The translations under genes and the position numbers were made by a program. The notes under the pieces are model-generated. The model was not told where the DNA came from. It did not search any database and was given only the letters and a program-made list of their open reading frames with translations. Shown here piece by piece: positions 1 to 64,000 of a DNA stretch of 64,000 nt. This DNA comes from Ginglymostoma cirratum (taxonomy: Eukaryota): contig JAHRHZ010000040.1 of assembly GCA_024137785.1 (NCBI GenBank), positions 6,765,545 to 6,829,544 of the forward strand, in the 5' to 3' direction. Positions within the stretch are counted from its first letter, which is position 1, and each line of letters begins with the position of its first letter.

Positions 1-103
1 TCTTCAAAAGGACAACCTATTTCAGGTATTACCTGTATTTACGTCTTTCCTTAAATAAGGTGACCAGTACTGTGTAACTGAAATATAATCTCCCTAAACA
101 CAA

Positions 104-1060
104 CAAAATAGAACAAAGAACTGCAGATACTGGAAATTAGAAACAAAGCCAGAAATTTTTGGGAAAACTCAGCAGGTCTGATAGCGTCTGTGCAGAGAAA
201 GCAGAGTTGATGTTTTGGGTCCAGTGACTTTTCTTTTTACAACTGATTGTGGTTAGGAGAAGGTTGTTATTTATGCTGGGGATGGGGTGGGGGAAGGGGG
301 TGAAGAGTAAACGAAAGGTGGAGATGAAGCCCAGAGAGAGAGAAAACAACTGCAGGTCAGAAAAAGCAATTGGTAAAATCTCCCCACCCCTGGCCTCATC
401 CTATGTCCAACCCTCCCTCTCATGCCTGCCTCCTTGACCTGGCACAACCTGTCCATTTTCTTCTCCACCTATCCGCCTTACCCATACCGCCAACCAATCC
501 CCACTACTCACTACCCGCACCCAACCTGACCTTTCTCCAACCCCACCCATCTTTCCGCCCACCTCCTTGGCCTGACACAACCTGTCCATCTTCTCTCCCA
601 CCTACCCGTCCCACCCATCCTACTGACCAATCCCCGCCACTCCTTACCTGCATTCACCTATCGCCATCCCACTTAGCTTCCCCAGCCCCAACCCTCATCT
701 CTTTACTTATTTCCCCAGCTCTGCTCCCCCTCCCCATTTCTGAAGAAGGGTTCGGACCCAAAACATCAACTTTCCTGCTCCTCTGATGCTACCAGGCCTG
801 CTGTGTTCCTCCAGCTCCACACTATGTTGTCTCTGACTCCAGCATCTGCATTTTTGCTATCTCCATGGGTAAAGGTCAGCCTGGGGAATCAATAGCTGCT
901 GATGAAGACTACTAGTAGCTGACAATGGGATGGTTGTGGTAACAGTCCATCTGATAACAAAGCCTGAGGTGTGGGGGACAGGGTAAGGACATGGGAGAAG
1001 GTGCTCAGGCGCTAAAATTATCGAACCTGATATTGAGTCCCAAAGGCTGAAGAGCATTGA
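104..1060. mobile_element. Nested degenerate Penelope-like 3' end/pLTR fragments (+ strand copy ~370-866 inside an older - strand copy)
   Basis: 370-866 resembles the 3' end of the element at 27.9-30.5 kb (TAAAATCTCCCCACCC...CTGAAGAAGGGTTCGGACCC...CCAGCATCTGCA). The flanks resemble the opposite strand of a related family. Confidence 0.65.
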
Positions 1061-1588
1061 AAGGGAAATCTCTTACTTTTGAATGCATAAATAATCCATA
1101 TTTTTTTAAAGACAGTTGTTCATTGTTCACTAGAGATTGGAAACCCTAATCAAGTGACTCTTTATTGTTTTACCTAGCCATACTGCAAAAAAACATTCTC
1201 ACTCTTTATCCATTGCCTGTAGTGGAGTTTGGAACTAACTGAAGAGCTGAGACTCACTACCTCTCGGGGTGTTTTATATTTCAGTCAAGTCAAATCTTAC
1301 TCTTCCAAACTCCAGCAGATATAAGACTAGCCTATCCAACTTCAAGCTGAGACTCTTCAGTAACCTATTAACAATTGAAACTCCCCCTGAAGTAAGCCAA
1401 TATTTACATTTTAGTTTGGATTACAGAAAACTTGTGGGGAGGGGCCTGTTGAATACTAAATAGGACTATTTAGTTTTTGTTAAGTTATGCTGTTTAACCT
1501 CAAATATGTAAATTTCACAAAAACATGCTTGCGATATATTTGCTCTTGTTCAGTTGATAACCCTTTTTTCACTTTTTTTTCTTTTTAG

Positions 1589-1701
1589 TCCTTCCGTTTG
1601 TAATTTCAGTAGTAACTATTCTTGCCGTTGTCATCGTCATAATTGCAATGCTGTTCATCTGTCACTTTGTTAAGAAGAAGCAAGTATTGCCCAAGGTTTT
1701 G
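1589..1701 (+). CDS. IFNGR1: Interferon gamma receptor 1, transmembrane exon
   Basis: Polypyrimidine tract + AG at 1587-1588 and GTGAGT donor at 1702, phase 1 to 0. Reads xLPFVISVVTILAVVIVIIAMLFICHFVKKKQVLPKVL: TM helix, basic stop-transfer residues, and an LPKxL motif like the mammalian LPKS JAK1-binding site. Confidence 0.9.
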
Positions 1702-2199
1702 GTGAGTTTGCAGTTTTTTTCTGCTAGTGGAAAGGGCTATTTCCTATCTGTTTAAATGTAACAAGCAAAGATTACAGTGACAGAATATTATACATTGTGA
1801 ATTCGCCAATTTCAGATTTAATTAACAATTGTACAATGTCATAGTGTGTAACTAGTAATGTTTAGATATATTCATACTATGTCCACTAAAATTAGGCAAG
1901 GATAAACTACTTCAGAGCTAGCAAATTGTTGATGTATTAGCAAAGCATTTATATCACAGTAATTTCAATATAGCAAGATTAACAAACAGGTATAGAGTTT
2001 TAAAATTGGCTGAATTTGATTAATGAGGAACAAAGTTGTAGAATGCAGCAAGATGGCAATGCATTACTGAAGTGGGAATTCAATCCGCAGAGCATTTTTA
2101 CTCAAACATAAATAGAAATACATTTGAATGAAAGAGGTGTATTTGACATTTGTTACCCATCTCATTTAAATAAAACTAAGATTATAATCTAATTTCTAG

Positions 2200-2616
2200 G
2201 TTCATCGCATTATGGGTGAGAGGGGGAAAGCATACATGGATGTAAACATGGAATCTGATGAAAGTAACTTAAGTGAGCTGAAAGGATTGGAGAATGCATT
2301 TGCTGTTCCTAAAGTTGACCAGTGTGATGAGACACAAGAGGATTTGACCAAACCTCCTTCAGACATCTTTGTTGACCGAGTTAATACTGATGTGAATGAC
2401 AGTGAACCAGTAAATGCTGACTTGGATGATCCATATGCAGCTAAAATTCATATCAATGGCATAGACCAAAGATGTCATACTCAGGACAGTGTTGAAGTAG
2501 ACGACAATATTCTGGAGAAAACTTATGACTTGTGTCAGACTAATTCTGAGCCTGTGAAACAAATCTGTGCAGATAATTGGGGTTATGACAAACCTCAAGT
2601 ACTGTTTGCACTTTAA
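2200..2616 (+). CDS. IFNGR1: Interferon gamma receptor 1, last (cytoplasmic) exon
   Basis: TTTCTAG acceptor ends at 2199, in frame with the previous exon. VHRIMGERG...DNWGYDKPQVLFAL* matches the IFNGR1 STAT1 docking motif GYDKPH-VL. Confidence 0.9.
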   Translation, partial: VHRIMGERGKAYMDVNMESDESNLSELKGLENAFAVPKVDQCDETQEDLTKPPSDIFVDRVNTDVNDSEPVNADLDDPYAAKIHINGIDQRCHTQDSVEVDDNILEKTYDLCQTNSEPVKQICADNWGYDKPQVLFAL

Positions 2617-2814
2617 ATAATTGCACAAATTCACCAAATTTGTGATGGAGCAAAGCACTGGTATATTGCCACTTTATAATACTAAGCATTCTTCTTGTGA
2701 ACACAGTGGACATCAAGTTTCTTGCAAGAAAAATGTGACATTGGCCACAACAGTTCCAGCCTGATTGTTCAAAATTACCTATGACAAATATCTTAAACCG
2801 TGCTATTCCTGCGT

Positions 2815-3720
2815 CACTGATGAATTAGACCTTGAGTTAGGGGGTACAGCTCAAAAATTGCTGATGATACAAAACTTGGAAACATTTTCAACCAAGAAGA
2901 AGATAATGTAGAACTTCAAAAGAATGTTGACAACTTGGAAGAGTGTGCAAACATTTCAATATTGAGAAATGTGAGGTGATGCATTTTGATGGGAAAAACA
3001 TGGAGAGACAATATAAAACGAAGGATCTAACTCTCCTAAAGGAGGTAAAGGGGCAGAATGTCATGGCTATATGCAAAATTAATTAAAGGTGACAGTTCGA
3101 TGAGAAAACAGTTAATAAATGTACTATATCCTAGGGTTTGTTAACAGGTGCATAGGATACAAGAGCAAATAGGTAATTTTGAAGTTGTATAAGATATTAG
3201 TGTAGCCTCAGTTGGAGTATTGCATCTAGTTCTGGGTGCCAAATTTCAGGAAGAATATGAAGGCATTGGAGAGGAGTGGTTCCAGGGATGAGAGACTTCA
3301 GTTATTAACTCAGCTTGGAGAGGTTGGGACTGTGTTCCTTGCAAAGAGAAGACTGAGGGGAGATCCGACAGCTGTGAAGATGTCTGGTGATGGTGTTCCA
3401 AATTGTGGGGTCTAGGAAGTAGATGTGGGATTGTCCCACTTGTAAAAGGATAAAGAATGAAATGTCACAGCATTAAAATAATTGGCTAAGGAACCAGAGG
3501 TGATATTAGGAACAAAAGCTTTTTCACTAAATTAATGGCTAGGATCCAGAGTGGCATTTTCTGAGAGTACAGCAAAGGTAGGTTCAATCACTGCATTCAA
3601 AAGGGAATTAGAATGTTATTTAAAAGAAATAAGCACATGCTTATGGGGAGAGGTCTGAAGAACAGCACTAAATGAAATTCACATTCTGAGAGCTGCAGTA
3701 GACACCAGCTGAACACCTGT
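2815..3720 (+). mobile_element. Degenerate CR1 LINE 3' fragment just downstream of IFNGR1
   Basis: Decayed ADDTK, KCEVMHF and LEYC motifs, similar to CR1 ORF2 at 19.8-21 kb. Confidence 0.75.
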
Positions 3721-4113
3721 CTTTGGCAGTGTAATAATTCTGTGTATTCTAACCTGGTGTGCAATAATGATTACTGAAACAGTCAAAATGACATTAATAT
3801 TTGAAAGGCTGTGCATTTGCAGGAGCTCGAAATAATTGAATACTCAGTTCTGCGATTATGAAATAACATTTTACTGTTTACTGTGGGGGAGCAGGGAATG
3901 CTTTTGAGTTAATAATGCTGTAGTTGACTTTGTGATCGTGTTCTCACTTCAGAGTCAGAGTTTTGTACTCAACTCTCCTTAAAAATCTAAACTGACACCT
4001 GAATATAGTATTGAAAGAATATTGTACTATTCGAGGCATGTTTTTCAGATGAACCATTGGAGTATAAATTCATCTTGGAATATTAGCAAAGAGTGGATGA
4101 TGCCAATTAGCAA

Positions 4114-4213
4114 CATTTTCTAAAGAAGGGTCTAGACCCGAAACGTCAGCTTTCCTGCTCCTCTGATGCTGCTTGGCCTGCTGTGTTCATCCAGTTCTAC
4201 ACCTTGTTGTCTC
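4114..4213 (+). mobile_element. Short Penelope pLTR derivative with hammerhead motif (core CTGA mutated to CTAA)
   Basis: TTTTCTAAAGAAGGGTCTAGACCCGAAACGTCAG...CACCTTGTTGTCTC, with AGCAAC on both sides. Confidence 0.8.
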
Positions 4214-4914
4214 AGCAACCTGTTCTGGTCAGTTTAACACAATAAAATTGTTTATTGTTCAAAATGCAGTGACTCACGAGTTCCCAGGACAGCTTGACAT
4301 CCCATTAAACTAGACCTTCTCTGTCATGTCAGCAGGGCATGAAAGATCACATTACCTTTTTCAAAGAAAAGCATCAATGTTCTCCTAGCTAACATTTATC
4401 TCCCAGACTGCTGGAAACTTAAAATTTGAAGAAAATGCTGGAAATATTCAGCCGCTCTGACCGCACCTGTGGGGAGAAAAACATTTAACATTTCAGGGTC
4501 ACTGACCTTTTATCATTTATGCAGCAGGTCCTTGTTTGTTAACCCAGGAATAATTCTGTTCATCTGCATTCGCTTCCAAGTTTAACAGTTTGTTTCCTAT
4601 AAGGTTCAATGCCCAAAACTGAACACAGTACTCTGTATCACGTCTGATCAAGGCTCTGCGTAACTTATTAACGTAACTTTTGAACTTCAATCCTCTTGAG
4701 AAGACACAAGATGTGATAGGTTATTTATGTTCTAATAGTGAGTCAGAATACTGTTTGGCATTGCAATTTTAAGCATTATCTCAGGGACACTGAATTCAAA
4801 GAATATTTTGCGCAGTTTTATTATATAATTGAGATGTTATGAAAAGGATACTACATTTCATTCAGGCATAATATTAAGTCTCAAATTAAAATTCTTGTTT
4901 TGTATTTTGGTGGT

Positions 4915-5612
4915 GTTCTCAATCTCAGTATCCATTGTACACTAGGGTAATGAATTCCACAGATTCCTTTTGAGAGAAGTAATTCCTCCTCAACTGTTTT
5001 AAATCTGCTACCCCTCATCCTAAATCTATGACCTCTTGTTCTAGATTTCGACACTAATTTGTCAGTCCTCTTTCACATCTTGATATCTCAATTAGATCTC
5101 CTCTCGTTCTTCTAAACTCCGGAGAGTATAGGCCTAAGTTGCTCAGTCTGCCTTCATTAGACAAAGTCTGATCTCTGGAATTAATCTAGTGAACCTCTTC
5201 CGAACTGCCTCCAAAACAACCATGTCCCTCCTCAAGTTAGGGGATCAGAATTGTACGCAGTTGTCCAGGTACGGTCTGATTAATGCCTTGTACATTTGCA
5301 GCACGACATCCTAACCTTTATACTCTATTCCTTTAGAATTAAATGCCAGAATTCTGTTTACTTTCTTAATTATCTGATTGTATACTTCTAGTCTGAAATA
5401 GGACTACTGACCGAAACATGCTACTCACATAGTCATCTGTGTCACAGACATACAACACTGACTCAAGGCATCACACGAGATCTATAACCCACAGTTGAAA
5501 CTTCTGCAGCTGATGTCACTTCCTGCATATGTTTATCTGGGTTACTGTGTGTGTTCGCTACATTACACAGACTGCAGGATGTACATTCCACTGGGTTGAC
5601 CTGACCTGCCAT
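4915..5612 (-). mobile_element. CR1 remnant: ORF1 zinc-finger start (about 5440-5612) and ORF2 3' part (about 4915-5380)
   Basis: Minus strand reads MAGQVNPVECTSC..., like CR1 ORF1 at 18108. The lower part resembles the reverse complement of the CR1 RT C-terminus. Confidence 0.65.
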
Positions 5613-7385
5613 CCAATACCTTTAAAAGAAATATTTTATTATTATTACTAGAAACCTACGAGTACAGCTAGTGCCCAGATTGTGAACTGGTTCCATTCTG
5701 GTGTCTATTCAAAAGTTGATTTGTACGCAATTTGGAACACAATGCAGGACAATGAAAAGGAACTGTTTGTAGATACAAGAAATGTTTGGATCTTTAAATT
5801 TATACCCCTAATGAGGTTGTGTTTTTATGTATGGGCATTGATAAGTCAGACATTCATAAATCAGGGACCCCATGTTTTTGCCAATAAGTTTCTTCTGCCG
5901 TACCAAGGTAAGACCCAATTGCAGGAGGTAAGTCCTAGTGGAGATGACCCTTTTGTACTGATTTCGGTATCAGACTGTTCCCCTCTATATGTGTCACATC
6001 ACCCACTTTTAAATATAGAGAAACCTCATACACATAAAGAAAAATACATTGAGAGCAAACAATTCTGACCTTGAGAGAAAAACATACAACTGCTCAGCCT
6101 GAAATTTGTGTTGAATTGTTGAAATTAATGCAAATAATGACTGAACAATCAGTTAAATAGAGTAATTAAATGGTTATGCCATTTATGTTTCGGCAAGTTA
6201 AAAGACAGTGTTGATTTAGAATGAGCACTTCATAGCATGCCTCTGCGACAAAAACAGCACAGGACCTGCTAATTTATGGAACTGTACAGGAGACATGCTA
6301 GTTTGTCATGTTTTGAGATCAAATTTTGATTTAAATAGATTAGCCATCCATTTCTTTAGTGTTATCTGTGATCTGTGCCCTGATTATATTGCAACATCTA
6401 CTGTACTGAACTGCAAAGGTGAGCAGCTCTATCCAGCCTGTCCCCACACTCCTGATGCCTGAAACCAGATACCATTGTGCACAATGTAGCATGTAGCACA
6501 AACTTATTAACAATTTTAAAGTTTAATTTGTTCATGTATTAATACTGAACATTGACCTCAATTGTGAATTGAATATTTTTCCAACCAATATTTTCACTAA
6601 AATCTGAACGTTACAGTTCCAAACTTTATTTAATCTTGTAATTTTTACTTTTGTGATTCCATTATGTAGTGTGGCTCTATCACTGTACTAAATAGGATAC
6701 ATTTCAAACAGACCTAGCAACTCAAGATTTACGATCCATGAGGTATTGTGGGGCTTCAGCAGCAGCAGACTTATATTCAAGCACATTGTCCAACCTCATG
6801 TCCCAGCATGTCCCCCAAGTTACAAGGAGAAGGAGCAGCACCAGGTATACCTAAAAATTCGGTGCTAATCTGGTGAAGCTACAAAGCAGGACTACCAGTG
6901 TACCAAACAGCATAAGTAACAACTGTTAGACAGATAAGCAATTCCACAGTGACCTATCAGATCTAAGCTTGGCAGTCCTGCCATGTCCAAGCATGAATGT
7001 CCAATTAACCCAATGGAGAAAGCGGTGGCTCCACAAACAGCTTCAATGACGGGAGAGATAAGATGAATTTACAAGCAGCTTCGGCCAGAAGAGCCGAGTG
7101 GACATTCCATTTCGACCTCCTCTAGTGGCCCCCAGCATCACAGTTGCGAGTTTCGAGTCAGTTTGATTCACTCCATATGAAATGGAGGCACTGGATATAA
7201 CATTCCAGAAATAGTACTGAAGACATGTGCTCCGGGACAAGCCATGCCCCAGCAAAACACCTTGTCAGATATTTGAGATAACAAGCGTGGGGCTGGATGA
7301 ACACAGCAGGTCAAGCAGCATCATAGGAGCAGGAAAACTTGACGTTTCGGGCCTAGACCCTTCATCAGAAAATTTTCTGATGAAG

Positions 7386-7785
7386 NNNNNNNNNNNNNNN
7401 NNNNNNNNNNNNNNNNNNNNNNNNNNNNNNNNNNNNNNNNNNNNNNNNNNNNNNNNNNNNNNNNNNNNNNNNNNNNNNNNNNNNNNNNNNNNNNNNNNNN
7501 NNNNNNNNNNNNNNNNNNNNNNNNNNNNNNNNNNNNNNNNNNNNNNNNNNNNNNNNNNNNNNNNNNNNNNNNNNNNNNNNNNNNNNNNNNNNNNNNNNNN
7601 NNNNNNNNNNNNNNNNNNNNNNNNNNNNNNNNNNNNNNNNNNNNNNNNNNNNNNNNNNNNNNNNNNNNNNNNNNNNNNNNNNNNNNNNNNNNNNNNNNNN
7701 NNNNNNNNNNNNNNNNNNNNNNNNNNNNNNNNNNNNNNNNNNNNNNNNNNNNNNNNNNNNNNNNNNNNNNNNNNNNNNNNNNNNN
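7386..7785. other. Assembly gap (400 N), probably spurious
   Basis: The flanks overlap by 29 identical nt (7357-7385 = 7786-7814). Confidence 0.9.
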
Positions 7786-7801
7786 ACCCTTCATCAGAAA
7801 A

Positions 7802-7837
7802 TTTTCTGATGAAGGGTCTAGGCCCGAAACGTCAAGT
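7802..7837 (+). ncRNA. Minimal type I hammerhead ribozyme motif
   Basis: TTTT-CTGATGA-A-GGGT(CTAG)GCCC-GAAA-C-GTC-AAG: catalytic core boxes, helix II, GUC cleavage triplet and the palindromic ACGT helix III typical of Penelope hammerheads. Confidence 0.8.
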
Positions 7838-9109
7838 TTTCCTGCTCCTATGATGCTGCTTGACCTGCTGTGTTCATCCAGCCCCATACCTTGTTATCTC
7901 GGATTCTCCAGCATCTGCAGTACCTTTTATCTCTTGTCAGATACTTGAATAGGCAGGGAATAGAGAGATATGGACTACAGAGAGGCAAAAGATTTTTAGT
8001 TTAGAAAATTGTCATGTGCCAGTGCAGGCTTGCTGGGTCAAAGGGCCTGTTCATGTGCTGTACTGTTCTTTGTTTTCATTGTTCTTTGTAAAGCTGTTCT
8101 GTTACAGATACATTGCCCCACATACCTCGTGTACAAAAAGGAAGCAGAACAAATTGAAACTTGCTAATTACTATTCATCAGTCTACTCTTGATCATCCGT
8201 AAAGTGATGGAAAGTGTTATAAGCGGCACCTGCTCAACAATAACCAGCTCAGTGACACTCAGTTTGGGTTCCACCAGGGCCACTCAGTTCCTGAACTCAT
8301 TACAGCCTTGGCTAAAATATGGATGAAAAAACAAAATTCCAGAGAATGAATCCTTGACATCAAGAACCACATTTGACCAAGTGTGAATTCAAGGAGTACT
8401 CGCAAAATTGGAGTTAATCAGAATCCGGTAGAAAACACCATTGGCTGGAGTCTTACCTGGCACAGTGGAAGATGGTTGTGATTATTGGAGGTTAGTCATC
8501 TCAGCTCCAGCACACATCTGCAGGAGTTCCTCAGGGCAGCGTCCTCAGCCCATCTATCTTCAACTACTCCCCAAATCTGTCCAACATCTACAAGGCACAA
8601 ATAAGGAATGTGATGGAATAATCCCCACTTGCAGCTTCAACAACATTCAAGATCCTGTGCCCAATTGATCAATGGCCCCTCCACAAAAATTCACTCCCTC
8701 CACCACTAATGCTCAGTAGCAGCAGTGTGTACTATCTAGAAGGTACACTGCATAAAATCACCAAGGGTCCTTAAGACAGCACCTTCCAAATCTGTGTCCA
8801 CTACTATCTAAAAGTGTTAAGAACAGCAGTTAGGTGGAATCACCAAAACCTGCAAGTACCTCTCCAAGCCATTCACCATCCTGAATTTGAAATATATTCC
8901 TACAGAGTCATTAGGTCAAAATCCTGGAGTTTCCTTCCAAACAGTGCTGTGAATGCACCTACACTAAATAGACAGCAGCAATTCAAAGCAGGAGCTCCCC
9001 ATCACATTTTTGAGGGCAATGTAGGGAATAGAAATAAATGGTGCTGCTGGTCAAGAATTACCTTAAGAAAGAAAGAGCATTTCTCTTAATTATCAGCAAA
9101 TGCTGTGGT

Positions 9110-9350
9110 CACAATCTCACCCCTGAATCAGAACATTGTGGGTACAAACCCCAATCTAAAACTTGAGCATAAATTTGAGGGTAACAGTCCTACACAGCAC
9201 TGTGGGAGTGCAACATTGTGTGAGGGTGCTAATTGCTAGGCGAAACATTAAACTGATACCAGAGACTGTATGGTTAAATGAATTTTAACAATCTCTTGGT
9301 GCCATTTCAAAAATGAGCAACAAGAATTTGTATTTCTTATGGCCCGAAAA
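9110..9350 (+). mobile_element. Degenerate Deu-domain SINE (related copies at about 3930-4060 + and 55240-55420 -)
   Basis: tRNA-like head followed by CAGCACTGTGGGAGTGCAACATTGT...GGTGC, resembling the DeuSINE core. Confidence 0.5.
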
Positions 9351-10900
9351 ACATAAAATATCCTAAGGTGCTTCATTAGCACTTTGTGAAGCAAATTTTG
9401 GCACAGAGCCACATCGGAAGATACTGGGCAGATGACCAAAAACGTAATTGAGAAAAGTTTTAAGGAATGTCTTCCAGGAAGGATTATGCATACAGATTAG
9501 GAGAGAGTGCTTAAGCTCTGAGCTTTGGCAGCTGGAGGTACAGCCACCAAAGATGTAATGTTAAAATCAGTAGTGCTGAAAGGTCAAAATTGGAGGATTG
9601 CAAATATCTGAGTGTCGTGTGGCTGGAGGAGATTAAAGATAGTATGGAGCACAAGATTGAGGAAGGATTTGAAAATGAGGATGAAAATTTTAAAATAGGG
9701 GCATTGCCTAGCCCATATGCAAGGTTATTCAACAAGCATATGTGTGATGGGTCTCAGGACCTGGTGTGAGTTTGCTTGAGATCAGTGTTTTGGATGGTGA
9801 AGCTTACAGAGGGTAGGATGTGGGAGGCTACCAGAAGTATAGTGGAGTCAGAATGATAGAGGTAACAACGGCATGGCTGAGGGTTTCAGCAAATGATTAG
9901 CTGATACAAGGACTGTCTTGGACAGTTAAAAGGAGGAAGTATCTGGTCTTAGTGATGGTATGGATGTGTGATTTCAAGGTCAAATATGACACCAGTATTG
10001 TGAACAGTATGGATTTGGTGACTTGGGAATGGAGTTGTGATGGGCTCAAAGACATTGGATTCAGTCTTCCCAACGTGTGACTGAAGGACATTTCTGGTCA
10101 TCTAATAAATGATTTGTAATAGACAGTCTAATGGGCCAAACCAAACCCCCTCAAAATACATTACGGAGATAGCCCAGACTGCAGCTTTTTTTTTTAATGA
10201 CAAGTGTAAGGCGTTTTGTTCTGGATGCAATTCAATTGGTCAAACCAAACAGGCTGAAGCAAAATACGCCTTTATTTTTACACTGTAGTTAAATGAAACC
10301 AAAAGAAAGAAGAATTGGAATAATTTAATTCAGAATAATACTAACTACTAAACAGCAAAGGTTCCAAAATAATAGCATCTCATAAACACAGCCTTAGCAA
10401 AGGCAAATTCTGTAAATAGATTCACACATGAAATTCTCCAGTCCAGGGTGAAATAACATTAGGAGAAAACTCTGAGAGAAAGAGAGAACACAAGCATTTT
10501 GCTGTTGCAGGGAGAGATAGAGCAGCTTCCAAACCTTAACAGCTACTGAAAGTTAAGCTAAAATTCTGGTTCTGTGGGAGCTTGACCCCATCCCTTCGCG
10601 CTGCTTCTATTCCAATTTTTTTTTAAAAAGTCCAAGGCCTCACAAACGGTTTATGTTATTGACTTGTAACAGAAAGCTCATCACCTCTGCCTCAACCTCT
10701 CTTCATAAAAAAAGGACAAAATACACCTCTTAAAGCCATAGTATCATTGCAACAGTCTGACAATTAATTGAAGAGTGGGTGTTGTCAGTTTGGATGTGAA
10801 AACCGATGTGTTTTTGGGCAATGCACTGACAGCCAGCATGTATCTGAGAAATGGTCAGGGGTTTCAGATTGATGCTTAGGCCACACCACAGACAATACTG
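9350..10900 (-). mobile_element. Degenerate L2-like LINE
   Basis: ORF 9897-10091 contains SHIHTITKTRYFLL, like the L2 RT C-terminal HI..ITK.AYFHL motif. The element resumes after the nested LTR. Confidence 0.55.
10127..10751 (-). mobile_element. Probable solo LTR (~625 bp) inserted in the L2
   Basis: ACAG(TCT) duplicated at 10123 and 10752. Termini TCTAATG...CATTGCA form an imperfect inverted repeat, and there is a minus-strand AATAAA near 10271. Confidence 0.55.
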
Positions 10901-10918
10901 CAGGAGTTGGAAGAGAAA

Positions 10919-11093
10919 GATGTGTAGGCTACATGGATTGGCAATGCTAAATTGCCCGTAGTGTCCAGGGATTAGCCATGGAAAAGTGCAGTGTTACAGG
11001 GATAGTGTAGGGGTGTGGGTGGGTTACTCTTCGGAGAGGCGGTTTGGATTCGATGGGCTGAATGGCCTGCTTCTGCACAGTAGGGATTCTATG
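10919..11093 (+). mobile_element. HE1/V-SINE 3' fragment
   Basis: GGATTGGCAATGCTAAATTGCCC core and a CR1-type GGGATTCTATGA tail. Confidence 0.65.
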
Positions 11094-11129
11094 AGAAGTC
11101 ATTGTATGTGATCCTGTCACTGCAATTTA

Positions 11130-11715
11130 GAGACATAGAGGTTTACAGCATGGAAACAGGCCATTCAGCCCAACTTCTCCATGCTGCCCAGTTTCACAAC
11201 TAATTTAGTCCCATTTGCCCGCATTTGGCCCTTTTCCCTCCATACCTATTCCATCTTAAATGACAAAATTGTACTCACGTCTGTCCCTACCTCTGACAGC
11301 CCATTCCAAACACCACGCTCTGTATGAAAAAAATTGCCCCTCTGGATCATTTTGTGTCTTTCCTCTCTCACCTTAAACCTATGCCCTCTAGTTTTAGACA
11401 CACCCACGAGGGTACAAAGATTTGGCTCTCTACCTTATCTATACCTGTTATGATTTTATCGACCTCTGTAAGGTCATCCCTCAGTCTCCTACGCTCCAGG
11501 GAAAGAACTCCTAGCCTACCCACCCTCCCTGTAACTTGAATCTTCTAGAGCAGGTAGCATCCTAGTAAATCTTTTCTGCACTCTTTCTAGTTTAATAATG
11601 TCCTTTTTACAGTAGGGTGACCAGAACTACATAAAGTAACAAATGTGGCCTTAGCAATGTCTTGTACAGCTGCAACAAAACGTCCATACTCCTGTTCTCA
11701 ATGCTTTGACTGAGA
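11130..11715 (-). mobile_element. CR1 LINE 3' fragment
   Basis: Reverse complement of the CR1 RT C-terminus and tail. Confidence 0.7.
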
Positions 11716-11939
11716 ATGGAATAAAGTCAGTCCCGATCTATGCAGCCTTTGGTGACTAATGGCTGCAGTAGGGGAGTCATGTGATAAAACTGCCAGTAAT
11801 AGATTTAGTCATAGTTGGCAACCCTAATTACACTAAGGATTTATATGCCAAGACCATGAGACCATGACTCAGTAAAAGATTCCTGCATGAGATTGCTTTG
11901 GTAACTTGTGTGTAATATTTGCAAGCAGAAGTCATGAGA

Positions 11940-12220
11940 CTCCTTTATCTACTCCTTTGTTTGTCTGCCTGTTCTCTCTCTTTGGGCTCTATCCCCACCT
12001 ATTGTTTACTCCTTACACTCTCCCCACCCTCCCCCCCCCACCCTATCTTCTGCATATAAAACCAACATTTTGCTAGCTGCCATCAGTTCTGAGGAAGGGT
12101 CACTGGATACAAAACATTAACTCTGATCTTTTCTTCATAGTTGCTGCTAGACCTGCTGAGCTTTTCCAGCAACTTCTATGTTGTTTCCCGATTTACAGCA
12201 TCAACAGTTCTTTCCGTTTC
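11940..12220 (+). mobile_element. Old Penelope pLTR with decayed hammerhead
   Basis: Pyrimidine-rich tract followed by CTGAGGAAGGGTCACTGGA...AAAACATTAAC. Confidence 0.6.
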
Positions 12221-12479
12221 TATATAGGATATTCCTACTCCTTCCTCCTCACTCAGATTCCCTGCTCTTCCTCTTATGGAGCTATCCCTTTTTCATGAAA
12301 AAGCAAGGGAATTCCAAACCCCCAACATGGTTTCCTTTCCCAGAAACAGCTGTCAGCATATGCGACCATTGAGAATTATGCTATGTAATTGCAATATGAC
12401 TGCAAGGGAATATCTTGGTTGACCTTCTGGTCACTTCCTCTATTTAACACATGAAACTAGCATTAAATTTAATATTGGA

Positions 12480-12855
12480 GGATGAGGGGTGACCTTACAG
12501 AAGTTTATAAAAATCATGAGGGGCATAGATAGGGTGAATAGTCACGGTTTTTTCCCCAGGGTAGGGGATTCCAAATCTAAGGGGCATAGGTTTAAGATGA
12601 GAGGGGAAGGATTTAAAAGGGACCTCAGCACAACTTTTCACGCAGAGGGTGATGTGTCTGTGGAATGAGTTGCCAAAGGAGGGGGTGGAGGCTGGTACAA
12701 ATACAAAAGGCACCTGGATGAGTACATTAATAGGAAGGGCTTAGAGACATATGGGTCAAATAGGACTGATTAATGTAGAATATCTGGTCAGCATGGACGA
12801 GTTGGACCAAAGGGTCTGTTTCTGTGCTGCACATCTCTATAACTCTATGACTCTA
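12480..12855 (+). mobile_element. CR1 LINE 3' end
   Basis: RGDL.EVYKIM and FFTQRV..LWNELP motifs, with a (CTCTATGA)n tail. Confidence 0.8.
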
Positions 12856-13147
12856 TTCCAAATTATATTTCTGTATTTAGACTCTGTGTATCTTATTTGG
12901 GATTCTTTGATCTGATTTCTTGAAGAGATGCTAGTTGATCACTCTGTGTAGGTAAGTCCAAGAGGGTAGGGTGCAATAAGCTGTCTCTAGTTCCTGGTGA
13001 TGATGAGTTGCTGCACAAAAGCTCACAAAAACTCAATGAGCAGCTGTGAAAGCAATAAACTGCAAGTATTATTCATTCACTGCTGAGCAGAAAATCCTAT
13101 CCGCTGATGTTCATATTGCAAGATAATCTCAAACTATTTTAAATCTA

Positions 13148-13161
13148 CCACAAGAGGGCAC
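13148..13161 (+). promoter_or_regulatory. Candidate CTCF site (forward)
   Basis: CCACAAGAGGGCAC fits the CTCF core consensus and lies in non-repeat DNA. Confidence 0.5.
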
Positions 13162-14058
13162 ATCAGATAAATAACTTATCAGAGCAAATAGTATATATCC
13201 GCTAAGGTCAATGGGCCGTCAATTGAACCATCTGTTTCACTAGTGTATAGGGTTCAATAAAATGTAGTTATTGCTTAGAATTTGAAAGTTGCAAGAAAAA
13301 TCAGTGAACAAATTATACCTTGGCTTTGTAAACTGATTAGTGATTGATTACAAATTAGCTTTGATTGAAAGTTTGGCATCTTTGGTGCAATTATATACCC
13401 TTCAAAAGTATCACTGTAGAATTATGTTTGCACACATCAATAAAGTTGGCAAATTAATTGTGTCAGTCAGTCAATCTCCAACCCCATAAGAGGAATCCAC
13501 TCCTTTCCATCTGCTACCATACTGTAGGAGTGCATAATTTGAGCTCTACCAATGTGTTGAATTTATCCTGACTATTATAGAATGAGCTTCTGTATGGAGT
13601 TATGTGTCACTGCCTTGACAATTCAAAATGCAGTCTTACTGTCATAGCCATATTACTTACTGCAAGAAGTGTCATCAAGTAGTTGAACATGTCTGCGGCT
13701 TGATCTTATGTCTATTACATCATGCATTTTAGCATGTTAATTGCTTGATCTCTAACTAAATACATCTGCACAAACATTACATTTACACTTATATCTAATG
13801 CTACACACTTCTTTATTCTTTCGAAGGATGTGGGCATTGTTGCCAAGGCTAATATTTGTTGCTTATCCCTAATTGCCCTTGAACTGAGTGATTTATGAAG
13901 GCAGTTACAAGCCAACCACATTGGAATGAATCTGGAGTCATATGTAGACCTAGCAAAATAAGGTTGGCAAATTTCCTGCCTTTCTCCATTATAACAATGA
14001 GGTATAGTTTTACAGTCACCATCAATGAGACCAGCTTTATATTCCAGATATGAATCAA

Positions 14059-14362
14059 TCATAGAATCCCTACAGTGTGGGAGCAGACCATTCAGCCCAT
14101 CAAGTCCACACTGACCCTATGAAGAGCATCCCATCCAGATGCACACCACCCCCCCCCCCCCCCCCCCCCAGCCAACCCTATCCCCATAATGCCGCATTTC
14201 CCATGGCTAACACATTTTTGGACTGTGGGAGCAAACCAGAGCAAACCCATACAGACAGAGGGAGAATGTGCAAACTCCACACAGTCACCTGAGGCTGGAA
14301 TCAAAGCTGGGTCCCTGGTATTGTGAGGCAGCAGTGCTAATCGCTGAGCCACTGTGCTGCCC
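14059..14362 (-). mobile_element. Full-length HE1/V-SINE nested in an older tRNA-derived SINE (about 13815-14475)
   Basis: Minus strand starts GGGCAGCACAGTGGCTCAGCGATTAGC (A box), contains the V core GTGTGGAGTTTGCACATTCTCC, and ends GGGATTCTATGA. Confidence 0.85.
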
Positions 14363-17300
14363 CTGCTGTTAACTGAAATCAAATTCAACCAACTGCTGTG
14401 ATAGGATGTGAGCACATGTGCCCAGAGTACCAGGCTTGGCCTATGGGCTACTAGTCCAGTGGCATTACCATTAGCTAATATTTGATATAAGCCATTTCTG
14501 AACTTCCAACTTATCATGTGATCAAAAAAAGGTTTGTCTATGTGTGATGTCTCAAGCCATGGCCAGTTTATCATTTCTTTGCAAGAATCTTTCTTCACAA
14601 AAATCATCTACAAGGGCACAAACATCTCAAAATTATTAACCTTATCTACATTTTCCTGACTTTCTCTGAAATGATTTGGACGTCTTGAAAATTTAACAGT
14701 TTGAGTTCTGATTTTGCCGAAGTTTGCTCCCAAAACTCTGCTATTAACAGTCACACCAACCAGATTTCATTTCCAGTTACCATGAATTAAAATTCCATTT
14801 CATTTTTTAAGCCCTGGAGACTTTACTGTTCAAAGCTCAGTGTACCTTGAAAACAGATGTCAAGCATTTGATCCCAGGCATTACCATATCTTTTGTTAGT
14901 TCTTTATTCTTGATGTTTTAGATTCTCAGAAATAGGGATTGAATTTAGATTACAGAAATTTAGATTCTCATTTCTGCAATTCTAATTTATCCAAAATTCA
15001 AATTAATTTGCTATCAGCAAAAAAAGAGTTAACATCCATACTTAGTTGGAAGTGGGCAGGACAAAATGCTCTCAGATGCAGAGGCAGGGATTAAATGAAG
15101 TTACTTATAAATTCTTCACACTTCCTCCTCAACAAAGAAAGTCTCAAACATAATGGGGATTAGTACAACGATAGACGCAGTTTGGCAAAGCAATTCAAAT
15201 GAACAGACATTTACAAAACAACAGTGCTGTTATTGTTAAGAGTCCTCCACAAGTTATTCTGATGAAACTGCTGCACATTTCTGAATTTTGTTTTCAATGC
15301 TTTTTGTATCTTTTATTCAACTATGCCAATTTTCTAATGGCAAACATTCTTATCAGGGAAGAAAGCACTTTAGATTAAACAGAATTGTTTTCTGATAGAA
15401 ATAAAAGGTTTCTAGACCAAGATTTTCTTTGGTATAGCCAGCATGATCTCAAAATTCTAATTCACACCAATCAACATTTGTAATACAAAAACTGCCAATA
15501 TTAGATGAATAAGATTTATATCTGGAATTAAAGACTCCCTCATACCTTGACAGGATAACTTGGAAATTCATTGTAATCACAAATAAAATTCCAGCTTTCA
15601 GAACTTCACAAATTGGTCAACCTTAGTCAATTAAACCTAGTTCAAACCAACGGTTATTAACTAAATGTAAATCAGAGTGACACGTCCTTTTCTAAGAAAA
15701 TGGGATAAATTACTTGTTTTGTTCTTTCCTCAGGTGTCTTTCCAAATGATTAATTAAAATGAGGAAGGGTGAAATTATATAAAGTGTTAATAATTCAGCT
15801 TTTATATGTTTCCAATTGTAGATGCATCATGACAGATTCAACATTTGGCAAACCACTCATCACGCATAAATACATAACTCAGGGTGAAATGAGCTTGCTT
15901 AAAGATCCTGTAGCCCAATACGACCACACCATAATATGGAGTTGAGAGTGGGCACCCCATTTTTTACATGTTTTTAATAGTGTGAGAAGAGTGAAGTGTA
16001 AAAATATTCAAAGAGACCTCTTTGAGGATTTGGGTTAGACCCCTTCAGAAGATGATAGATCCCCTTCCTTCCTCTTTGTATAAATTTCAAACCCACTTCT
16101 CCACCCACATCGCAACCTTTTCAAAAGATTACCAAACCTTCCCCATCCAATGCCCCTTACTTACCTGGGTCTAGGGATCCATTGGAATCTTCACCATGAT
16201 GGTCCTAGCACCACCCGCTGCCAAATTCTGATACTGCCAGGGCTGCTGGAACTACCAAGCAATCAAAATAGCCAGCTGCTTCAGAGATGGCACTTCCTCC
16301 CACCAAGGAGTGAAAGTCTCACTCTGCATCAAGTTAGCTCAGTCACCGCACGTTATATCTTATTTAGAGTCTGTTGGAAGCCTACCAACCTTATTTCTGG
16401 GATGGGGTGAAGAATGGAGAAAACTCTCTGGCCTCTTCCTCCCCTTGTAATTTTCTGCCTATAAGCCAGACAAGTAACAGACATATGCCTCTAACCCGAA
16501 CTGCCAGACAACAAAGTTTTAATAATATTTTTAATTCTGCAGGAAAGGTGTGTACAAGGGTTACAATCATTATGGAAATTTCCAATATTCAGATACACAA
16601 ATACTCAAACACATTCCCTTAGAAATAGAATATATTAGACATCATTCCTTTCCTCCAACATCTTCAACTTGTATTGTGGGTCTTCTTATTTATTTTCTTT
16701 TCCTCTTAGTTACTGGTATTATCAGATAGTGCTGTATCTGTACTTTTCCAATGTTTGCTTATCCCTTCTCTAACTGCTGGCCCTGACCATAAACTTCAAG
16801 ACATGCATTTTCTTTTACTTTTGTTCTCTTTCTTTCAGACTCTCAATCACTTTGCATATCCATTAAACTGTTTGGACTTTACTATCAAACCTGTGGACAC
16901 CTGTGTTGTTTCAGGGAGCAGAAAGCAAGCAGGACAAGGGAACTTAAATTCAGCGATAGGCCAAAAATCGGATTCCCAACAGCAGGATGAAAGTTTGCAC
17001 TTTAGTTCCTGGAATTTTAAAGATGGGTTAAGCTTCCAGACAGCAAGCAGTGAGAATCCTTTTGCAGGTCCATTTGAAGGCTGCTCAGCTTGTGCTTTTA
17101 ACCTTTACATCCATGTTGTATCCTGGAGTTATGAACAGTCACAGTTGAGGCTCCAATTTCTTTCCATTGTGTGGCTGATCAGGAATCTCTTATCGCCTGC
17201 AATTGGCATATGTTAGAAGGTCTGCAAGTTGCTGTACCATCTGTTTAGCCTTAATATGGGCACATCTTTCATGACCATCAAATGTTGGTGTAGGTCTCAA

Positions 17301-18107
17301 ACCCAGAGCTTCTAGTTCAGAGGCAGGGAGACTACTCAATAGACCTCCACCAATCTACACTAGGATGCTCTTCATTACCTGTTTGTTAACTGGTGAAAAC
17401 AATCCTCTTATTATGGATTCACAGAGTTACACAGCACAGAAACAGACACTTTGGTCCAACCAGTCCATGCCAAAGGTAATTCCAAACCAAACTAGTACCA
17501 CCTGTCTGCTCCTGGCCCATTTCCCTCCAAACCTTTCTTATTCATGTACTTATTCAAATGTTTTAAACCTCCCTGGACAAAGGAACTGAAAGTCATTTTC
17601 TGAAGAAGGGTCTAGGCCCGAAACGTCAGCCTTCCTGCTCCTCTGATCTGCTTGGCCTGCTGTGTTCATTTGCAGCAGCGGAGGGAGAGGCGACAGCGAG
17701 GACCAGGGAGCTGTCTGGAAGGTAAGTTTGTCTCTTAAAGGGCTTACCTCGAGCGTTAGCGGCCTTCATTTGCAGCAGCGGAGCGAGAGGCGACAGCGAG
17801 GACCAGGGGGCTGCCAGGAATATCTTTGGGCAGCGCCTGAACCCGAGACACTACACGTGTAGTGTCTCCCACCCACCCGCCCTCCTCCTCTAACCAAAAG
17901 AAAGGGACTCTGTGGTGTGTTGGTAAGGTAAGGCTTTTCTATTTTTTTTCTATTTCTTCTGTATAGTGTAATTGGTTAAAAAATTACTTTCTTTTTTAAT
18001 TTTTGAACTATTAATTGGTTATTTGGAAAATACCATAGCAAAGAAGTATTAGGAAGTATTGAACTCATAAATTTATATAAAGTAATAACGTAATTAATTA
18101 GGTAGAG

Positions 18108-19062
18108 ATGGCTGGGCAGGTGATGTGCTGTAGCTGTATGATGTGGGAGCTGGCTGATCCCATTGTGAACGGCAGTGACCGCATTTGTAGCAAGTGTTGG
18201 TTGCTGGAAGAACTCTGGCTCAGAGTTGAGGATCTAGAACCTGAGCTTCAAACACTGCTGCACATCCGGGAGGGGGAGTGTTACCTGGACGCTTTGTTTC
18301 AGGAGGCAGTCACACCTGGTAGATTAAGTAATTCAAATTCAGTTAGTGATCAGGGACAACAGCGTGTGACTGCAAGTGAGGCAGGTAAGGGGATCCTGAG
18401 TTCAGGAGTGGAGGAGCCTCAGCCTTTGACCTTGTCCAACAGTAACGAGGTACTTGCTCTCTGTGTGGATGAGGAAAAGGGCTGCGGGGAGGATGAGCCA
18501 GCTCACCACAGCACCATGGTGCAGAAGGCCATTCAAGAGGGGGGAGCCAAAAGACAAGTGGTAGTTATAGAGGATTCTATTGCTAGGGGGATAGATAGCA
18601 TCCTTTGCAAGCTGGATTGGGAGTCCCGCATGGTGTGTTGCCTGCCCGGTGCCAGGGTGCAGGACATCTCTGACCGGCTTGAAAGGATATTGGAGCGGGA
18701 GGGGGAGGATCCAGTTTTTGTGGTCCACACTGGGACTAACAACATAGGCAAGGCTAGGATGGAGGACCTGTTTGGGGATTATCAAGCACTAGGAACGAAA
18801 TTAAGGAACAGGTCCTCGAGGGTCATAATCTCCGGATTACTGCCCGAGCCACGTGCAAATTGGCTTAGGGATAAGAAAATTAGGGAAGTAGACACGTGGC
18901 TAAGGGAGTAGTGTGTGAAAGAGGGTTCCATTTCATGGGGCATTGGCATCAGTTTTGGAACCGGGGGGATCTGTACGGATGGGACGGTCTCCACCTGAAC
19001 CGATCTGGAACCAGTATTCTAGCGAAAAGGATAAATAGGGTGGTCACTAAGACTTTAAACTA
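18108..19062 (+). pseudogene. CR1 ORF1 (zinc finger/coiled coil + SGNH esterase), disrupted
   Basis: CxxC...CxxC, VVIEDS (GDS motif altered), CLPGA, HTGTNN and DGLHLN. TAG at 18909-18911 and a downstream frameshift. Confidence 0.9.
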
Positions 19063-19235
19063 GTGAGTCGGGGGGGAAGGGAAAGGGAAAATGACAGGGA
19101 GTATGATGGTAAATAAAAAGGTGAGCAGCAGGTTAGCATATGTGCAGGAGGGTTTAAGTTCAAGGCAGACTATGAAAGAAGCAAAAAGGAAGGATAACTC
19201 AGCAGATATTATTAGAGATGTTGGAAATCATGAGG

Positions 19236-20950
19236 GTAAGAAAGCTAGCACTTTACCTGAATGCTTGTAGCATTCTTAACAAGATTGATGAGTTAACAGC
19301 AAAAATCATTGCGAATGAATATGATTTGGTAGCCATTACGGAGACGTGGTTATGGGATGGTCACGACTTGGAGTTAAATATCCAGGGGTACCAGACTATT
19401 AGGAAGGACAGACAGGAAGGTAAGGGAGGTGGTGTAGCTCCAATATTCAAGGACGACATCAGGGTGGTGCTGAGAGATGATATAGGTTCTCTGAGGTTGA
19501 ATCCATTTGGGTGGAAATTAGAAATTCGAAAAGGAAAAAGTCACTGATAGGCGTAGTCTATAGGCCACCAAATAATAACATCACATTGGGGCGGGCAATA
19601 AACAAAGAAATAACTAATGCCTGTAAAAATGGTACGGCAATTATCATGGGGGATTTTAATCTAAATGTAGATTGGTCGAACCAGCTTGGTCAGGGTAGCC
19701 TTGAGGAGGAGATAACAAGATGTGGAGCCGGATGAACACAGCAGGCCAAGCAGCATCATAGGAGCAGGAAAGCTTGACGTTTTGGGCCTAGACCCTTCAT
19801 GCTTGACAAATCTTTTGGAATTCTGCGAAGACATTACGAGCAAGGTAGGCAATGGGGACCCAGTGGATGTGGTGTACCTAGATTTCCAAAAGGCCTTCAA
19901 CAAGGTGCCACGCAAGAGGCTGCTGCATAAGATAAGGATGCATGGCGTTAGGGGTAAAGTATTAGCATGGATAGGGGATTGGTTGACTAATAGGAAGCAA
20001 AGAGTGAGGATAAATGAATGCTATTCTGGCTGGCAATCAGTGACTAGTGGTGTGCCTCAGGGATCAGTGTTGGGATCACAATTATTTACAATTTATACAG
20101 ATGATTTGGAGTTGGGCACCACGTGTAGGGTGTCAAAGTTTGCAGATGACACTAAGATGAGTGGCAGAGCAAAGTGTGCAGAGGACTGTGAAACTTTGCA
20201 GAGGAACATAGATACATTGAGTGAGTGGGCAAAGGTCTGGCAGATGGAATACAATGTAAATAAATGTGAAGTCATACATTTTGGTAGGAGTAATAGTAAA
20301 AAGGATTATTACTTGAACGGTAAAAAGTTGCAGCATGCTGCTATGCAGAGGGATCTGGGTGTCCTTGTGCATGAATCACAGAAGGTTGGTCTGCAGGTAC
20401 AACAAGTAATTAGGAAGGCAAATGGAATTTTGTCCTTCGTTGCTAAAGGGATTGAGTTTAAAAGCAGAGAGGTTATGTTGCAGCTGTACAAGGTGCTGGT
20501 GAGGCCACACCTGGAGTACTGTGTGCAGTTTTGGTCTTATTTGAGAAAGGATGTACTGGCACTGGAGGGGGTGCAGAGGAGGTTCACTAAGTTGATTCCA
20601 GAGTTGAGGGGGTTGGCTTATGAGGAGAGACTGAGTAGATTGGGATTATATTCATTGGAATTCAGAAGATTGAGGGGGGATCTTATGGAAGCATATAAAA
20701 TTATGAAGGGAATGGATAAGATAGAAGTAGAGAGGATGTTTCCACTGGCAGGTGAAGCTAGGACAAGAGGGCATAGCCTCAAGATTAGAGGGAGCAGATT
20801 TAGGACTGAATTGAGAAGGAACTTCTTCACCCAGAGGGTTGTTAATCTATGGAATTCCTTGCCCGGTGAAGTAGTTGACGCTACTTCAGTAAATGTTTTT
20901 AAAGTTAAGGTAGATTTTTTTTGAACAATAAAGGAATTAAGGGATACGGT
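19236..20950 (+). pseudogene. CR1 ORF2 (APE endonuclease + RT), frameshifted and internally deleted
   Basis: YLNACS, ITETWL, VYRPP and GDFN, then CLTNLLEF, YLDFQKAF, PQGSVLG and FADDTK. Confidence 0.92.
19710..19800 (-). mobile_element. Penelope pLTR fragment at the deletion junction in CR1 ORF2
   Basis: GATAACAAG...GACCCTTCAT lies between CR1 LEEE and CLTNLL, with no TSD. Confidence 0.85.
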
Positions 20951-22919
20951 GAGAGCGTGGGTAAGTGGATCTGAGTCCACGAAAAGATCAGCCGTGATCT
21001 TGTTGAATGGCAGAGCAGGCTCGATGCGCCAGAAGGCCTACTCCTGCTCCTAGTTCTTAAGTTCTTATGTTCATCCAGCTCTTGTTATCTCTGGGACTGA
21101 AAGTCAGCGACTTTTAATTCTGATCACTAACTGCGGCCCTTGTTGTAAGTGTTTTTTTTACAGGCAACTATTGAAAGAGTGAATTTAGCTGCAATATCCT
21201 GCAAATAAAACATCTTACTGCCACTTATTGCTAGCAACAATTGTTACCCCTAGAGTGAGGTTGAGTGAAAGGATTGATTCTATCTAACAGAGTTGCTGTT
21301 TACATTACATAATGCAAGATATGAAATGAAAAGTTTTCTTAGATGTCAGTATGAAGGCAGGTCAGCTTTGGTGCATCAGCCTGTCCATTGTCTGGTTCAT
21401 AATTCTGTGAGACTTATTGAAAGGGGAGAAGTGATAATCCTAAACGCTAAATGTCTTAAAGAAACATTGAATGATAGGGAGGGGAATATTAAAAAGAGGA
21501 AGTTCAGTTGAAGAGTTCCAGAGGGTATAACCTAGATGGCTGATTGGTTTATTTTATATATAATAAGAGTAGGGAGAGACCTAAATGTGAATAAAACTGA
21601 TTAATTCCTAAAACAATAAATGTAGACTGCAACTTCGCAAAAGGAAATGAGTCAGACAAGATATACCATTCTATGATTCTCTCAACATTGGATTCTAGGA
21701 ACTTTGAAACTGGGTTCCATTCCAGACATGATCAGACAAGCTGCTGGCAGTCTGATTACTTACATACATCTCTAAAACTCAGTCAGTTTGAGCTGCATAA
21801 AGTACTAAACTGCTACTGGTCAGGTAGAAATTTACAATAGTTGCACCACGGGTGTACAGCACTATCAACAATCACAGGAAATTGATGCAATGCAGAAACA
21901 GTACAATGAATGGCAGCTGCTGCTGAGACCACTATATAATTCCCTCCTCATTTTGTCTGCCTTGTGATACACACAGTGTTCTTTGGAAAAGTCGCTTGCA
22001 AATTTTCACCAGTTTCTCAATGTACTCAATGCTTGAGAAGGGTTTTGAAATAGGATGTTACTCACTATCTACGACTTCTGGAGATAAAATGTAGAAAAAA
22101 GCAATTCATGGTAAAATATTATGTTTACATTGACTGATTTTGTGCAGATCACCCACTACAAATCCATTACTTCCAGAGAGTGACTTAACTGTTTATTTAC
22201 TTAAACTGATAATGTCTTTGGCTCCTTTATATTCAACTTGATTTTTTTTTCTGAAGAAGAATGCTTCATGGTATACAATAACATCTGCCACCTCATCCAA
22301 GTTGTCATTATTCACTAATGTGTGAACTTTGGGTGCATGTTTGGGTTGGCTGTCCGGTGGTCCACAGTAGGAATGGTTCGCACCATTTGTTGAAGTTTAT
22401 TTTTAACAGGGTTTGCTCTGCAGTGAACAAGAGTGGGAATAGAGACTGATTTTCTTTCTCTTTTTAATCCAAGATATATAGAGACTATTCTCAGCATCCT
22501 CCTCATTTTCCCAGCTAAGATCAGCTGATTGAAAGCTAGACCTTGGTTGTTATCTCACAAATGGAGACTAGCTGAGAGATTGGATCTCTGAAGTGATGGA
22601 ACTTCAGCCTGCCACAGATGTACACAACTAATATTAGTTGATTTTCCAGCTCCAGATCATGAAGATACTGATGGGCTCTTCACCCTCCAGCCCACTGTCT
22701 TCCTCAACAGCAAATGATGCTGAGAATATACATCAACACACAATGAACATCTCACTTCACAGAGGGCTGCCAAAGAAACAAAGCTCTGGACTACCACCTT
22801 GAGTTCTGGACATCAAATCTACATGAGGATATAAAACAAAAATACTAGAAATACTCTGCAAATCTGGCAGCTTCTGTGGAAAGAAAGATAGACATAACCA
22901 GTTGAATGTTTTGATGAGT

Positions 22920-23399
22920 GTCAGGACCCCAATGGAGAGCCCACATAAGGTCCTGAGCTTGCTGATATCATCAGCAGCCACCCACACAATATTACAACTT
23001 GCTAATTACTCCCCTCAGAATCAGCCATCTCTGTGATCACTATCCTATTATGAACAATGGGCTGAGTCCCAAGGCTGGGGCTCTACTTAGAGTACAGGAT
23101 CTGTGAATGCTCAGCAGCCCATGTAGAGAAATGGGCAGAAAGCAGGAAGACAATGGCACGGATAGATGCATATGTATGCAGTTGCACCTTTAGATCTTCA
23201 AGTCCTGCAAATAAAGTCTTATTGTTCTTTCTGTTTGCCCACATTTGTGGAGCAGGGAACCAATCATAGTTCCAGCTTGCCACTGGGAATGTACCCCAGT
23301 GATGGAAATATCAGGAGACATTCTGACTTATCTTCCACCTGTTGTACTAGCCCCAGCCTGGTATCTGTGGGACCAGAAGAATAGCCCATTGTTTCACAT
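22920..23399. mobile_element. Unclassified insertion (LTR-like or MITE) in an old Penelope-type repeat
   Basis: TGTCA...TTCACA ends, AATAAA at 23210, and imperfect inverted repeats at 23050-23082 and 23349-23399. Confidence 0.4.
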
Positions 23400-23744
23400 G
23401 TGAGAACTGATGTTAGGTCATTCAATTGTAACATAAAGTCTGTTTCTCACTCCACAAATGATGCCAGACCTGCAGAGCATTTCCAGCACTTTCTGCTTAT
23501 ATAACAGATTTCCAACATCTGAGTAATTTGTATTTTGTTAAGGAAAAGTATATTGGCTTTGGACAAAGTATGCTTCAAATTCACCAAAACTGTTTTATTT
23601 ATTTATTTCACATAATGTGGGCATTGCTGGCAAGTTCAGTATTTGGTGCTCCTTTCTAATTGTCCTTGAGAAGTTGATGATGGGCTACATACATGAACCT
23701 TTACAGTTTTTCTGGTGCGACTAGGCATCGGTGCTGTTGGAAAC

Positions 23745-23850
23745 TGTTCTGATGAAGAGTCACTGGACTCGAAATGTTAACTCTGCTTTCTCCACACAAA
23801 TGCTGCCAGACTTGCTGAGTTTCGCCAACAATTTCTGCTTTGGATTTCGG
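23745..23850 (+). mobile_element. Older Penelope pLTR with a covarying hammerhead
   Basis: CTGATGA-A-GAGTC(ACTG)GACTC-GAAA-TGTTAA at 23749-23780. Confidence 0.7.
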
Positions 23851-23949
23851 TCAGAATTTATGCTGTGAAGAGAGCAAAAGGATGCTACAAAATAATAGTG
23901 ATTGGTTAAATGAATAAGCAAAGAGTTGGCAAATGGATTACTTATCAAC

Positions 23950-24750
23950 ATATGAAAGAATGAATTAGGGGCCACAGTAGGCCATTCAGCCCTTCGGGTC
24001 TGCTCTGCCATTCAATTAGACCAAGCCAAATCTGTTGGTGCTCTGAATTTCACACTTTCATTTACTCCTGACAATCCTTGATTTCATTCTCGAAAAAGAA
24101 TCTATCTACCTTTGCCTTAAAAATATTCTTTGACATCATATCCAACACCTTTTGAGGCAAAGAGTTCCAAAGTAATAAAATTGTTCTGGATAGACGACCC
24201 ACAATTTCCAAGTAGTGCCCCTTAATTTTGACTTGTTCACACGAATAAACATCTTTTTCACATCCATGTTGTTAAGACTAGCCAGGATTTTCCACAATTG
24301 TAAATAGCCATCCCTCACTCTTCTAAACGGTAGTAGAAAGGAACTAAGCCTGACCAACCTTTCCCAGTTGAAATGTGTAACATCTTAATAGTCCTGTCAA
24401 GGTGGGCATGAAAAGGATGTTTTCTCTTTTGGATCAGTCCTGAAATCGGAAGAACTGTGTTAAAAATTAGTGGTTTGTCCTTTTAGGATAGAGATGAGGA
24501 GAATTGTTTTCTCTCAGGGGGTTTTGTTAAGTTGGAAATCTCTGTCTCAGAAGATAGATGGAGGTCGAGTCATTGAATATTATTAAGACAGATAACAGGT
24601 TCTTTTAAGGTAACGGTTTCAAAGATTATCAGGGTAGATGAGAACGTGGAAATTAAAATGCACACAGATCAGTCCTGATTATATTGAATGTTGGAGCGGG
24701 CGCAAAGGGCCAAAATTTCTATTTCTGCTTCTGTTTGTGTTGTTATGTAT
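23950..24750. mobile_element. Two degenerate CR1 3' fragments in opposite orientation
   Basis: CR1 tail motifs on - (about 23950-24370) and + (about 24390-24750). Confidence 0.6.
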
Positions 24751-25705
24751 GTTTGTAAATTTGCAAACCACAATCGCTTTCAGAGATTAGGCTTGAAAAG
24801 TGAAACAGTCACATTGTAGACAGTTTTATGGGTAAGTTGAACTGATTTTTTGTATTTTATTTATATTTTATATAGCTATTTTGTTATAATTTATCTTGAA
24901 ACAGTAATGTCTAGATGTAGCAAAAGCAAAGGCAAAGGGTTTCAGTAACAAGTAAAGTGGGGGGCGCAGATCGAAGATGTTATAGAGCTGGAAATAAGTG
25001 CCTTCGGTGACAGAGGATTTAGGGTTGGAAGCTAACTTCAGGGTCAATGACAACACCATGACTGCCAACAATTTGGTTCAGCCTGAAACAACAGACAGGG
25101 AAAGGGATGAAGTCAATGACTAGGGAATGGAATTTGAATTTTCTTCTTATTCAATTGGAAGAAAGTTATTCTTAACCAATATTGGATATCAAACAAGCAG
25201 CAAGATAAATCTGAAGAATCCTTAGGATTTCTATGCTTTCCTAATCTCATGTCCCAATTCCAGATTTGATTTCTTCTTTAATGTTCCTTGGATCCGTTTA
25301 TGACTCTTTGCACTCTTAATTAACAGGTCTGTCAAGGAACCAGTGATGGTGGATCCAGGGAAAGGGAGGATACTGTCACAGCTTGATCTCCTTTCCCTCA
25401 GCCCTAGGCATTTACCATGTACATGCTGAGGAACTCTGTCTGGGCTGAGATCTTCAGTGGGACATCTCCAATAAACTTTGCATCACGCTATGTACTTACA
25501 ATCATTCACTGGGTCTTGTGATGCTGCATGCACATTGCAGCACCAAGGGGATTCTCCTGCTTTGTACTTGTGAGCTGGTGCTGGGAATCTAACCGGGGAA
25601 GCATACTATTAATAAGATCTGATGCAGGGGTTTGCAGTAGTTCCACATTGTTAGATTTCTGCTCTCAAAGGGGAATTTTTAACATAAATATCTTTCATGT
25701 AAGGT

Positions 25706-25717
25706 AGTTTCATTTCT
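25706..25717 (+). promoter_or_regulatory. ISRE/IRF element upstream of locus A
   Basis: AGTTTCATTTCT ~50 nt before the ATG, with a TATA-like GATAAAAG at 25730. Confidence 0.5.
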
Positions 25718-25768
25718 GCTTTTCTACCTGATAAAAGTCCACACATGATTACAGAATGATCAGAAGAG

Positions 25769-25838
25769 ATGGCACAGTTCCCAAATCAACCTTTGGTTCT
25801 ATTTTGTTTCATGCAACTAATTTGTCCACAAGTTTCTG
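25769..25838 (+). pseudogene. Locus A exon 1 (signal peptide)
   Basis: MAQFPNQPLVLFCFMQLICPQVS+g with a GTAAGT donor; phase 1 matches the next exon. Confidence 0.7.
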
Positions 25839-27225
25839 GTAAGTAAATGATGTGTCCTGCTCATGCATGTTCTGTAGAAATCCATAAGAACTCACTAGTG
25901 TGTGTTGTTAAAATGAGTTGTGAGTTTGAAACTGGTACCTGCTCAGAACAAAGTTAATTTTAACCTTGAGTCTCCCTCAGTTTGGCCCAACATTGCAGCA
26001 TTAGTTATGAACAGACCACAGACTTCATAGACAATTTCACCATAACTGTAAAGAGCAGTTTAGTTGCTAAAACCGTAGATCGGCATTATTTCTTTCTGCA
26101 GGAAGAATGGGGACAGTTATCTTAAAGGTGAATAATCCCATGTCTCTATCAATGAGAAAGCTGCCAAATCAAATGCTAATTATGACTCAAGTGTTCATCT
26201 GATGGGCTTCTCAGCTTATCAAGTGTCTTGCCTTTGCTGGCTTTCCAGGTGGGGAAATTACTGGGAGCTGGTGTATTTTGATAGATATCATTTATCATTC
26301 TGAGGCCCTCTTCATTTAAACTCTCCATCAACTCAATTTACTTAGCTTCTTGCTATTGCTTTCATTCAGACTATCCTATGTTGACTTGGTGAATTTTCTT
26401 GAACAGTGTTGCCATAAACTTGGCAAAATAATTACTCCTAAACCCGATAGAATACAACACTAATCTACATTTCTTTATGCAAAAACACACAGTCTTTTGA
26501 CCAACCATAAGGATATAATTCAGCACTTTACTAAGCAGCATATCCTTGTGAGTTTCGTCACTAATTCTCCGGCAAAGATTGGCATTTTATTTGTGAATGT
26601 TAAGCAATTCACAGGTAAATCACTGGCTAGACATGAATCAGACTTTATGGGAACTCTTGAAATATTAATCACATTTGCATGATTTCCTGACTTAATATGT
26701 TTAATGATGGTTAATTTTATCATTTGATCCTACCTGCTCAAAGAACACTTTGAGCATTTGTGACACTTCCATAACAATAGACATATTCTTACTGATCCCT
26801 ATTGTTAATATCTTGGCCCAGAATAACTATATTTTCAAACCAGTTTCTTTCCAATAAGTAGACCTTGTTACCTCATATTCTCATTAATGGCAAATATTTG
26901 GATGTATCATCATATTGCAGCCTAATTCACACTTGACCTAACACTCGAATATTGTTATTAGAATAACTGGCCAGTTTCATATAAGTTTTGTCTAAGGAAA
27001 TGTGATTCAGGGGCTTCTGTGATTCTCCTTCTGAAATAACACATATGGGCAGCTGTATCAACCTTGACAGTAAGTTGTGAATTTCTGATGATACCTTTTA
27101 CTGATCGCTGGGATTATATATTCTCTTTCATTTCTACTCTCATCTTCCTTGGTCCATTTTCGTTTTTTCTGTCAGAGTATAATTTGTAATCTTCCAGTTT
27201 GATAATGGTTATCAAATGCGCAGTC

Positions 27226-27235
27226 GGGGATTTCC
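27226..27235 (+). promoter_or_regulatory. NF-kB consensus site in locus A intron 1
   Basis: GGGGATTTCC, with ETS (ACTTCCTGT, 27392) and CRE-like (CACGTCA, 27415) motifs nearby. Confidence 0.4.
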
Positions 27236-27484
27236 AGACTCCTGAACGAATCTTTGATATGTCACGACCACAGTCTAGCACAATCTATGATCTGGAGCTC
27301 TGTGAAGCATTACTGCTCCCTCCATTCATGACCTTATCTGGATATGATTGACTTGCCCACATGAATTGCACTTTGACGAGAAATTCCTCAAACTTCCTGT
27401 GAGAGTTCCAAAAGCACGTCACAATGTACTTTGGTTCTTAATTTCACAAGTAAAGTGCACAAAATGATATCCCATCTTTTACTC

Positions 27485-27707
27485 AGAGATAGTAAGAACT
27501 GGCGGTGCTGGAGTCAGAGATAACACAGTGTGGAGCTGGAGGAACCCAGCAGGCCAGGCAGCATCAGAGGAGCAGGAAAGTTAACATTTCGGGTCGGGTC
27601 GGGACCCTTCTTCAGAAGAGAAGGGTCCCAACCCAAAATGTCAACTTTCCGGCTTCTCATCTGCTGCCTGGCCTGTTGTGTTTCTCCAGCTCCACACTGC
27701 GTTATCC
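27485..27707. mobile_element. Fold-back palindromic Penelope pLTR derivative (older subfamily)
   Basis: Inverted arms around CTTCAGAAGAGAAG, tail on the left arm only. TSD TATCC(C/T)ATCTTTTACT at 27468-27483 and 27703-27718. Confidence 0.85.
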
Positions 27708-27927
27708 TATCTTTTACTGTTCTGTGTTGCACAAAGACAAACGTGCTGCAGACAACCGTGATTGAACCCGGTTTATTTATGCTTCCCCAACTAAAGAGGG
27801 GAGTTGAGAGGGCAATAGAGCAAAATGCTTAACTCTGGCAACAAAACTGCAATCCATTAACATAGTAACGAGTTTATCATAATGTACATATGTAACCATT
27901 TCCTGCAAAAATTGACTGTCTGCAATG

Positions 27928-30515
27928 GAGATAAAAGGTACTGCAGATGCTGGAGAATCCAAGATAACAAGGCGTGGGGCTGGATGAACACAGCAGGCCA
28001 AGCAGCATCATAGGAGCAGGAAAACTTGACGTTTCAGGCCTAGACCCTTCATCAGAAATGGGGGAGGGGAAGAGGGTTCTGAAACAAATATGGAGAGAGG
28101 GAGAGGCGGATAGAGGATGGATAGAGGAGGGGATAGGTGGAGAGGAGGCAGACAAGTCGAAGAGGCGGGGATGGAGCCAGTAAAGGTGAGTGTAGGTGGG
28201 GGGGTAGGGAGGAGATAGGTCAGTCCAGGGAGGACGGACAGGTCAAGGGGGTGGGATGATGTTAGTAGATAGGAGATAGGGGTGGGGCTTGAGGTGGGAG
28301 GAGGGGAAAGGTGAGAGGAAAAACAGGTTAGGGAGGTGGAGTTGAGCTGGACTGGTTTTGGGATGCGGTTGGGGGAGGGGAGATTTTGAAGCTTGTGAAA
28401 TCCACATTGATGCCATTGGGCTGCAGGGTTCCCAGGCTGAATATGATTTGCTGTTCCTGCAGCCTTCGGGTGGCATCACTGTGGCATTGCGGGAGGCCCA
28501 GGATGGACATGTCGTCTGAGGAATGGGAGGGGGAGTTGAAATGGTTCGCGACTGGGAGGTGCAGTTGTTTGTTGCGAACTGAGTGCAGGTGTTCTGCAAA
28601 GCGGTCCCCAAGCCTCCGCTTGGTTTCCCCGATGTAGAGGAAGCCACAATGGGTACAGCGGATGCAGTATACCACATTGGCAGATGTGCAGGTGAACATC
28701 TGCCTGATGTGGAAAGTCTTCTTGGAGCCTGGGATTGGGGTGAGGGAGGAGGTGTGGGGGCAGGTGTAGCACTTCCTGCGGTTACAGGGAAAAGTGCCGG
28801 GTGTGGTGGGGCTGGAGGGGAGTGTGGAGCGGACAAGGGAGTCGCAGAGGGAGTGGTCTCTCCGGAAGGCAGATAAGGGTGGGGAGGGAAAAATGTCTTT
28901 GGTGGTGGGGTCTGATTGCAGATGGCGGAAGTGTCGGAGGATGATGCGTTTGATCCGGAGGTTGGTGGGGTGGTACGTGAGGACGAGGGGGATTCTTTTT
29001 TGGTTATTATTGTGGGGACGTGGCGTGAGAGATGTGTTACGGGAAATGCGGGAGACACGGTCGAGGGCGTTCTCGACCACTGTGGGGGGAAGTTGCGGTC
29101 CTTGAAGAATGAGGACATCTGAGATGTACGGGAGTGGAATGTCTCATCCTGGGAGCAGATGCGGCGGAGGCGAAGGAATTGGGAATAGGGGATGGCATTT
29201 TTGCAGGAAGGTGGGTGGGAGGAGGTGTATTCCAGGTAGCTGTGGGAGTCAGTGGACTTGAAATGGACATCGGTTTCTAGGTGGTTACCCGAGATGGAGA
29301 CAGAGAGGTCCAGAAAAGAGAGAGAAGTGTTGGAGATGGTCCAGGTGAACTTCAGGTTGGGGTGGAAGGTGTTGGTGAAGTGGATGAACTGTTCGAGCTC
29401 CTCGTGGAAGCACGAGGCGGCGCCGATGCAGTCATCAATGTAACAGAGGAAGAGGTGGGGTTTAGGGCCACTGTAGGTATGGAAGAGGGATTGTTCCACG
29501 TAGCCTACAAAGAGGCAGGCATAGCTTGGGCCCATGCGGGTACCCATGGCCACCCCCTTTGTCTGTAAGAAGAGGAGGAATTGAAAGAGAAGTTGTTGAG
29601 GGTGAGGACGAGTTCGGCTAAGCGGATGAGGGTGTCGGTGGAGGGGGATTGGTCAGTTCTGCGGGACAGGAAGAAGCGGAGGGCCTTTAGGCCATCTGCA
29701 TGGGGAATACAGGTGTATAGGGACTGGACATCCATAGTCAAAATGAGGTGTTGGGGACCGGGGAATTGGAAGTTCTGGAGGAGATGGAGGGCGTGGGTGG
29801 TGTCACGGACGTAGGTAGGGAGTTCCTGGACCAAGGGGGTGAAAATGGAGTCTAGGTAGGTGGAGATGAGTTCAGTGGGGCAGGAGCAGGCGACCAGGGC
29901 ATTCAGGTTTGTGGATTTTGGGAAGGAGATAGAAGCGGGCGGTGCAGGGTTGGGGAACGATGAGGTTGGAGGCGGTGGGTGGGAGGTCACCTGAGGTGAT
30001 GAGGTTGTGGATGGTTTGGGAGATGATGGTTTGGTGCTCGGGGGTGGGGTCATGATCCAGGGGGCGGTAGGAGGAGGTGTCAGAGAGTTGGCGCCTGGCC
30101 TCAGCAATGTCGAGGTCAGTGTGCCATACTACGACTGCCCCTCCCTTGTCTGTGGGTTTTATGGTGAGGTTGGGATTGGAGCAGAGGGAGTGGAGGGCTG
30201 CACGTTCTGCGGTGGAGAGGTTGGAGTGTTTAAGAGGGGTAGAGAGGTTGAGGCGATTGATGTCTCGACGGCAGTTGGAGATGAAGAGGTCGAGGGAGGG
30301 TAGGAGGCCTTGGGGTGGTGTCCTCTTCGACTTGTCTGCCTCCTCTCCACCTATCCCCTCCTCTATCCGCCTCCCCCTCTCTCCCTATTTATTTCAGAAC
30401 CCTCTTCCCCTCCCCCATTTCTGATGAAGGGTCTAGGCCCGAAACGTCAAGTTTTCCTGCTCCTATGATGCTGCTTGCCCTGCTGTGTTCATCCAGCCCC
30501 ACGCCTTGTTATCTC
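27928..30515 (-). mobile_element. Penelope-like retroelement (Neptune-type), 5'-truncated with an inverted pLTR
   Basis: RT motifs DKGGAVVV, TMDVQSLYT, AMGTRMGPSYA and YIDD; Cys-rich linker CNRRKCYTC; GIY-YIG NVVYCIRC...YIGETKR..RFAEH; several frameshifts. Inverted 3'-end copy at about 30322-30515. TSD TGTCTGCAATGGAG at 27917-27930 and 30518-30531. Confidence 0.95.
30417..30452 (+). ncRNA. Minimal type I hammerhead ribozyme motif in the inverted pLTR
   Basis: ATTT-CTGATGA-A-GGGT(CTAG)GCCC-GAAA-C-GTC-AAGT. ATTT/AAGT form helix I; predicted cleavage is after 30448. Confidence 0.82.
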
Positions 30516-31122
30516 TATGTCTGCAATGGAGGAAGGTTTAACCAAATTGCAAACTTGCTTTTTGATTATCGTGTAGTATGCAGGAAATGTTCCCCTGTAT
30601 GTGTTATCAAAGATTGAACTTTGTTCTTTTAAAAAGTTTAGTAAGCGCCCATTAAGTGAATAATGTGTAATTATATAGTTATATCTTAAATGAACTATCA
30701 ATAAGAAATTTTGCAGTTTTATATTGTGCTTCATGAGTAGATCTGCTACTTTAAAAGAGGTAACTAGAAAACTGTGAATAGTGTAAAAAGATATGAAAAC
30801 AAAATTTACTTGCAATCGTAAAGGCCAGCTTTATTGGGAAGTCAGAATGTATTGTTCCTGACCAGCCTCAGGGCTGCTGGGATTTGTTTCCCCAGAGCAT
30901 TTCAATGATCTAGAGCTGGCCCAGAGCCTAGTGCCTGTGGATCGAGTTCAGAAGCCAAAATGTCATTATGTAAAATGCAAACAAAGATTTACCATGTAAA
31001 TTGAATATGCGGGAAACAGCACATTTATAAATAATAAAAACAAATCAAATTTTGTATCAGTACAAGTATTTTGCTGCCAGAGATTTTTACAATCAAACAT
31101 AACAATTTTGTTCAATTTTCAG

Positions 31123-31240
31123 AAAGTATTGCACACCCACTGCAAGTGAATTTCAACTCTACCGACTTCTACAATGTTTTACAACGGCAGGAAGCCAATC
31201 ATCCCAGTAGGAGTATTGTTCACATGGTACAATACAAAAT
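31123..31240 (+). pseudogene. Locus A exon 2 (FNIII D1, first half)
   Basis: ESIAHPLQVNFNSTDFYNVLQRQEANHPSRSIVHMVQYKM with AG/GTAAGT boundaries. The conserved L-x-W Trp is Arg (CGG). Confidence 0.88.
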
Positions 31241-33124
31241 GTAAGTGTCTTTCAAGGTAAATATAACAACAAGAAAAGTACAATAAAATTATCATGAAGG
31301 TGACAGAGAGAAATGGAAGTAAAGACAGAGATAAATCAATAAACATAATAAAAGATTGTTTCAACTAAAAGAGAATCAGGGAGTGGCCAGAACTCTAAAG
31401 GTTAGAAAATAGAAATTTATTTAAGTGAGTTACATGTTACATGGTACGATTGTCCCAAAAATTAACATTGCTAAAAAAAAGGAATAGACTCATCAGGCCA
31501 GCTTTCAAGAAATACCAAAGTAAAGGGGATACATTCAGACTGTATAAAGGAGTGTGCAGATTGGTTGGAAAGTGGACTCAATTGGCAGAGATGTTGCCAT
31601 GGCAAATAAAAAGGTCTCCAGTTACATGTATTAATAAGAGATACCAGGGATAGATACTGTTAATGAGTACTGGAGAAATGTAGGAAGCAGAGTAACTTGC
31701 CGTGCATTTTAAAAAAGAAGCAAAATAGGCCAACACAAATAAAACCCCAAGAGCTAAAAAATTTCAGTTGCATTGCACCATTTCTAGCCGTGGAACAGAT
31801 GCCCTGTTGATATCCCCAGTAGAAGCTGCACCTTGAACTGATATCTGTAAAACTACAAACTGTTCTTTATTGACAATGGAACTCACAGCTGTTTACTAAA
31901 CAATTCTAACTGGTGTTAACCTAATATTGTACAGTATGACCTGTTGATCTCACGTGGAGGTTTCTGGATTGGAACAGGGTGAGGATGTATCGGGAGTTGG
32001 GAAGGCACATAGGCTGGCACATGCCATCATTGTCAATGTTCTTGGCACCATCAGCTACTATGGGCCATGTCCTCCAACCTAAACACGCTGAAAACCACCT
32101 CCTCTGTCAAGCTCGGGAGATGCAGATATCCTTGTCCCCTTCTAGATCTGGTTCTTAAGGCTTTCGTGTCTCCTGTTTCCACCCATACCCCCATCCATGT
32201 ATCTTACTTCCTGCAAACCTGAACCCCTACTGCCTTCCATGGTCTGCCACAATGCTGCTCGGGCCTTCTGCTGTGCATGGAGATCCTGAACAGTTTTGAG
32301 AAGGTGACTAAAATACCTGGCACCAAAATCATTCTGAATTGATGGGCAGACGTGTTTCCTGTTCTCACCTCAAGAAAACAGGCACAGAAATTCTGTGAGC
32401 CATGGTCTCACATACAAAAACTGGGTAAATGAATATTATGCTCCAGTTGTCTTCATTCAGCACTTATTTAGATGATCAAGATGTAATTTGAAAATTATTT
32501 GCATGGTAATAACCTGATAAAATGCACTCGGAAGGATTCAGAAGATAAAAGAACTTAGGGATCTGTCTGCTTATAAACCAATTTGATTGTGAAAAACCCT
32601 ATTGCTTGGTGAACTATCTTTCAAAGACAGGTCTTTAACATTCAAGAAATTAGTTTTGAGGAAAGACTGGAGGACTTCTGTCCTCTAAGCTTTAAAGGGA
32701 GTTGGCCATGGTAGACAGTTAAGAAATATGTATTCGGTAGTAAACTGTACGGAAAAGCATATGCTGAACACTAATTCAAACTGAATCATCACAACAGGAT
32801 AATAGGACACAGGTGAAAATTAATAAAAGATAAATTTAGGACTAATATCAGAAAGTTCTGAATATGAATTAAAAATAAAATGAACTTCAAATTGAGTAGC
32901 TGAGGAAATGTGTGTGAAGGAGCAGCACTATTATAATGTTTCGCTGGAAGGATGCAGTAATGTTGGTTTACAGCATTCATTATCCGCATTTATCTTGTGA
33001 ACTTGTAAATGATTTCAATCCAACTTTGTAACCTGTCAACCCGCTAATGATTCATTTGACATGTGCCATATTTTAATTGCTATTCAAGCACAGTCTAAAA
33101 CCAAAGTGAAATTGTCTATTGTAG

Positions 33125-33303
33125 GTATGGGGAGAAACAGTGGAATAATAAAACAGAATGCTGGAGAATAAGTCAGCCATTCTGTGACCTTACTCAAGAG
33201 ACAAGGCACTTTATGGAGCCATACTTTGCAAGAGTTCAAGCCCTTACAGCAAATGGCCACTCAAACTGGGTACATAGTGAAAGGTTTATTCCCTTCTGGG
33301 AAA
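33125..33303 (+). pseudogene. Locus A exon 3 (FNIII D1, second half)
   Basis: YGEKQWNNKTECWRISQPFCDLTQETRHFMEPYFARVQALTANGHSNWVHSERFIPFWE. The donor reads GGAAGT instead of GTAAGT. Confidence 0.92.
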
Positions 33304-33809
33304 GGAAGTATGTATGCATTACTGTGTCTTGAATTTTCCACTGAATGAAAAACGGTGAGTAAATGGCCTTCCTTCTCTGAATCCAACTTGTGATTTTGTA
33401 AAACAGGCAATGATCATGTGCAATCTGGAAAACTCCTGTCAAGGTAGTAAAGAAAAATGTAATAGGAAGTACCCAAAAGGATTCAGAAGGTAAAGCTTTG
33501 TGTTTGTCAGTCTCCTAGTACCCCAGTTAGACTGTAGAAATTCTTAACACTGATTGTACTATCTGTAATATTGGAGAAGTGTGTTTTTAATAAAGATTGT
33601 GGAAATTTTTCTTTGAGCCTTAAAAAGGAGTTGATCACGAATTGACATTATAGAGATAGATTAAGCAGCAAACTGTATGGTAAATTATGTACAGAAGACT
33701 TATAGGAATAACCGGATGTGTTTGACAAAGTTGTCTGCATCCAGCATCTCAATTCATTTTGGACCAGCTTCTTTGGCATCAACTAATATTCCATGGTAGA
33801 GACAGTAGA

Positions 33810-34970
33810 AGGATTGTAAGATAAAGGGAACCAGTAGTTGTAATATGTTTCAACTTGCAAAAGGTATTCAATAATGTACCACACAAAAAAAGTTACTTAA
33901 TAAGCTCAGAGTCCATGGTATTTGGGGTAGAATATTCACATGGATAGAGGATTGGCTAACCAATAGAAGACTGAGAGTTGGGATAGGGAGAGGGAGGGAT
34001 GGATTATCAGGATGGCAACTTGTGGAGAGCCACAGGGATCAATGCTGGGATCACATTATTTACAGTCTACATTAGTATCTTGGATAAAGGAAGTGAATGT
34101 CTTGTCAGGTTTGTGGATGACACAAAATTAGGTGGGAGGATGGCACATTGTACACAGAGGGAGGTAGATGTGTTAAGTGAGTGGAGCTAAAATTTGATAG
34201 ACAGAATATAATGTGGGAAAATGTGATGTTATGCTCTTTGGCAAGAAGAATATAGGAGCTGAATATTATTTAACTTCGGAAAGACTACAGAAAGTTATAA
34301 CAGAGGCATCTCAGGTCATTGTCCAGGAATCACAAAACACTAACATGCAAGTTCAGTAGGTTATAGGGAAGGCAAATGGAATGTAGTCCTTTATTTCAAT
34401 GGAAATGGAATATTAAGACAGGGAATTCTTGCTAAAACTATCCAAGGCAATAGTTAGACCACACCTGGAATACTGTGAACAGTTCCCTCACCATTGGAGG
34501 TAGTCCAGTCAAGATTCATTAGGTTGATCCTGGCTATAGAGGGATTTCCTTATGAGGAGACGTTGTGTAGGTAGTGCTAATACTCACTGGAGTTTAAAAC
34601 AAGGAGAAGTAACCTTATTGAAATATGTAAGATTCTTAGGGGACCTGGCAGAGTAGATGCAGAGATGTTGTTTCCCCGCTATGGAAGAGTCTGGAATCAG
34701 AGGTCATAATCTCAGAGTTAGCAGTCACCCATTTAAGACAGCAATTTCTTGTCTTAGAGGGTTGCGAATTCTTTACCATCGAGGACTGGAGAGGTTGAGT
34801 CATTAAGTATTTTCAAGGCTGAGGTGGATTTTGCTTATCAGTAAAGGGTTGTGGAAAAGGCAAGAGGGCAGAGTTGAAAATATCAGATCAACTATGATCT
34901 CATTGAATGGCAGAGCAGATTGATAGACCGAATGGCCTACTTTTGCTTCTATGTTTTATGGTCTTATTGT
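33810..34970 (+). mobile_element. Degenerate CR1 RT and 3' end in locus A intron 3
   Basis: FVDDTKLGG and HLEYC motifs, plus a CR1 tail. Confidence 0.8.
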
Positions 34971-35501
34971 TGTGTAACATAATGTAACATGAGACCAAAC
35001 ATAAAATAGGACCAAAAGCTTAGACTTTGATGTTGGTTTAAAGGAGCATTTTAAAGGAGGAGAGAGCAGTGGAGAGGCCAAGATGTTAATGGAGACTTTG
35101 GCAGCTAAAGGGATGGCCAGCAGTGGTCAAGCAATGAAAGTCAGAAATACATTACAGACTAAATTACAACAGTAGAGAAATTTTGGAGGGTGGAGGAGGT
35201 TGCAGATATAGGGAGATCTTGTGTGTCAGGAATGATGGGAGTTAGGTTCCATTATCAATGAATTGGATAATCTCAAATTTATGATGGAAGATGGGTGGCT
35301 GACTGGGGGATATTTATTAATGTTTCTTTCACTTATAAGTTAAGGGATAAAACTATAATAATTACAATAAACCAAGACAGAAATTATTGACTTAATAATT
35401 GTACACAAAAAATTGCTTTTTTGAATGATTTAAGATGTATTTAAACCATTCATATCAATACAAAATCCTCTTATTACTTTTGAATATTTTTGAAACTGTA
35501 G

Positions 35502-35674
35502 CAGCCATTAGTCCGCCAAAGATTAAACTCACACCCCAGTCAGGATCTATACAGGTGGAATTGTTTGCTCTGTGAACACCTTTCAGAAGGAAAAATGGCT
35601 CCTGGATTACCTTGGATAAAATTTATATCGACTTGGAATACCAAGTAGAAATTACAGGAAATCCAGTGGATCAT
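35502..35674 (+). pseudogene. Locus A exon 4 (FNIII D2, first half)
   Basis: TAISPPKIKLTPQSGSIQVELFAL*TPFRRKNGSWITLDKIYIDLEYQVEITGNPVDH, with TGA at 35573-35575. 173 nt, the same length as locus B exon 4. Confidence 0.9.
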
Positions 35675-36609
35675 GTAAGGTTAAAGCTGCTGTCTTTATG
35701 TTATTAATGCTCCATTAGTTCCTTTAAATGAAACACTATAGTTCTGGCCCTCTGTTGTGGGTGCCCATAGCTCTAACGTGAAACTGCTGAATGTAGAATC
35801 ACACTTTCTGATTTTTCACATTGTGACTTCCACTTGAGACAATATAATGAAGTAAAGGACTTCTTTTCTGTATACAGGGTTATATTGGCTAATATTAGAC
35901 ATAAGAGAAATACAGACCCTCTTTAATAGGAACAATTACAAGGAATGCAACTGCTATTTATAATAGAGAGAGGCACAAACAAAAACATGAAAAACAGAAA
36001 GTTGTCTTTGTAGCTTTGCATTTTTTCAGATTAGTTAATACATTTGGAAAATGGGACTATTTCTACATGGAATCAACGCCAGAAATTTGCATTCCCTGTA
36101 AAATTCCTTGATCATTTTCCCAATGTCTGCCTGTCTGCCTTGATCATCTGCAATTTTACAGTGGATCAGGTGACAGTCAGGTGTCAGCCTATCCACCATT
36201 ACCTTCATTGATGTTCTTAATAGGCCAGTTACCAATCAATTAAGGTTGTTTGCCACCCAGTCTCAGCTTTCAGGCCGAGGGCAGAATTCAGAGTGAAAAC
36301 AGAAAATGTCCCTACCCAGGACTCTTCCATTAAAAGCCTCCTTTCAACATTAGGCAGCATCTACAAGGTTGATCTCTCATGGATGCTGCCTCCTTCTCAC
36401 CCTTGGACTCTTTACAAACATCTGCACCGAGCTCTCTACTCACCTCCTCCCCTGGGTGACACCATGTAGAGACCCTTACACTTACCTAGTCCTTCACTCC
36501 AGTCTTGGATGACACATCAAGAAAGGAAGTTCTTTTTCCTTAATTCATTCCTAGCATTTGGGCTTTGTTGCCCAGTGGCAGCATTTATTGCCCATCTCTA
36601 TTTGCCTCA

Positions 36610-37115
36610 AGAATATAGAAACATAGAAAATAGGTGCAGGAGTAGGCCATTTGGCCCTTCGAGCCTGCACCACCATTCAATACAATCATGGCTGATCATG
36701 CAATCTCAGTATTCCATTCCGGTCCTCTGTCCATACCCCTTGATCCCTTTAGCCACAAGGCCATGTCCAGCTCCCCCTTGAATATCAAGAAAGGACTGGC
36801 CCCAATGGCTTCCTGTGAGAGAGAATTCCACAGGTTCACAATTCCCTGAGTGAAGAAATTCTTCCTCATTTCAGTCCTAAATGGCTTACCCCTTATTCTT
36901 AGACTGTGACCACTTGTTCTGGATTTCCCCAACATTGGGGACATTCTTCCTGTATCGAGCCAGTCTAATCCCATCAGGATTTTATATGTTTCTGTGCGAT
37001 CCCCCTCATTCTTCTAAATTCTAGCAAATACAAGCCCAGTTGATCCAATCTTTCCTCAAATGACAGTCCTGCTATCCTAGGAATCAGTCTGGTGAACCTT
37101 CACTGGACTTCCTCA
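36610..37115 (-). mobile_element. CR1 3' end
   Basis: ORF 36696-36974 reads GHSLRIRGKPFRTEMRKNFFTQ...LWNSL. Confidence 0.85.
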
Positions 37116-37119
37116 ATAT

Positions 37120-39590
37120 GGACCAAATATGTAGACAATTCGCAGAGATGTGTAAAAACAACAAGTGTCATTACACCAGGGATTTCAACATCCCCTATAT
37201 TAAATAGGATAGTGTAAAGGGTTTAGATGGGGCGGATTTCTTGAAATACATTCAAGTTAGCTTTTGATGTCAAAATGTAGAACGTCCAACAAGGGATGGT
37301 TCAGTGCTAGACCTAATTGTGGCAAGTAAAGGTGGACGGCTGTTCAAGGTGGCAGTGGGAGATCAGTGGCTGATAGCAAACACAACACTACAAATTTTAG
37401 TTTGTTATGGAAAGAAAATGATCTGCAACAAAGGGTTTTGGATTGGGAGAAAAGCAGATTTTGTTAAATGCTGCAGAATATGGCTGGGAGCAGCTACTTA
37501 TGGAAAAATCCATGGCACAACAGTTGAAGTGATTGTCAAGTACAGGCCCAACATGTTCCTACTTGGGTGAAATACAGAAGCCACAAGCCAGGAGAACTCT
37601 AGATGTCTAGGAGTGTTCAGGATGGATAAAAAAGAGAAGAGAGGCTTTTGACAGGTACAAATGGAGCAAATTAACAGAGCCCCCCGGTCAAGTACAGAAA
37701 ATGCAGAGAGGATCTTATGAAAGCAATTAGGAGAGAAAAGATGGGGCATGAAAAAACACTGGTGACTAAAATTAGGGAGAATACCAAGATATTTTACAAA
37801 TATATTAACAAGAAGAGGACAACCAGGGAAAGAGTAGGGACCAAGGGGCCAATCTGAGTGTGGAGCCGGATGACATTGTGAAACAAGTTTAACACATCTG
37901 TCTTCACACAAGAGAAGGAGGATGTAGGTACAGAATTCAGGGGAAGGAATTGTAATGTTGTTGACATGGGAGTTAAAAGGTATTGGATGTGTTGACATGC
38001 TTAAAAACATGGACAAATCCCCAGGTCTAAATGAGTTGTATCTCAGGCTGCTGTGGGAGGCTTGAGAGGAAATTACAGGGCACTGACACAGATTTTAAAT
38101 CCTCTCTGGCCACAGGGGAGGTACTAGAGGACTGGAGGGCAACACATTTAGGTCCACTTTTCAAGAGGGGGTATAGCAATAAATCAGGGATTTGTAGACC
38201 AGTGAGTTTCACATCAGTGGTAACAAAACATTTGGAGAAAACTCTGAAGGAGAGAATTAATTTCCACTTGGAGAGGTGATGTTTGATCACGGATAGCCAG
38301 CATGGCTTTGTCAGAGGGAGGTCATGTCTAACAAATTTGATTGAATTTTTCAAGGAGGTGGTCAGATGTGTAAAAGAGGGTAGTGCGGTAGGAGTAGTTT
38401 ATATGGAATACAGTAAGACCTTTCACAAAATCCTACATGGGAGACTGATAGAGAGGGTAAAAGTACACCCAGGGCAACTGGCAAGATAGATCCAAACTTG
38501 TGGGAGACAGGGGATGGCTGGAGAAGGCTATTTGTGTAACTGGAGATTAGTGTCCAGGGTCAGTGCTTTCTCCGTTATTGTTCCTGATTTCTATAAGGAT
38601 ATAAATGAGAATGTGGTGGGGTGGGGGATGATAATAAGGTTACAAGAACATATAGCTAGGTTGGTCAAATTGGCAGCTCAGTTGCAGGAGGTATTTAACC
38701 CCATAAAAGGTGAAGTTATGCACTTTGGAAGATGTAGCAAGACAAGGGAGTACTCAATGAATGACAGGGCACTAAGAAGCTCAAAGGAGTAGAGGGATAT
38801 TGTGGTGCTAGTCCACAGACCTCTGAAAGTGGCAGGACAGGTTAATAGTGTATTTAAAAAGGCATATGAGGCACTTGCCTTTAGCAGTTATGGAATAGAT
38901 TATCAGAGCAGGGAGGTTATGTTCAAGCTGTATATAACATTAGTTGGGCTACAGCTGGAGTATTATGGGTTAAAATTGTATCAGAGGGTTTAGGCCCGAA
39001 ACGTCAAGTTTTCCTGCTCCTATGATGCTGCTTGACCTGCTGTGTTCATCCAGCCCCATGCTTGTTAGCTGGAGTATTATGTGTGGTTCTGGTCACTACA
39101 CTATGTGAAGATGTGATTGCATTGGAGATGGTGAGAGGAGATTCATCAAGATGTTGCCTGAGATTGAACAGTTCGGGTATGAAGGGAGGCTGGATAAACT
39201 CGAGATGTTTTCTTTACAGCAAAGAAGCCTGAGGGAGGACCTGATTGAGGTGTATAAGATTGTGAGGGGCATTGATGGGGTGCATAGGAAATCACTGTTC
39301 TCCATGGTTGAAAGATCAATAATGAGGAGTAGAATTTTAAAGTGAAAGTCAGGGGGTTTAGAGGAAAAATTTCTTCACCCAGTGGGTAGCAAAAATCTGG
39401 AAAGCACTGCCTGAGAGTAGCAGAGGTGAAAAACCTTACAACATTTAGATAGTACTTGAAAGAGCACTTGAAGTGTCATAACATTCAAGTCTAAAGGCCA
39501 ATCGCTGGCATGTGGGATTGTTGTAATTAGATCAGTCCAGACTTGATGGGCTGAAGGGCCGCTTCTGTGCTGTTTGATTCTATGACTTTA
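37120..39590 (+). mobile_element. Degenerate CR1 ORF2 in locus A intron 4
   Basis: RPVSFTSVV, SQHGFVRGRSCLTNLIEFF and LREDLIEVYKI motifs. Confidence 0.85.
38968..39066 (+). mobile_element. Truncated Penelope pLTR derivative inserted in CR1
   Basis: TSD AGCTGGAGTATTATG at 38953-38967 and 39067-39081. The hammerhead 3' half follows ~18 unrelated nt. Confidence 0.85.
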
Positions 39591-39920
39591 TGCATGTCAA
39601 TGGACAGTTTTGATTCTCTCTTGTATGAGATAGTCATTCACTTGAACTTGTATCAGTTAAATATTATTTGACACTTGTCAGCTGGATATTGCCCAGGCCT
39701 TGCAGCATATGAACATAGACTTCTTCAGTTGCTGTAAAAGATTGAGACCAGGCTAATTGTCCAACCACTAAGTGGGGAATGGTGCCCAGATTGGAATCAA
39801 AAGAAGAAAGATGAAGAAGTTAATAGTGCAAAAAGATGGAGCAATAATTTAGACAATTTTTAACAAATATGTCAACTGATTTTCCTAAGAAGTAATAATT
39901 CCTTGTTCATCATTTTACAG

Positions 39921-40070
39921 AGACCTGAATCACGCAGAACAACAAGTACAACAATATCTATCCACAATCTAAAACTCAGAACAACTTACTGCATGCATGC
40001 TCGAATACAGATACCTTTATTCATTAAATCAGTAAATATGGTAGAGAAAAATGTGCAACAACATTTGATG
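39921..40070 (+). pseudogene. Locus A exon 5 (FNIII D2, second half)
   Basis: RPESRRTTSTTISIHNLKLRTTYCMHARIQIPLFIKS. Adding 1 nt near 40031 gives xKYGREKCATTFD+g and a phase-1 GTAAGG donor. Confidence 0.85.
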
Positions 40071-40334
40071 GTAAGGCAAAGTGACCTGAGTAGAACTACT
40101 TGTTCTGTATTCTTTCATGGGATGTGGGTGTCACTGGCAAGGCCAGCATTTGTTGCCCATCCCTAATTGCCCTGGAGCTTAGTGGCTTTCTAACTAGTTA
40201 AGAGCCAACCACATATCTAGTGGGTCAGGAACCATACATAGGCCAGACCAGGTAGGAATGGCAGATTGCCTTCCCTTGAGCTGTTTAGTGAACCAAATGG
40301 GTTTTCAAAGTAAATGATAGTAGTTGTTATCGAC

Positions 40335-40775
40335 AATATTCTCAAGTTTATCCAGCTTCTCTTCATACCTAAACTGCTCAATCCCCGGTAACATCCTGAT
40401 GAATCTCCTCTCACCCTCTCCAATGCAATCACATCCTTCCTATAGTGTAGCAGCCAGAACTGCACACAGTACTCCAGCTGTCGCCCAACTAACGCTATGT
40501 ACAACTTCAACTTAACCTCTCTTAACTCTTATAATCTATTCCACTACTGATAAAGGCAAATGCCCCATATGCCACCTCAAATACAGTACTAACTGGTCCT
40601 GCTCCCTTCAGGGTTCTGTGGGCAAACACCCAAGATCCCTCTGTTCCTCTGAGCTTCCTATTGTCCTGCCATTCATTGAACACTCCCTTGTCTTGTTACT
40701 TCTTCCAAAGTGCATCACCTCACACTTTTCAGGGTTATAATACAATTTGACCAACTTGGCTATATCTTCCTGTGA
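40335..40775 (-). mobile_element. CR1 fragment nested in a SINE
   Basis: ORF 40217-40510 reads LYIALVGRQLEYCVQFW. Confidence 0.8.
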
Positions 40776-43583
40776 CTTAGCTTCACTTCCAAATTATGAA
40801 TTGAAATTATTAAAGTTCCAACAGTTGCTATGAAGGGATTTAAACCTATGGCCTACAGACCATTACAAGCTACTGATTCAGTGATATTTGCCACTATGCC
40901 ACCATCACCCTCAGACTCTCAAATGTTAAACTAAACATCAGTTTTGAAACACCAGGAGCAACGCTTCCATTCAAAGTTTGCCGGTAATAGAACAGCACAG
41001 CACACAAACGGGCCTTTTGACCCATCAAACTTAATGTTAATCTTTCCTTCCTAAAGTATTCTACTGCAATTGCTCCCTTTTTTCCAATTTTGCCAGTGGG
41101 AAGGTCTTGATTCATGTTTGGCCAGGTTCCTATTGCACAAATTGTGGCCAAGCAATTCAAACACAGGGAGAATCACAGCCAAGGTGTCCGCTCCCATTAT
41201 TCACAAAAACATTGTAATGATTATTGATTGGGAACATGAATCCAAAGTACATTTACTTTCCTTTTCTAGTTCATGCAATAGCGAGGCTAACTGTAATGTT
41301 CCCTACTCAATCCTGATTGAGAATGCTTAACTGGTTTCCACATAGGATTGGTTCAAAACTAGGTTATTCTTCCCTCCAAACAAAGTGTAAGAAATAATTA
41401 CTACTGTACTCATTCATGTCATAGAAATGCTGCTAAAAGTTTGAAATTAATTATTTTAGCCAAGTCTTACAGTCATTGCCACTTGAATGAAAAATAAAGC
41501 ATTTATTATTTGCAAAGGTGCTAAATATGTCCAAATGCCATATAAATACACCTTGAGTTAGGCCTGCAGCCATTTAATGCTGGTAAATGGGACTAGATTA
41601 ATTTAAGGTATCTGGTCGACATGGATGAATTGGACTGAAGGGTCTGTTTCCTGCTGTATGACTGTATGACTATTTTACACGATAGCACTAAATGTAAATA
41701 AAAAGGACAAAAAATAATGGACACTGTGATTTTCCATACTTGTGTCCATCCTTCCAGGCTAATATTTGGGAAATGTGTCCATTAAAGTCATGAAATCATT
41801 AAACCAACAGCACCTGGTGATAAGATAGTAGAAGCATACACTTTGGCTTGAGGAATTTCAAGAGAAGAGTTGATATGTCAATAGAATCCTGACAAAACTA
41901 TTATGATTAACTACATTGTACAGTAAAAATTAAAGCATAGTTAAGAATAGGTTTACTAAAAAATGAGTTTACAAATTTTCACAGCAATCCTCGCAATAAT
42001 AATGAAATCTTTTCTGGCACGTTATGATTCCAAACCACTTGATGTTAATTTTTTGTTGTGCAATTGGACAACAAAATGTTGGTGTTCATTTATACCACTA
42101 ATACATGATTTTTGCTGAGCTTCCACCAAGGTTATCTTGAGAGATTGAGAAATTCTACATGCTTTATGAAACAAACGATCCTTTTCATTGTCCTGTCTCT
42201 TATAATACAGTGAATGACACAGAAGTGAGCTGTAATTTAAGCTGTAATGTTTTTTCTCCACAGAGGTCGAGTGATAACATACATTGAAATAGGAAGATGA
42301 TTTAGAAGTAAATTGTTTAAATGTGCTTTAAACAACTTACAAACAAATGAACAAAAGAATAAATCAACTGGAAAACTGCTTACAAATCCCTAGTGGTTAC
42401 CAAGAAAGGACTGACAAAAGACAAACATTGCCAACAGATAGAAACATAAGTTCAAATTTAATTAAATTCAATTGTTTTTCAAAAAAGTGCAATTAGTTTT
42501 TGACAAAGTATTTGTTTTGAAACCATATTTAAAGATGATTATTTTAGCTGTATGCTACTAATGTAGCATACATAGGTCTTTCATCAATCCAGTCATTCGT
42601 AAACACAACCTGTAAGATGAATGCAACGTAATAAAACAAAATTTGTGACATTATTCCCCCGAAGCTTTATTCATTTACAGACACTCGCTGTTGTTAAACT
42701 TCAGTAAATTGAATGAGATACTGAACAATTTGCTCTCATGGTGATGTTTCAGAGGTTTCCCTTCAAATCCACTCCCTCTGTTCTAAGCCACTGACTACTC
42801 TGTTTATCTTTTCATGGATCTGGGTCCCAATCGTTTTTCCATAATCACCTCCAAGTCAAATTCCTACTTTTGCTTTTCGCAGTTTTATTTGCATGTTCTC
42901 CCAGGATCCAAGCTGCCATATGCTGCACCTACAAGAGAACATATGACCACATGACATAGGAGCAGAGGAAGTCCATTCAGCCCATGAAGTCTACTCTGTC
43001 CTTCAATGAGATTGTGGCTGATCTGATAATCCTTAGCTCCACTTTCCTGCCTTTTCCCCAGTACCCTTATAATTGTTTTGCATGATATCAAGCACCATTC
43101 TGGCATCAGTCTCAATACAGAGTAACTCCACCTGATGAAAATCCAGTGTGCTTATAACCAAAGGAAGTGCTTCCAGGCTGTAGGGATTCTATGATTCTAT
43201 GATTGGAGTATTACTGTTTTAGTTTGCCAAAGCCATGCATAACCTTGGAAATTCTTGACAAATTTCTCTTCCATTTTCCTCTTGCATCTACTATCTCTTA
43301 AGAGTCCTGGACTGAATGCACGTGTTCCTACTGAGTAATGTGTTGTATCCTAGTGTGTCAATGTGTATATAGTCTCACTAATCTCTTGCCTTTATGGCAG
43401 AGTGCGGTGGTAAGTTGGCCTTGCACAGTCCAGAACCTCATTTGCTCCTCTTTGATTCCACTTCCAAAGATTGACTTACTTTGTTGATCTCCATCCTTGA
43501 TTTTTTTAGACCTATTTCTTTCCAAATGATTTCCTTTTGTCTTTGTTTCTGTGGTGACCTAGGAGCAACTGATCTGCAGTATT

Positions 43584-43729
43584 AGAGATAAAAGGTACTG
43601 CAGATGCTGGAGAATCCGAGATAACAAGCATGGGGCTGGATGAACACAGCAGGTCAAGCAGCATCATAGGAGCAGGAAAACTTGACGTTTCGGGCCTCAA
43701 CCCTTCATCAGAAAATTTTCTGATGCTTG
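43584..43729 (-). mobile_element. Penelope pLTR derivative with a collapsed second palindrome arm
   Basis: One full arm with tail, then AAAATTTTCTGATG fused to CTTGT. TSD TGATCTGCAGTATT at 43570-43583 and 43730-43743. Confidence 0.88.
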
Positions 43730-43767
43730 TGATCTGCAGTATTGCTTGACAATCCAAATTGACAACA

Positions 43768-43781
43768 GCGCCCCCTGCTGG
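43768..43781 (-). promoter_or_regulatory. Candidate CTCF site (reverse)
   Basis: Minus strand CCAGCAGGGGGCGC is a full consensus core, and neighbouring CpGs are retained. Confidence 0.7.
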
Positions 43782-44199
43782 ACGTTCGTTGCACTTGTAG
43801 TGTTACCTTGACCTGCACGTTGAACATACAAATATGAACAATGATGATGATTCCTGCTCTTTCATCGGGCTTTCATAAGGGTAATCTCGCCATATCGAGG
43901 TCTAAGTGTGTGACTGAATCAGAGGGATTAATCTTCTAAATATTTGTGTGATTTTGGGCTCTGTCCTCAGCCAGAATGACATTTTGGGCTGAATTTGACA
44001 GGAAATCAGCAAAGTGGCAAGTTTCATGGGAGGTTTCTTTCTGTGAACCTGAACAAGAATTCTCATCCTCTTCCCTGAAACCTGCCTCATTAGATATGTG
44101 CATGCCACGATGGTGCCCCACTCGCCATATCTTCCTTCTCAGCACAGACAAAAGTATTGGACACTGCCTAGACCTTGTGGCACTGAAGCCATCTTTAAA

Positions 44200-45400
44200 G
44201 CCCAACCATGCATCAGGTCAAGCATTACCAGTCAGGAGATGCCCTACATTGCAAGTAGTAGGAGAACAAAAAGCTTGATGCTGCAGCTCTCTATCATGCA
44301 AAAGATGATGTTTCTCTTGCTGGATGTCCACAATTTCCTCCTTGGAAGACTGCTGCAGCTGTTCCAGCTCTTCAGAATCCATCACATCTCTCTTTACCTG
44401 CAGTGCACAGCTTGCTAGGGTTTTGCTGCACACTCCGTCTGTAGACTATTGCAAACCCCTCAAAACTGATGCAAGCATTGGCACACCATCTTCAGTGCAC
44501 CTAACACCTCTTCCACATTACTCTGATCAAAGAATGGACTGCATTGTATCTACACCCACCTTCCCCTCCGTCAGAGGTTATATTACAGAGTCATCAGCCA
44601 TAGTTGTGGACGGTAACCCTTATCTCCCAGTAACCATCCTTGTAAGGATCTGGCTCTTAGAATATGAGAGTTCTCAAGGCTGTAGGTATCAAGGCAGTGT
44701 AGCTGGCAAAGACCTCTAAGATGTGGTACTGATGATCACAGTTGACTTCTATATTAAAGGAATGGTACCCTTTTCTATTGATAAACTTAGCTGCATAATG
44801 GTACAGTGCTCTCAATGCAACATTTGTACAGTCTGCATATGTAGCACCTGGGGGAAGCCAGCTATGTTAACAAAGCCTTCTGCCTGGTTTGCAGCACTGT
44901 CTTTGTTATGGGGAAACGAGATGAAGTGATGTGATCAGCCAAAAATAGTGGCTACCCTGGTACATTTTGTGGGTTGAGGATGAGAAATTCCACAGAGGTC
45001 CCCAGTGGCTCCTTGGAAGCAACCAGTTGCATAGACATTTAACACAGCTGTGACCTCAACAGCCACCGGATAGGATGGCCACTAATTCCTTCGTATCTCA
45101 AGTCCTGCTCCAGCGCTGGCATCTTCTGTGACAGTGTCCCATACATCCTCAGTCTGTAGCAACACTGCCTCACTCATTTGAAGGATATGACTTAAGGATG
45201 ATAGGCTCTGAGCCTCCTTTAGACCTGCACATCCCTTTAGGGGATCTGCAAACTCTTCATTTAGAAGCTGTTTGGCATCCACTTGAGGTTGATCTGGTCC
45301 AGTTTGCTGGTGCATTTTTTGCTCAACAATTACTCAGTGCCTTTGTTGCACTACATCAAACAGTGATGATAGCCCCTGCAATGGCTGGATCTATTGGTCA
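44200..45400 (-). mobile_element. Degenerate PIF/Harbinger (HARBI1-like) transposase
   Basis: Minus-strand fragments VAVEVTAVLNVYATGCFQGATGDLCGIS, IAGFPQV, FINRKGYHSFNI, GWLLGDKGY, LGALKM and ASCAL. Confidence 0.82.
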
Positions 45401-47600
45401 TAGCTCTAATGTACCCTTGTGGGAAGATCAGAAACAGAACAGGTCCTCAGTAATGGGAGCAGGCAACATTCAGACGCTTTACAGATGGCAGTTTAGTAGA
45501 GTCCTCCATGGAGCGGGGCATATAGCACTCCATCAAGAAAAGCCATGGAATGTTCTCATGTGGAAGTTTGACAAAGGGGTCTTATTCCAATGAGTACAAT
45601 ACAAGCCATGCCATGCAAATAGAGTGGAAATTGAAAGTGCTGCATGATTACTGATATCTTGCGCTCTCCCCTTCACACTCTGACAGCAATTCAAGCAGAG
45701 AGAAAATTAGTTCTATGCCTTTGTGAAACCTGAGATCTTGGATTGTCTTTGTGAATTGTGGGCCACAGGTGACATTTTTAAGATCACCTTTGATTAACAC
45801 ATTCCTATGCACCACATTGAAATATGACTTTAATTCTCAACGTTAACCTGTTGAGCCCAGGTCTTGCCAAATATCATGCTGTACTGTGCCCCCAGTGAAG
45901 GTAGAATAGTTGTGAGCACTGATAACCGCTCCCCCACCTCACTAAACCACCCCGCCACAGTAACCCATGTCCTCCAATGCACTATCATCTCCTTCCCCCG
46001 ACTTATATGTTGAATTTATCCCTTTCTTAAGCACTGTTCCTTCCGCATCCTAGCATGCAGCTCTAAACCCCACAACTGACTTTCTTAACTTCCCTCTCAC
46101 ACTGGTGGCCCTTGAAAACCTCCAGTAAAGAAAGACCCAGATTTAACTAGCCATCCCAGTGACAAGGGGAATTGACTGAAACAGTTTTAACAGAGTCCCA
46201 GCACTGTCCATGACCCCAGTCCACCCTCACCTCCCAATGACTAGGAATGACAGCCCCAGCTGAAGTGTGACCAGTGCCCTGACTGATTTGCACGCAACTC
46301 CCTGGCTGACTTACCACCATTCCCTCAGACTGGTTGCAATTGACCTATTGGAGTGACCATGACCCACAGCCTGGGTTGTAGAGATATATACCATCTCATC
46401 CTGACCATGCCAAGTGACTGACTGACCATGTCCAAGCCCTTTACTGATACTAAATATTGCCCATAACCTTCTGTTTCAGCATTCCCTGATTGAAGCCTGT
46501 CTCCCTAGACTTGCCTGAAGACTACTCTCCTTAGACTTTGTGACTCTGTTAAAACTGTTTCAGTCAATTCCTCTTGTCACTGGGACGATTAGTTAAATCT
46601 CAGTCTTTCTTTAACCAGATTCTTCTTTAGTCAAAACTATTTGTTGAACACGTTGATTAAAGCTTCAAAGCCAGTGTTACATCGATATCCTACTTCATGA
46701 GGAGTCTGACAGCTACAGGCCCCAAGTGCATAAAGCACGATCAAGATTTAATTAATAGTCTCAGCAGCAAGGGTAATTGATTCAAGGATTTTTAACTGAC
46801 CTGACATCCCAATCCCTTTGCATGTAATCGTGATGCAGTCCTGAATCTCTGGAACTGCTGTCTCTAGACCTTCCACTCCTGACTACATTGTGTGCCCTCA
46901 ACATTTTCAAGCTGCTGTGGGAATGACAATGTTTTGACTGGAGCTGCCATCGTGATCAATTTCTGTCTGAGGTCAGGGACTCATTATTCTCCACAGAAAT
47001 GCACTGCCCCCGAAAGCTACTGGCCATTCAGAGGCCCTGCAGCTGTCAAGTACCGACACCATCACAGGGAGACGTGACCACTGTGGGTAATACAGAAGGG
47101 GTGGGGGGGTGTTGGTGGTGGTGACCTGGGGGTGGGGAGGCAGTCAGAGGATTACAATGGATCCCAGGGAGTAAGATACGTGTAGCAAATTCGACAGAGC
47201 CAGAGAAGGAGGCCCCAGCAATGAGGGAAGCATGTCAATGTTTAGAGCAGGCAGGCTATTTACCTGTGGGTGGCCCCTGCAGATATCTCCGTTGGCCCAC
47301 GGACTGCCCATTTAGGAGAGAGAATCCTCCTCCATAAGCCAAACTGGAAACTGGGGATGTGCTACTTAACTGGCCCATAAGGTGGGAAGACTTCGGCTTA
47401 ACTCGGAATAGTTTAGAATAGGGCCTCTGTCCTGCCCCTTCTGCCTGGTTGAAGAAGCCCCCCCTGCCTCCCAGCCTATACCCAGCCATGGATCAGAAAA
47501 TCAAATTCCACAGTGTCCCTGTGCAATGTCCCTGAAGAATCATCTCTGGGAGTGTGGGTGATCTGCAGATGTGGGTCTTTCCTTCTGGGCTGGAGGAAAG

Positions 47601-47975
47601 GGAGCCAATGGCTTAGTGGTATTATCAATCGATTATTAATCCAGAAATTGAACTAATGTCCTCAGGACCCAGGTTCAAACCCTGCCTTGGCAGATGGTGG
47701 AATTTGAATTCAATAAAGAATTTGAGATTTAAGGGTCTAATGATGACCATAAAAACATTGTCAATTGTCGGGGGGGGGGGGGTGGGAAAAAGACTTAGCT
47801 GGTTCATTAATGCCCTTTAGGGAAGGAAACTGCCATTCTTACCTGGTTTGGCCTGCATGTGACTCCAGATCCACTGCAATATGGTTGACTCTCAACTATC
47901 CTCTGGGCAATTAAAGATGGACAATAAATGCAGGCCTAGCCAAAGATGCCTTGATTCCATGAGTAATTTTTTTAA
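47601..47975 (+). mobile_element. tRNA-derived SINE (related copies near 13815, 40110 and 57420-57770 on -)
   Basis: A box TGGCTTAGTGG and B box GGTTCAAACCC, with a shared body. Confidence 0.7.
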
Positions 47976-49217
47976 AAAGTTCAAGTCTAGGGCTTGAGGG
48001 GAGAGGGACCATGCTTGCAGATTGTGGTGGCAGGTAGAGAGGAGGAGTGTCCATGGTCAATCTCAGGGTCCTGACCACAGTATTAGAAGCTTTTGCTGGA
48101 GAGGATCAGAAAACCCAGGATCAAGTCAGGTCTATGAAGCATGGAGGTGGGTGAAGCAGGTTGAACAATCATATTCTTGATGAGAATTGAAGGCCTATGG
48201 GATTTGAAACATCAAGAGTGGTAGGAGCTGGCAGATGTACAAGGCCTGAAGAGTGGAACAAAAGCCTGGGTGTGTCAGAGGCCTCAGCTGGGTCAGGGGG
48301 TCTCAAGGGAAATGTTGAAGGCCTCTTAGAGTGTATAAAGAACTTCTGGGGAAAGTCAGAGGAAGTTAGGATGGGAGGGGGTGAAGCATATGCCTCAGCC
48401 TTTTGTGGGGTACTGGGGATGGGGCACAGCGACGCACTGCTTCCATCCAGCAGGTCAATGAATGGCACACAGCTCCTGGATACAGCATTCTTCACCTGGG
48501 CTTCATTGTCAAATTACCTGAGGCTCAGGAAATCTGGCTGGCCTCAGTAAACATTTCCTGGGTGGTACCACATGATCACCATTAAATTGACAGCCTCCCT
48601 CCATCAAACAGTTTGGTCACCCAGCCACTGATTTTGTTTAAACTAGAGCCCAGCAGCTTGGGGGCAAGTTTGGGTCATGATTTGTTTTATCAACACTTTC
48701 ATTTCCCACTTGAATCAAACCAGCTCATTATTTGAGATTAAAATGCTTTCTATTAAATCTGTTGTCCTTAGACAGCTATTGCTTGATCTGCTGTGTAAGT
48801 TTGGAATTTAGTTTTATTTTTCAGCCTTCCAGTATCTGCAGTTTTCAGATTTTACTCACCAATCCATTCATTAACCTGTCCACTGATGTAGCCAATGAAA
48901 GTATCATGTGATAGGTTCATTAAGCATCCTGGTCTCTCACAATATCCTATTATTAACAGTACATTACAGTACATAATTAAATTCCTGTTTATTGTCTTGT
49001 AGCTTTTGTCAAACCTCTTTCTCTGCTGTTTGCATTTTTCCTAAATAATGACATGAGAACTCAATGACAGAAGTACATTACATTTCAATTCCCCTTTTGT
49101 TGTATATTATTACAATATGAAAAAGGAACCATAAGGAATTTTAATTTCATTGTTTGCTGAAAGGTGACTTTCTAGTTTTCGAATAGATAGTCACAGTGTC
49201 TGCTTTAGAATGTAAGG

Positions 49218-49284
49218 ATGGCAGTACAAGTGTCCCACATCTTTTTGTGGTTCTTACAAATGTTGATTCTATTCAATGGCACAG
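49218..49284 (+). CDS. Locus B class II cytokine receptor exon 1 (signal peptide)
   Basis: MAVQVSHIFLWFLQMLILFNGT+g; good Kozak context (AGGATGG); GTAGGT donor, phase 1. Confidence 0.75.
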
Positions 49285-50369
49285 GTAGGTAAATAATCCA
49301 TTGTGATATTTTTAAAATGCCTGAGCCGATGATAGATAAACTAAAAAAAATTCTGATTCCATTGGCTTTATCTCCAAAGATTTTTCTGCATGAAATATTG
49401 TTCCACTTCTGACAACATTTTTTTGACTTTTCTCCTGCATTTTAACTTCAGTTCTCTCCTTCCCTTATTGGATCAGATTAAAAAATATCAGCAAGTATGT
49501 GTGCAGATATACTATATTAGTGAAACTATTAATCTCAATATCAAAGATAATAATTTCTTCTTTTCAGATACATTGGCCAAAATAAACCCAAATTAAAGTC
49601 AAAAGATGATTACTTCCAAAGTTTTAAAACTGTTGCTATCTTAAGATTTTGGGGATTCTCTGATAATGAAACTGTCCACACAACATGTAAGGTTATGAAT
49701 AACTTGATGGAAATTTTATTTTGACAAACTCATAAATTCTAGATTGGGTGTGAGCATATTATTGAATGGTAACATTTACAATTTACTATAAATTTGGAGT
49801 TGAGTATTTAGTATATTATTATTTCAAAAATTGATGGAGATTGCTTGAACATCTTTCTCATCTTATTTCATTTAATATCAGTCTAAACGGAGATGTTTGG
49901 GTAGCCTAAGCACCCATTCTCGCCAGCAGGATATCATTGTAGCTTACCAGTTGGTCAGTCACAGAATTCTAATTTATTCTGATGCTAAGACAAAAGGTGG
50001 GCAGAAAGGTTGGAGGAAGGGCAAAATCATGTGGCAACATGGAGGGACTGGACTGGGGTATGTTGGTGAGGTTAATTTGGCAGTGAACTACGAATTCCTG
50101 AGAAACAGAGGGGAGTACACCTTCCCTTTGAAGGCAGCCCCACAAAAGCAGAATAAAAGGGAACTTTTTTTTATATATGACTATCAGCTCCTTCAGAATT
50201 ATAATCAGGGTACTATGTATACTGTTGGCCACCAATCACCATTTTAAAAGCTTCTGCCACTGCACATTCCCCTCCAAGCCACACACCAAACTGACTTAGA
50301 ACTATCTTACCTTTTCCTCACTATCACTGGATCAAAATCCTGCGGCTCCCTTCCGAACAGCACTGTGAG

Positions 50370-50502
50370 TGGCCATATCATTCACACCCACAAGTTGTTC
50401 AGCTGCCCAGAAACCAAATGCATAGCTATTGGCAGGTGAAGACCTCTGTCATCGCCAAATGGTCACCAGTCCACAGACTGATCGGTGTGAATGATATGGC
50501 CA
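50370..50502. mobile_element. 133-bp MITE-like element with perfect 19-bp terminal inverted repeats
   Basis: TGGCCATATCATTCACACC (50370-50388) and GGTGTGAATGATATGGCCA (50484-50502). Confidence 0.7.
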
Positions 50503-51729
50503 GAAGCATTCAAACCTCCGTGAAGGTGAGGCAATGTATGCCCCTCTTGGTAAAATTATCTAAAGCCTGAAAGAACCAATTTATTTTCCCTCACTAATTT
50601 CTGTAAGCTTCATAATTCTGACACTTCATAATTTATAAACCATTCATTCTGTGCCTTATGTGAGGTAGCAAAAGTACCTGAAGAGAAATTGAAGATCCAC
50701 ATGTCTTGGAAAGCAAAAAGGATTATCTCAGTGAATCTTGTGGACAGAGGCCATAACCCATAATACCCTCAACCCATAATACCATATTTTGTCCATTTGT
50801 ATATGAGTAGAGAAAGTTTTAAAATGGGGCTAGAGTTTTAATTAGCAGAGTAATATTTCAACAGTTCATAGTTGTTGACCTGTAGCTAGAACATGTTTAT
50901 TTGTGATAAATTGTCATTCTTGTTAAGTATAGAAATATAGTTCACGCTTGCTGTTACCCTGGGTATAAAAATATTAGTAAATTTGGAAACCTGGTGTACT
51001 TCAATCATTTCTTTAACATTTATGATAGCTGTGGGAATAGTGAGGCTTGATTTCCAGTGTACTCCCTGGAGAGGCATAACAGATGCTTAATATTATCTTC
51101 ACTAGTATAGTGGTGTATCAGCAAATAAAGACATAAATATTGTACTATATATGTAGATATATGTTTTAAAAGAGTACAATAAAAACATTAAAGGCGTCAG
51201 GAGGTATGGAGAGAGAATGAAAGTACAGCATTGAAATAAGGGATGGGCCATGATCATGTTAAATGGTGGGGGTGTCTTGATGTGCTGAATGGCTTATTTT
51301 CCATGTTTCTATGCTTGCCTGTACACTATTTATGAAAGACACTGAATGCATCACCTCTGCACAGATGGCATTTTGACTGCAATTACATTGGCATGAATTA
51401 CAAAGTTCTTTTTTTAATATCCCTGTTATTTATTTATTTATCTTTTGTAGTATTTTCAAAATAGTTACACTCACGCTGATATATAAACAAACAGGTGCAT
51501 GCTGCAATTAATAAGTCCAAGTACTAACCTCTAGGCAACATTGAATGAAATGAAATCTGTTTTTCCCTTTAAAACAATGTAAGTCTATATTTTGATGTAT
51601 TTGTCTTGGTCAATATCCATCTCTCACCCACCACCATTGACCATGTGAGAGATGAGTATTGAAATTTACATTGTATGGTCCTTGATGCTGATCCAAATAG
51701 ACACTGTAAACTCTCTCCCTTCATTTCAG

Positions 51730-51853
51730 CTATGAAAGAACCAAAAATGCCACAGGATGTGAAATTCATTTCCCAGAATTTCCAAAATGTACTTCACTGG
51801 AAAACAAAAAATGAAACAGAAAACTTCACTACATACTTTGTGCAACATCGATT
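51730..51853 (+). CDS. Locus B exon 2 (FNIII D1a)
   Basis: AMKEPKMPQDVKFISQNFQNVLHWKTKNETENFTTYFVQHRL; canonical splice sites, phase 1 to 2. Confidence 0.92.
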
Positions 51854-51981
51854 GTATGTATTTTAACAAGATTATCCAAATTTTGTAGCAAAAGAAATGA
51901 TTTCTGTTTCAATCATTTGTAAAATAGTTATAGCAGTATTAACGAAGAATGAAAAATAAATGCTAAATTCCTTTATTACAG

Positions 51982-52157
51982 ATATGGAAAACCCTGGTCA
52001 AACACAACAGATTGTTGGGGCATCAAGGAAACTTCCTGCGACCTCACACAAGAGACAAGTCCATTTTTTGAAAAATTTTTTGCAAGAGTGAGAGCTTATT
52101 CATTTAATGAAATCTCAAATTGGACAGAAAGTGAGGCATTTTGTCCAATGACAGATA
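51982..52157 (+). CDS. Locus B exon 3 (FNIII D1b)
   Basis: YGKPWSNTTDCWGIKETSCDLTQETSPFFEKFFARVRAYSFNEISNWTESEAFCPMTD; phase 2 to 1. Confidence 0.93.
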
Positions 52158-52879
52158 GTAAGCATGTTTCTCACTAACACTGAATACAATTTAACATTTT
52201 ATCTCAATGCTGTTTCTTGGTGCAATGGACTATTAAATATGACCAGAGAGTCTTAGTGTTCAGAATTCTTTGTTTTATTATTCAACTCAATACATGTGTT
52301 CCGTCCAAACTTCCTCTTCTGCCTTCTGTCACAACAGTATTCAGGTCAGTAGGGGGAGAGCTTTCTGTCAGGATTCACTTCACTGTCAGAAGGTATCTTC
52401 CATTTCCCAATGTTACTTTTGAGCATTATGTTATTAATAAATATTGATGATGTTGTGTACTTCACTAAGATTTAAAAAAACATTTTACCAAACTTGATTA
52501 AAAACAGGAGGATAATTTTCAACTCTATCTAGGCAGTAATGGACCATATTGATTACCATTGTTAACATGGTCTCTTGTGTTGCATAGCCGATTGCAGCTA
52601 ATGTCCATCAAACCCAATTGCCTTCAAGCTAAGCTCCAATGTACAATGTTGAACAGACTCCAAAACAGTGGGAAGAAATAGAATCTTTGGCTTATAATTT
52701 GGTGTCATATAACAGAGCGGGTGCCAGTTTATTAAAATCTACATCTGTACCGCGAGTGTATTTTCATCCTCAATAAAATCAAGTGTTAATTGGAAGTAAT
52801 ATTTAAATTGAAGTTTGTGGTACTAACACTGGCAGCACAAAGCTATGTTATGACAATGCCATCATTATTTTTGACACAG

Positions 52880-53052
52880 CTCTCATTGGCCCTCAAGAGA
52901 TAGAGGTGATTTCCTTTGAAACATCAATCCTTGTTAAGGTGATTGCTCCCTGCACAATGCTAAAAGAGCAGAATGGCAGCCTGAAGTCGGTGGAAGATAT
53001 ATATCACAAAGTGAAATATGATATAAAGGTGTCAGTCAAAGCATGGAGTCAG
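52880..53052 (+). CDS. Locus B exon 4 (FNIII D2a)
   Basis: TLIGPQEIEVISFETSILVKVIAPCTMLKEQNGSLKSVEDIYHKVKYDIKVSVKAWSQ; phase 1 to 0. Confidence 0.92.
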
Positions 53053-53141
53053 GTAAGCATCCTTGCCTTTTTTCATTTTTTATTCCATTTATTGAATCTA
53101 TAATGAGATGATTATTCATTAATTGTTCATCTAACCCCCAG

Positions 53142-53288
53142 ATACGTTTGGAAAATCTGAGAACTTATATTACTAACAACAAAACTTTTGAGATCCATCA
53201 CTTAAGTCCTGGAACAACCTACTGTATTTCTGTTCAAACAACGGTTCCATTATACAGTAAGATTGGTAAACCAAGTAAAGAAGTGTGA
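53142..53288 (+). CDS. Locus B exon 5 (FNIII D2b), ending at a premature TGA
   Basis: IRLENLRTYITNNKTFEIHHLSPGTTYCISVQTTVPLYSKIGKPSKEV*. A GTGAGT donor is still present at 53300. Confidence 0.9.
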   Translation: MRLENLRTYITNNKTFEIHHLSPGTTYCISVQTTVPLYSKIGKPSKEV

Positions 53289-53398
53289 GACACTGACCAG
53301 TGAGTCGTACAGTTTGTTTAACTCTTTCAATACAGGTATTTCAGTAATATCTAACATGCATTAACTGACTGTTAATTTAACTATGCTTTAATCCACAG

Positions 53399-54073
53399 GG
53401 CCAAAAACTAGAATAATGCACTCAGTGATAACCTGCTCAGCATGTGGGGCACTAATCCTGGTTATACTTTCGACTTATACTTTAAGTACTCTATGCCCCT
53501 AAAACACAATTACCCGCAATGTTGACAAACTGGAATAGAAAAGAACCAGAAATTGCTGTGTTTTTACCTCAAATTATTGAATCAACAAATATTGATAAAT
53601 GGGAACTTACAGAAAACTCAAAATATCCGAGACTTTCACTGTTACAAAATAGAACTGCAGCACATGCACAGCATTGTAAAAAATACATCAACATTGAATC
53701 TCCAGGTAGATTCAGAACCAGAGATTTTGATCAGAGCTTTATGCATCAGGATACCATTATATTTTATCAGTACCTTGAGCAGCCTCGATTTATTTGTTCT
53801 CAAAATGCACAGTTAGACCTAGAATCTGACACCTTGTTCTGCATAGACCAGCAAGAAGAGAACATCAGGTTGCAATGGATGTCAGCAGATTGCTGTCAAT
53901 ATCAATTCTGCTGCCAAAACAAAGAGGAATTCGAAGTTCTGGAAGCAGAATCTTTTCAAAAACCAACAGAGATCTCTGCACCTGGATATCCAGACTATAT
54001 CAATGAGGACTTTTGTGAAGATCCAATTTTGAAGACCTGGGGACTGATCATCCAACAAATAGATATAGTTTGA
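53399..54073 (+). pseudogene. Locus B fused TM + cytoplasmic exon (IL20RA-like tail), frameshifted as assembled
   Basis: CACAG acceptor, then PKTRIMHSVITCSACGALILVILSTYTLSTLCP* (TAA at 53500). The shifted frame reads PKTQLPAML into the 184-aa ORF containing YLEQ and ending WGLIIQQIDIV. Confidence 0.8.
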
Positions 54074-54108
54074 AATTTTTATAAATACAAAGTCTTAACA
54101 TGGCATTA

Positions 54109-54114
54109 AATAAA
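54109..54114 (+). terminator. Candidate polyadenylation signal of locus B (second AATAAA at 54232)
   Basis: AATAAA ~35 nt after the tail ORF stop, in AT-rich sequence. Confidence 0.4.
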
Positions 54115-55789
54115 AGACATTTTACCTGAACCAGAATATGCTCTGTAAATTTGTAGGCCTTAAAGTTGAAATATTTTAATTATTTCTATAATATTATAAG
54201 AAACTTCAAGGTCAAAAAGAATCTTTAACCTAATAAAGCTCTATTATCCTGCTGTAATATGTAACTGCATTTTCTATGGTCCTCAATCTTTGCACTCACT
54301 GCAATACTGATATTAACATTCTAAGTTAATGTATTTATCCTATTTATCTACCTCCATTTATATACCTTCATTATATTCTCCCCCAGTTGGTCTCTTTCAA
54401 AGTTATAAATCTTGAGCATTTCTAACTTTATTCTTTGGTAAACCATCTGCTTCACTGGCATTGACTTTATCAATATTTGTTCACTTAATTCAACATATTC
54501 TTTGCTGTCTCAAACCCTCATATCACAACTGAGTATCCAGCCAACTACATGAAATCTTTTACTACATCCTGAAATAAAAAAGTATTTTTCCATGTAGCAG
54601 CCTGCACAGGGCACTACGCGATATTGTGGAACCAAAAATGATCTTTCAAGAGGGGAAAAGAAAGAAAGACTTTTTTTTATCATAAATAAAAGCAAAATCC
54701 TGTGGATGCTGGAAATCTGAAATGAAAATAACGGTTAATATCCAACATGTCTGGCAGCATTTGTGAAGTGAGAAACAAAACTGATGTTTTGAGTTCAAGA
54801 TGCCTCTTCTTCAGAATTGCATTTAATTAGATCTTTTAACAGACATTGGATGTCCCAAAGTATTTTTGAAACATCATCACTGCTGTGATCAAAGAGACAT
54901 GGCAGTAAATTTGCACTCAGCATACTCCCACTAAGAACACTGTGATAATGATCCGATAATCAATTGTGCGTATGTCAGGGGGTCACTGAGCTCAGTTGAC
55001 TGGTTTGTGATGCAGTGTGATGCTAACAGCAAGGGTTCTTTTATCCCATACCAGCCGAAGTCACTGTGAAGATAGTACCTCATCCCTCACCTGGGCTATG
55101 GTGATTTGCAGGTTAAACCACTGTCAGTTATCTCTCAGTAGTGAGAGAGCAGGCCTATAGCAGCTTCATACTTTAATTGACATATAGGCATTAGCCAAGC
55201 CACCTGGCAACTCCTCAACCCTGATCTCCAATGTAGTGGTGTGAGCTTGTGTACATTGACCTGAGTGAGTGGCCAGGTTCTTGGTTTAAATTTTCATCCA
55301 AAATAAAAACAGCACTTCTGTCAGTGCAGGGCTCACTCAGTACTTCATATGCTGTACTTTATAGTCAAGTCCTGTAGTGGGACTTGGACCTAGAAGTAAG
55401 TGTGTTAACAATTATGTCATACACTGACAACCAATTCTCCCCAGCGGCAAAAATCGTCACAAATTTGAAGCCTATTACCAACACATCAGACCTAATGGGA
55501 TTCCTCTGCTTTCACTCGTATCAGGACTGCACTGGCTGTTCCTACCCCATCATTTGTTTTGAAAAGGCAAATTTCACTCCTTTCCACCCGTGGCAACATG
55601 CTGATAGCAACTTGTGAAATGCAAATGTGCAAACGCCTAATGTTGGATAGCAGGTCCTTCAACATCTAAAATGAGATGGGTTTAAAATTTCAAGTCTAGA
55701 GTTTATATTCAGTTCTTATATTGTAGCTAAAAGCATGTTTCTCTTCCCAATAAATGCCGAGTGATTTCTGACGTTTCCAGCATTTGCAT

Positions 55790-55999
55790 CAGAGATAAAA
55801 GGTACTGCAGATGCCGCCTCCTCTCCACCTATCCTCTCTTCTATCCATCCTCTATCCGCCTCCCCCTCTCTCCCTATTTATTTCAGAACCCTCTTCCCCT
55901 CCCCCATTTCTGATGAAGGGTTTAGGCCCGAAACGTCAAGTTTTCCTGCTCCTATGATGCTGCTTGACCTGCTGTGTTCATCCAGCCCCATGCTTGTTA
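55790..55999. mobile_element. Penelope derivative: ~25-nt tail stub plus an inverted pLTR with intact hammerhead (core at 55910)
   Basis: TSD TCCAGCATTTGCAT at 55776-55789 and 56000-56013. Confidence 0.88.
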
Positions 56000-56049
56000 T
56001 CCAGCATTTGCATGTTCCTTTTTCTTTTTATATGTAATGATATAAATAT

Positions 56050-56063
56050 CCAGCAGGGGGCAT
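56050..56063 (+). promoter_or_regulatory. Candidate CTCF site (forward)
   Basis: CCAGCAGGGGGCAT. Confidence 0.6.
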
Positions 56064-56354
56064 AAGGTCCTGGAGACACTCATTTGTTAAGTTACTCACT
56101 GGTATGGGAAGAAACATAATACTTCGCCTTAGTACCTAGTTCCTTGAATCTGTGAGAAATAGTTTGACTCCAAACTGGTGACTTCAACACTTCTGTCACA
56201 ATCTGTGCCAAACATTATTTGGTAAGGGTCTCGGCACATGTAATGAATCCTCCAAAAATATACCAAATAGATACATTGTGATATCTATCAATGTGTAACT
56301 CAGATTTGGGGATGGTGCTGGCGTTTTGGAACTCAACTCCCCAACTAAAACCGT

Positions 56355-56940
56355 CCCTAAGATTTATCTACCTTTATGCCTTTTATGACCTGCAGCACCT
56401 CCTCTTCTGTAATATAAACTCTTTTTGATGCATAACTATTTATTTCCTCAAGTTCTCTAGCTTCCACAGTAAATACTGTTGCCAAATATTTGTTTAGTAA
56501 CTCCCCGTCCGGTATGGTTCCATTCAGATGGCCACGTTGACCTTTAAGGGATCCCATTTTCTCCCTAGTTCCTCTTTTGCCTTTAATATACTTACAGAAT
56601 TTCTTTGGATTCCTCTTAACTCTATTTGCCAAAGCTATCTCGTGTCCCCTTTTTGCCATCTTGATTTCCCACTTGAGCATATTCCTACAGGCCTTATACT
56701 CCTTCGGGGATTCACTAAATCCAAGCTGCCTGTAGACATACGTCTCCTTCCTTTTCTTGACCAGAGCCTCAACTATTCTAGTTGTCCAGCATTCCCTACA
56801 CCGGTCAACCTTGCCCTTCACACTAACTCATTATCTCATTCTTAAAGGCTTCCCACTTCCCAACCATCCCTTTACCCGCAAATAGGTCACCCAATCAACT
56901 TTTGAAGGTTCCTGTCTAATACTGTCAAAATTGGCCTTTC
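56355..56940 (-). mobile_element. CR1 ORF2 middle fragment
   Basis: ORF 56357-56821 reads KRNPKKFCKYIKGKR...LNKYLATVFT...IKVDKS. Confidence 0.85.
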
Positions 56941-56991
56941 AAATAAAACCAAAAATGCTGGAGAAACTGAGCAGGTCTGACAGCTTAGTAA

Positions 56992-57216
56992 ACAAGGTGT
57001 AGAGCTGGATGAACACAGCAGGCCAAGCAGCATCAGAGGAGCAGGAAGTGTGACGTTTTGGGCCTAGACCCTTCTTCAGAAAAATTTTTTTCTGAAGAAG
57101 GGTCTAGGCCCGAAATGTCAGCCTTCCTGCTCCTTTGATGCTGCTTGGCCTGCTGTGTTCATCCAGCTCTACACCTTGTTATCTCAGATTCTCCAGCATC
57201 TGCAGTTCCTACTATC
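56992..57216. mobile_element. Fold-back palindromic Penelope pLTR derivative with hammerhead motifs
   Basis: Inverted arms around AAAAATTTTTTT, tail on the right arm. TSD TCTGACAGCTTAGTAA at 56976-56991 and 57217-57232. Confidence 0.92.
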
Positions 57217-57799
57217 TCTGACAGCTTAGTAACATTGGAAATGAGGGTCAGGTAATGCAAGCAAGTGACAGAGAGAGAAAAAAAAACACCTAGGAATACA
57301 CAAATGATCAAGATTAGATATCAAAAGCTAACAATATTAAAATCTCTGGACAGAATTTTAAAGAGATCTGATTGACATGGGCTATGACGACATGTGTAGG
57401 AGAACCAGGCAACAGGCTTTTTTAATTTGATCATGGGATATGAGCATCATTGGCTAGGCCAGCATTTATTGGCCATCCCTAATGCCCAGAGGGCAAGTGA
57501 GAGTCAACCACTGTGGGTCTGGAGGCACACAGAAGACAGACAAAGTAACAACAGAATTTTCCTTTCCTAAAGGGCATTAGTGGACCAGATTGGTTTGTCC
57601 CCCAATAAAGGTTTTGTGGTCATCATTAGCATATAAATTCCAGATTTTTTTTTGTTTGAATTCAAACTTCACCATCTGCCATGCTGCGATTTGAATCTGA
57701 GTCCCCACAACATTATCTGGGTCCCTGGCTTGATAGTCTAGTGACAATGCCATGAGGCCATCATCTCCCCATCTTGGCATCAGGTGCATTTCACTCCAT

Positions 57800-59850
57800 C
57801 TTTTGGATATCACCAGTGGCAAAATTCTCGTTCGGCATCAGTGAGATGTCAATTGATGGGGATTATTACTTGTTAACAGACCCCTTGTTAACATCACAAC
57901 TCATCTCAATAATATTCAGCCTCCCATTTTACCAAACTGGCCAAAAAAGCTTGACATGTGGATAATCTGATGTGAAAACCAAAGTGTGTACCTGACAGAT
58001 TCAGCTGACCGCTGGCTCCAAACAACATCCATGTTGGACACTGTGCAAAAGCATCTCAGGGCATCTACTGAGAGCCCTTGTCCTGCATGGCCAATGGCAT
58101 GTGGAACCAACCACCCATCATGACCAACCTGCCACTTCTACTGTTCACTTGTAGTGCTTTCTGGAAACACAGGCTTGCATTGCAGAGTGAACAAGCACAA
58201 GCATTGAACAGCTGCAACAGAGACACTTTGCACAAAGGGGCAGATAACCAGCTCACAAAGTGGACCAGGCTGCATCTTTGCTTACACTCTGTCTCAGCAT
58301 TTTCTCGCTTAGCTTCTACCTGCATTCTCACCTCATTCCTACCCTGCCTTGCCTTGCTGTCCCCTGCCTTGTCTTGCTGAGCAATTAATGCAGCCAAAAA
58401 AAAATCAGCCAGTCATCAGCCTAGGGGGCACATGTCTCGTTGAACAATAGTGTGCTACATCAACCTCACACCTGAACCTTGTGCCAGCACATACACTGCA
58501 AAAACACAACATTTGCAGCAAGCAGGCAGCCTGACTTCAACCTCAGGACAGTAATCCCTGCTGGGGTCAAGGACATCCTCCCATTCCTGTCTAGGGGATT
58601 GGCCATGGTCAGACATCCAGTTGGAGTTTCTCAGTCAGTGAGGCCTTGCTTCTGCAGTCCAAGGAGTGGGCCGTGCTCAGTCCTGAGGCTCCTTAAAGAT
58701 GGGCGTCTTAGGGTTAATGCCCATTTGTAGGCACCAATCAGGGGTTTGAGCAGTGTTTGTGAGGAGCTGTCAAGTTGGCCAAGGCAAGTAGGCCGCAGTT
58801 AGTCAGTCCAGTCTGCCGCAGGAACTACGGGAACAAGTGAACTGGAGCTGACCACAGGTTGGAAGTGCCGTGCAATCATTGAGCGTGACAGCAAGATTTA
58901 TGGGAATGTAATAAAGAGTGGTACTTAAGCAGTCAGTGGGGTGTGGATGTCTGGTCATCCCTGCAGGAGCAGTCCTCGTCTCCTCCTGCAACAGCTGGGA
59001 TTCTCTCCTTATCAGGCATAAGGACATAAATGTCAGGCACATCTCCATTCTGCCCTGTAATGGGCTGTCTTCTCCTGTAATAAGAAAACAAGGGGGTATG
59101 TGGTGGGGGGGGGCGGAATGAGTGAGTTGGCAGTGGGTGACACGGCTGTTAGTGCTGGGGCATATGGGGGAAAGGTGGCGAATTGTACTGAAGGACTGAG
59201 GAGGGAGCTCAGAGGGCATGTGTGTGGGAAGCTAAAGGGCAAGAGTGGGTGAAGGAAGGCAACAATGAAAGTGGTGGGGCAAGAGCCTTGGCGGGAGGTG
59301 TGTGTAGTGGCACTGATAGAGTGAGGGTGAGATGGCATGCCGAAGGGTATGGCACTTGCCCTGGCAGATTGGGGAACATCATTAACCTTTTTCCACACTG
59401 TTGGCTGATCCTGGAGATGGCACAGACCTGAGTGACAACCTCACAGCAGACTGGCACAGTCTGGTGGCAAGGCCTCCTTCAGGATCCTGATGGTGAAACA
59501 AAATGTCATCCTCCATTTCTCCAAAACCTGTGCATATGTCACTGATCAAGCAGGGCAACTTTGGGATGCCAGTTCTCATCTGGGCACAGTGTGTCGCACT
59601 TTAAAGATGGTGCAGGGGATGCAGTGCTTAGTGTATATCCGTTGAGTGGCGAGTTGTTGTGGGAATAGCATCTGGTTACATGTGGAGGCAGAAACGGATG
59701 TGAGACACACCACAGGGGTGTGGTAGGCAATTAATGAGGCAAGTTTGACGTAATTGGGTAGGGGAACTTGCTAGGCCTAACAGTGAGAAATCCACCAAAA
59801 ATTTCAACATAACTTGCATGTTTCAAAAAAATGCCATGATTCAGCTTTCT
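57800..59850 (-). mobile_element. Degenerate Harbinger element with a Myb/SANT-like gene remnant (about 59350-59600)
   Basis: Frameshifted fragments EDDILF, CEVVTQVCAISRISQQC and KKVNDVPQSAR resemble the Myb/SANT-like QCxKKxNDL domain. Confidence 0.6.
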
Positions 59851-61690
59851 GTATCTGAAGCTTTCATAACAAAGTAAACAAATTGAAAGCACAGTTTGAA
59901 GTACATAAATACAATCTGGTAGTAATTACAGAAACATGATTTCAGGATTACAAAGGCCGAGTCTTGAATATTAAGGGGTATATGACATTCAAATCAATAG
60001 AAAGCTGGGGCAAGGTGGAAGGGTAGCACTTTTAATCAAGGATGGCATTTGTACAATAGTGAGAGATGACCTTGGTTCAAGACATCAGGATGTAGAATTG
60101 GTTTAGGTGGAGACGAGAATTTGTAGGACTGCTTTCCCTTACTACTCCTCATCTCCTCCTAAATGTTTGAAAGGAAGAAGACTGGAGTTAAGACTCATAT
60201 TTTAAATGACATGAAGTCAACTATGTGGACAAGATAGCAGATCTAGCTGAAGTGAACTGATTTTCTTGTCTATGAGATTGATCAACAGAGACACAGTGGC
60301 AGACAGTTAAGGGGCTATTTCAGAATACTCAGAGTAACTATATTCCTACTCAAAAGAAAAATTCTAAAGGGAGGTCCCAACACCTGTGGCTAACTAAAGA
60401 AGTCAAAGAAAGAGTCAAACTTAAGGAAAAAGCAGAAAACCACACAAAAATGAGTGGCTGGTCAGAACATAAAGAATGGCCAGGAGTGACTAAAAAGTTA
60501 ATTACGAGGGAGAGTCTGAGAGGAAACTAGATAGAAAAATAAAAACAGCAAGAGCTTATAGAGGCATTTAAAAAGGAAAAGAGTAAGTGAAGTGAGCATT
60601 GGTCTTCATGTTTAAACAATTCATTGGAGCTCTTTGAAAGAGTAATATATGTTTTCGATAAAAGAAAACCTGTAGATATACAATACTTGGTTTTCAAGAA
60701 GAACTTAAGGTGCCACATCATAGGTTATTATGAAAAATAAAAGCATTGAAAGAAGATTGGCTGGATGGTAAAAACCAGACAGTATGCATTAATGGGTCTC
60801 TTTCTGATGAGTAGAGTCCTGCAGTAATATATGATAGTGTCTCAACATTTTCCAGCTTACAGACAGGCATAAATAGGTCGACTTAGTGGGGAAAAACTCT
60901 GGTAGAGTATAATACGGAGAATTGTGAAATTGTTCACTTTGACAGCAGGTATGAAAAAAATCAGAATATTATTTAAAGGGAGAATGCTTGCAGATTTCCA
61001 AGGCACAGGTGGATTTAAGTGTTTGGGTGCATGAGTCACAAGAGGTTAGATTGTATGTGCGGCATGTAATCAAGACAGCCAATAGGATGCAATGCTTTCT
61101 TTATACAGGAATTGAAAATAAACATGTTCAACTGAAACAATCTGTTTCAGTGATACTGTTTGAATCATTTAAAGAAGGGTGTAAATGAATCGGTGCCTGT
61201 TCAGATGAGGTTTACTGGATTGATACCTGGAATGAGCGAATTGTTTAACATGGATTGATTGGACAGGTTGGACTTGTTTCCATCGGAGTTTAGAAGAATG
61301 AGGGGTGACTTGATTGAGTTTATAACATCCTGAACAATGCTGACAAAGTGAACCTGGAAAGAATGTTTGGTCTAGGGTTTAGTCCAGAATTAAGGGGCAC
61401 TATTTTACAATAAAGGCTAGCCCTTTCAGGACAAAGAAATCTTTCCTCTTGGAGGATTGTGCAGCTTTGGAACTCTCTGCTTCAGTAGAAGGTGGAGGAG
61501 GAGCTTTTTTATATTTTTAATACAGAGGTGGATAATTTCTTTTTAGGTGCAGGAGTCAAGGGTTATTGGGGTAGATGGGAATGCGGAATTTGAAACAGGG
61601 ATCTACCATTATCTTATCGAATCGCACAGCAGATTTGGGGAGTGAATGATTTACTTCTGCTCCTATTTCGTACGCTTATATGTATCCGTG
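59850..61690 (+). mobile_element. Highly degenerate CR1 ORF2
   Basis: Decayed VITET, QGGRVAL, CEIVHF and RMRGDLIE motifs, plus tail. Confidence 0.75.
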
Positions 61691-64000
61691 GCAAGAGAAA
61701 CAGAGCTAACATTTTGAGCTCATTATGAGTCTTTTTCAGAATTGAGCAAAGGTAGAAATGTGATGGGTTTTATGTGATTGCAACAGTGCAGCTTCCTGTC
61801 TCACTTGGAACTGAAAGAAATGAAACAAATTCGCTTCCAATTTTCATTTATCATTCATCTTTACCTCTGACTCTTCCCTCCCCTTCCTTGACTTCTCTGT
61901 CTCCATTTCCAAGGTGGTCTACTAATATTCATGACAAATCCACCAACTCCCGCAGCTATCTTGCTTAGATTTCCTCACATCTTGCTTCCGATAAGGTAAG
62001 AAAATGGAGGAGGAGCAATTGGAATTGAAGCAAATGTCAGAAAAAGATTAGAGAATGAGGGAGATTATAGATCAAAGCGATCATAGAACAAAAGGCAAAA
62101 GGAGTTGTAATGGCTACAAAGAAGAATCAAAGCATAGTGTAGATGTCAATAGCAGAATGAAGGTCATTTCTGAAAATAGAAACATGAAAACGAGATGCAG
62201 ACAGTATGGAAAAATATTATATTGAAATAGAGGACACAGTGCATAGTCTGAAGTTGTTGATATCAACCATGCGGCCAGAGGCTGTAAAGTGCCTATGTTG
62301 AAAATAAAGTGCTATTTCTCCTGCTTATGTTGGGCTTCACTGAAACACTGCAGTGCACTAAAGTCAGAAATGCGTGCACACGAGCAAGGTGATGTATTCA
62401 ACTAGCAAGTGATTGGAAGGTTGAGTCAGGCTTGCAGACTGAACAAAGGTGTTCTGCAAAACAGTCACCCAGTCTTCATTTTGTCTCAATTTATAGCAGT
62501 CTGTTGCTTGAGCAGAGAATATGGAATAGAAAGTATAAGGAAATCATTGTTGCATCTGGAAACAATGCTTGAGCATTTTGCAACAAGGAAGCGGGAGGGT
62601 GGAGATAAAAGAGCAAGTGTTACCCTGCCTGGGATTGTATAGAAAACTTCTGTGGGAGAAAGGTAGTGGAGGTTAGAGAGAGGTGACCCAGTGTATCATA
62701 GAGACAATTCCCTTCAGCAAGCTGACGGTTGAAAGGAGGGGAAGGGATTTAAAGTGATATTCTAACAAAGTAAAGATGATACAATAAAAACTTTTTCACA
62801 CAGCAGGTAGTTAGGGTATGGAACGCACTGCCTAGAATAGCAGTGGGGACAGGTTCAATTGAGGCATTCAAGAGGCCATTGGTTAATTATGTGGATAGAC
62901 ATGGTGTGCAGGGATATGCAGTCATAGAGTCATAGAGCTGTACAGCCTGGAAACAGACCTTCTGTCCAACTCGTCCATGCCGACCTGATATCCTATATTA
63001 ATTTAGTCCTATTTGCCACCATTTGTCCTGTATCCCTCTAAACCATTCCTATCATTTACCTATCCAGGTTGCCTTTTAAATGTTGTAATTGTACCAGCCT
63101 TCACCAGTTCTTCTGGCAGCTCATTCCATACATACACCGCCTCTGTGAAAAAATTGCCCCTTAGATCCCTTTTAAATCTTTCCCCTCTCACCACAAACCG
63201 ATGTTGTTTAGTTTTGGACTCTCCCACCCTGGGGAAAAGACTTTGTCTATTCAACCTATCCATATCCATCATGATCTTACAAACTTCTATAAGGTCAGCC
63301 CTCAGCCTCTGATGCTCCACGAAGAGTACCCCAGCCTATTCAGCGTCTCCCTAAAACTCAAATTCTCCAACCCTGGCAACATCCTTGTAAATCAGAATCC
63401 TTTCAAATTTCACAATATCCTTCCTATAGCAGGGAGAGCAGAACTCAATGCAGCATTCCAAAAGTGGCCTAATCAATGTCTTGTACAGCAGCAATATGAC
63501 TCCAATACTCAATGCACTGACCAATAAAGGATATGGAGAAAAGGCAGGAGATTGGTATTAGATAAATAGAACTGGTGCAGGCACAATGGGCCAAATGGTC
63601 TCTGTCTGTGTCATAACAATGCTGTGATTGTGGTAATAAGAGTTTAGTAGAGGCATCATGCTGGGGGTCCAGGAGGGGGCGTGGTAATTTGGAGAATGAT
63701 TCTTTTAATTTAGAGGCCGATCAGATGAAATGTGAAGACGATGGTTCTAGGAGGGAGGGAAAGCTTGAGGGCTAATGTACAGAAAATGGGTCAGACACGA
63801 GTGAGGGGCTTGTCAACCCAGTAGAGAATTCTTCACTGAAAACAAAGGAAGACATGTCAGAAGCAACATTGTGGAAGGTAACAATATCAGAACAGAAAAG
63901 ACAGAGATGGAGGAACTGGGAAAATGGAATGAAAGCCTATAGGAAGCACAATGTCAGGAAGCTACCTACTCAATGTAGATCCGAGAGTTGCTGGATTTGT
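61690..64000. mobile_element. Old Penelope remnant (-) interrupted by CR1 3' fragments (clearest at about 62925-63530, -)
   Basis: 62250-62760 and 63640-64000 resemble the decayed 28-29 kb element. ORF 63060-63320 reads RADLIEVCKIM...RGNFFTE..VWNELP. Confidence 0.65.

Follow-up and report, generated by a model that had tools for sequence, protein, structure and literature searches.

Head-to-head Penelope-like insertions in a shark genome and a common stop just before their hammerhead motif

Penelope end pieces in the window

The window, a stretch of 64,000 nucleotides from Ginglymostoma cirratum, contains a coding retroelement and five short insertions, all of them Penelope end pieces. Positions within the element are counted along its sense strand, where position 0 is the C of the hammerhead core CTGA(T/A)GA. 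Arms are of two kinds, with and without a short terminal tail. The features are as follows.

7261..7948: short fold-back; target duplications 7261-7276 and 7933-7948; no-tail arm 7276-7371 (-), tail arm 7803-7932 (+), both ending at -3
27468..27718: older fold-back, about 75% alike; target duplications 27468-27483 and 27703-27718; tail arm 27487-27617 (-) ending at -2, other arm 27620-27706 (+) beginning at +5
27929..30321 (-): coding element, 5'-truncated and frameshifted, with RT region, GIY-YIG endonuclease, and 3' end with hammerhead motif and tail; target duplications near 27916-27930 and 30517-30531
30322..30514 (+): the coding element's no-tail arm, inverted, spanning about -110 to +93 and passing through the hot spot described below
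30386..30394 (+): TATA-like box TATTTATTT, -35 to -27, lying 31 nt before the A at -4; putative promoter element
30415..30421 (+): initiator-like CCATTTC, its A at 30417 (-4) marking the 5' edge of stem I and the predicted first base of the RNA
30417..30455 (+): minimal type I hammerhead motif, from a motif scan and a hand-set structure
7806, 55910, 57092 (+) and 7368, 27615, 28055, 43711 (-): further copies of the hammerhead motif
43569..43743 (-): one-armed insertion; target duplications 43569-43583 and 43729-43743; tail arm 43586-43714 (-3 to +126), then a 10-nt mirrored piece and 4 more bases before the duplication
55774..56013: inverted insertion turning away from the hot spot, at +105/-94; tail stub 55793-55814 (-, +105 to +126), arm 55816-56001 (+, -94 to +92)
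56975..57232: short fold-back; no-tail arm 56991-57082 (-), tail arm 57089-57217 (+)

An earlier note, made from the sequence of the window, had described five independent insertions with their own target duplications. This is borne out for all five and for the coding element as well, with duplications of 15-17 bp when one mismatch is tolerated in the search. The asymmetry between tail and no-tail arms, which end at +126 and at about +93, is likewise seen at 7276, 27485, 27928, 55790 and 56992. The five insertions do not, however, share the single design that had been claimed for them, since their turning points and numbers of arms differ. Of the three copies said to have one and the same inversion centre, those at 7276 and 56992 are indeed two-armed fold-backs that turn there, but the copy at 43584 has a single arm and its 10-nt mirror. 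The 7276 insertion is interrupted by a 400-N assembly gap (7386-7785), with the AAAATTTT centre present on either side; the centre at 56992 is longer, A5T7, in a copy from an older subfamily (88% alike).

The coding element and its hammerhead motif

The endonuclease domain matches PF01541 (E 2.8e-05), and a C-x-x-C precedes its YIG motif. Neither a Pfam search of the frameshifted pieces of the RT region nor a PDB search with an RT piece returned a match; 439 relatives of the region carry PF00078/PF26215, the best named one coming from a shark (92% alike). An RT followed by a C-terminal GIY-YIG domain, with two cysteines between GIY and YIG, identifies an endonuclease-bearing Penelope-like element, and the layout is Penelope-like too: a pLTR in partial tandem, an inverted 5' copy, a one-sided tail of 30-40 bp, and a target duplication. 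By likeness, the element may belong to the Penelope/Poseidon clade rather than to Neptune or Nematis; that clade is recognised by its place in an RT tree and by the lack of an extra zinc finger between RT and EN. In full elements (loci L166 and L181) the tail continues into the 5' UTR and the start of the ORF, and thus priming is internal.

The hammerhead motif comprises stem I (ATTT/AAGT), CTGATGA, stem II (GGG/CCC), GAAA and a palindromic ACGT, with a predicted cut after GTC. It therefore has the CUGANGA and GAAA boxes, stem II, short palindromic helix III, NUH site and short stem I that define the minimal type I hammerhead of these elements in the relevant passages of PMC4209133. An Rfam scan of the window gave three chance matches, none of them a hammerhead, and the lowest-energy fold of the 39-mer differs from the hammerhead fold.

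Positions at which the arms end

Genome-wide there are 41,376 exact tail matches. We assembled a set of 158 young arms, of which 94 end on the 3' side at +126 and 40 at +91 to +93; this bimodal distribution matches the two RT start sites reported in the passages of PMC11167929. For the rates of ending on the 5' side we excluded the 46 arms that end at assembly gaps, leaving 112.

The 5' ends of the arms cluster at -8 to +8 around the hammerhead core, far beyond chance, in keeping with the recurrent turning point that the earlier note had proposed. Among young arms at risk, 26 of 67 end in -8 to -1 (4.85% per nt) and 16 of 83 in 0 to +8, as against 2 of 41 in -30 to -9 (0.22% per nt) and a downstream rate of about 0.4% per nt (0.38% at +9 to +34, 0.41% at +35 to +60). 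The distribution of 5' ends has an abrupt upstream edge and a short trail downstream. In the genome as a whole, the genomic C at -9 is missing from 18,806 arms, compared with 32,642 arms that read through. The same peak appears in single-arm copies, in inverted arms and at the jump points of partial tandems, and also in older subfamilies (7 of 13 arms less than 80% alike).

The two arms of an insertion tend to agree. From 56 unselected pairs, 19 were informative, and 18 of these are concordant: nine stop/stop, nine through/through and one mixed (p = 1.2e-4), with one or both arms gap-cut in three of the nine stop/stop pairs. An extra T (ATTTT) occurs in 4,106 stopped arms, part of which count borrows its A from the joined partner, but in only 36 of the read-through arms. 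By hand count the two arms agree in it at 28 of the 30 centres that could be scored; the direct tandems L186 and L203 each have it twice, and L190 has it once only. A TGATAC 5'-UTR extension is found in 8 of 37 stopped and 5 of 34 read-through arms, which is no significant excess (p = 0.55), and we dropped the link between this extension and stopping.

The turning points most likely cluster before the ribozyme motif because the copied RNA begins there. The earlier note had suggested a reproducible ribozyme-adjacent event during integration, possibly a template switch. The place is supported, but the likelier cause is the template RNA's own physical 5' end and not a ribozyme-driven switch: some 30 nt separate the peak from the predicted cut downstream of it (GTC at about +24 to +26), where few arms end.

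Alternatively, the template may be continuous, and the hot spot a place where the RT stalls, at the edge of stem I or a C-rich run, or where the endonuclease nicks the new DNA at ATT. The peak falls exactly at the 5' edge of stem I, where ATTT pairs with AAGT; the lizard enzyme, according to passages of PMC11167929, cut its own ORF-pLTR junction mostly at 5'-ATT-3'; and a cap signature is absent at the centres. Chance events should nonetheless strike the two arms independently, contrary to the concordance above, and the near confinement of the extra T to stopped arms also argues against a stall or nick, as does the expectation that the enzyme, on its way to -4, would already have unwound stem I, entering it from the 3' side. 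Agreement between arms could still result if template molecules differed in their RNA fold or in a bound protein. On the whole we regard a stall or nick as unlikely. Two other candidates were set aside. A cap-derived extra G was rejected, as two-base centres carry the genomic GC in 28 of 50 places and the cap-type CG in one (hand count). Deletion at a G-quadruplex was rejected by argument on paper: it would take away the hammerhead side, which the copies retain.

Junctions and descent of the arms

An assembly artefact as the source of the fold-backs is ruled out by the target duplications that flank the copies. Joints at -5 to -3 are also found in the raw reads of another study, where library fold-backs are possible. 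Around the copies, target duplications of 9-16 bp (mode 14) were recovered in 48 of 74 pairs.

The place of turning is clustered, but the sequence of the centre varies among copies, contrary to the fixed turning-point sequence first supposed. In a hand count of the first 50 of 1,099 listed places, there were 39 different centres, and plain AAAATTTT occurred once. The arms of one copy are closer to each other than to those of other copies: divergence is 3.5% within and 7.1-7.8% between copies among 19 young fold-backs, none of which has side-specific alleles. A subfamily allele at +57 is common to both arms in 45 of 50 pairs (50% expected), although such sharing may also reflect gene conversion or subfamilies active at different times. 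Two subfamily haplotypes occur both in fold-backs and in long copies. Since each copy has its own junction, the fold-backs were likely made anew at insertion.

The second arm might arise by self-priming, in which the end of the first copy turns back and is extended along that same copy. Passages of PMC3846280, on Pen2a_Av and others, attribute palindromes to self-priming with an antisense template, and mention no stop of the shark type. Self-priming accounts for the agreement of alleles and T-runs between arms, and is consistent with the mirror at 43584, with mirrored inserts in many centres, and with short second arms that end at +28 to +60, some of them gap-cut. In long inverted copies, however, the no-tail arm often extends further upstream than the tail arm (-154 versus beyond -600, -257 versus -599, +105 versus -94), and so cannot be a copy of the first strand. 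Moreover, +93 also ends direct, uninverted copies, and is thus a start site of its own; the first-strand stop at -4 is also left unexplained. We consider this origin of the second arm improbable.

The proposal of a non-autonomous, retrozyme-like hairpin of about 230 bp with its own line of descent is largely refuted, and we give it very little credence. Short fold-backs are frequent (at least 13 of 95 unselected tail copies, by hand count), the exact 30-mer palindrome occurs 205 times (against the 41,376 exact tails), and fold-back joints occur in RNA reads. Independent insertions do not, however, have the common junction and side-specific alleles of a master hairpin; instead, junctions vary, arms match within a copy, and haplotypes are common to long copies. 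Nor are there retrozyme-type head-to-tail units with a hammerhead each on one strand: the arms are head to head, the direct repeats are two-unit partial tandems with dissimilar junctions, and no head-to-tail multimers of the hairpin were found in the loci read. A fold-back RNA would bury the hammerhead in a perfect duplex (computed -187 kcal/mol). The Penelope fold-back element is no new mobile unit.

That self-cleavage by the hammerhead fixes the turning point is scarcely credible: the motif is conserved and adjoins the peak, and 5 of the 112 young arms end at +23 to +34, but the peak is displaced from the cut, the arms retain the whole core, arms stop at +9 to +34 at the same rate as at +35 to +60, and cleavage was dispensable for insertion in the experiments described in passages of PMC11167929.

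A proposed model of insertion from an RNA 5' end

The fold-backs are real and abundant remnants of a Penelope-like element, in a layout already described for the group. We think it probable that they are dead insertion products of this endonuclease-bearing retrotransposon, likely new each time, in which two reverse transcripts ran off the 5' end of the RNA and were joined head to head. We predict that this end falls 3-6 bases before the hammerhead core, so that the copies themselves yield a precise, testable prediction, an RNA start at -6 to -3.

The TATTTATTT box hardly varies among read-through arms (76 young and 15 older), and the initiator consensus is YYANWYY. The TATA-like box (-35) and the initiator (-4), supplied by the 3' end of an upstream copy, would start the transcript at stem I. 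The box is followed by CAG, and a splice acceptor is an alternative role for it. We rejected spliced templates with their end at the CAG at -24: no more than the above 2 of 41 read-through arms end in -30 to -9, and there is no step in depth there. In D. virilis, an intron separates the hammerhead from the transcription start, which is about 120 nt upstream of it (passages of PMC2377424, PMC4209133).

Public RNA reads from two sets show no pile of molecule starts, one being a poly(A) run and the other comprising 34 reads; nor is there a pile at the predicted cut, in libraries hardly able to show one. The usable run has equal depth on both strands across thousands of passively transcribed copies. 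A>G differences in the reads, looked at as a possible sign of editing, coincide with polymorphisms among copies.

In passages of PMC11167929, the lizard element PAc cuts and extends both target strands in vitro, and two RT start sites bound its tail. By analogy with this relative, the protein would nick the two target strands at points about 14 bp from each other and prime on the RNA at two internal sites, at about +93 for the no-tail arm and at +126 (or +133) for the tail arm. On start-site RNA both copies would finish after 100-130 nt, giving a short fold-back. Read-through transcripts that carry upstream sequence would coexist with these; on them both copies would continue to scattered break points and so produce long inverted elements such as that at 27928. 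The junction sequences suggest that the ends lose 0-10 nt before they are joined through microhomology or short templated inserts, and one end may fold back on itself for a few bases, as at 43584.

More tentatively, and with rather less than even confidence, we suggest a product akin to a 'strong stop': RNA starting at the first base of stem I under a TATA box and initiator lent by the upstream copy, a two-headed enzyme priming twice, about 100 and 130 nt in, and run-off copies that are joined to each other or to the target, or jump back to a downstream place on the RNA. If so, one stop would explain together the pLTRs (solo, joined to target), the inverted ends (fold-backs) and the partial tandems, and the extra U would be a record of stuttering at the start site.

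Relation to known systems

In LINE-1 twin priming, both target nicks prime and the copies are joined, leaving an inversion inside one target duplication. The shark element would be similar in that two primed copies are joined within one duplication. In LINE-1, however, the second primer is scattered and the arms do not overlap, whereas here both starts are fixed and the arms copy the same stretch.

The lizard element, Poseidon PAc of Anolis carolinensis, likewise has an RT with C-terminal GIY-YIG and a hammerhead in the pLTR, and truncation of its RNA at the 5' end gives a shorter product (passages of PMC11167929). Its ORF begins inside the hammerhead, whereas the shark ATG at that place opens only 14 codons and the long ORF begins about 40 nt past the tail. 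The main text of PMC11167929, in the passages concerned, is silent on fold-backs and on the transcript start; the same 5' edge may already be visible in its coverage plot. Non-LTR retrozymes are also short, non-coding and Penelope-derived, with a type I hammerhead, but are one-strand head-to-tail tandems with a hammerhead per unit and circular RNA, whereas the shark copies are head-to-head, single-use products (passages of PMC7229834; bioRxiv 10.64898/2026.07.22.740005).

A literature search found no report of the exact stop before the hammerhead or of the shark fold-back family. With young copies numbering in the tens of thousands, this one genome provides a statistical record of an insertion intermediate. 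Inverted-pLTR insertions of endonuclease-bearing Penelope-like elements have been published (Pen2a_Av and others; passages of PMC3846280, PMC8557442), with the same head-to-head inverted 5' copy, one-sided 30-40 bp tail and target duplication. They differ from the shark case, as far as those passages go, in that the commonest short product here is two pLTR-sized arms alone, and in that the genome-scale counts reveal a sharp common stop just before the hammerhead. Common to both are palindromes at the inverted junction and at the pLTR 5' ends, with assembly trouble there. In practice, these shark palindromes disrupt the assembly; an N gap lies at the junction in 32 of the 95 sampled shark copies.

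Penelope insertions in the window

All five insertions named in the earlier note (at 7276, 27485, 43584, 55790 and 56992) are end pieces of the coding Penelope element, and each carries the target duplication claimed for it (5/5). Positions within the element are counted on its sense strand from the C of the hammerhead core CTGA(T/A)GA, which is position 0.

Coding element and further arms in the window
27929-30321, minus strand: coding element with RT region and GIY-YIG domain; 5'-truncated and frameshifted
725, 4117, 17597, 19710 and 38985: five further single arms

Among named proteins, the closest relative of the coding element comes from a shark and is 92% alike. In a sampled copy, L181 (~3140-3600), an Ala/Thr/Pro-rich repeat segment lies in the N-terminal part of the ORF, and its length varies among copies.

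A common centre had been proposed for 7276, 43584 and 56992. This description fits the two-armed fold-backs at 7276, where the centre is written on either side of a 400-N gap, and at 56992, which belongs to an older subfamily and has the centre A5T7; it does not fit 43584, which is a single arm plus a 10-nt mirror. The turning points of 27485 and 55790 fall at -2/+5 and +105/-94, respectively.

Distribution of arm ends

The 4.36-Gb genome contains 41,376 exact copies of the 29-nt tail. Our sample, taken from the first two contigs only, comprises 30 of the listed loci plus 60 stretches of ten kb surrounding most of the remaining listed tail positions, and contains 95 exact-tail copies. At least 13 of the 95 are short fold-backs by hand count, which scales to roughly several thousand genome-wide. 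A gap of 100 or 400 Ns lies at the junction in 32 of the 95 (hand count), and such a gap is also present in the window at 7386-7785; the assembly breaks at fold-back palindromes, and exact fold-back counts are therefore too low.

Once the 46 of 158 young arms that are ended by N gaps have been excluded, the 5' stop rate per base among the 112 kept is 0.41% at +35..+60 and 0.38% at +9..+34, rises to 2.1% at 0..+8 and 4.85% at -8..-1, and is 0.22% at -30..-9. In this sample the arm 5' ends cluster around the core, where the earlier note had proposed a fixed turning point. Whole-genome patterns concur: the genomic C at -9 is missing in 18,806 arms (a count that takes in some mutated read-through arms), versus 32,642 arms reading through. 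The peak is present in single-arm copies, inverted arms, the jump points of partial tandems and old subfamilies. A search of published papers turned up no account of this stop.

The 3' ends of young arms are bimodal, lying at +126, where our query ended, in 94 of 158 (tail arms) and at +91..+93 in 40 of 158 (no-tail arms). Some copies extend past +126 by TGATAC(A), with which the 5' UTR begins in full elements, and therefore both 3' ends lie within the RNA rather than at its terminus. According to PMC11167929, the same holds for both 3' ends of the anole element in vitro, and both target strands are cut and extended. Among 30 copies with the 5' UTR start (L185-L214), only 2 continue through the whole ORF start; the others break 37-49, ~80-160 or 271-277 nt beyond the tail, and after the break comes a further piece that contains a pLTR. 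Apparently the enzyme returns to favoured positions a short way downstream of where it primes; such jumps would generate partial tandems.

Origin of the stop

Three results point to the stop being a property of the template molecule. The first concerns paired arms. Of 56 unselected pairs, 19 are informative: both arms stop at the peak in 9 (a gap touches 3 of these 9), both read through in 9, and 1 is mixed (p = 1.2e-4); with selected loci added, the counts are 22, 9 and 2. The second is that stopped arms often have one T more: 4,106 of them carry ATTTT before the core, but its read-through counterpart CCCCATTTT occurs just 36 times. By hand count, the two arms have T runs of equal length in 28 of 30 scorable centres; in the direct tandems L186 and L203, though not in L190, the run is four on each pass. 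The third is a TATA-like box, TATTTATTT, near-invariant at -35..-27 across the read-through arms compared (76 young, 15 older). From this box to the A of the downstream CCATTTC is 31 nt, the spacing of a TATA box and an initiator. TATTTAT is the SV40 early box. For Penelope tandems, PMC2377424 proposes a promoter supplied by the upstream copy, though the fly promoter described there is internal and TATA-less. What our results add is evidence, on the scale of a genome, that the template RNA has an end at the turn; this offers a clue to how Penelope replicates that can be tested.

On the favoured reading, two reverse transcripts, primed at the two internal sites, probably run to the RNA 5' end and are then end-joined. 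Several observations weigh against it. RNA reads show no pile of starts, the poly(A) run X21 being strand-even and dominated by passive copies and X22 giving only 34 reads; opposite-strand joints are present in the reads, however, and 9 of the 15 shown lie at -5..-3. A cap-derived base was not seen at 50 centres (GC 28/50, CG 1/50), and the TGATAC extension fails to separate stopped from read-through arms.

It is possible, given that the anole enzyme favours ATT within its own junction (PMC11167929), that the stop is produced by an enzyme cut. The TATA-like box, with CAG next to it, may instead serve splicing: at window 30395-30397 and equivalents (-26..-24), a pyrimidine tract and TTTCAG fit a splice acceptor well, 20 nt before hammerhead stem I begins, but no spliced copies were seen. 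In D. virilis, PMC4209133 and PMC2377424 place the intron end at helix I and the start further upstream. Self-priming of the second arm, of which short mirrors such as that at 43584 are instances, cannot yield no-tail arms that exceed the tail arm in length.

Formation of the fold-backs

The earlier note had offered a ~230-bp unit replicating as a hairpin. This proposal is contradicted by centres that differ, arms that match within a copy, and haplotypes common to long copies. There are 1,099 head-to-head junctions in which at most 30 bases separate the cores. Hand scoring of the first 50 in the list gave 39 different centres (two rows are one locus spanning a gap, and two more may represent a duplication). 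Many of them contain short templated inserts, and the plain AAAATTTT centre appears once. Four junctions (L114, L080, L088 and L061) show a long T run or repeated re-copying of the last 5-15 arm bases, which resembles either polymerase-theta inserts or a telomerase-like realignment where a template ends.

Two subfamily haplotypes dominate, and long copies carry them too. In 57 well-formed pairs from 152 candidates, both arms have the same allele in 45/50 (+57), 33/35 (+31), 47/54 (+83 indel) and 25/30 (+12), where about half is expected; taken by itself, the +12 agreement falls short of significance when only gap-free pairs are counted (12/17). Arms are closer within a copy than to same-side arms of other copies: among 19 young short fold-backs, divergence is 3.5% within copies versus 7.1-7.8% between copies on either side, with no side-specific allele.

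Both the layout of the fold-backs and the class they belong to are known, and they do not constitute a new mobile unit. PMC8557442 and PMC3846280 already describe the inverted copy, the tail on one side, the target duplication and the palindromes at the junction, and PMC4209133 describes minimal hammerheads in pLTRs. Retrozymes, as characterized in bioRxiv 10.64898/2026.07.22.740005, are head-to-tail tandems, unlike the shark fold-backs. A fold-back transcript is computed to pair almost perfectly with itself, so that the hammerhead would be buried in the duplex.

Other features of the window

Fragments resembling a CR1/L2-type LINE, with ORF1-like and RT-end-like frames, lie at 18102-18911 and 19716-20924, and the Penelope arm at 19710-19800 is fused to the beginning of the latter. 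Two inverted LINE-like fragments, ~80% complementary, occupy 38639-40776; one is split by the solo Penelope arm at 38985-39070, with an 18-bp duplication. At 53486-54073, the plus strand has an open frame of 195 aa, possibly a host exon.

Follow-up and report, generated by a model that had tools for sequence, protein, structure and literature searches.

In mammals, IL-22 is bound and neutralised by IL-22BP (PMC8634938), which is encoded by IL22RA2, a gene that stands in the linkage group IFNGR1-IL22RA2-IL20RA (PMC5332411). Human IL-22BP (PDB 3g9v), fish CRFB9 and the RefSeq 'IL22RA2-like' proteins of skates and sharks make up this type, which combines a signal peptide and two FNIII domains with the absence of a transmembrane (TM) segment. 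A 2025 survey dates IL-22RA1/2 to bony fish only (PMC12652433). Another class II R1 chain of fishes and amphibians, IFN-upsilon receptor 1 (IFNUR1/CRFB12), is absent from therians; it is reported at the CLIC2-FAAH2 locus in platypus (PMC8863823) and carries YCANG and YELR motifs (PMC13466502).

We analysed a window of 64,000 nucleotides from the shark Ginglymostoma cirratum (assembly GCA_024137785.1, contig JAHRHZ010000040.1, positions 6,765,545 to 6,829,544). The same-strand gene order is IFNGR1 - gene A (IL22RA2) - gene B - IL20RA (gene C), so that the mammalian-type, one-strand order IFNGR1-IL22RA2-IL20RA invoked by an earlier reading of this DNA (the original prediction) holds here, with gene B lying between A and IL20RA (Table 1). 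The window contains the 3' end of IFNGR1: a protein bearing an IFNGR1_D2 domain (P0093) matches same-strand exons 17 kb upstream of the window, and the last exon contains a YDKP motif that we take to be a STAT1 site. IL20RA lies about 43 kb beyond the window end (G000:C40, about 6,872,600-6,891,050), with exons 2 to 7 intact.

Table 1. Features of the locus, in window positions, and database relatives of gene B (asterisk, stop codon)
Feature	Position	Strand	Remarks
IFNGR1 3' end	1589..2616	+	ORF; TM exon ~1589-1701, last exon 2200-2616, terminus WGYDKPQVLFAL*
Gene A (IL22RA2 orthologue) exon 1	25769..25838	+	signal peptide, phase-1 donor; aligns with N-terminus of skate P0009
Gene A exon 2	31123..31240	+	W45R, CGG at 31185
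Gene A exon 3	33125..33303	+	donor GGAAGT (GT>GG) at 33304
Gene A exon 4	35502..35674	+	TGA at 35573-35575; run X2 has the stop, relative X13 lacks it
Gene A exon 5	39921..40070	+	frameshift (net -1) within 40022-40028; final residues CATTFD + G, then phase-1 GTAAGG donor at 40071
Probable gene A exon 6	42264..42380	+	predicted; G/AG GTC GAG TGA = EVE*, stop 42272-42274; 3' UTR follows, AATAAA at 42358; 3' end approximate
Gene B exon 1	49218..49284	+	signal peptide; matches N-terminus of P0004
Gene B exons 2-4	51730-51853, 51982-52157, 52880-53052	+	no lesion
Gene B exon 5	53142..53299	+	2-nt deletion near 53283 giving TGA 53286-53288, before last D2 cysteine, 11 nt before last junction
Gene B exon 6	53399..54073	+	single exon for TM and cytoplasmic tail; 4-nt deletion near 53473, 1-nt deletion near 53490
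Gene B orthologues and probable orthologues			P0004-P0008, P0022, P0164, P0041, P0037, P0177, P0169; RefSeq 'IL20RA-like / IL22RA2 / IFNAR2-like / uncharacterized'

Judged by its sequence, gene A is this shark's IL22RA2/IL-22BP orthologue and a pseudogene. It shares with that type its position after IFNGR1, its clade, the signal peptide, the two FNIII domains and the lack of a TM segment, and differs from it in being broken. The five exons and four lesions of the original prediction are all present in the assembled sequence, with exon phases 1-2-1-0; the predicted 1-nt deletion near 40031 survives as a net -1 frameshift, placed slightly upstream, and the phase-1 donor that exon 5 reaches after repair is real. 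Reading through that donor leads to a TGA at 40080-40082. At the exon 2 arginine, the models of three skates, basking shark and whale shark have tryptophan. Exon 3 is 85-90% identical to three shark IL22RA2-like proteins and matches PF01108, and its QWxNK..CW, EPY and RFxPxWET motifs, from which an IL22RA2 likeness had been proposed, match human IL-22BP in orthologue alignments. The skate orthologue has both Tissue_fac and Interfer-bind domains, and the read-through translation of gene A aligns over 229 aa. Human IL-22BP is the best PDB match of the skate (5e-40, against 4e-33 for IL20RA) and basking-shark (2e-41 against 3e-31) orthologues. The open frame is broken by the GG donor, the TGA and the frameshift, and predicted splice outcomes end at about 65-145 aa; at most, a signal peptide and domain 1 (about 125-145 aa) could now be made.

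In a maximum-likelihood tree of 67 ectodomains, assembled with the named IFNUR1 sequences outside the set, gene A grouped with six elasmobranch proteins (100/100) and this clade was sister to 14 bony-vertebrate IL22RA2-type proteins (97/92), which places the pseudogene inside the IL22RA2 clade as predicted, not outside the IL22RA2/IL20RA group. Gene B joined A/IL22RA2 (98/93) and gene C grouped with IL20RA. We consider it very probable that A was the IL-22BP gene, secreted before it broke, that B is a separate anchored sister and that the retained donor is an ancestral relic. Gene A would then be a unitary pseudogene, the only IL22RA2 copy of this shark, and its living form presumably encoded a secreted IL-22 decoy of two fibronectin domains. 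Its exon 5 donor, of the kind that membrane relatives have ahead of their TM exon, would have led to a tiny last exon of about three residues and a stop, and would descend from a membrane-anchored ancestor common to A and B, not from a membrane form of A. The A/B duplication would predate the split of sharks and bony vertebrates.

Gene B itself appears to be a TM sister of IL22RA2 that is apparently unnamed, a placement for which the tree support was accompanied by borderline AU tests. Its relatives in sharks, rays, chimaera, caecilians and a tailed frog go under mixed RefSeq names; they share with B the TM segment, a membrane-proximal PxxLP motif and, in most, a YIN..EDP...WGL tail motif, and are intact, in contrast to the broken gene here. 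We know of no ligand for them or for B. A profile of the chondrichthyan B tail found two caecilian tails (5e-10 and 1e-6) and one tailed-frog tail (2e-3) and, among the tails searched, missed those of IL20RA and IL22RA1 (best E 0.12). The ectodomains link chondrichthyan B to amphibian and paddlefish proteins weakly (84/22 and 83/65). In two caecilians, a soluble protein of the IL22RA2 type occurs alongside a TM protein of the B type, and a B-type sister was not found in teleosts or amniotes in the searches made. The alignment-based homologue search returned five proteins, so the range of the family is a lower bound. Early jawed vertebrates probably had a fourth R1 chain of the IL-20 subfamily, an anchored sister to IL-22BP that cartilaginous fishes and amphibians, and perhaps paddlefish, retain. 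In the ESM Atlas, the top cluster was identical for shark and caecilian B, an unnamed 'IL20RA-like' group, which we note as a lead only.

Other identities for gene B were considered and rejected. IL20RA resembles B in cluster, strand, ectodomain fold and a C-terminal WxLxxQ-type end, yet forms a separate clade in the free tree, where the AU test on B+IL20RA is borderline (p=0.053), and has its TM and tail in separate exons where B has one; homology between the two tails was undetected by profile search, and the locus has a separate intact IL20RA downstream. IFNUR1 is ruled out for A or B by locus and motifs, B having neither the CLIC2-FAAH2 setting nor YCANG/YELR. Nor are the A exons the 5' part of the gene whose TM exon starts at 53399, since B has exons 1-5 of its own.

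The best explanation of the gene B lesions is that the gene can no longer signal in this species, though it is still spliced. In runs X1 and X2, spliced contigs agree with the assembly from 53399 onwards (0 differences, 0 gaps), exon-6 deletions included; this read support covers the exon-6 deletions only, and the 2-nt deletion was placed by comparison with P0004-P0008. Together the three small deletions around the TM segment put the TM and tail out of frame with the ectodomain, and signalling would have been lost in this way. It is unlikely that B is alive here as a secreted or tail-less decoy replacing the lost IL-22BP. As assembled, its spliced message predicts a 228-aa product with a signal peptide and both domains. 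A stop within 50 nt of the last exon junction generally escapes nonsense-mediated decay, and that of gene B, by its position, is expected to do so. The first 681 nt are lesion-free, all three deletions are clustered in 110 nt out of 1370 (post hoc p about 0.02), soluble B isoform models exist in a ray, and an IL-22-like gene is intact in the genome. However, the stop deletes the invariant last cysteine and three more domain 2 residues, the 2-nt deletion that creates it rests on the assembly, and the lack of ectodomain lesions has p=0.13. Moreover, the now useless tail frame, deletions aside, is open for 195 aa and shows no acceleration, with 15 changes against 21 in bamboo shark (ectodomain, 13 in each), so that the lesions may be merely recent. 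The composite scenario, in which a fourth R1 chain existed, IL-22BP died while IL-22 was kept, and B was truncated at its ectodomain end into a new secreted decoy, is equally doubtful; if true, the origin of IL-22BP would have been replayed in the adjoining gene.

More improbable is a tandem A/B pair specific to chondrichthyans in which A became secondarily soluble, a form of the lineage-specific expansion offered in the original prediction. The two genes adjoin, exon 3 is 55% identical between them, and A+B as one clade is not formally rejected by the AU test (p=0.083). Against this, the free tree joins A to bony-vertebrate IL22RA2, and the gene B tails are homologous to amphibian tails; we accordingly disfavour the expansion.

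The orthologues speak to how gene A ended. A TM-like window occurs in 0/8 elasmobranch A-clade records (maximum hydropathy 0.75) and in 8/8 B records (1.68-3.24). All three skate orthologues stop in exon 5, ending CVTTF* in the same register as gar CVITL*, bird CTVLQ* and caecilian CTAPL*. The five shark models are partial or aberrant predictions, two lacking exon 5, so the absence of a TM segment there is weak evidence; the three containing exon 5 terminate without one. The model of bamboo shark has the terminus DDVE* and that of sevengill EDI*. Shark forms extend beyond the cysteine+4 stop common to skates and bony vertebrates, retaining the phase-1 intron and, probably, a micro last exon. 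Most likely, on sequence grounds, the retained donor splices to a micro-exon at 42264, whose EVE* resembles the DVE* of bamboo shark, although its acceptor ranks only 6th of 575 by a rough score. A contig of X2 ends at 42292, the position predicted for a fork from exon 5, but one of X1 ends at 42283 instead, and no read joining exon 5 to 42264 was seen among the read pieces examined.

These results run against the earlier proposal of a membrane-anchored gene in the IL22RA2 position; the locus does contain an anchored IL22RA2-like receptor, which is the neighbouring gene B. That sharks had such a gene in place of A, its TM exon disappearing once it had died, is a shade less credible still than the tandem pair. 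The phase-1 donor does sit where TM-type receptors have it, the CATTxxD register recurs in lungfish IL20RA, and DNA past 42264 gives a weak score with the TM exon of IL20RA (12/500 shuffles as high; one of three comparisons). The same DNA, however, does not match the TM exon of B (219/500 shuffles) or that of IFNGR1 (399/500), and TM-free shark models count against the proposal. So do the exon 5 stops of all three skates, an outcome that the original prediction had named as refuting it. Hydropathy scans of 40070-49200 gave no convincing TM exon; of the 13 and 7 weak windows, none combined a good acceptor with the features of a TM exon. The donor appears to lead to a three-codon stop exon, which fits the secreted history preferred above.

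One of the four gene A lesions, the TGA, was compared with reads, and it held: a run X2 contig spanning 34900-35968 has 0 differences over 1069 bases, TGA included, so that the stop is no assembly artefact, provided X2 does not come from the source sample itself. The W>R change, GG donor and frameshift rest on the assembly. Gene A has CTG-TGA where the relative in run X13 has CCA CGC and the bamboo-shark model Pro-Gln, for which CCG-CGA would be the simplest ancestor; the CpG decay first suggested for this site is therefore plausible. That gene A is functional and its lesions reflect assembly errors or a rare haplotype, as two broken-looking neighbours and three assembly-based lesions might suggest, is the least credible reading of all, given the TGA in X2, the gene B exon-6 deletions in spliced contigs from two studies, the absence of stops in IL20RA, the IL-22-like gene and the IL22RA1-like exons when read, and eight derived residue changes in A vs one in the whale-shark model.

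A pseudogene like A is ordinary by itself. IL-22BP probably goes back to a tandem duplication whose other product is the anchored sister, the old intron being retained in sharks, and a full skate IL-22BP conflicts with the bony-fish-only dating of the 2025 survey (PMC12652433). In elephant shark, the RefSeq entry 'IL22RA2' corresponds to the TM sister and not to the decoy, and its annotation should be corrected. An orphan R1 chain present in both sharks and amphibians offers a direct test for missing IL-10-family ligands, and a vertebrate with IL-22 and IL22RA1 but without intact IL-22BP is a natural knockout; the aberrant A models of other sharks hint at wider loss. A literature search, with most subscription journals outside it, gave no paper on shark IL-22BP loss or a TM sister, and IL22/IL20 terms were not found in the main and supplement text of the elephant-shark genome paper or in PMC6238376. 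Genome searches listed at least 4 and at least 7 matches, and no second intact IL22RA2 was among them; those listed for skate IL-22BP fell on at least four loci, namely A, B, C and the IL22RA1-like gene. In raw RNA run X22, coverage was too thin for use, with about one read on gene A exons and one or two on gene B.

Gene A, the broken gene next to IFNGR1, is a unitary pseudogene of soluble IL-22BP (IL22RA2), real but ordinary. All five exons and four lesions of the original prediction (a W>R change at 31185, a GG donor at 33304, a TGA at 35573-35575 and a 1-nt frameshift) are present in the sequence, with the exon 5 frameshift lying at 40022-40028 rather than near 40031, and with X placed at the breaks gene A yields a 229-residue alignment to skate IL-22BP. 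A search with exon 3 retrieved three candidate proteins, every one named IL22RA2-like. Using the sevengill protein as query, we listed 150 representatives, and 135 of 167 proteins passed the ectodomain filter for a quick tree; the IQ-TREE set comprised 67 rows hand-picked across clades, many of them unnamed, with human IL22RA2 and IFNUR1 not knowingly included and the aberrant or short whale-shark and horn-shark models omitted. In this tree, gene A and six elasmobranch proteins formed a clade (branch supports 100/100) sister to 14 bony-vertebrate proteins (97/92), among them sequences annotated as IL22RA2 from gar, coelacanth, two caecilians and a bird, placing gene A inside the IL22RA2 clade. 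The top solved-structure match for two gene A orthologues was human IL-22BP. An AU test did not reject a clade of gene A with its neighbour, gene B (p=0.083), and no second copy of gene A appeared among the matches listed in genome searches.

The source genome measures 4.36 Gb, and the records nearest to the window's proteins come from carpet sharks (bamboo, whale and zebra shark). Compared with the IFNGR1-IL22RA2-IL20RA linkage stated in the available text of PMC5332411, the shark locus holds one extra gene. IFNGR1-type ectodomain exons lie 17 kb upstream of the window. Exons 2-7 of gene C contain no stop and end in the C-terminus QFQKHWRLQVQT, while exon 1 was not located beyond the window end. 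Intron 1 of gene A houses one retroelement copy with reverse-transcriptase and endonuclease-like frames, and other copies include LINE-like pieces; the families are putatively Penelope-like and CR1-like.

Positions of the receptor genes, repeats and ligand-side genes (bare positions are those of the window; C40, C21, C25 and C28 are contigs of the source genome, G000)
Feature	Position	Strand	Remarks
IFNGR1 3' end	to 2616	+	first in order
Assembly gap (N)	7386-7786		between inverted copies of a short repeat
Retroelement copy	18102-21060	+	
Gene A	25769-40070, after IFNGR1	+	second in order
Retroelement copy	27930-30516	-	
Retroelement copy	33800-34970		
Retroelement copy	36620-39590		
Gene B	49218-54073	+	third in order
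Gene C (IL20RA)	about 43 kb beyond window end; G000:C40 about 6,872,600-6,891,050	+	fourth in order; loci L009-L011
IL-22-like gene	G000:C21:22099314-22100952	-	loci L022/L024; five exons, phase 0, intact open 182-aa frame
IL22RA1-like gene	G000:C25 about 2,133,270-2,142,610	-	loci L034-L035; no stop within matched exons
IL-10-family exon	G000:C28:22124911-22125072	+	locus L021; PF00726 match

Reads were compared over 34900-54500 in four of 24 listed runs, and the resulting pieces bear on one of the four lesions of gene A, the TGA: run X2 provides a contig spanning 34900-35968 with zero differences from the window, which makes the TGA genuine in X2. At this site a relative (run X13, about 96-97% identity) has CCA CGC and the bamboo-shark model has Pro-Gln, which fits the suggested CpG decay of CCG-CGA to CTG-TGA. 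Unrepaired, the plausible splice outcomes of gene A terminate after about 65-145 residues. Over 142 sites, gene A carries 8 derived residue changes versus 1 in the whale-shark model; the corresponding comparison with the bamboo-shark model, itself perhaps decayed, gives 7 versus 13.

The phase-1 donor of exon 5 had suggested that gene A was membrane-anchored before its death. Its relatives argue against this: none of eight A-clade records has a transmembrane segment (TM), and the intact orthologues of three skates are complete 229-aa IL-22BP proteins whose terminal CVTTF-stop aligns in register with the ends of the gar, bird and caecilian proteins. Sharks differ from skates at this point, with TTFDDVE in bamboo shark and TTSEDI in sevengill. 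In gene A, joining exon 5 to an acceptor at 42264 gives TTFDEVE-stop, with AATAAA downstream at 42358, and read-through of the donor meets a stop within four codons; whichever end was used, the predicted product was secreted. Judged from the sequence, this odd donor most likely splices into a stop exon, and the best reading is that it survives from a TM-type gene layout; the shark end may be ancestral or may have arisen by reversion of a stop. An intronic X2 contig terminates at 42292, the fork predicted, on an assumed 31-mer word length, if an exon-5-like end joins at 42264; exon 1 joined there would predict the identical contig end, and a contig of run X1 terminates at 42283 instead. Since X2 depth is 71 on exon 5 versus about 13 in introns, and a fork at exon 5 (39948) does not match the normal exon-4 donor, residual gene A transcripts are probably mis-spliced.

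Gene B is an anchored sister receptor, apparently without a name and probably ancient in origin; it is disabled here as well, and is of more interest than the gene A pseudogene itself. A search with its tail retrieved five proteins from sharks, 442-546 aa long and annotated as IL20RA-like, IFNAR2-like or uncharacterized; in the 67-row tree rays and an elephant-shark protein joined them (98/95). That protein, P0041 (XP_007891231), bears the RefSeq name IL22RA2, yet it carries a TM and is a member of family B; the matches retrieved included no soluble IL22RA2 from a chimaera. A hydrophobic TM-like segment occurs in all eight family B records. Family B together with amphibian and paddlefish TM proteins was sister to IL22RA2 (whole group 98/93, weak within), and an AU test of B with IL20RA was borderline (p=0.053). 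Evidence independent of the ectodomain for kinship between chondrichthyan B and the amphibian proteins came from a profile of seven chondrichthyan tails, which, run against the remaining tails of a set of 98, matched a ray and a second chimaera record, two caecilians (5e-10 and 1e-6) and the tailed frog (2e-3); in that set nothing else scored better than 0.12, and the paddlefish tail was missed. Identification of gene B as IFNUR1 was ruled out by locus and motifs, as described in the available portions of PMC8863823 and PMC13466502. Neither the loss of IL-22BP in sharks nor family B was described in the literature searched, although other fish-immunology journals may have named the latter. The family B gene of Narcine bancroftii (P0016, P0163 and P0164) has two TM-less isoform models with the RefSeq name IL22RA2-like.

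The TM and tail of gene B lie in a single exon, with deletions of 2, 4 and 1 nt clustered around the TM. The gene is still spliced: contigs of two studies match from the exon-6 acceptor onward with zero differences, confirming the 4-nt and 1-nt deletions, while the 2-nt deletion is known from the assembly. As assembled, gene B encodes a 228-aa ectodomain without its last cysteine; if the 2-nt deletion is an error, it encodes a tail-less membrane protein, and in either form it is predicted to be unable to signal. A minority reading is that gene B serves as a replacement decoy for the lost IL-22BP. Since residue counts show release in neither part of the gene, recent pseudogenisation is the simpler reading.

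Wider loss of IL22RA2 in sharks is possible. All five shark models (P0011, P0010, P0001, P0002 and P0003) are incomplete or odd, whereas the three skate models are whole: the whale-shark model has exon 3 out of frame, the bamboo-shark model begins at an internal Met, the horn-shark model skips half of exon 4, the basking-shark model lacks exon 5 and the sevengill model lacks exons 1-2. The stop and frameshift of gene A are absent from the whale- and bamboo-shark models. The oddities of the shark models may reflect repeated loss, or no more than faulty gene prediction where expression is low.

According to the available text of PMC8634938, mammalian IL-22BP, a homologue without a TM, is secreted and outcompetes the receptor; by analogy, IL-22 in this shark would act without the IL-22BP brake. 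Exon 3 of the IL-22-like gene matched IL-22 structures best, albeit weakly (E 0.06), and a single exon of an IL-10-family gene was also observed on a separate contig.

Follow-up and report, generated by a model that had tools for sequence, protein, structure and literature searches.

The class II cytokine receptor gene located at 49218..54126 (+ strand) of the 64,000-nucleotide stretch of the Ginglymostoma cirratum genome analysed here (hereafter, the window), designated gene B, is most probably a young, still transcribed pseudogene with a 228-aa product that would be non-functional. Its early stop codon is a real feature of the genome, and its mRNA (exons 2-6) is made and spliced. Gene B is a distinct paralogue, being neither IL22RA2 nor IL20RA, the genes that flank it.

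Exon organization, frameshifts and transcripts of gene B

Exons 1-5 of gene B are all bounded by AG/GT, with phases 1-2-1-0. Exon 1 (49218..49284; phase 1, with a GT donor) contains the ATG and encodes the signal peptide; 19 of its first 23 residues match those of C. plagiosum at the unspliced level, and nearly all match those of the whale shark model. The two halves of D1 are encoded by exon 2 (51730..51853; phase 2) and exon 3 (51982..52157; phase 1), the latter containing Cys75 and Cys83 and matching PF01108 (E = 1.9e-10), and the two halves of D2 by exon 4 (52880..53052; phase 0; seen in transcript contigs) and exon 5 (53142..53299), all on the + strand. As originally predicted, these five exons yield a 228-aa ORF that ends in KPSKEV* at a TGA (53286-53288), 11 nt upstream of the donor at 53300, which is still in use. 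The ORF contains no transmembrane (TM) segment. Neither the signal peptide nor any splice site is damaged, and the only disabling lesion in exons 1-5 is the one that creates the stop.

Exon 6 (53399..54126, +), which now forms the 3' UTR and contains ATTAAA at 54105, carries the TM segment, a box1-like motif and the tail in a single exon; the X1 contig stops at 54126 and the X3 contig at 54161. The TM segment, LPAML motif and open 184-codon tail previously noticed downstream of the stop are all present. The stalk and TM remnant (PKTRI...VILS; 53401..53472, +) shows 79% identity to residues 233-260 of C. plagiosum, LPAML lies at 53510-53524, and the tail (53492..54073, +; 193 open codons, or 184 as an ORF from the ATG at 53519) is 74% identical to that of C. 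plagiosum and carries, according to a motif scan, a C-terminal YIN..EDP..WGL motif.

The vestigial TM segment, box1-like motif and tyrosine-bearing tail have been put out of frame by three frameshifts (-2, -4 and -1) within about 210 nt. The 2-bp deletion originally proposed is real, but it is one of three frameshifts rather than the only one. At lesion 1 (53281..53288, +), 2 nt are gone at the codon before the last D2 cysteine (about 53281-53283), resulting in the TGA. The -4 and -1 lesions (53473..53491, +) map to about 53473-53474 and about 53490-53491, respectively, and flank LYFKY at the end of the TM segment. When an X is inserted at each of the three lesions, the reading aligns column by column with those of intact orthologues. 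Because all eight full-length orthologues aligned have Q immediately before the last D2 cysteine, the codon lost at lesion 1 was Gln; a reconstruction by slippage of TG, restoring EVC, was rejected on the same grounds.

The transcript data comprised contigs of runs X1, X2 and X3 (three studies), taken as transcripts on the strength of their spliced joints, and the raw RNA run X22, with the stretch covered from 51600. The joints 51853->51982 and 53299->53399 were each present in four of the four runs. Across the lesions, the X1, X2 and X3 contigs and 30 raw X22 reads were gap-free and contained no variant letters relative to the window, although raw reads covered the lesions at a depth of about 1.5-3, contigs lose rare variants and only four samples were represented. 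The joint between exons 1 and 2 was not seen in these data, which began at 51600 with exon 1 itself outside, and there was no loose end at the start of exon 2. At the 5' side, the X1 contig begins inside intron 1, the X2 contig runs on into the upstream gene, and in one contig the GT donor at 40071 of this upstream gene (gene A; see below) is spliced to exon 2 of gene B. Expression in X22 was low (about 1.7 fragments per kb per million). Gene B is single-copy; a genome-wide search for an intact second copy yielded distant paralogues only.

Orthologues and receptor lineage

Full-length orthologues with a TM segment were found in nine cartilaginous fishes (C. plagiosum, Heterodontus, Mustelus, Cetorhinus, Heptranchias, Narcine, Hypanus, Leucoraja and Callorhinchus), in agreement with the original view of gene B as a once membrane-bound class II receptor with an early stop. 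The orthologue P0001 matches the class II receptor profiles PF01108 (E = 2.8e-24) and PF09294 (E = 5.8e-14), and its fold matches IL-22R1 and IL-20R1; ESM Atlas returned generic class II receptor clusters only. The orthologue models of whale shark (158 aa), C. punctatum (133 aa) and Amblyraja (166 aa) are cut inside the ectodomain at differing places, as known from protein records, and could reflect assembly errors in those species. Gene B has Ser where the whale shark model stops. Narcine also has soluble splice forms of 236 and 268 aa, both of which keep the D2-closing cysteine.

In phylogenetic trees, gene B falls within its own chondrichthyan clade (support 100/97 and 98/97), outside the IL22RA2 and IL20RA clades. 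This lineage groups with IL22RA2 at moderate support (91/89 under LG+G4 and 80/75 under a mixture model), with AU tests not firmly excluding other groupings (IL22RA2 with IL22RA1, p = 0.047; gene B with IL20RA, not the best tree yet unrejected, p = 0.157; IL22RA2 with IL20RA, p = 0.191). The gene B lineage is probably a membrane-bound sister of IL22RA2. Its named members come from cartilaginous fishes, amphibians, bichirs, paddlefish, gars, bowfin and one elopomorph teleost; the lineage is probably present in amphibians and non-teleost fishes as well. We lean slightly towards the proposal, independent of any decoy role for gene B, that sharks, amphibians and non-teleost fishes share an unrecognised membrane-bound sister of IL-22BP, from whose first five exons IL22RA2 would have arisen via partial tandem duplication. 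Database names of the orthologues are inconsistent (IL20RA-like, IL22RA2, IFNAR2-like and uncharacterised), and literature searches found no published description of this receptor lineage. An identity with IFN-upsilon R1 (CRFB12), which has its own conserved locus and orthologues in zebrafish, birds and monotremes, finds no support in the species range; the tree held no named IFN-upsilon R1.

Gene B resembles IL20RA (IL-20R1, CRFB8) in its cluster and strand, its R1-type plan and a C-terminal WGL-x-[IV]; the intact orthologue matches 4doh_R (E = 4.9e-30), and many orthologues have been automatically named IL20RA-like. It differs in having the TM segment and tail in one exon (53399-54126), whereas IL20RA has an intron after box1, and in its tail length (about 190 versus about 390 aa). 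The best solved-structure sequence match of the intact orthologue is IL-22BP (PDB 3g9v; E = 7.6e-32), with which gene B shares two FNIII domains, the cluster, a likely sister lineage and a predicted product of about equal length. However, it is gene A, not gene B, that belongs to the IL22RA2 clade, and the orthologues of gene B are membrane-bound. In addition, IL-22BPs end 3-4 residues after the last D2 cysteine (10 of the 16 rows compared), whereas the gene B product ends before it. Because this end coincides with the old exon end, IL-22BP is likely to have arisen by a different route, namely through loss of splicing to the exon for the membrane segment and not by a gene B-like frameshift; the suggestion that gene B echoes the origin of IL-22BP is thus not sustained.

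Neighbouring genes and the IL-22 axis

The gene order at the cluster agrees with that described in PMC5332411. The last exon of an IFNGR1-like gene (2200..2616, +; no Pfam match) ends in ...WGYDKPQVL, and class II exons that lie about 17 kb ahead of the start of the window were taken together with this gene. Its YDKP is presumably a STAT1 site.

Gene A (31123..40072, +), 9 kb upstream of gene B, is the genome's IL22RA2 (IL-22BP), a neighbour overlooked in the original prediction. It falls in the IL22RA2 clade (99/97 and 98/98) and consists of exons at 31123-31240, 33125-33303, 35502-35674 and 39921-40070; its exon 1 was looked for and not found. The gene is broken on the + strand by a W-to-R change (31185-31187), a GG in place of the exon 3 donor at 33304, a TGA at 35573-35575 and a frameshift at about 40028. 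The IL22RA2 of Ginglymostoma cirratum is itself, therefore, a pseudogene. A hydrophobicity scan of the + strand between genes A and B revealed no leftover TM exon.

Gene C, about 53 kb downstream of gene B, is the true IL20RA; it is intact, shows 94% identity to the zebra shark protein and has a clade support of 100/98. Gene C and IL22RA1 both have an intron after box1, the TM segment and tail being on separate exons. The IL-22 gene, located via synteny with MDM1, is intact with five phase-0 exons; a whole-genome PF14565 search gave no match for IL-22. A PF00726 search identified one IL-10-family exon in the genome. The exons of an IL22RA1-like gene are open.

Fate of the truncated product

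The 228-aa product contains Cys75, Cys83, Cys118, Cys147 and Cys208 and lacks the D2-closing Cys229, whose column is at least 90% invariant among 34 relatives. AlphaFold places Cys229 of the intact orthologue within the last D2 strand (residues 228-231), and the truncated product is accordingly predicted to lack this strand. The proximity of the stop to the last junction, pointed out earlier as fitting escape from nonsense-mediated decay (NMD), is confirmed; as only 11 nt separate the two, the mRNA would escape NMD. Poor folding or export is predicted for any protein made, because the last D2 strand would be absent and Cys208 unpaired. The ancestral gene B probably specified a signalling chain of the R1 type (signal peptide, D1, D2, TM segment, box1-like motif and a tail bearing a conserved tyrosine motif at its C-terminus) for some IL-10-family cytokine, and would have become dispensable in carpet sharks, with function lost more than once.

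A protein-level relative-rate test was used to seek ectodomain-specific conservation and found none: changes derived in the window versus in C. plagiosum numbered 15:16 across the 227 sites of the ectodomain and 20:26 across the 223 of the TM segment and tail (Fisher p = 0.82, with low power). Because the tail has stayed open without accumulating an excess of change, the loss appears to be young and the rate test weak. Four of the six window-specific changes relative to whale shark fall at near-invariant columns (K72T, N90S, F108I and P128Q).

Of the explanations originally offered, a recent null allele fits best. Counted in favour of a pseudogene were the three lesions (in three of three studies), the cuts in other species, the lost Cys229, the flat conservation, the decay of IL22RA2 and the low expression in X22; counted against it were the otherwise lesion-free exons 1-5, the position of the later lesions 3' of the stop, and the intact signal peptide, splice sites and tail. 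Gene B resembles transcribed unitary pseudogenes in being single-copy with several lesions, intact orthologues and an mRNA (fixation rests on four samples). It differs from a typical one in that the first-placed stop gives a decoy-sized ORF and that the adjacent IL22RA2 has been lost too.

The original prediction favoured a selected, young secreted decoy. In its present form, this reading holds that gene B functions as a secreted decoy for an IL-10-family cytokine, possibly IL-22, replacing the broken IL22RA2, with lesions 2 and 3 as neutral decay; we regard it as unlikely. A replacement decoy is conceivable because IL22RA2 is broken while IL-22 and IL22RA1 remain, leaving the decoy slot vacant. 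The spliced and stable mRNA, the IL-22BP-sized product of a lineage grouping with IL22RA2, and the soluble forms of Narcine also fit, as does the position of both later lesions downstream of the stop, which has a probability of 0.25 under random placement. The human short isoform IL-22BPi3 lacks most of D2. An incomplete D2 does not in itself preclude cytokine binding, because IL-22BPi3 still neutralises IL-22, with lower affinity (PMC6302113). However, the D2-closing cysteine lost from gene B is kept by complete IL-22BPs and by the Narcine forms, and the cysteines conserved in IL-22BP are four, among them the D2-closing pair (PMC8573258); the gene B product lacks the fourth. The L4 loop is EAFCPMTDT in gene B and ERFIPFWE in gene A; the former is not of the PW-x-ET (PWWET/PFWET) type. 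In IL-22BP, this loop contacts IL-22. The additional frameshifts, the unseen exon 1-2 joint, the ectodomain without special conservation and the earlier cuts in the models of close relatives also argue against a decoy. Slightly more doubtful still is a complete hand-over within one cluster, in which the IL-22BP gene was lost, IL-22 and IL-22R1 were kept, and a sister receptor was frameshifted into a secreted IL-22BP-sized decoy.

Class II decoys derived by loss of the tail are known, namely the membrane decoys CRFB15 and IFNAR2-S (PMC13599139). IFNAR2-S, teleost CRFB15 and soluble splice forms resemble gene B in being a signalling chain minus its tail, but these have tested functions. Furthermore, IFNAR2-S is an extra isoform beside a full-length receptor, whereas the gene B transcripts seen are all broken and their D2 is incomplete. 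These membrane decoys, together with a TM frame that is hydrophobic as far as a stop at 53498, lend some colour to a stepwise loss, in which lesion 2 came first and gave a TM-anchored tail-less chain (its frame ending in ...TLSTLCP*), perhaps a dominant-negative decoy, and the -2 lesion followed, leaving the present allele null. This sequence of events seems improbable; a single genome does not reveal the order of the three lesions, and none of the relatives seen carries lesion 2 only.

A null allele still segregating, with intact alleles elsewhere in the species, would fit the small sample, the shallow raw depth and the loss of rare variants from contigs noted above, but the assembly and each of three separate studies show the three lesions in cis, with no variant listed, and we consider it marginally less probable than a stepwise loss. 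Indel errors in the assembly, also raised originally, are refuted as the explanation: three indels in 210 nt resemble long-read errors, but spliced contigs of three studies and a raw RNA run match the window without gaps or variants over the lesions (53281-53491), and lesion 1 is not a slip within a repeat.

A broken receptor gene is by itself ordinary, but gene B adds a fourth receptor to the IFNGR1-IL22RA2-IL20RA cluster. If its lineage is the membrane-bound sister of IL-22BP, the origin of IL-22BP becomes testable, and early jawed vertebrates would be implied to have had an orphan cytokine-receptor pair, for which frogs, gar or skate could serve as study systems. The retention of IL-22 and IL-22R1 with a dead IL-22BP represents a natural knockout of a decoy whose conservation extends from skates to mammals. 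Should the truncated product serve as a replacement, it would offer a rare view of a decoy in the course of being made anew.

Gene organization and transcription of gene B

Exons 1–5 of gene B, a class II cytokine receptor gene (49218..54126, +), are located at 49218-49284, 51730-51853, 51982-52157, 52880-53052, and 53142-53299, have AG/GT ends with phases 1-2-1-0, and translate to the 228 residues ending in KPSKEV that were originally predicted. The stop codon (TGA, 53286-53288) is located 11 nt upstream of the donor at 53300. Exon 6 (starting at 53399) encodes a TM segment, an LPAML motif, and a tail of 193 open codons, with the TM and tail in different frames. The region is single copy in the genome (4.36 Gb, 289 contigs).

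Alignment with intact orthologues, in which X was placed at the breaks, located three frameshifts: −2 at the Gln codon preceding the last cysteine of the second FNIII domain (D2), and −4 and −1 flanking the LYFKY end of the TM. The 2-bp deletion of the original prediction is thus present but is not the sole frameshift, and its reading as a TG slip giving EVC is wrong in detail because Q precedes this cysteine in 8 of the 8 full-length orthologues in the same alignment. The original observation is therefore real but incomplete.

The stretch 51600-54300 was compared with four of the 24 runs listed: contigs of X1, X2, and X3, which come from three studies, and 30 raw poly(A) reads of X22, of which 27 match at 99% or better. 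Every run contained all four joints of exons 2–6, and no alternative letters or gaps relative to the window were listed for this stretch in any run. All three lesions are bridged by single contigs with no differences, so that assembly error is excluded and the broken allele is at least common; the RNA check at the lesion sites, proposed with the original prediction, shows the breaks to be real in transcripts. In X22 the gene is weakly expressed, at about 1.7 fragments per kb per million.

One X1 contig starts inside intron 1 (at 51678), and none in 51600-54300 runs from exon 2 towards exon 1, which lies outside this stretch. Contigs in X1 and X2 also cover pieces of intron 3 (52410-52880; depth 6-9), which may derive from unspliced transcripts, from intron retention, or from DNA; retention, if real, would yield a product containing only the first FNIII domain (D1). 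One X2 contig carries 29 letters ahead of exon 2, 27 of which match 40043-40069 at the end of the last exon of the upstream IL22RA2 gene (gene A), corresponding to a splice from 40070 to 51730. This contig is circular, with a second joint of non-splice kind, and shows that a read-through molecule exists, not its frequency. Because it links phase 1 to phase 1, such a splice in an intact locus would encode a membrane receptor with four FNIII domains.

Relatives of gene B

The last exon of the IFNGR1-like gene (2200-2616) ends in a YDKP motif, a STAT1 site. The gene order is IFNGR1-like, gene A, gene B, and IL20RA (gene C), all on the + strand; the IFNGR1-IL22RA2-IL20RA linkage is known in the same order (PMC5332411). 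In trees of 51 ectodomains, chosen from the 157 of a first-pass tree, gene C, which matches the zebra shark protein at 94%, groups with IL20RA, and gene A groups with IL22RA2, beside the soluble skate proteins of 229 aa. A separate chondrichthyan clade holds gene B (support 98-100/97), and TM receptors of caecilian, frogs, bichir, paddlefish, gar, and bowfin group with gene B and IL22RA2 (91/89 under LG+G4, 80/75 under a mixture model). A C-terminal YIN..EDP..WGL motif is common to the caecilian, shark, and chimaera proteins. In AU tests, gene B with IL20RA (p = 0.157) and IL22RA2 with IL20RA (p = 0.191) were unrejected, and IL22RA2 with IL22RA1 was rejected at the margin only (p = 0.047). Because rival groupings are left open, the placement of gene B as an unnamed membrane-bound sister of IL-22BP, with synteny covered in this genome, is preferred but not proven.

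Among 185 candidates, a tail search identified five full-length TM proteins of 442-546 aa, with Chiloscyllium plagiosum as the best match (74%); Narcine, Hypanus, Leucoraja, and Callorhinchus, found later, bring the number of species with such orthologues to nine. Carpet sharks are the group nearest to this genome: the whale shark model is identical to gene B at 147 of 158 residues. In three species the models are cut earlier than gene B, at 158 aa in whale shark, at 133 aa in C. punctatum (whose final residues match the shifted frame of the window), and at 166 aa in Amblyraja. The C. plagiosum model is intact. The cut models, known as proteins only, may include assembly errors. Narcine has one TM model with a shortened tail (414 aa) and two soluble splice forms (268 and 236 aa) that retain the last D2 cysteine, all from the same gene (P0006, P0010, and P0011). 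Among P0023 and P0027, a Narcine model appears to be a fusion of two tandem receptors, IFNLR1-like and IL22RA1-like, judging from their motifs, and a reed-frog protein of the gene B lineage has an apparent extra N-terminal FNIII domain.

No description of the gene B paralogue or of shark IL-22BP loss was found in the literature covered, which holds few subscription journals. A paper from 2025 that deals with IFN receptors of the bamboo shark may bear on gene B. The main supplement of PMC8863823 contains an IFN-upsilon R1 locus figure, the supplements of PMC3964593 gave no matches, and the related literature covered also includes PMC10999703, PMC13466502, PMC12652433, PMC13599139, PMC8634938, and PMC8226699.

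Loss of IL22RA2 and state of the IL-22 pathway

Gene A (31123-40072, +) is a pseudogene with four lesions: the conserved tryptophan of D1 is replaced (W→R), the donor of exon 3 reads GG, exon 4 contains a TGA, and exon 5 is frameshifted. Its skate orthologues are intact, soluble, and 229 aa long. Elsewhere in the window, reverse-transcriptase-like ORFs of ordinary retroelements were recognised by eye (19716-20924, 28243-29652 (−)), and a 400-N gap lies within a common short repeat (7386-7785).

In the skate-matching frame, the last exon of gene A reads C-A-T-T-F-D then G|GT. This GT donor (within 40052-40072), the one used by the X2 read-through, lies at the same distance past the last cysteine as the phase-1 donor that is functional in IL20RA of this genome (C-A-T-T-P-K then G|GT; gene C exon 5, L012-L013). 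Since the skate stop falls at TTF, the gene A donor may be a vestige, possibly of membrane-bound ancestry, or a later cryptic site. Donor spacing, stop positions, and tandem position suggest that IL22RA2 originated by partial duplication of exons 1–5 and ends at the old exon boundary with D2 whole. In contrast, the gene B lesion cuts inside D2, a different route, and the supposed echo of IL-22BP origin is not supported.

IL-22 is intact between MDM1 and IFNG (L030 6314-7952, −), and its five exons are all of phase 0 (exon 3 matches PF14565 at E 3.4e-5); no IL-26 was recognised among the ORFs listed near it. The exons of an IL22RA1-like gene are also open (L043-L044, G000:C25:2133275-2142608, −). 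These genes suggest that IL-22 signalling operates without IL-22BP in this shark, leaving room for a replacement decoy. The joint decay of adjacent related genes A and B also fits plain relaxation.

Decoy or decaying gene

Gene B is most probably a young transcribed pseudogene of an unnamed class II receptor. The functional secreted decoy originally proposed is unlikely, although exons 1–5 are free of other lesions, both later lesions lie downstream of the stop (p = 0.25), a stable mRNA is made, and soluble forms exist in Narcine, albeit with the cysteine kept. Cys229, which gene B has lost, is at least 90% invariant across 34 relatives, and an AlphaFold model of the bamboo shark orthologue places it in the final strand of D2 (228-231; pLDDT 94-98 for these blocks); it presumably pairs with Cys208, which would be left unpaired. 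The L4 loop is FCPMTDT in gene B, whereas IL22RA2 has PWWET/PFWET, a loop with a role in IL-22 contact. IL-22BPs retain four cysteines (PMC8573258), and 10 of 16 IL22RA2 rows end 3-4 residues after the last one (one ends 7 after; five are partial or aberrant models). In favour of a decoy, IL-22 neutralisation is retained by a short human IL-22BP isoform (PMC6302113); the earlier-cut models in three other species, as proteins, argue against it.

The ectodomain of gene B shows no better conservation than its TM and tail. Window-derived and C. plagiosum-derived changes number 15:16 across 227 ectodomain sites (4 unpolarised) and 20:26 across 223 TM and tail sites (5 unpolarised), ratios that are alike (Fisher p = 0.82) in a test that is weak because the still open tail marks the loss as young. 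The locus is of interest mainly for the orphan sister receptor and the lost IL-22BP.
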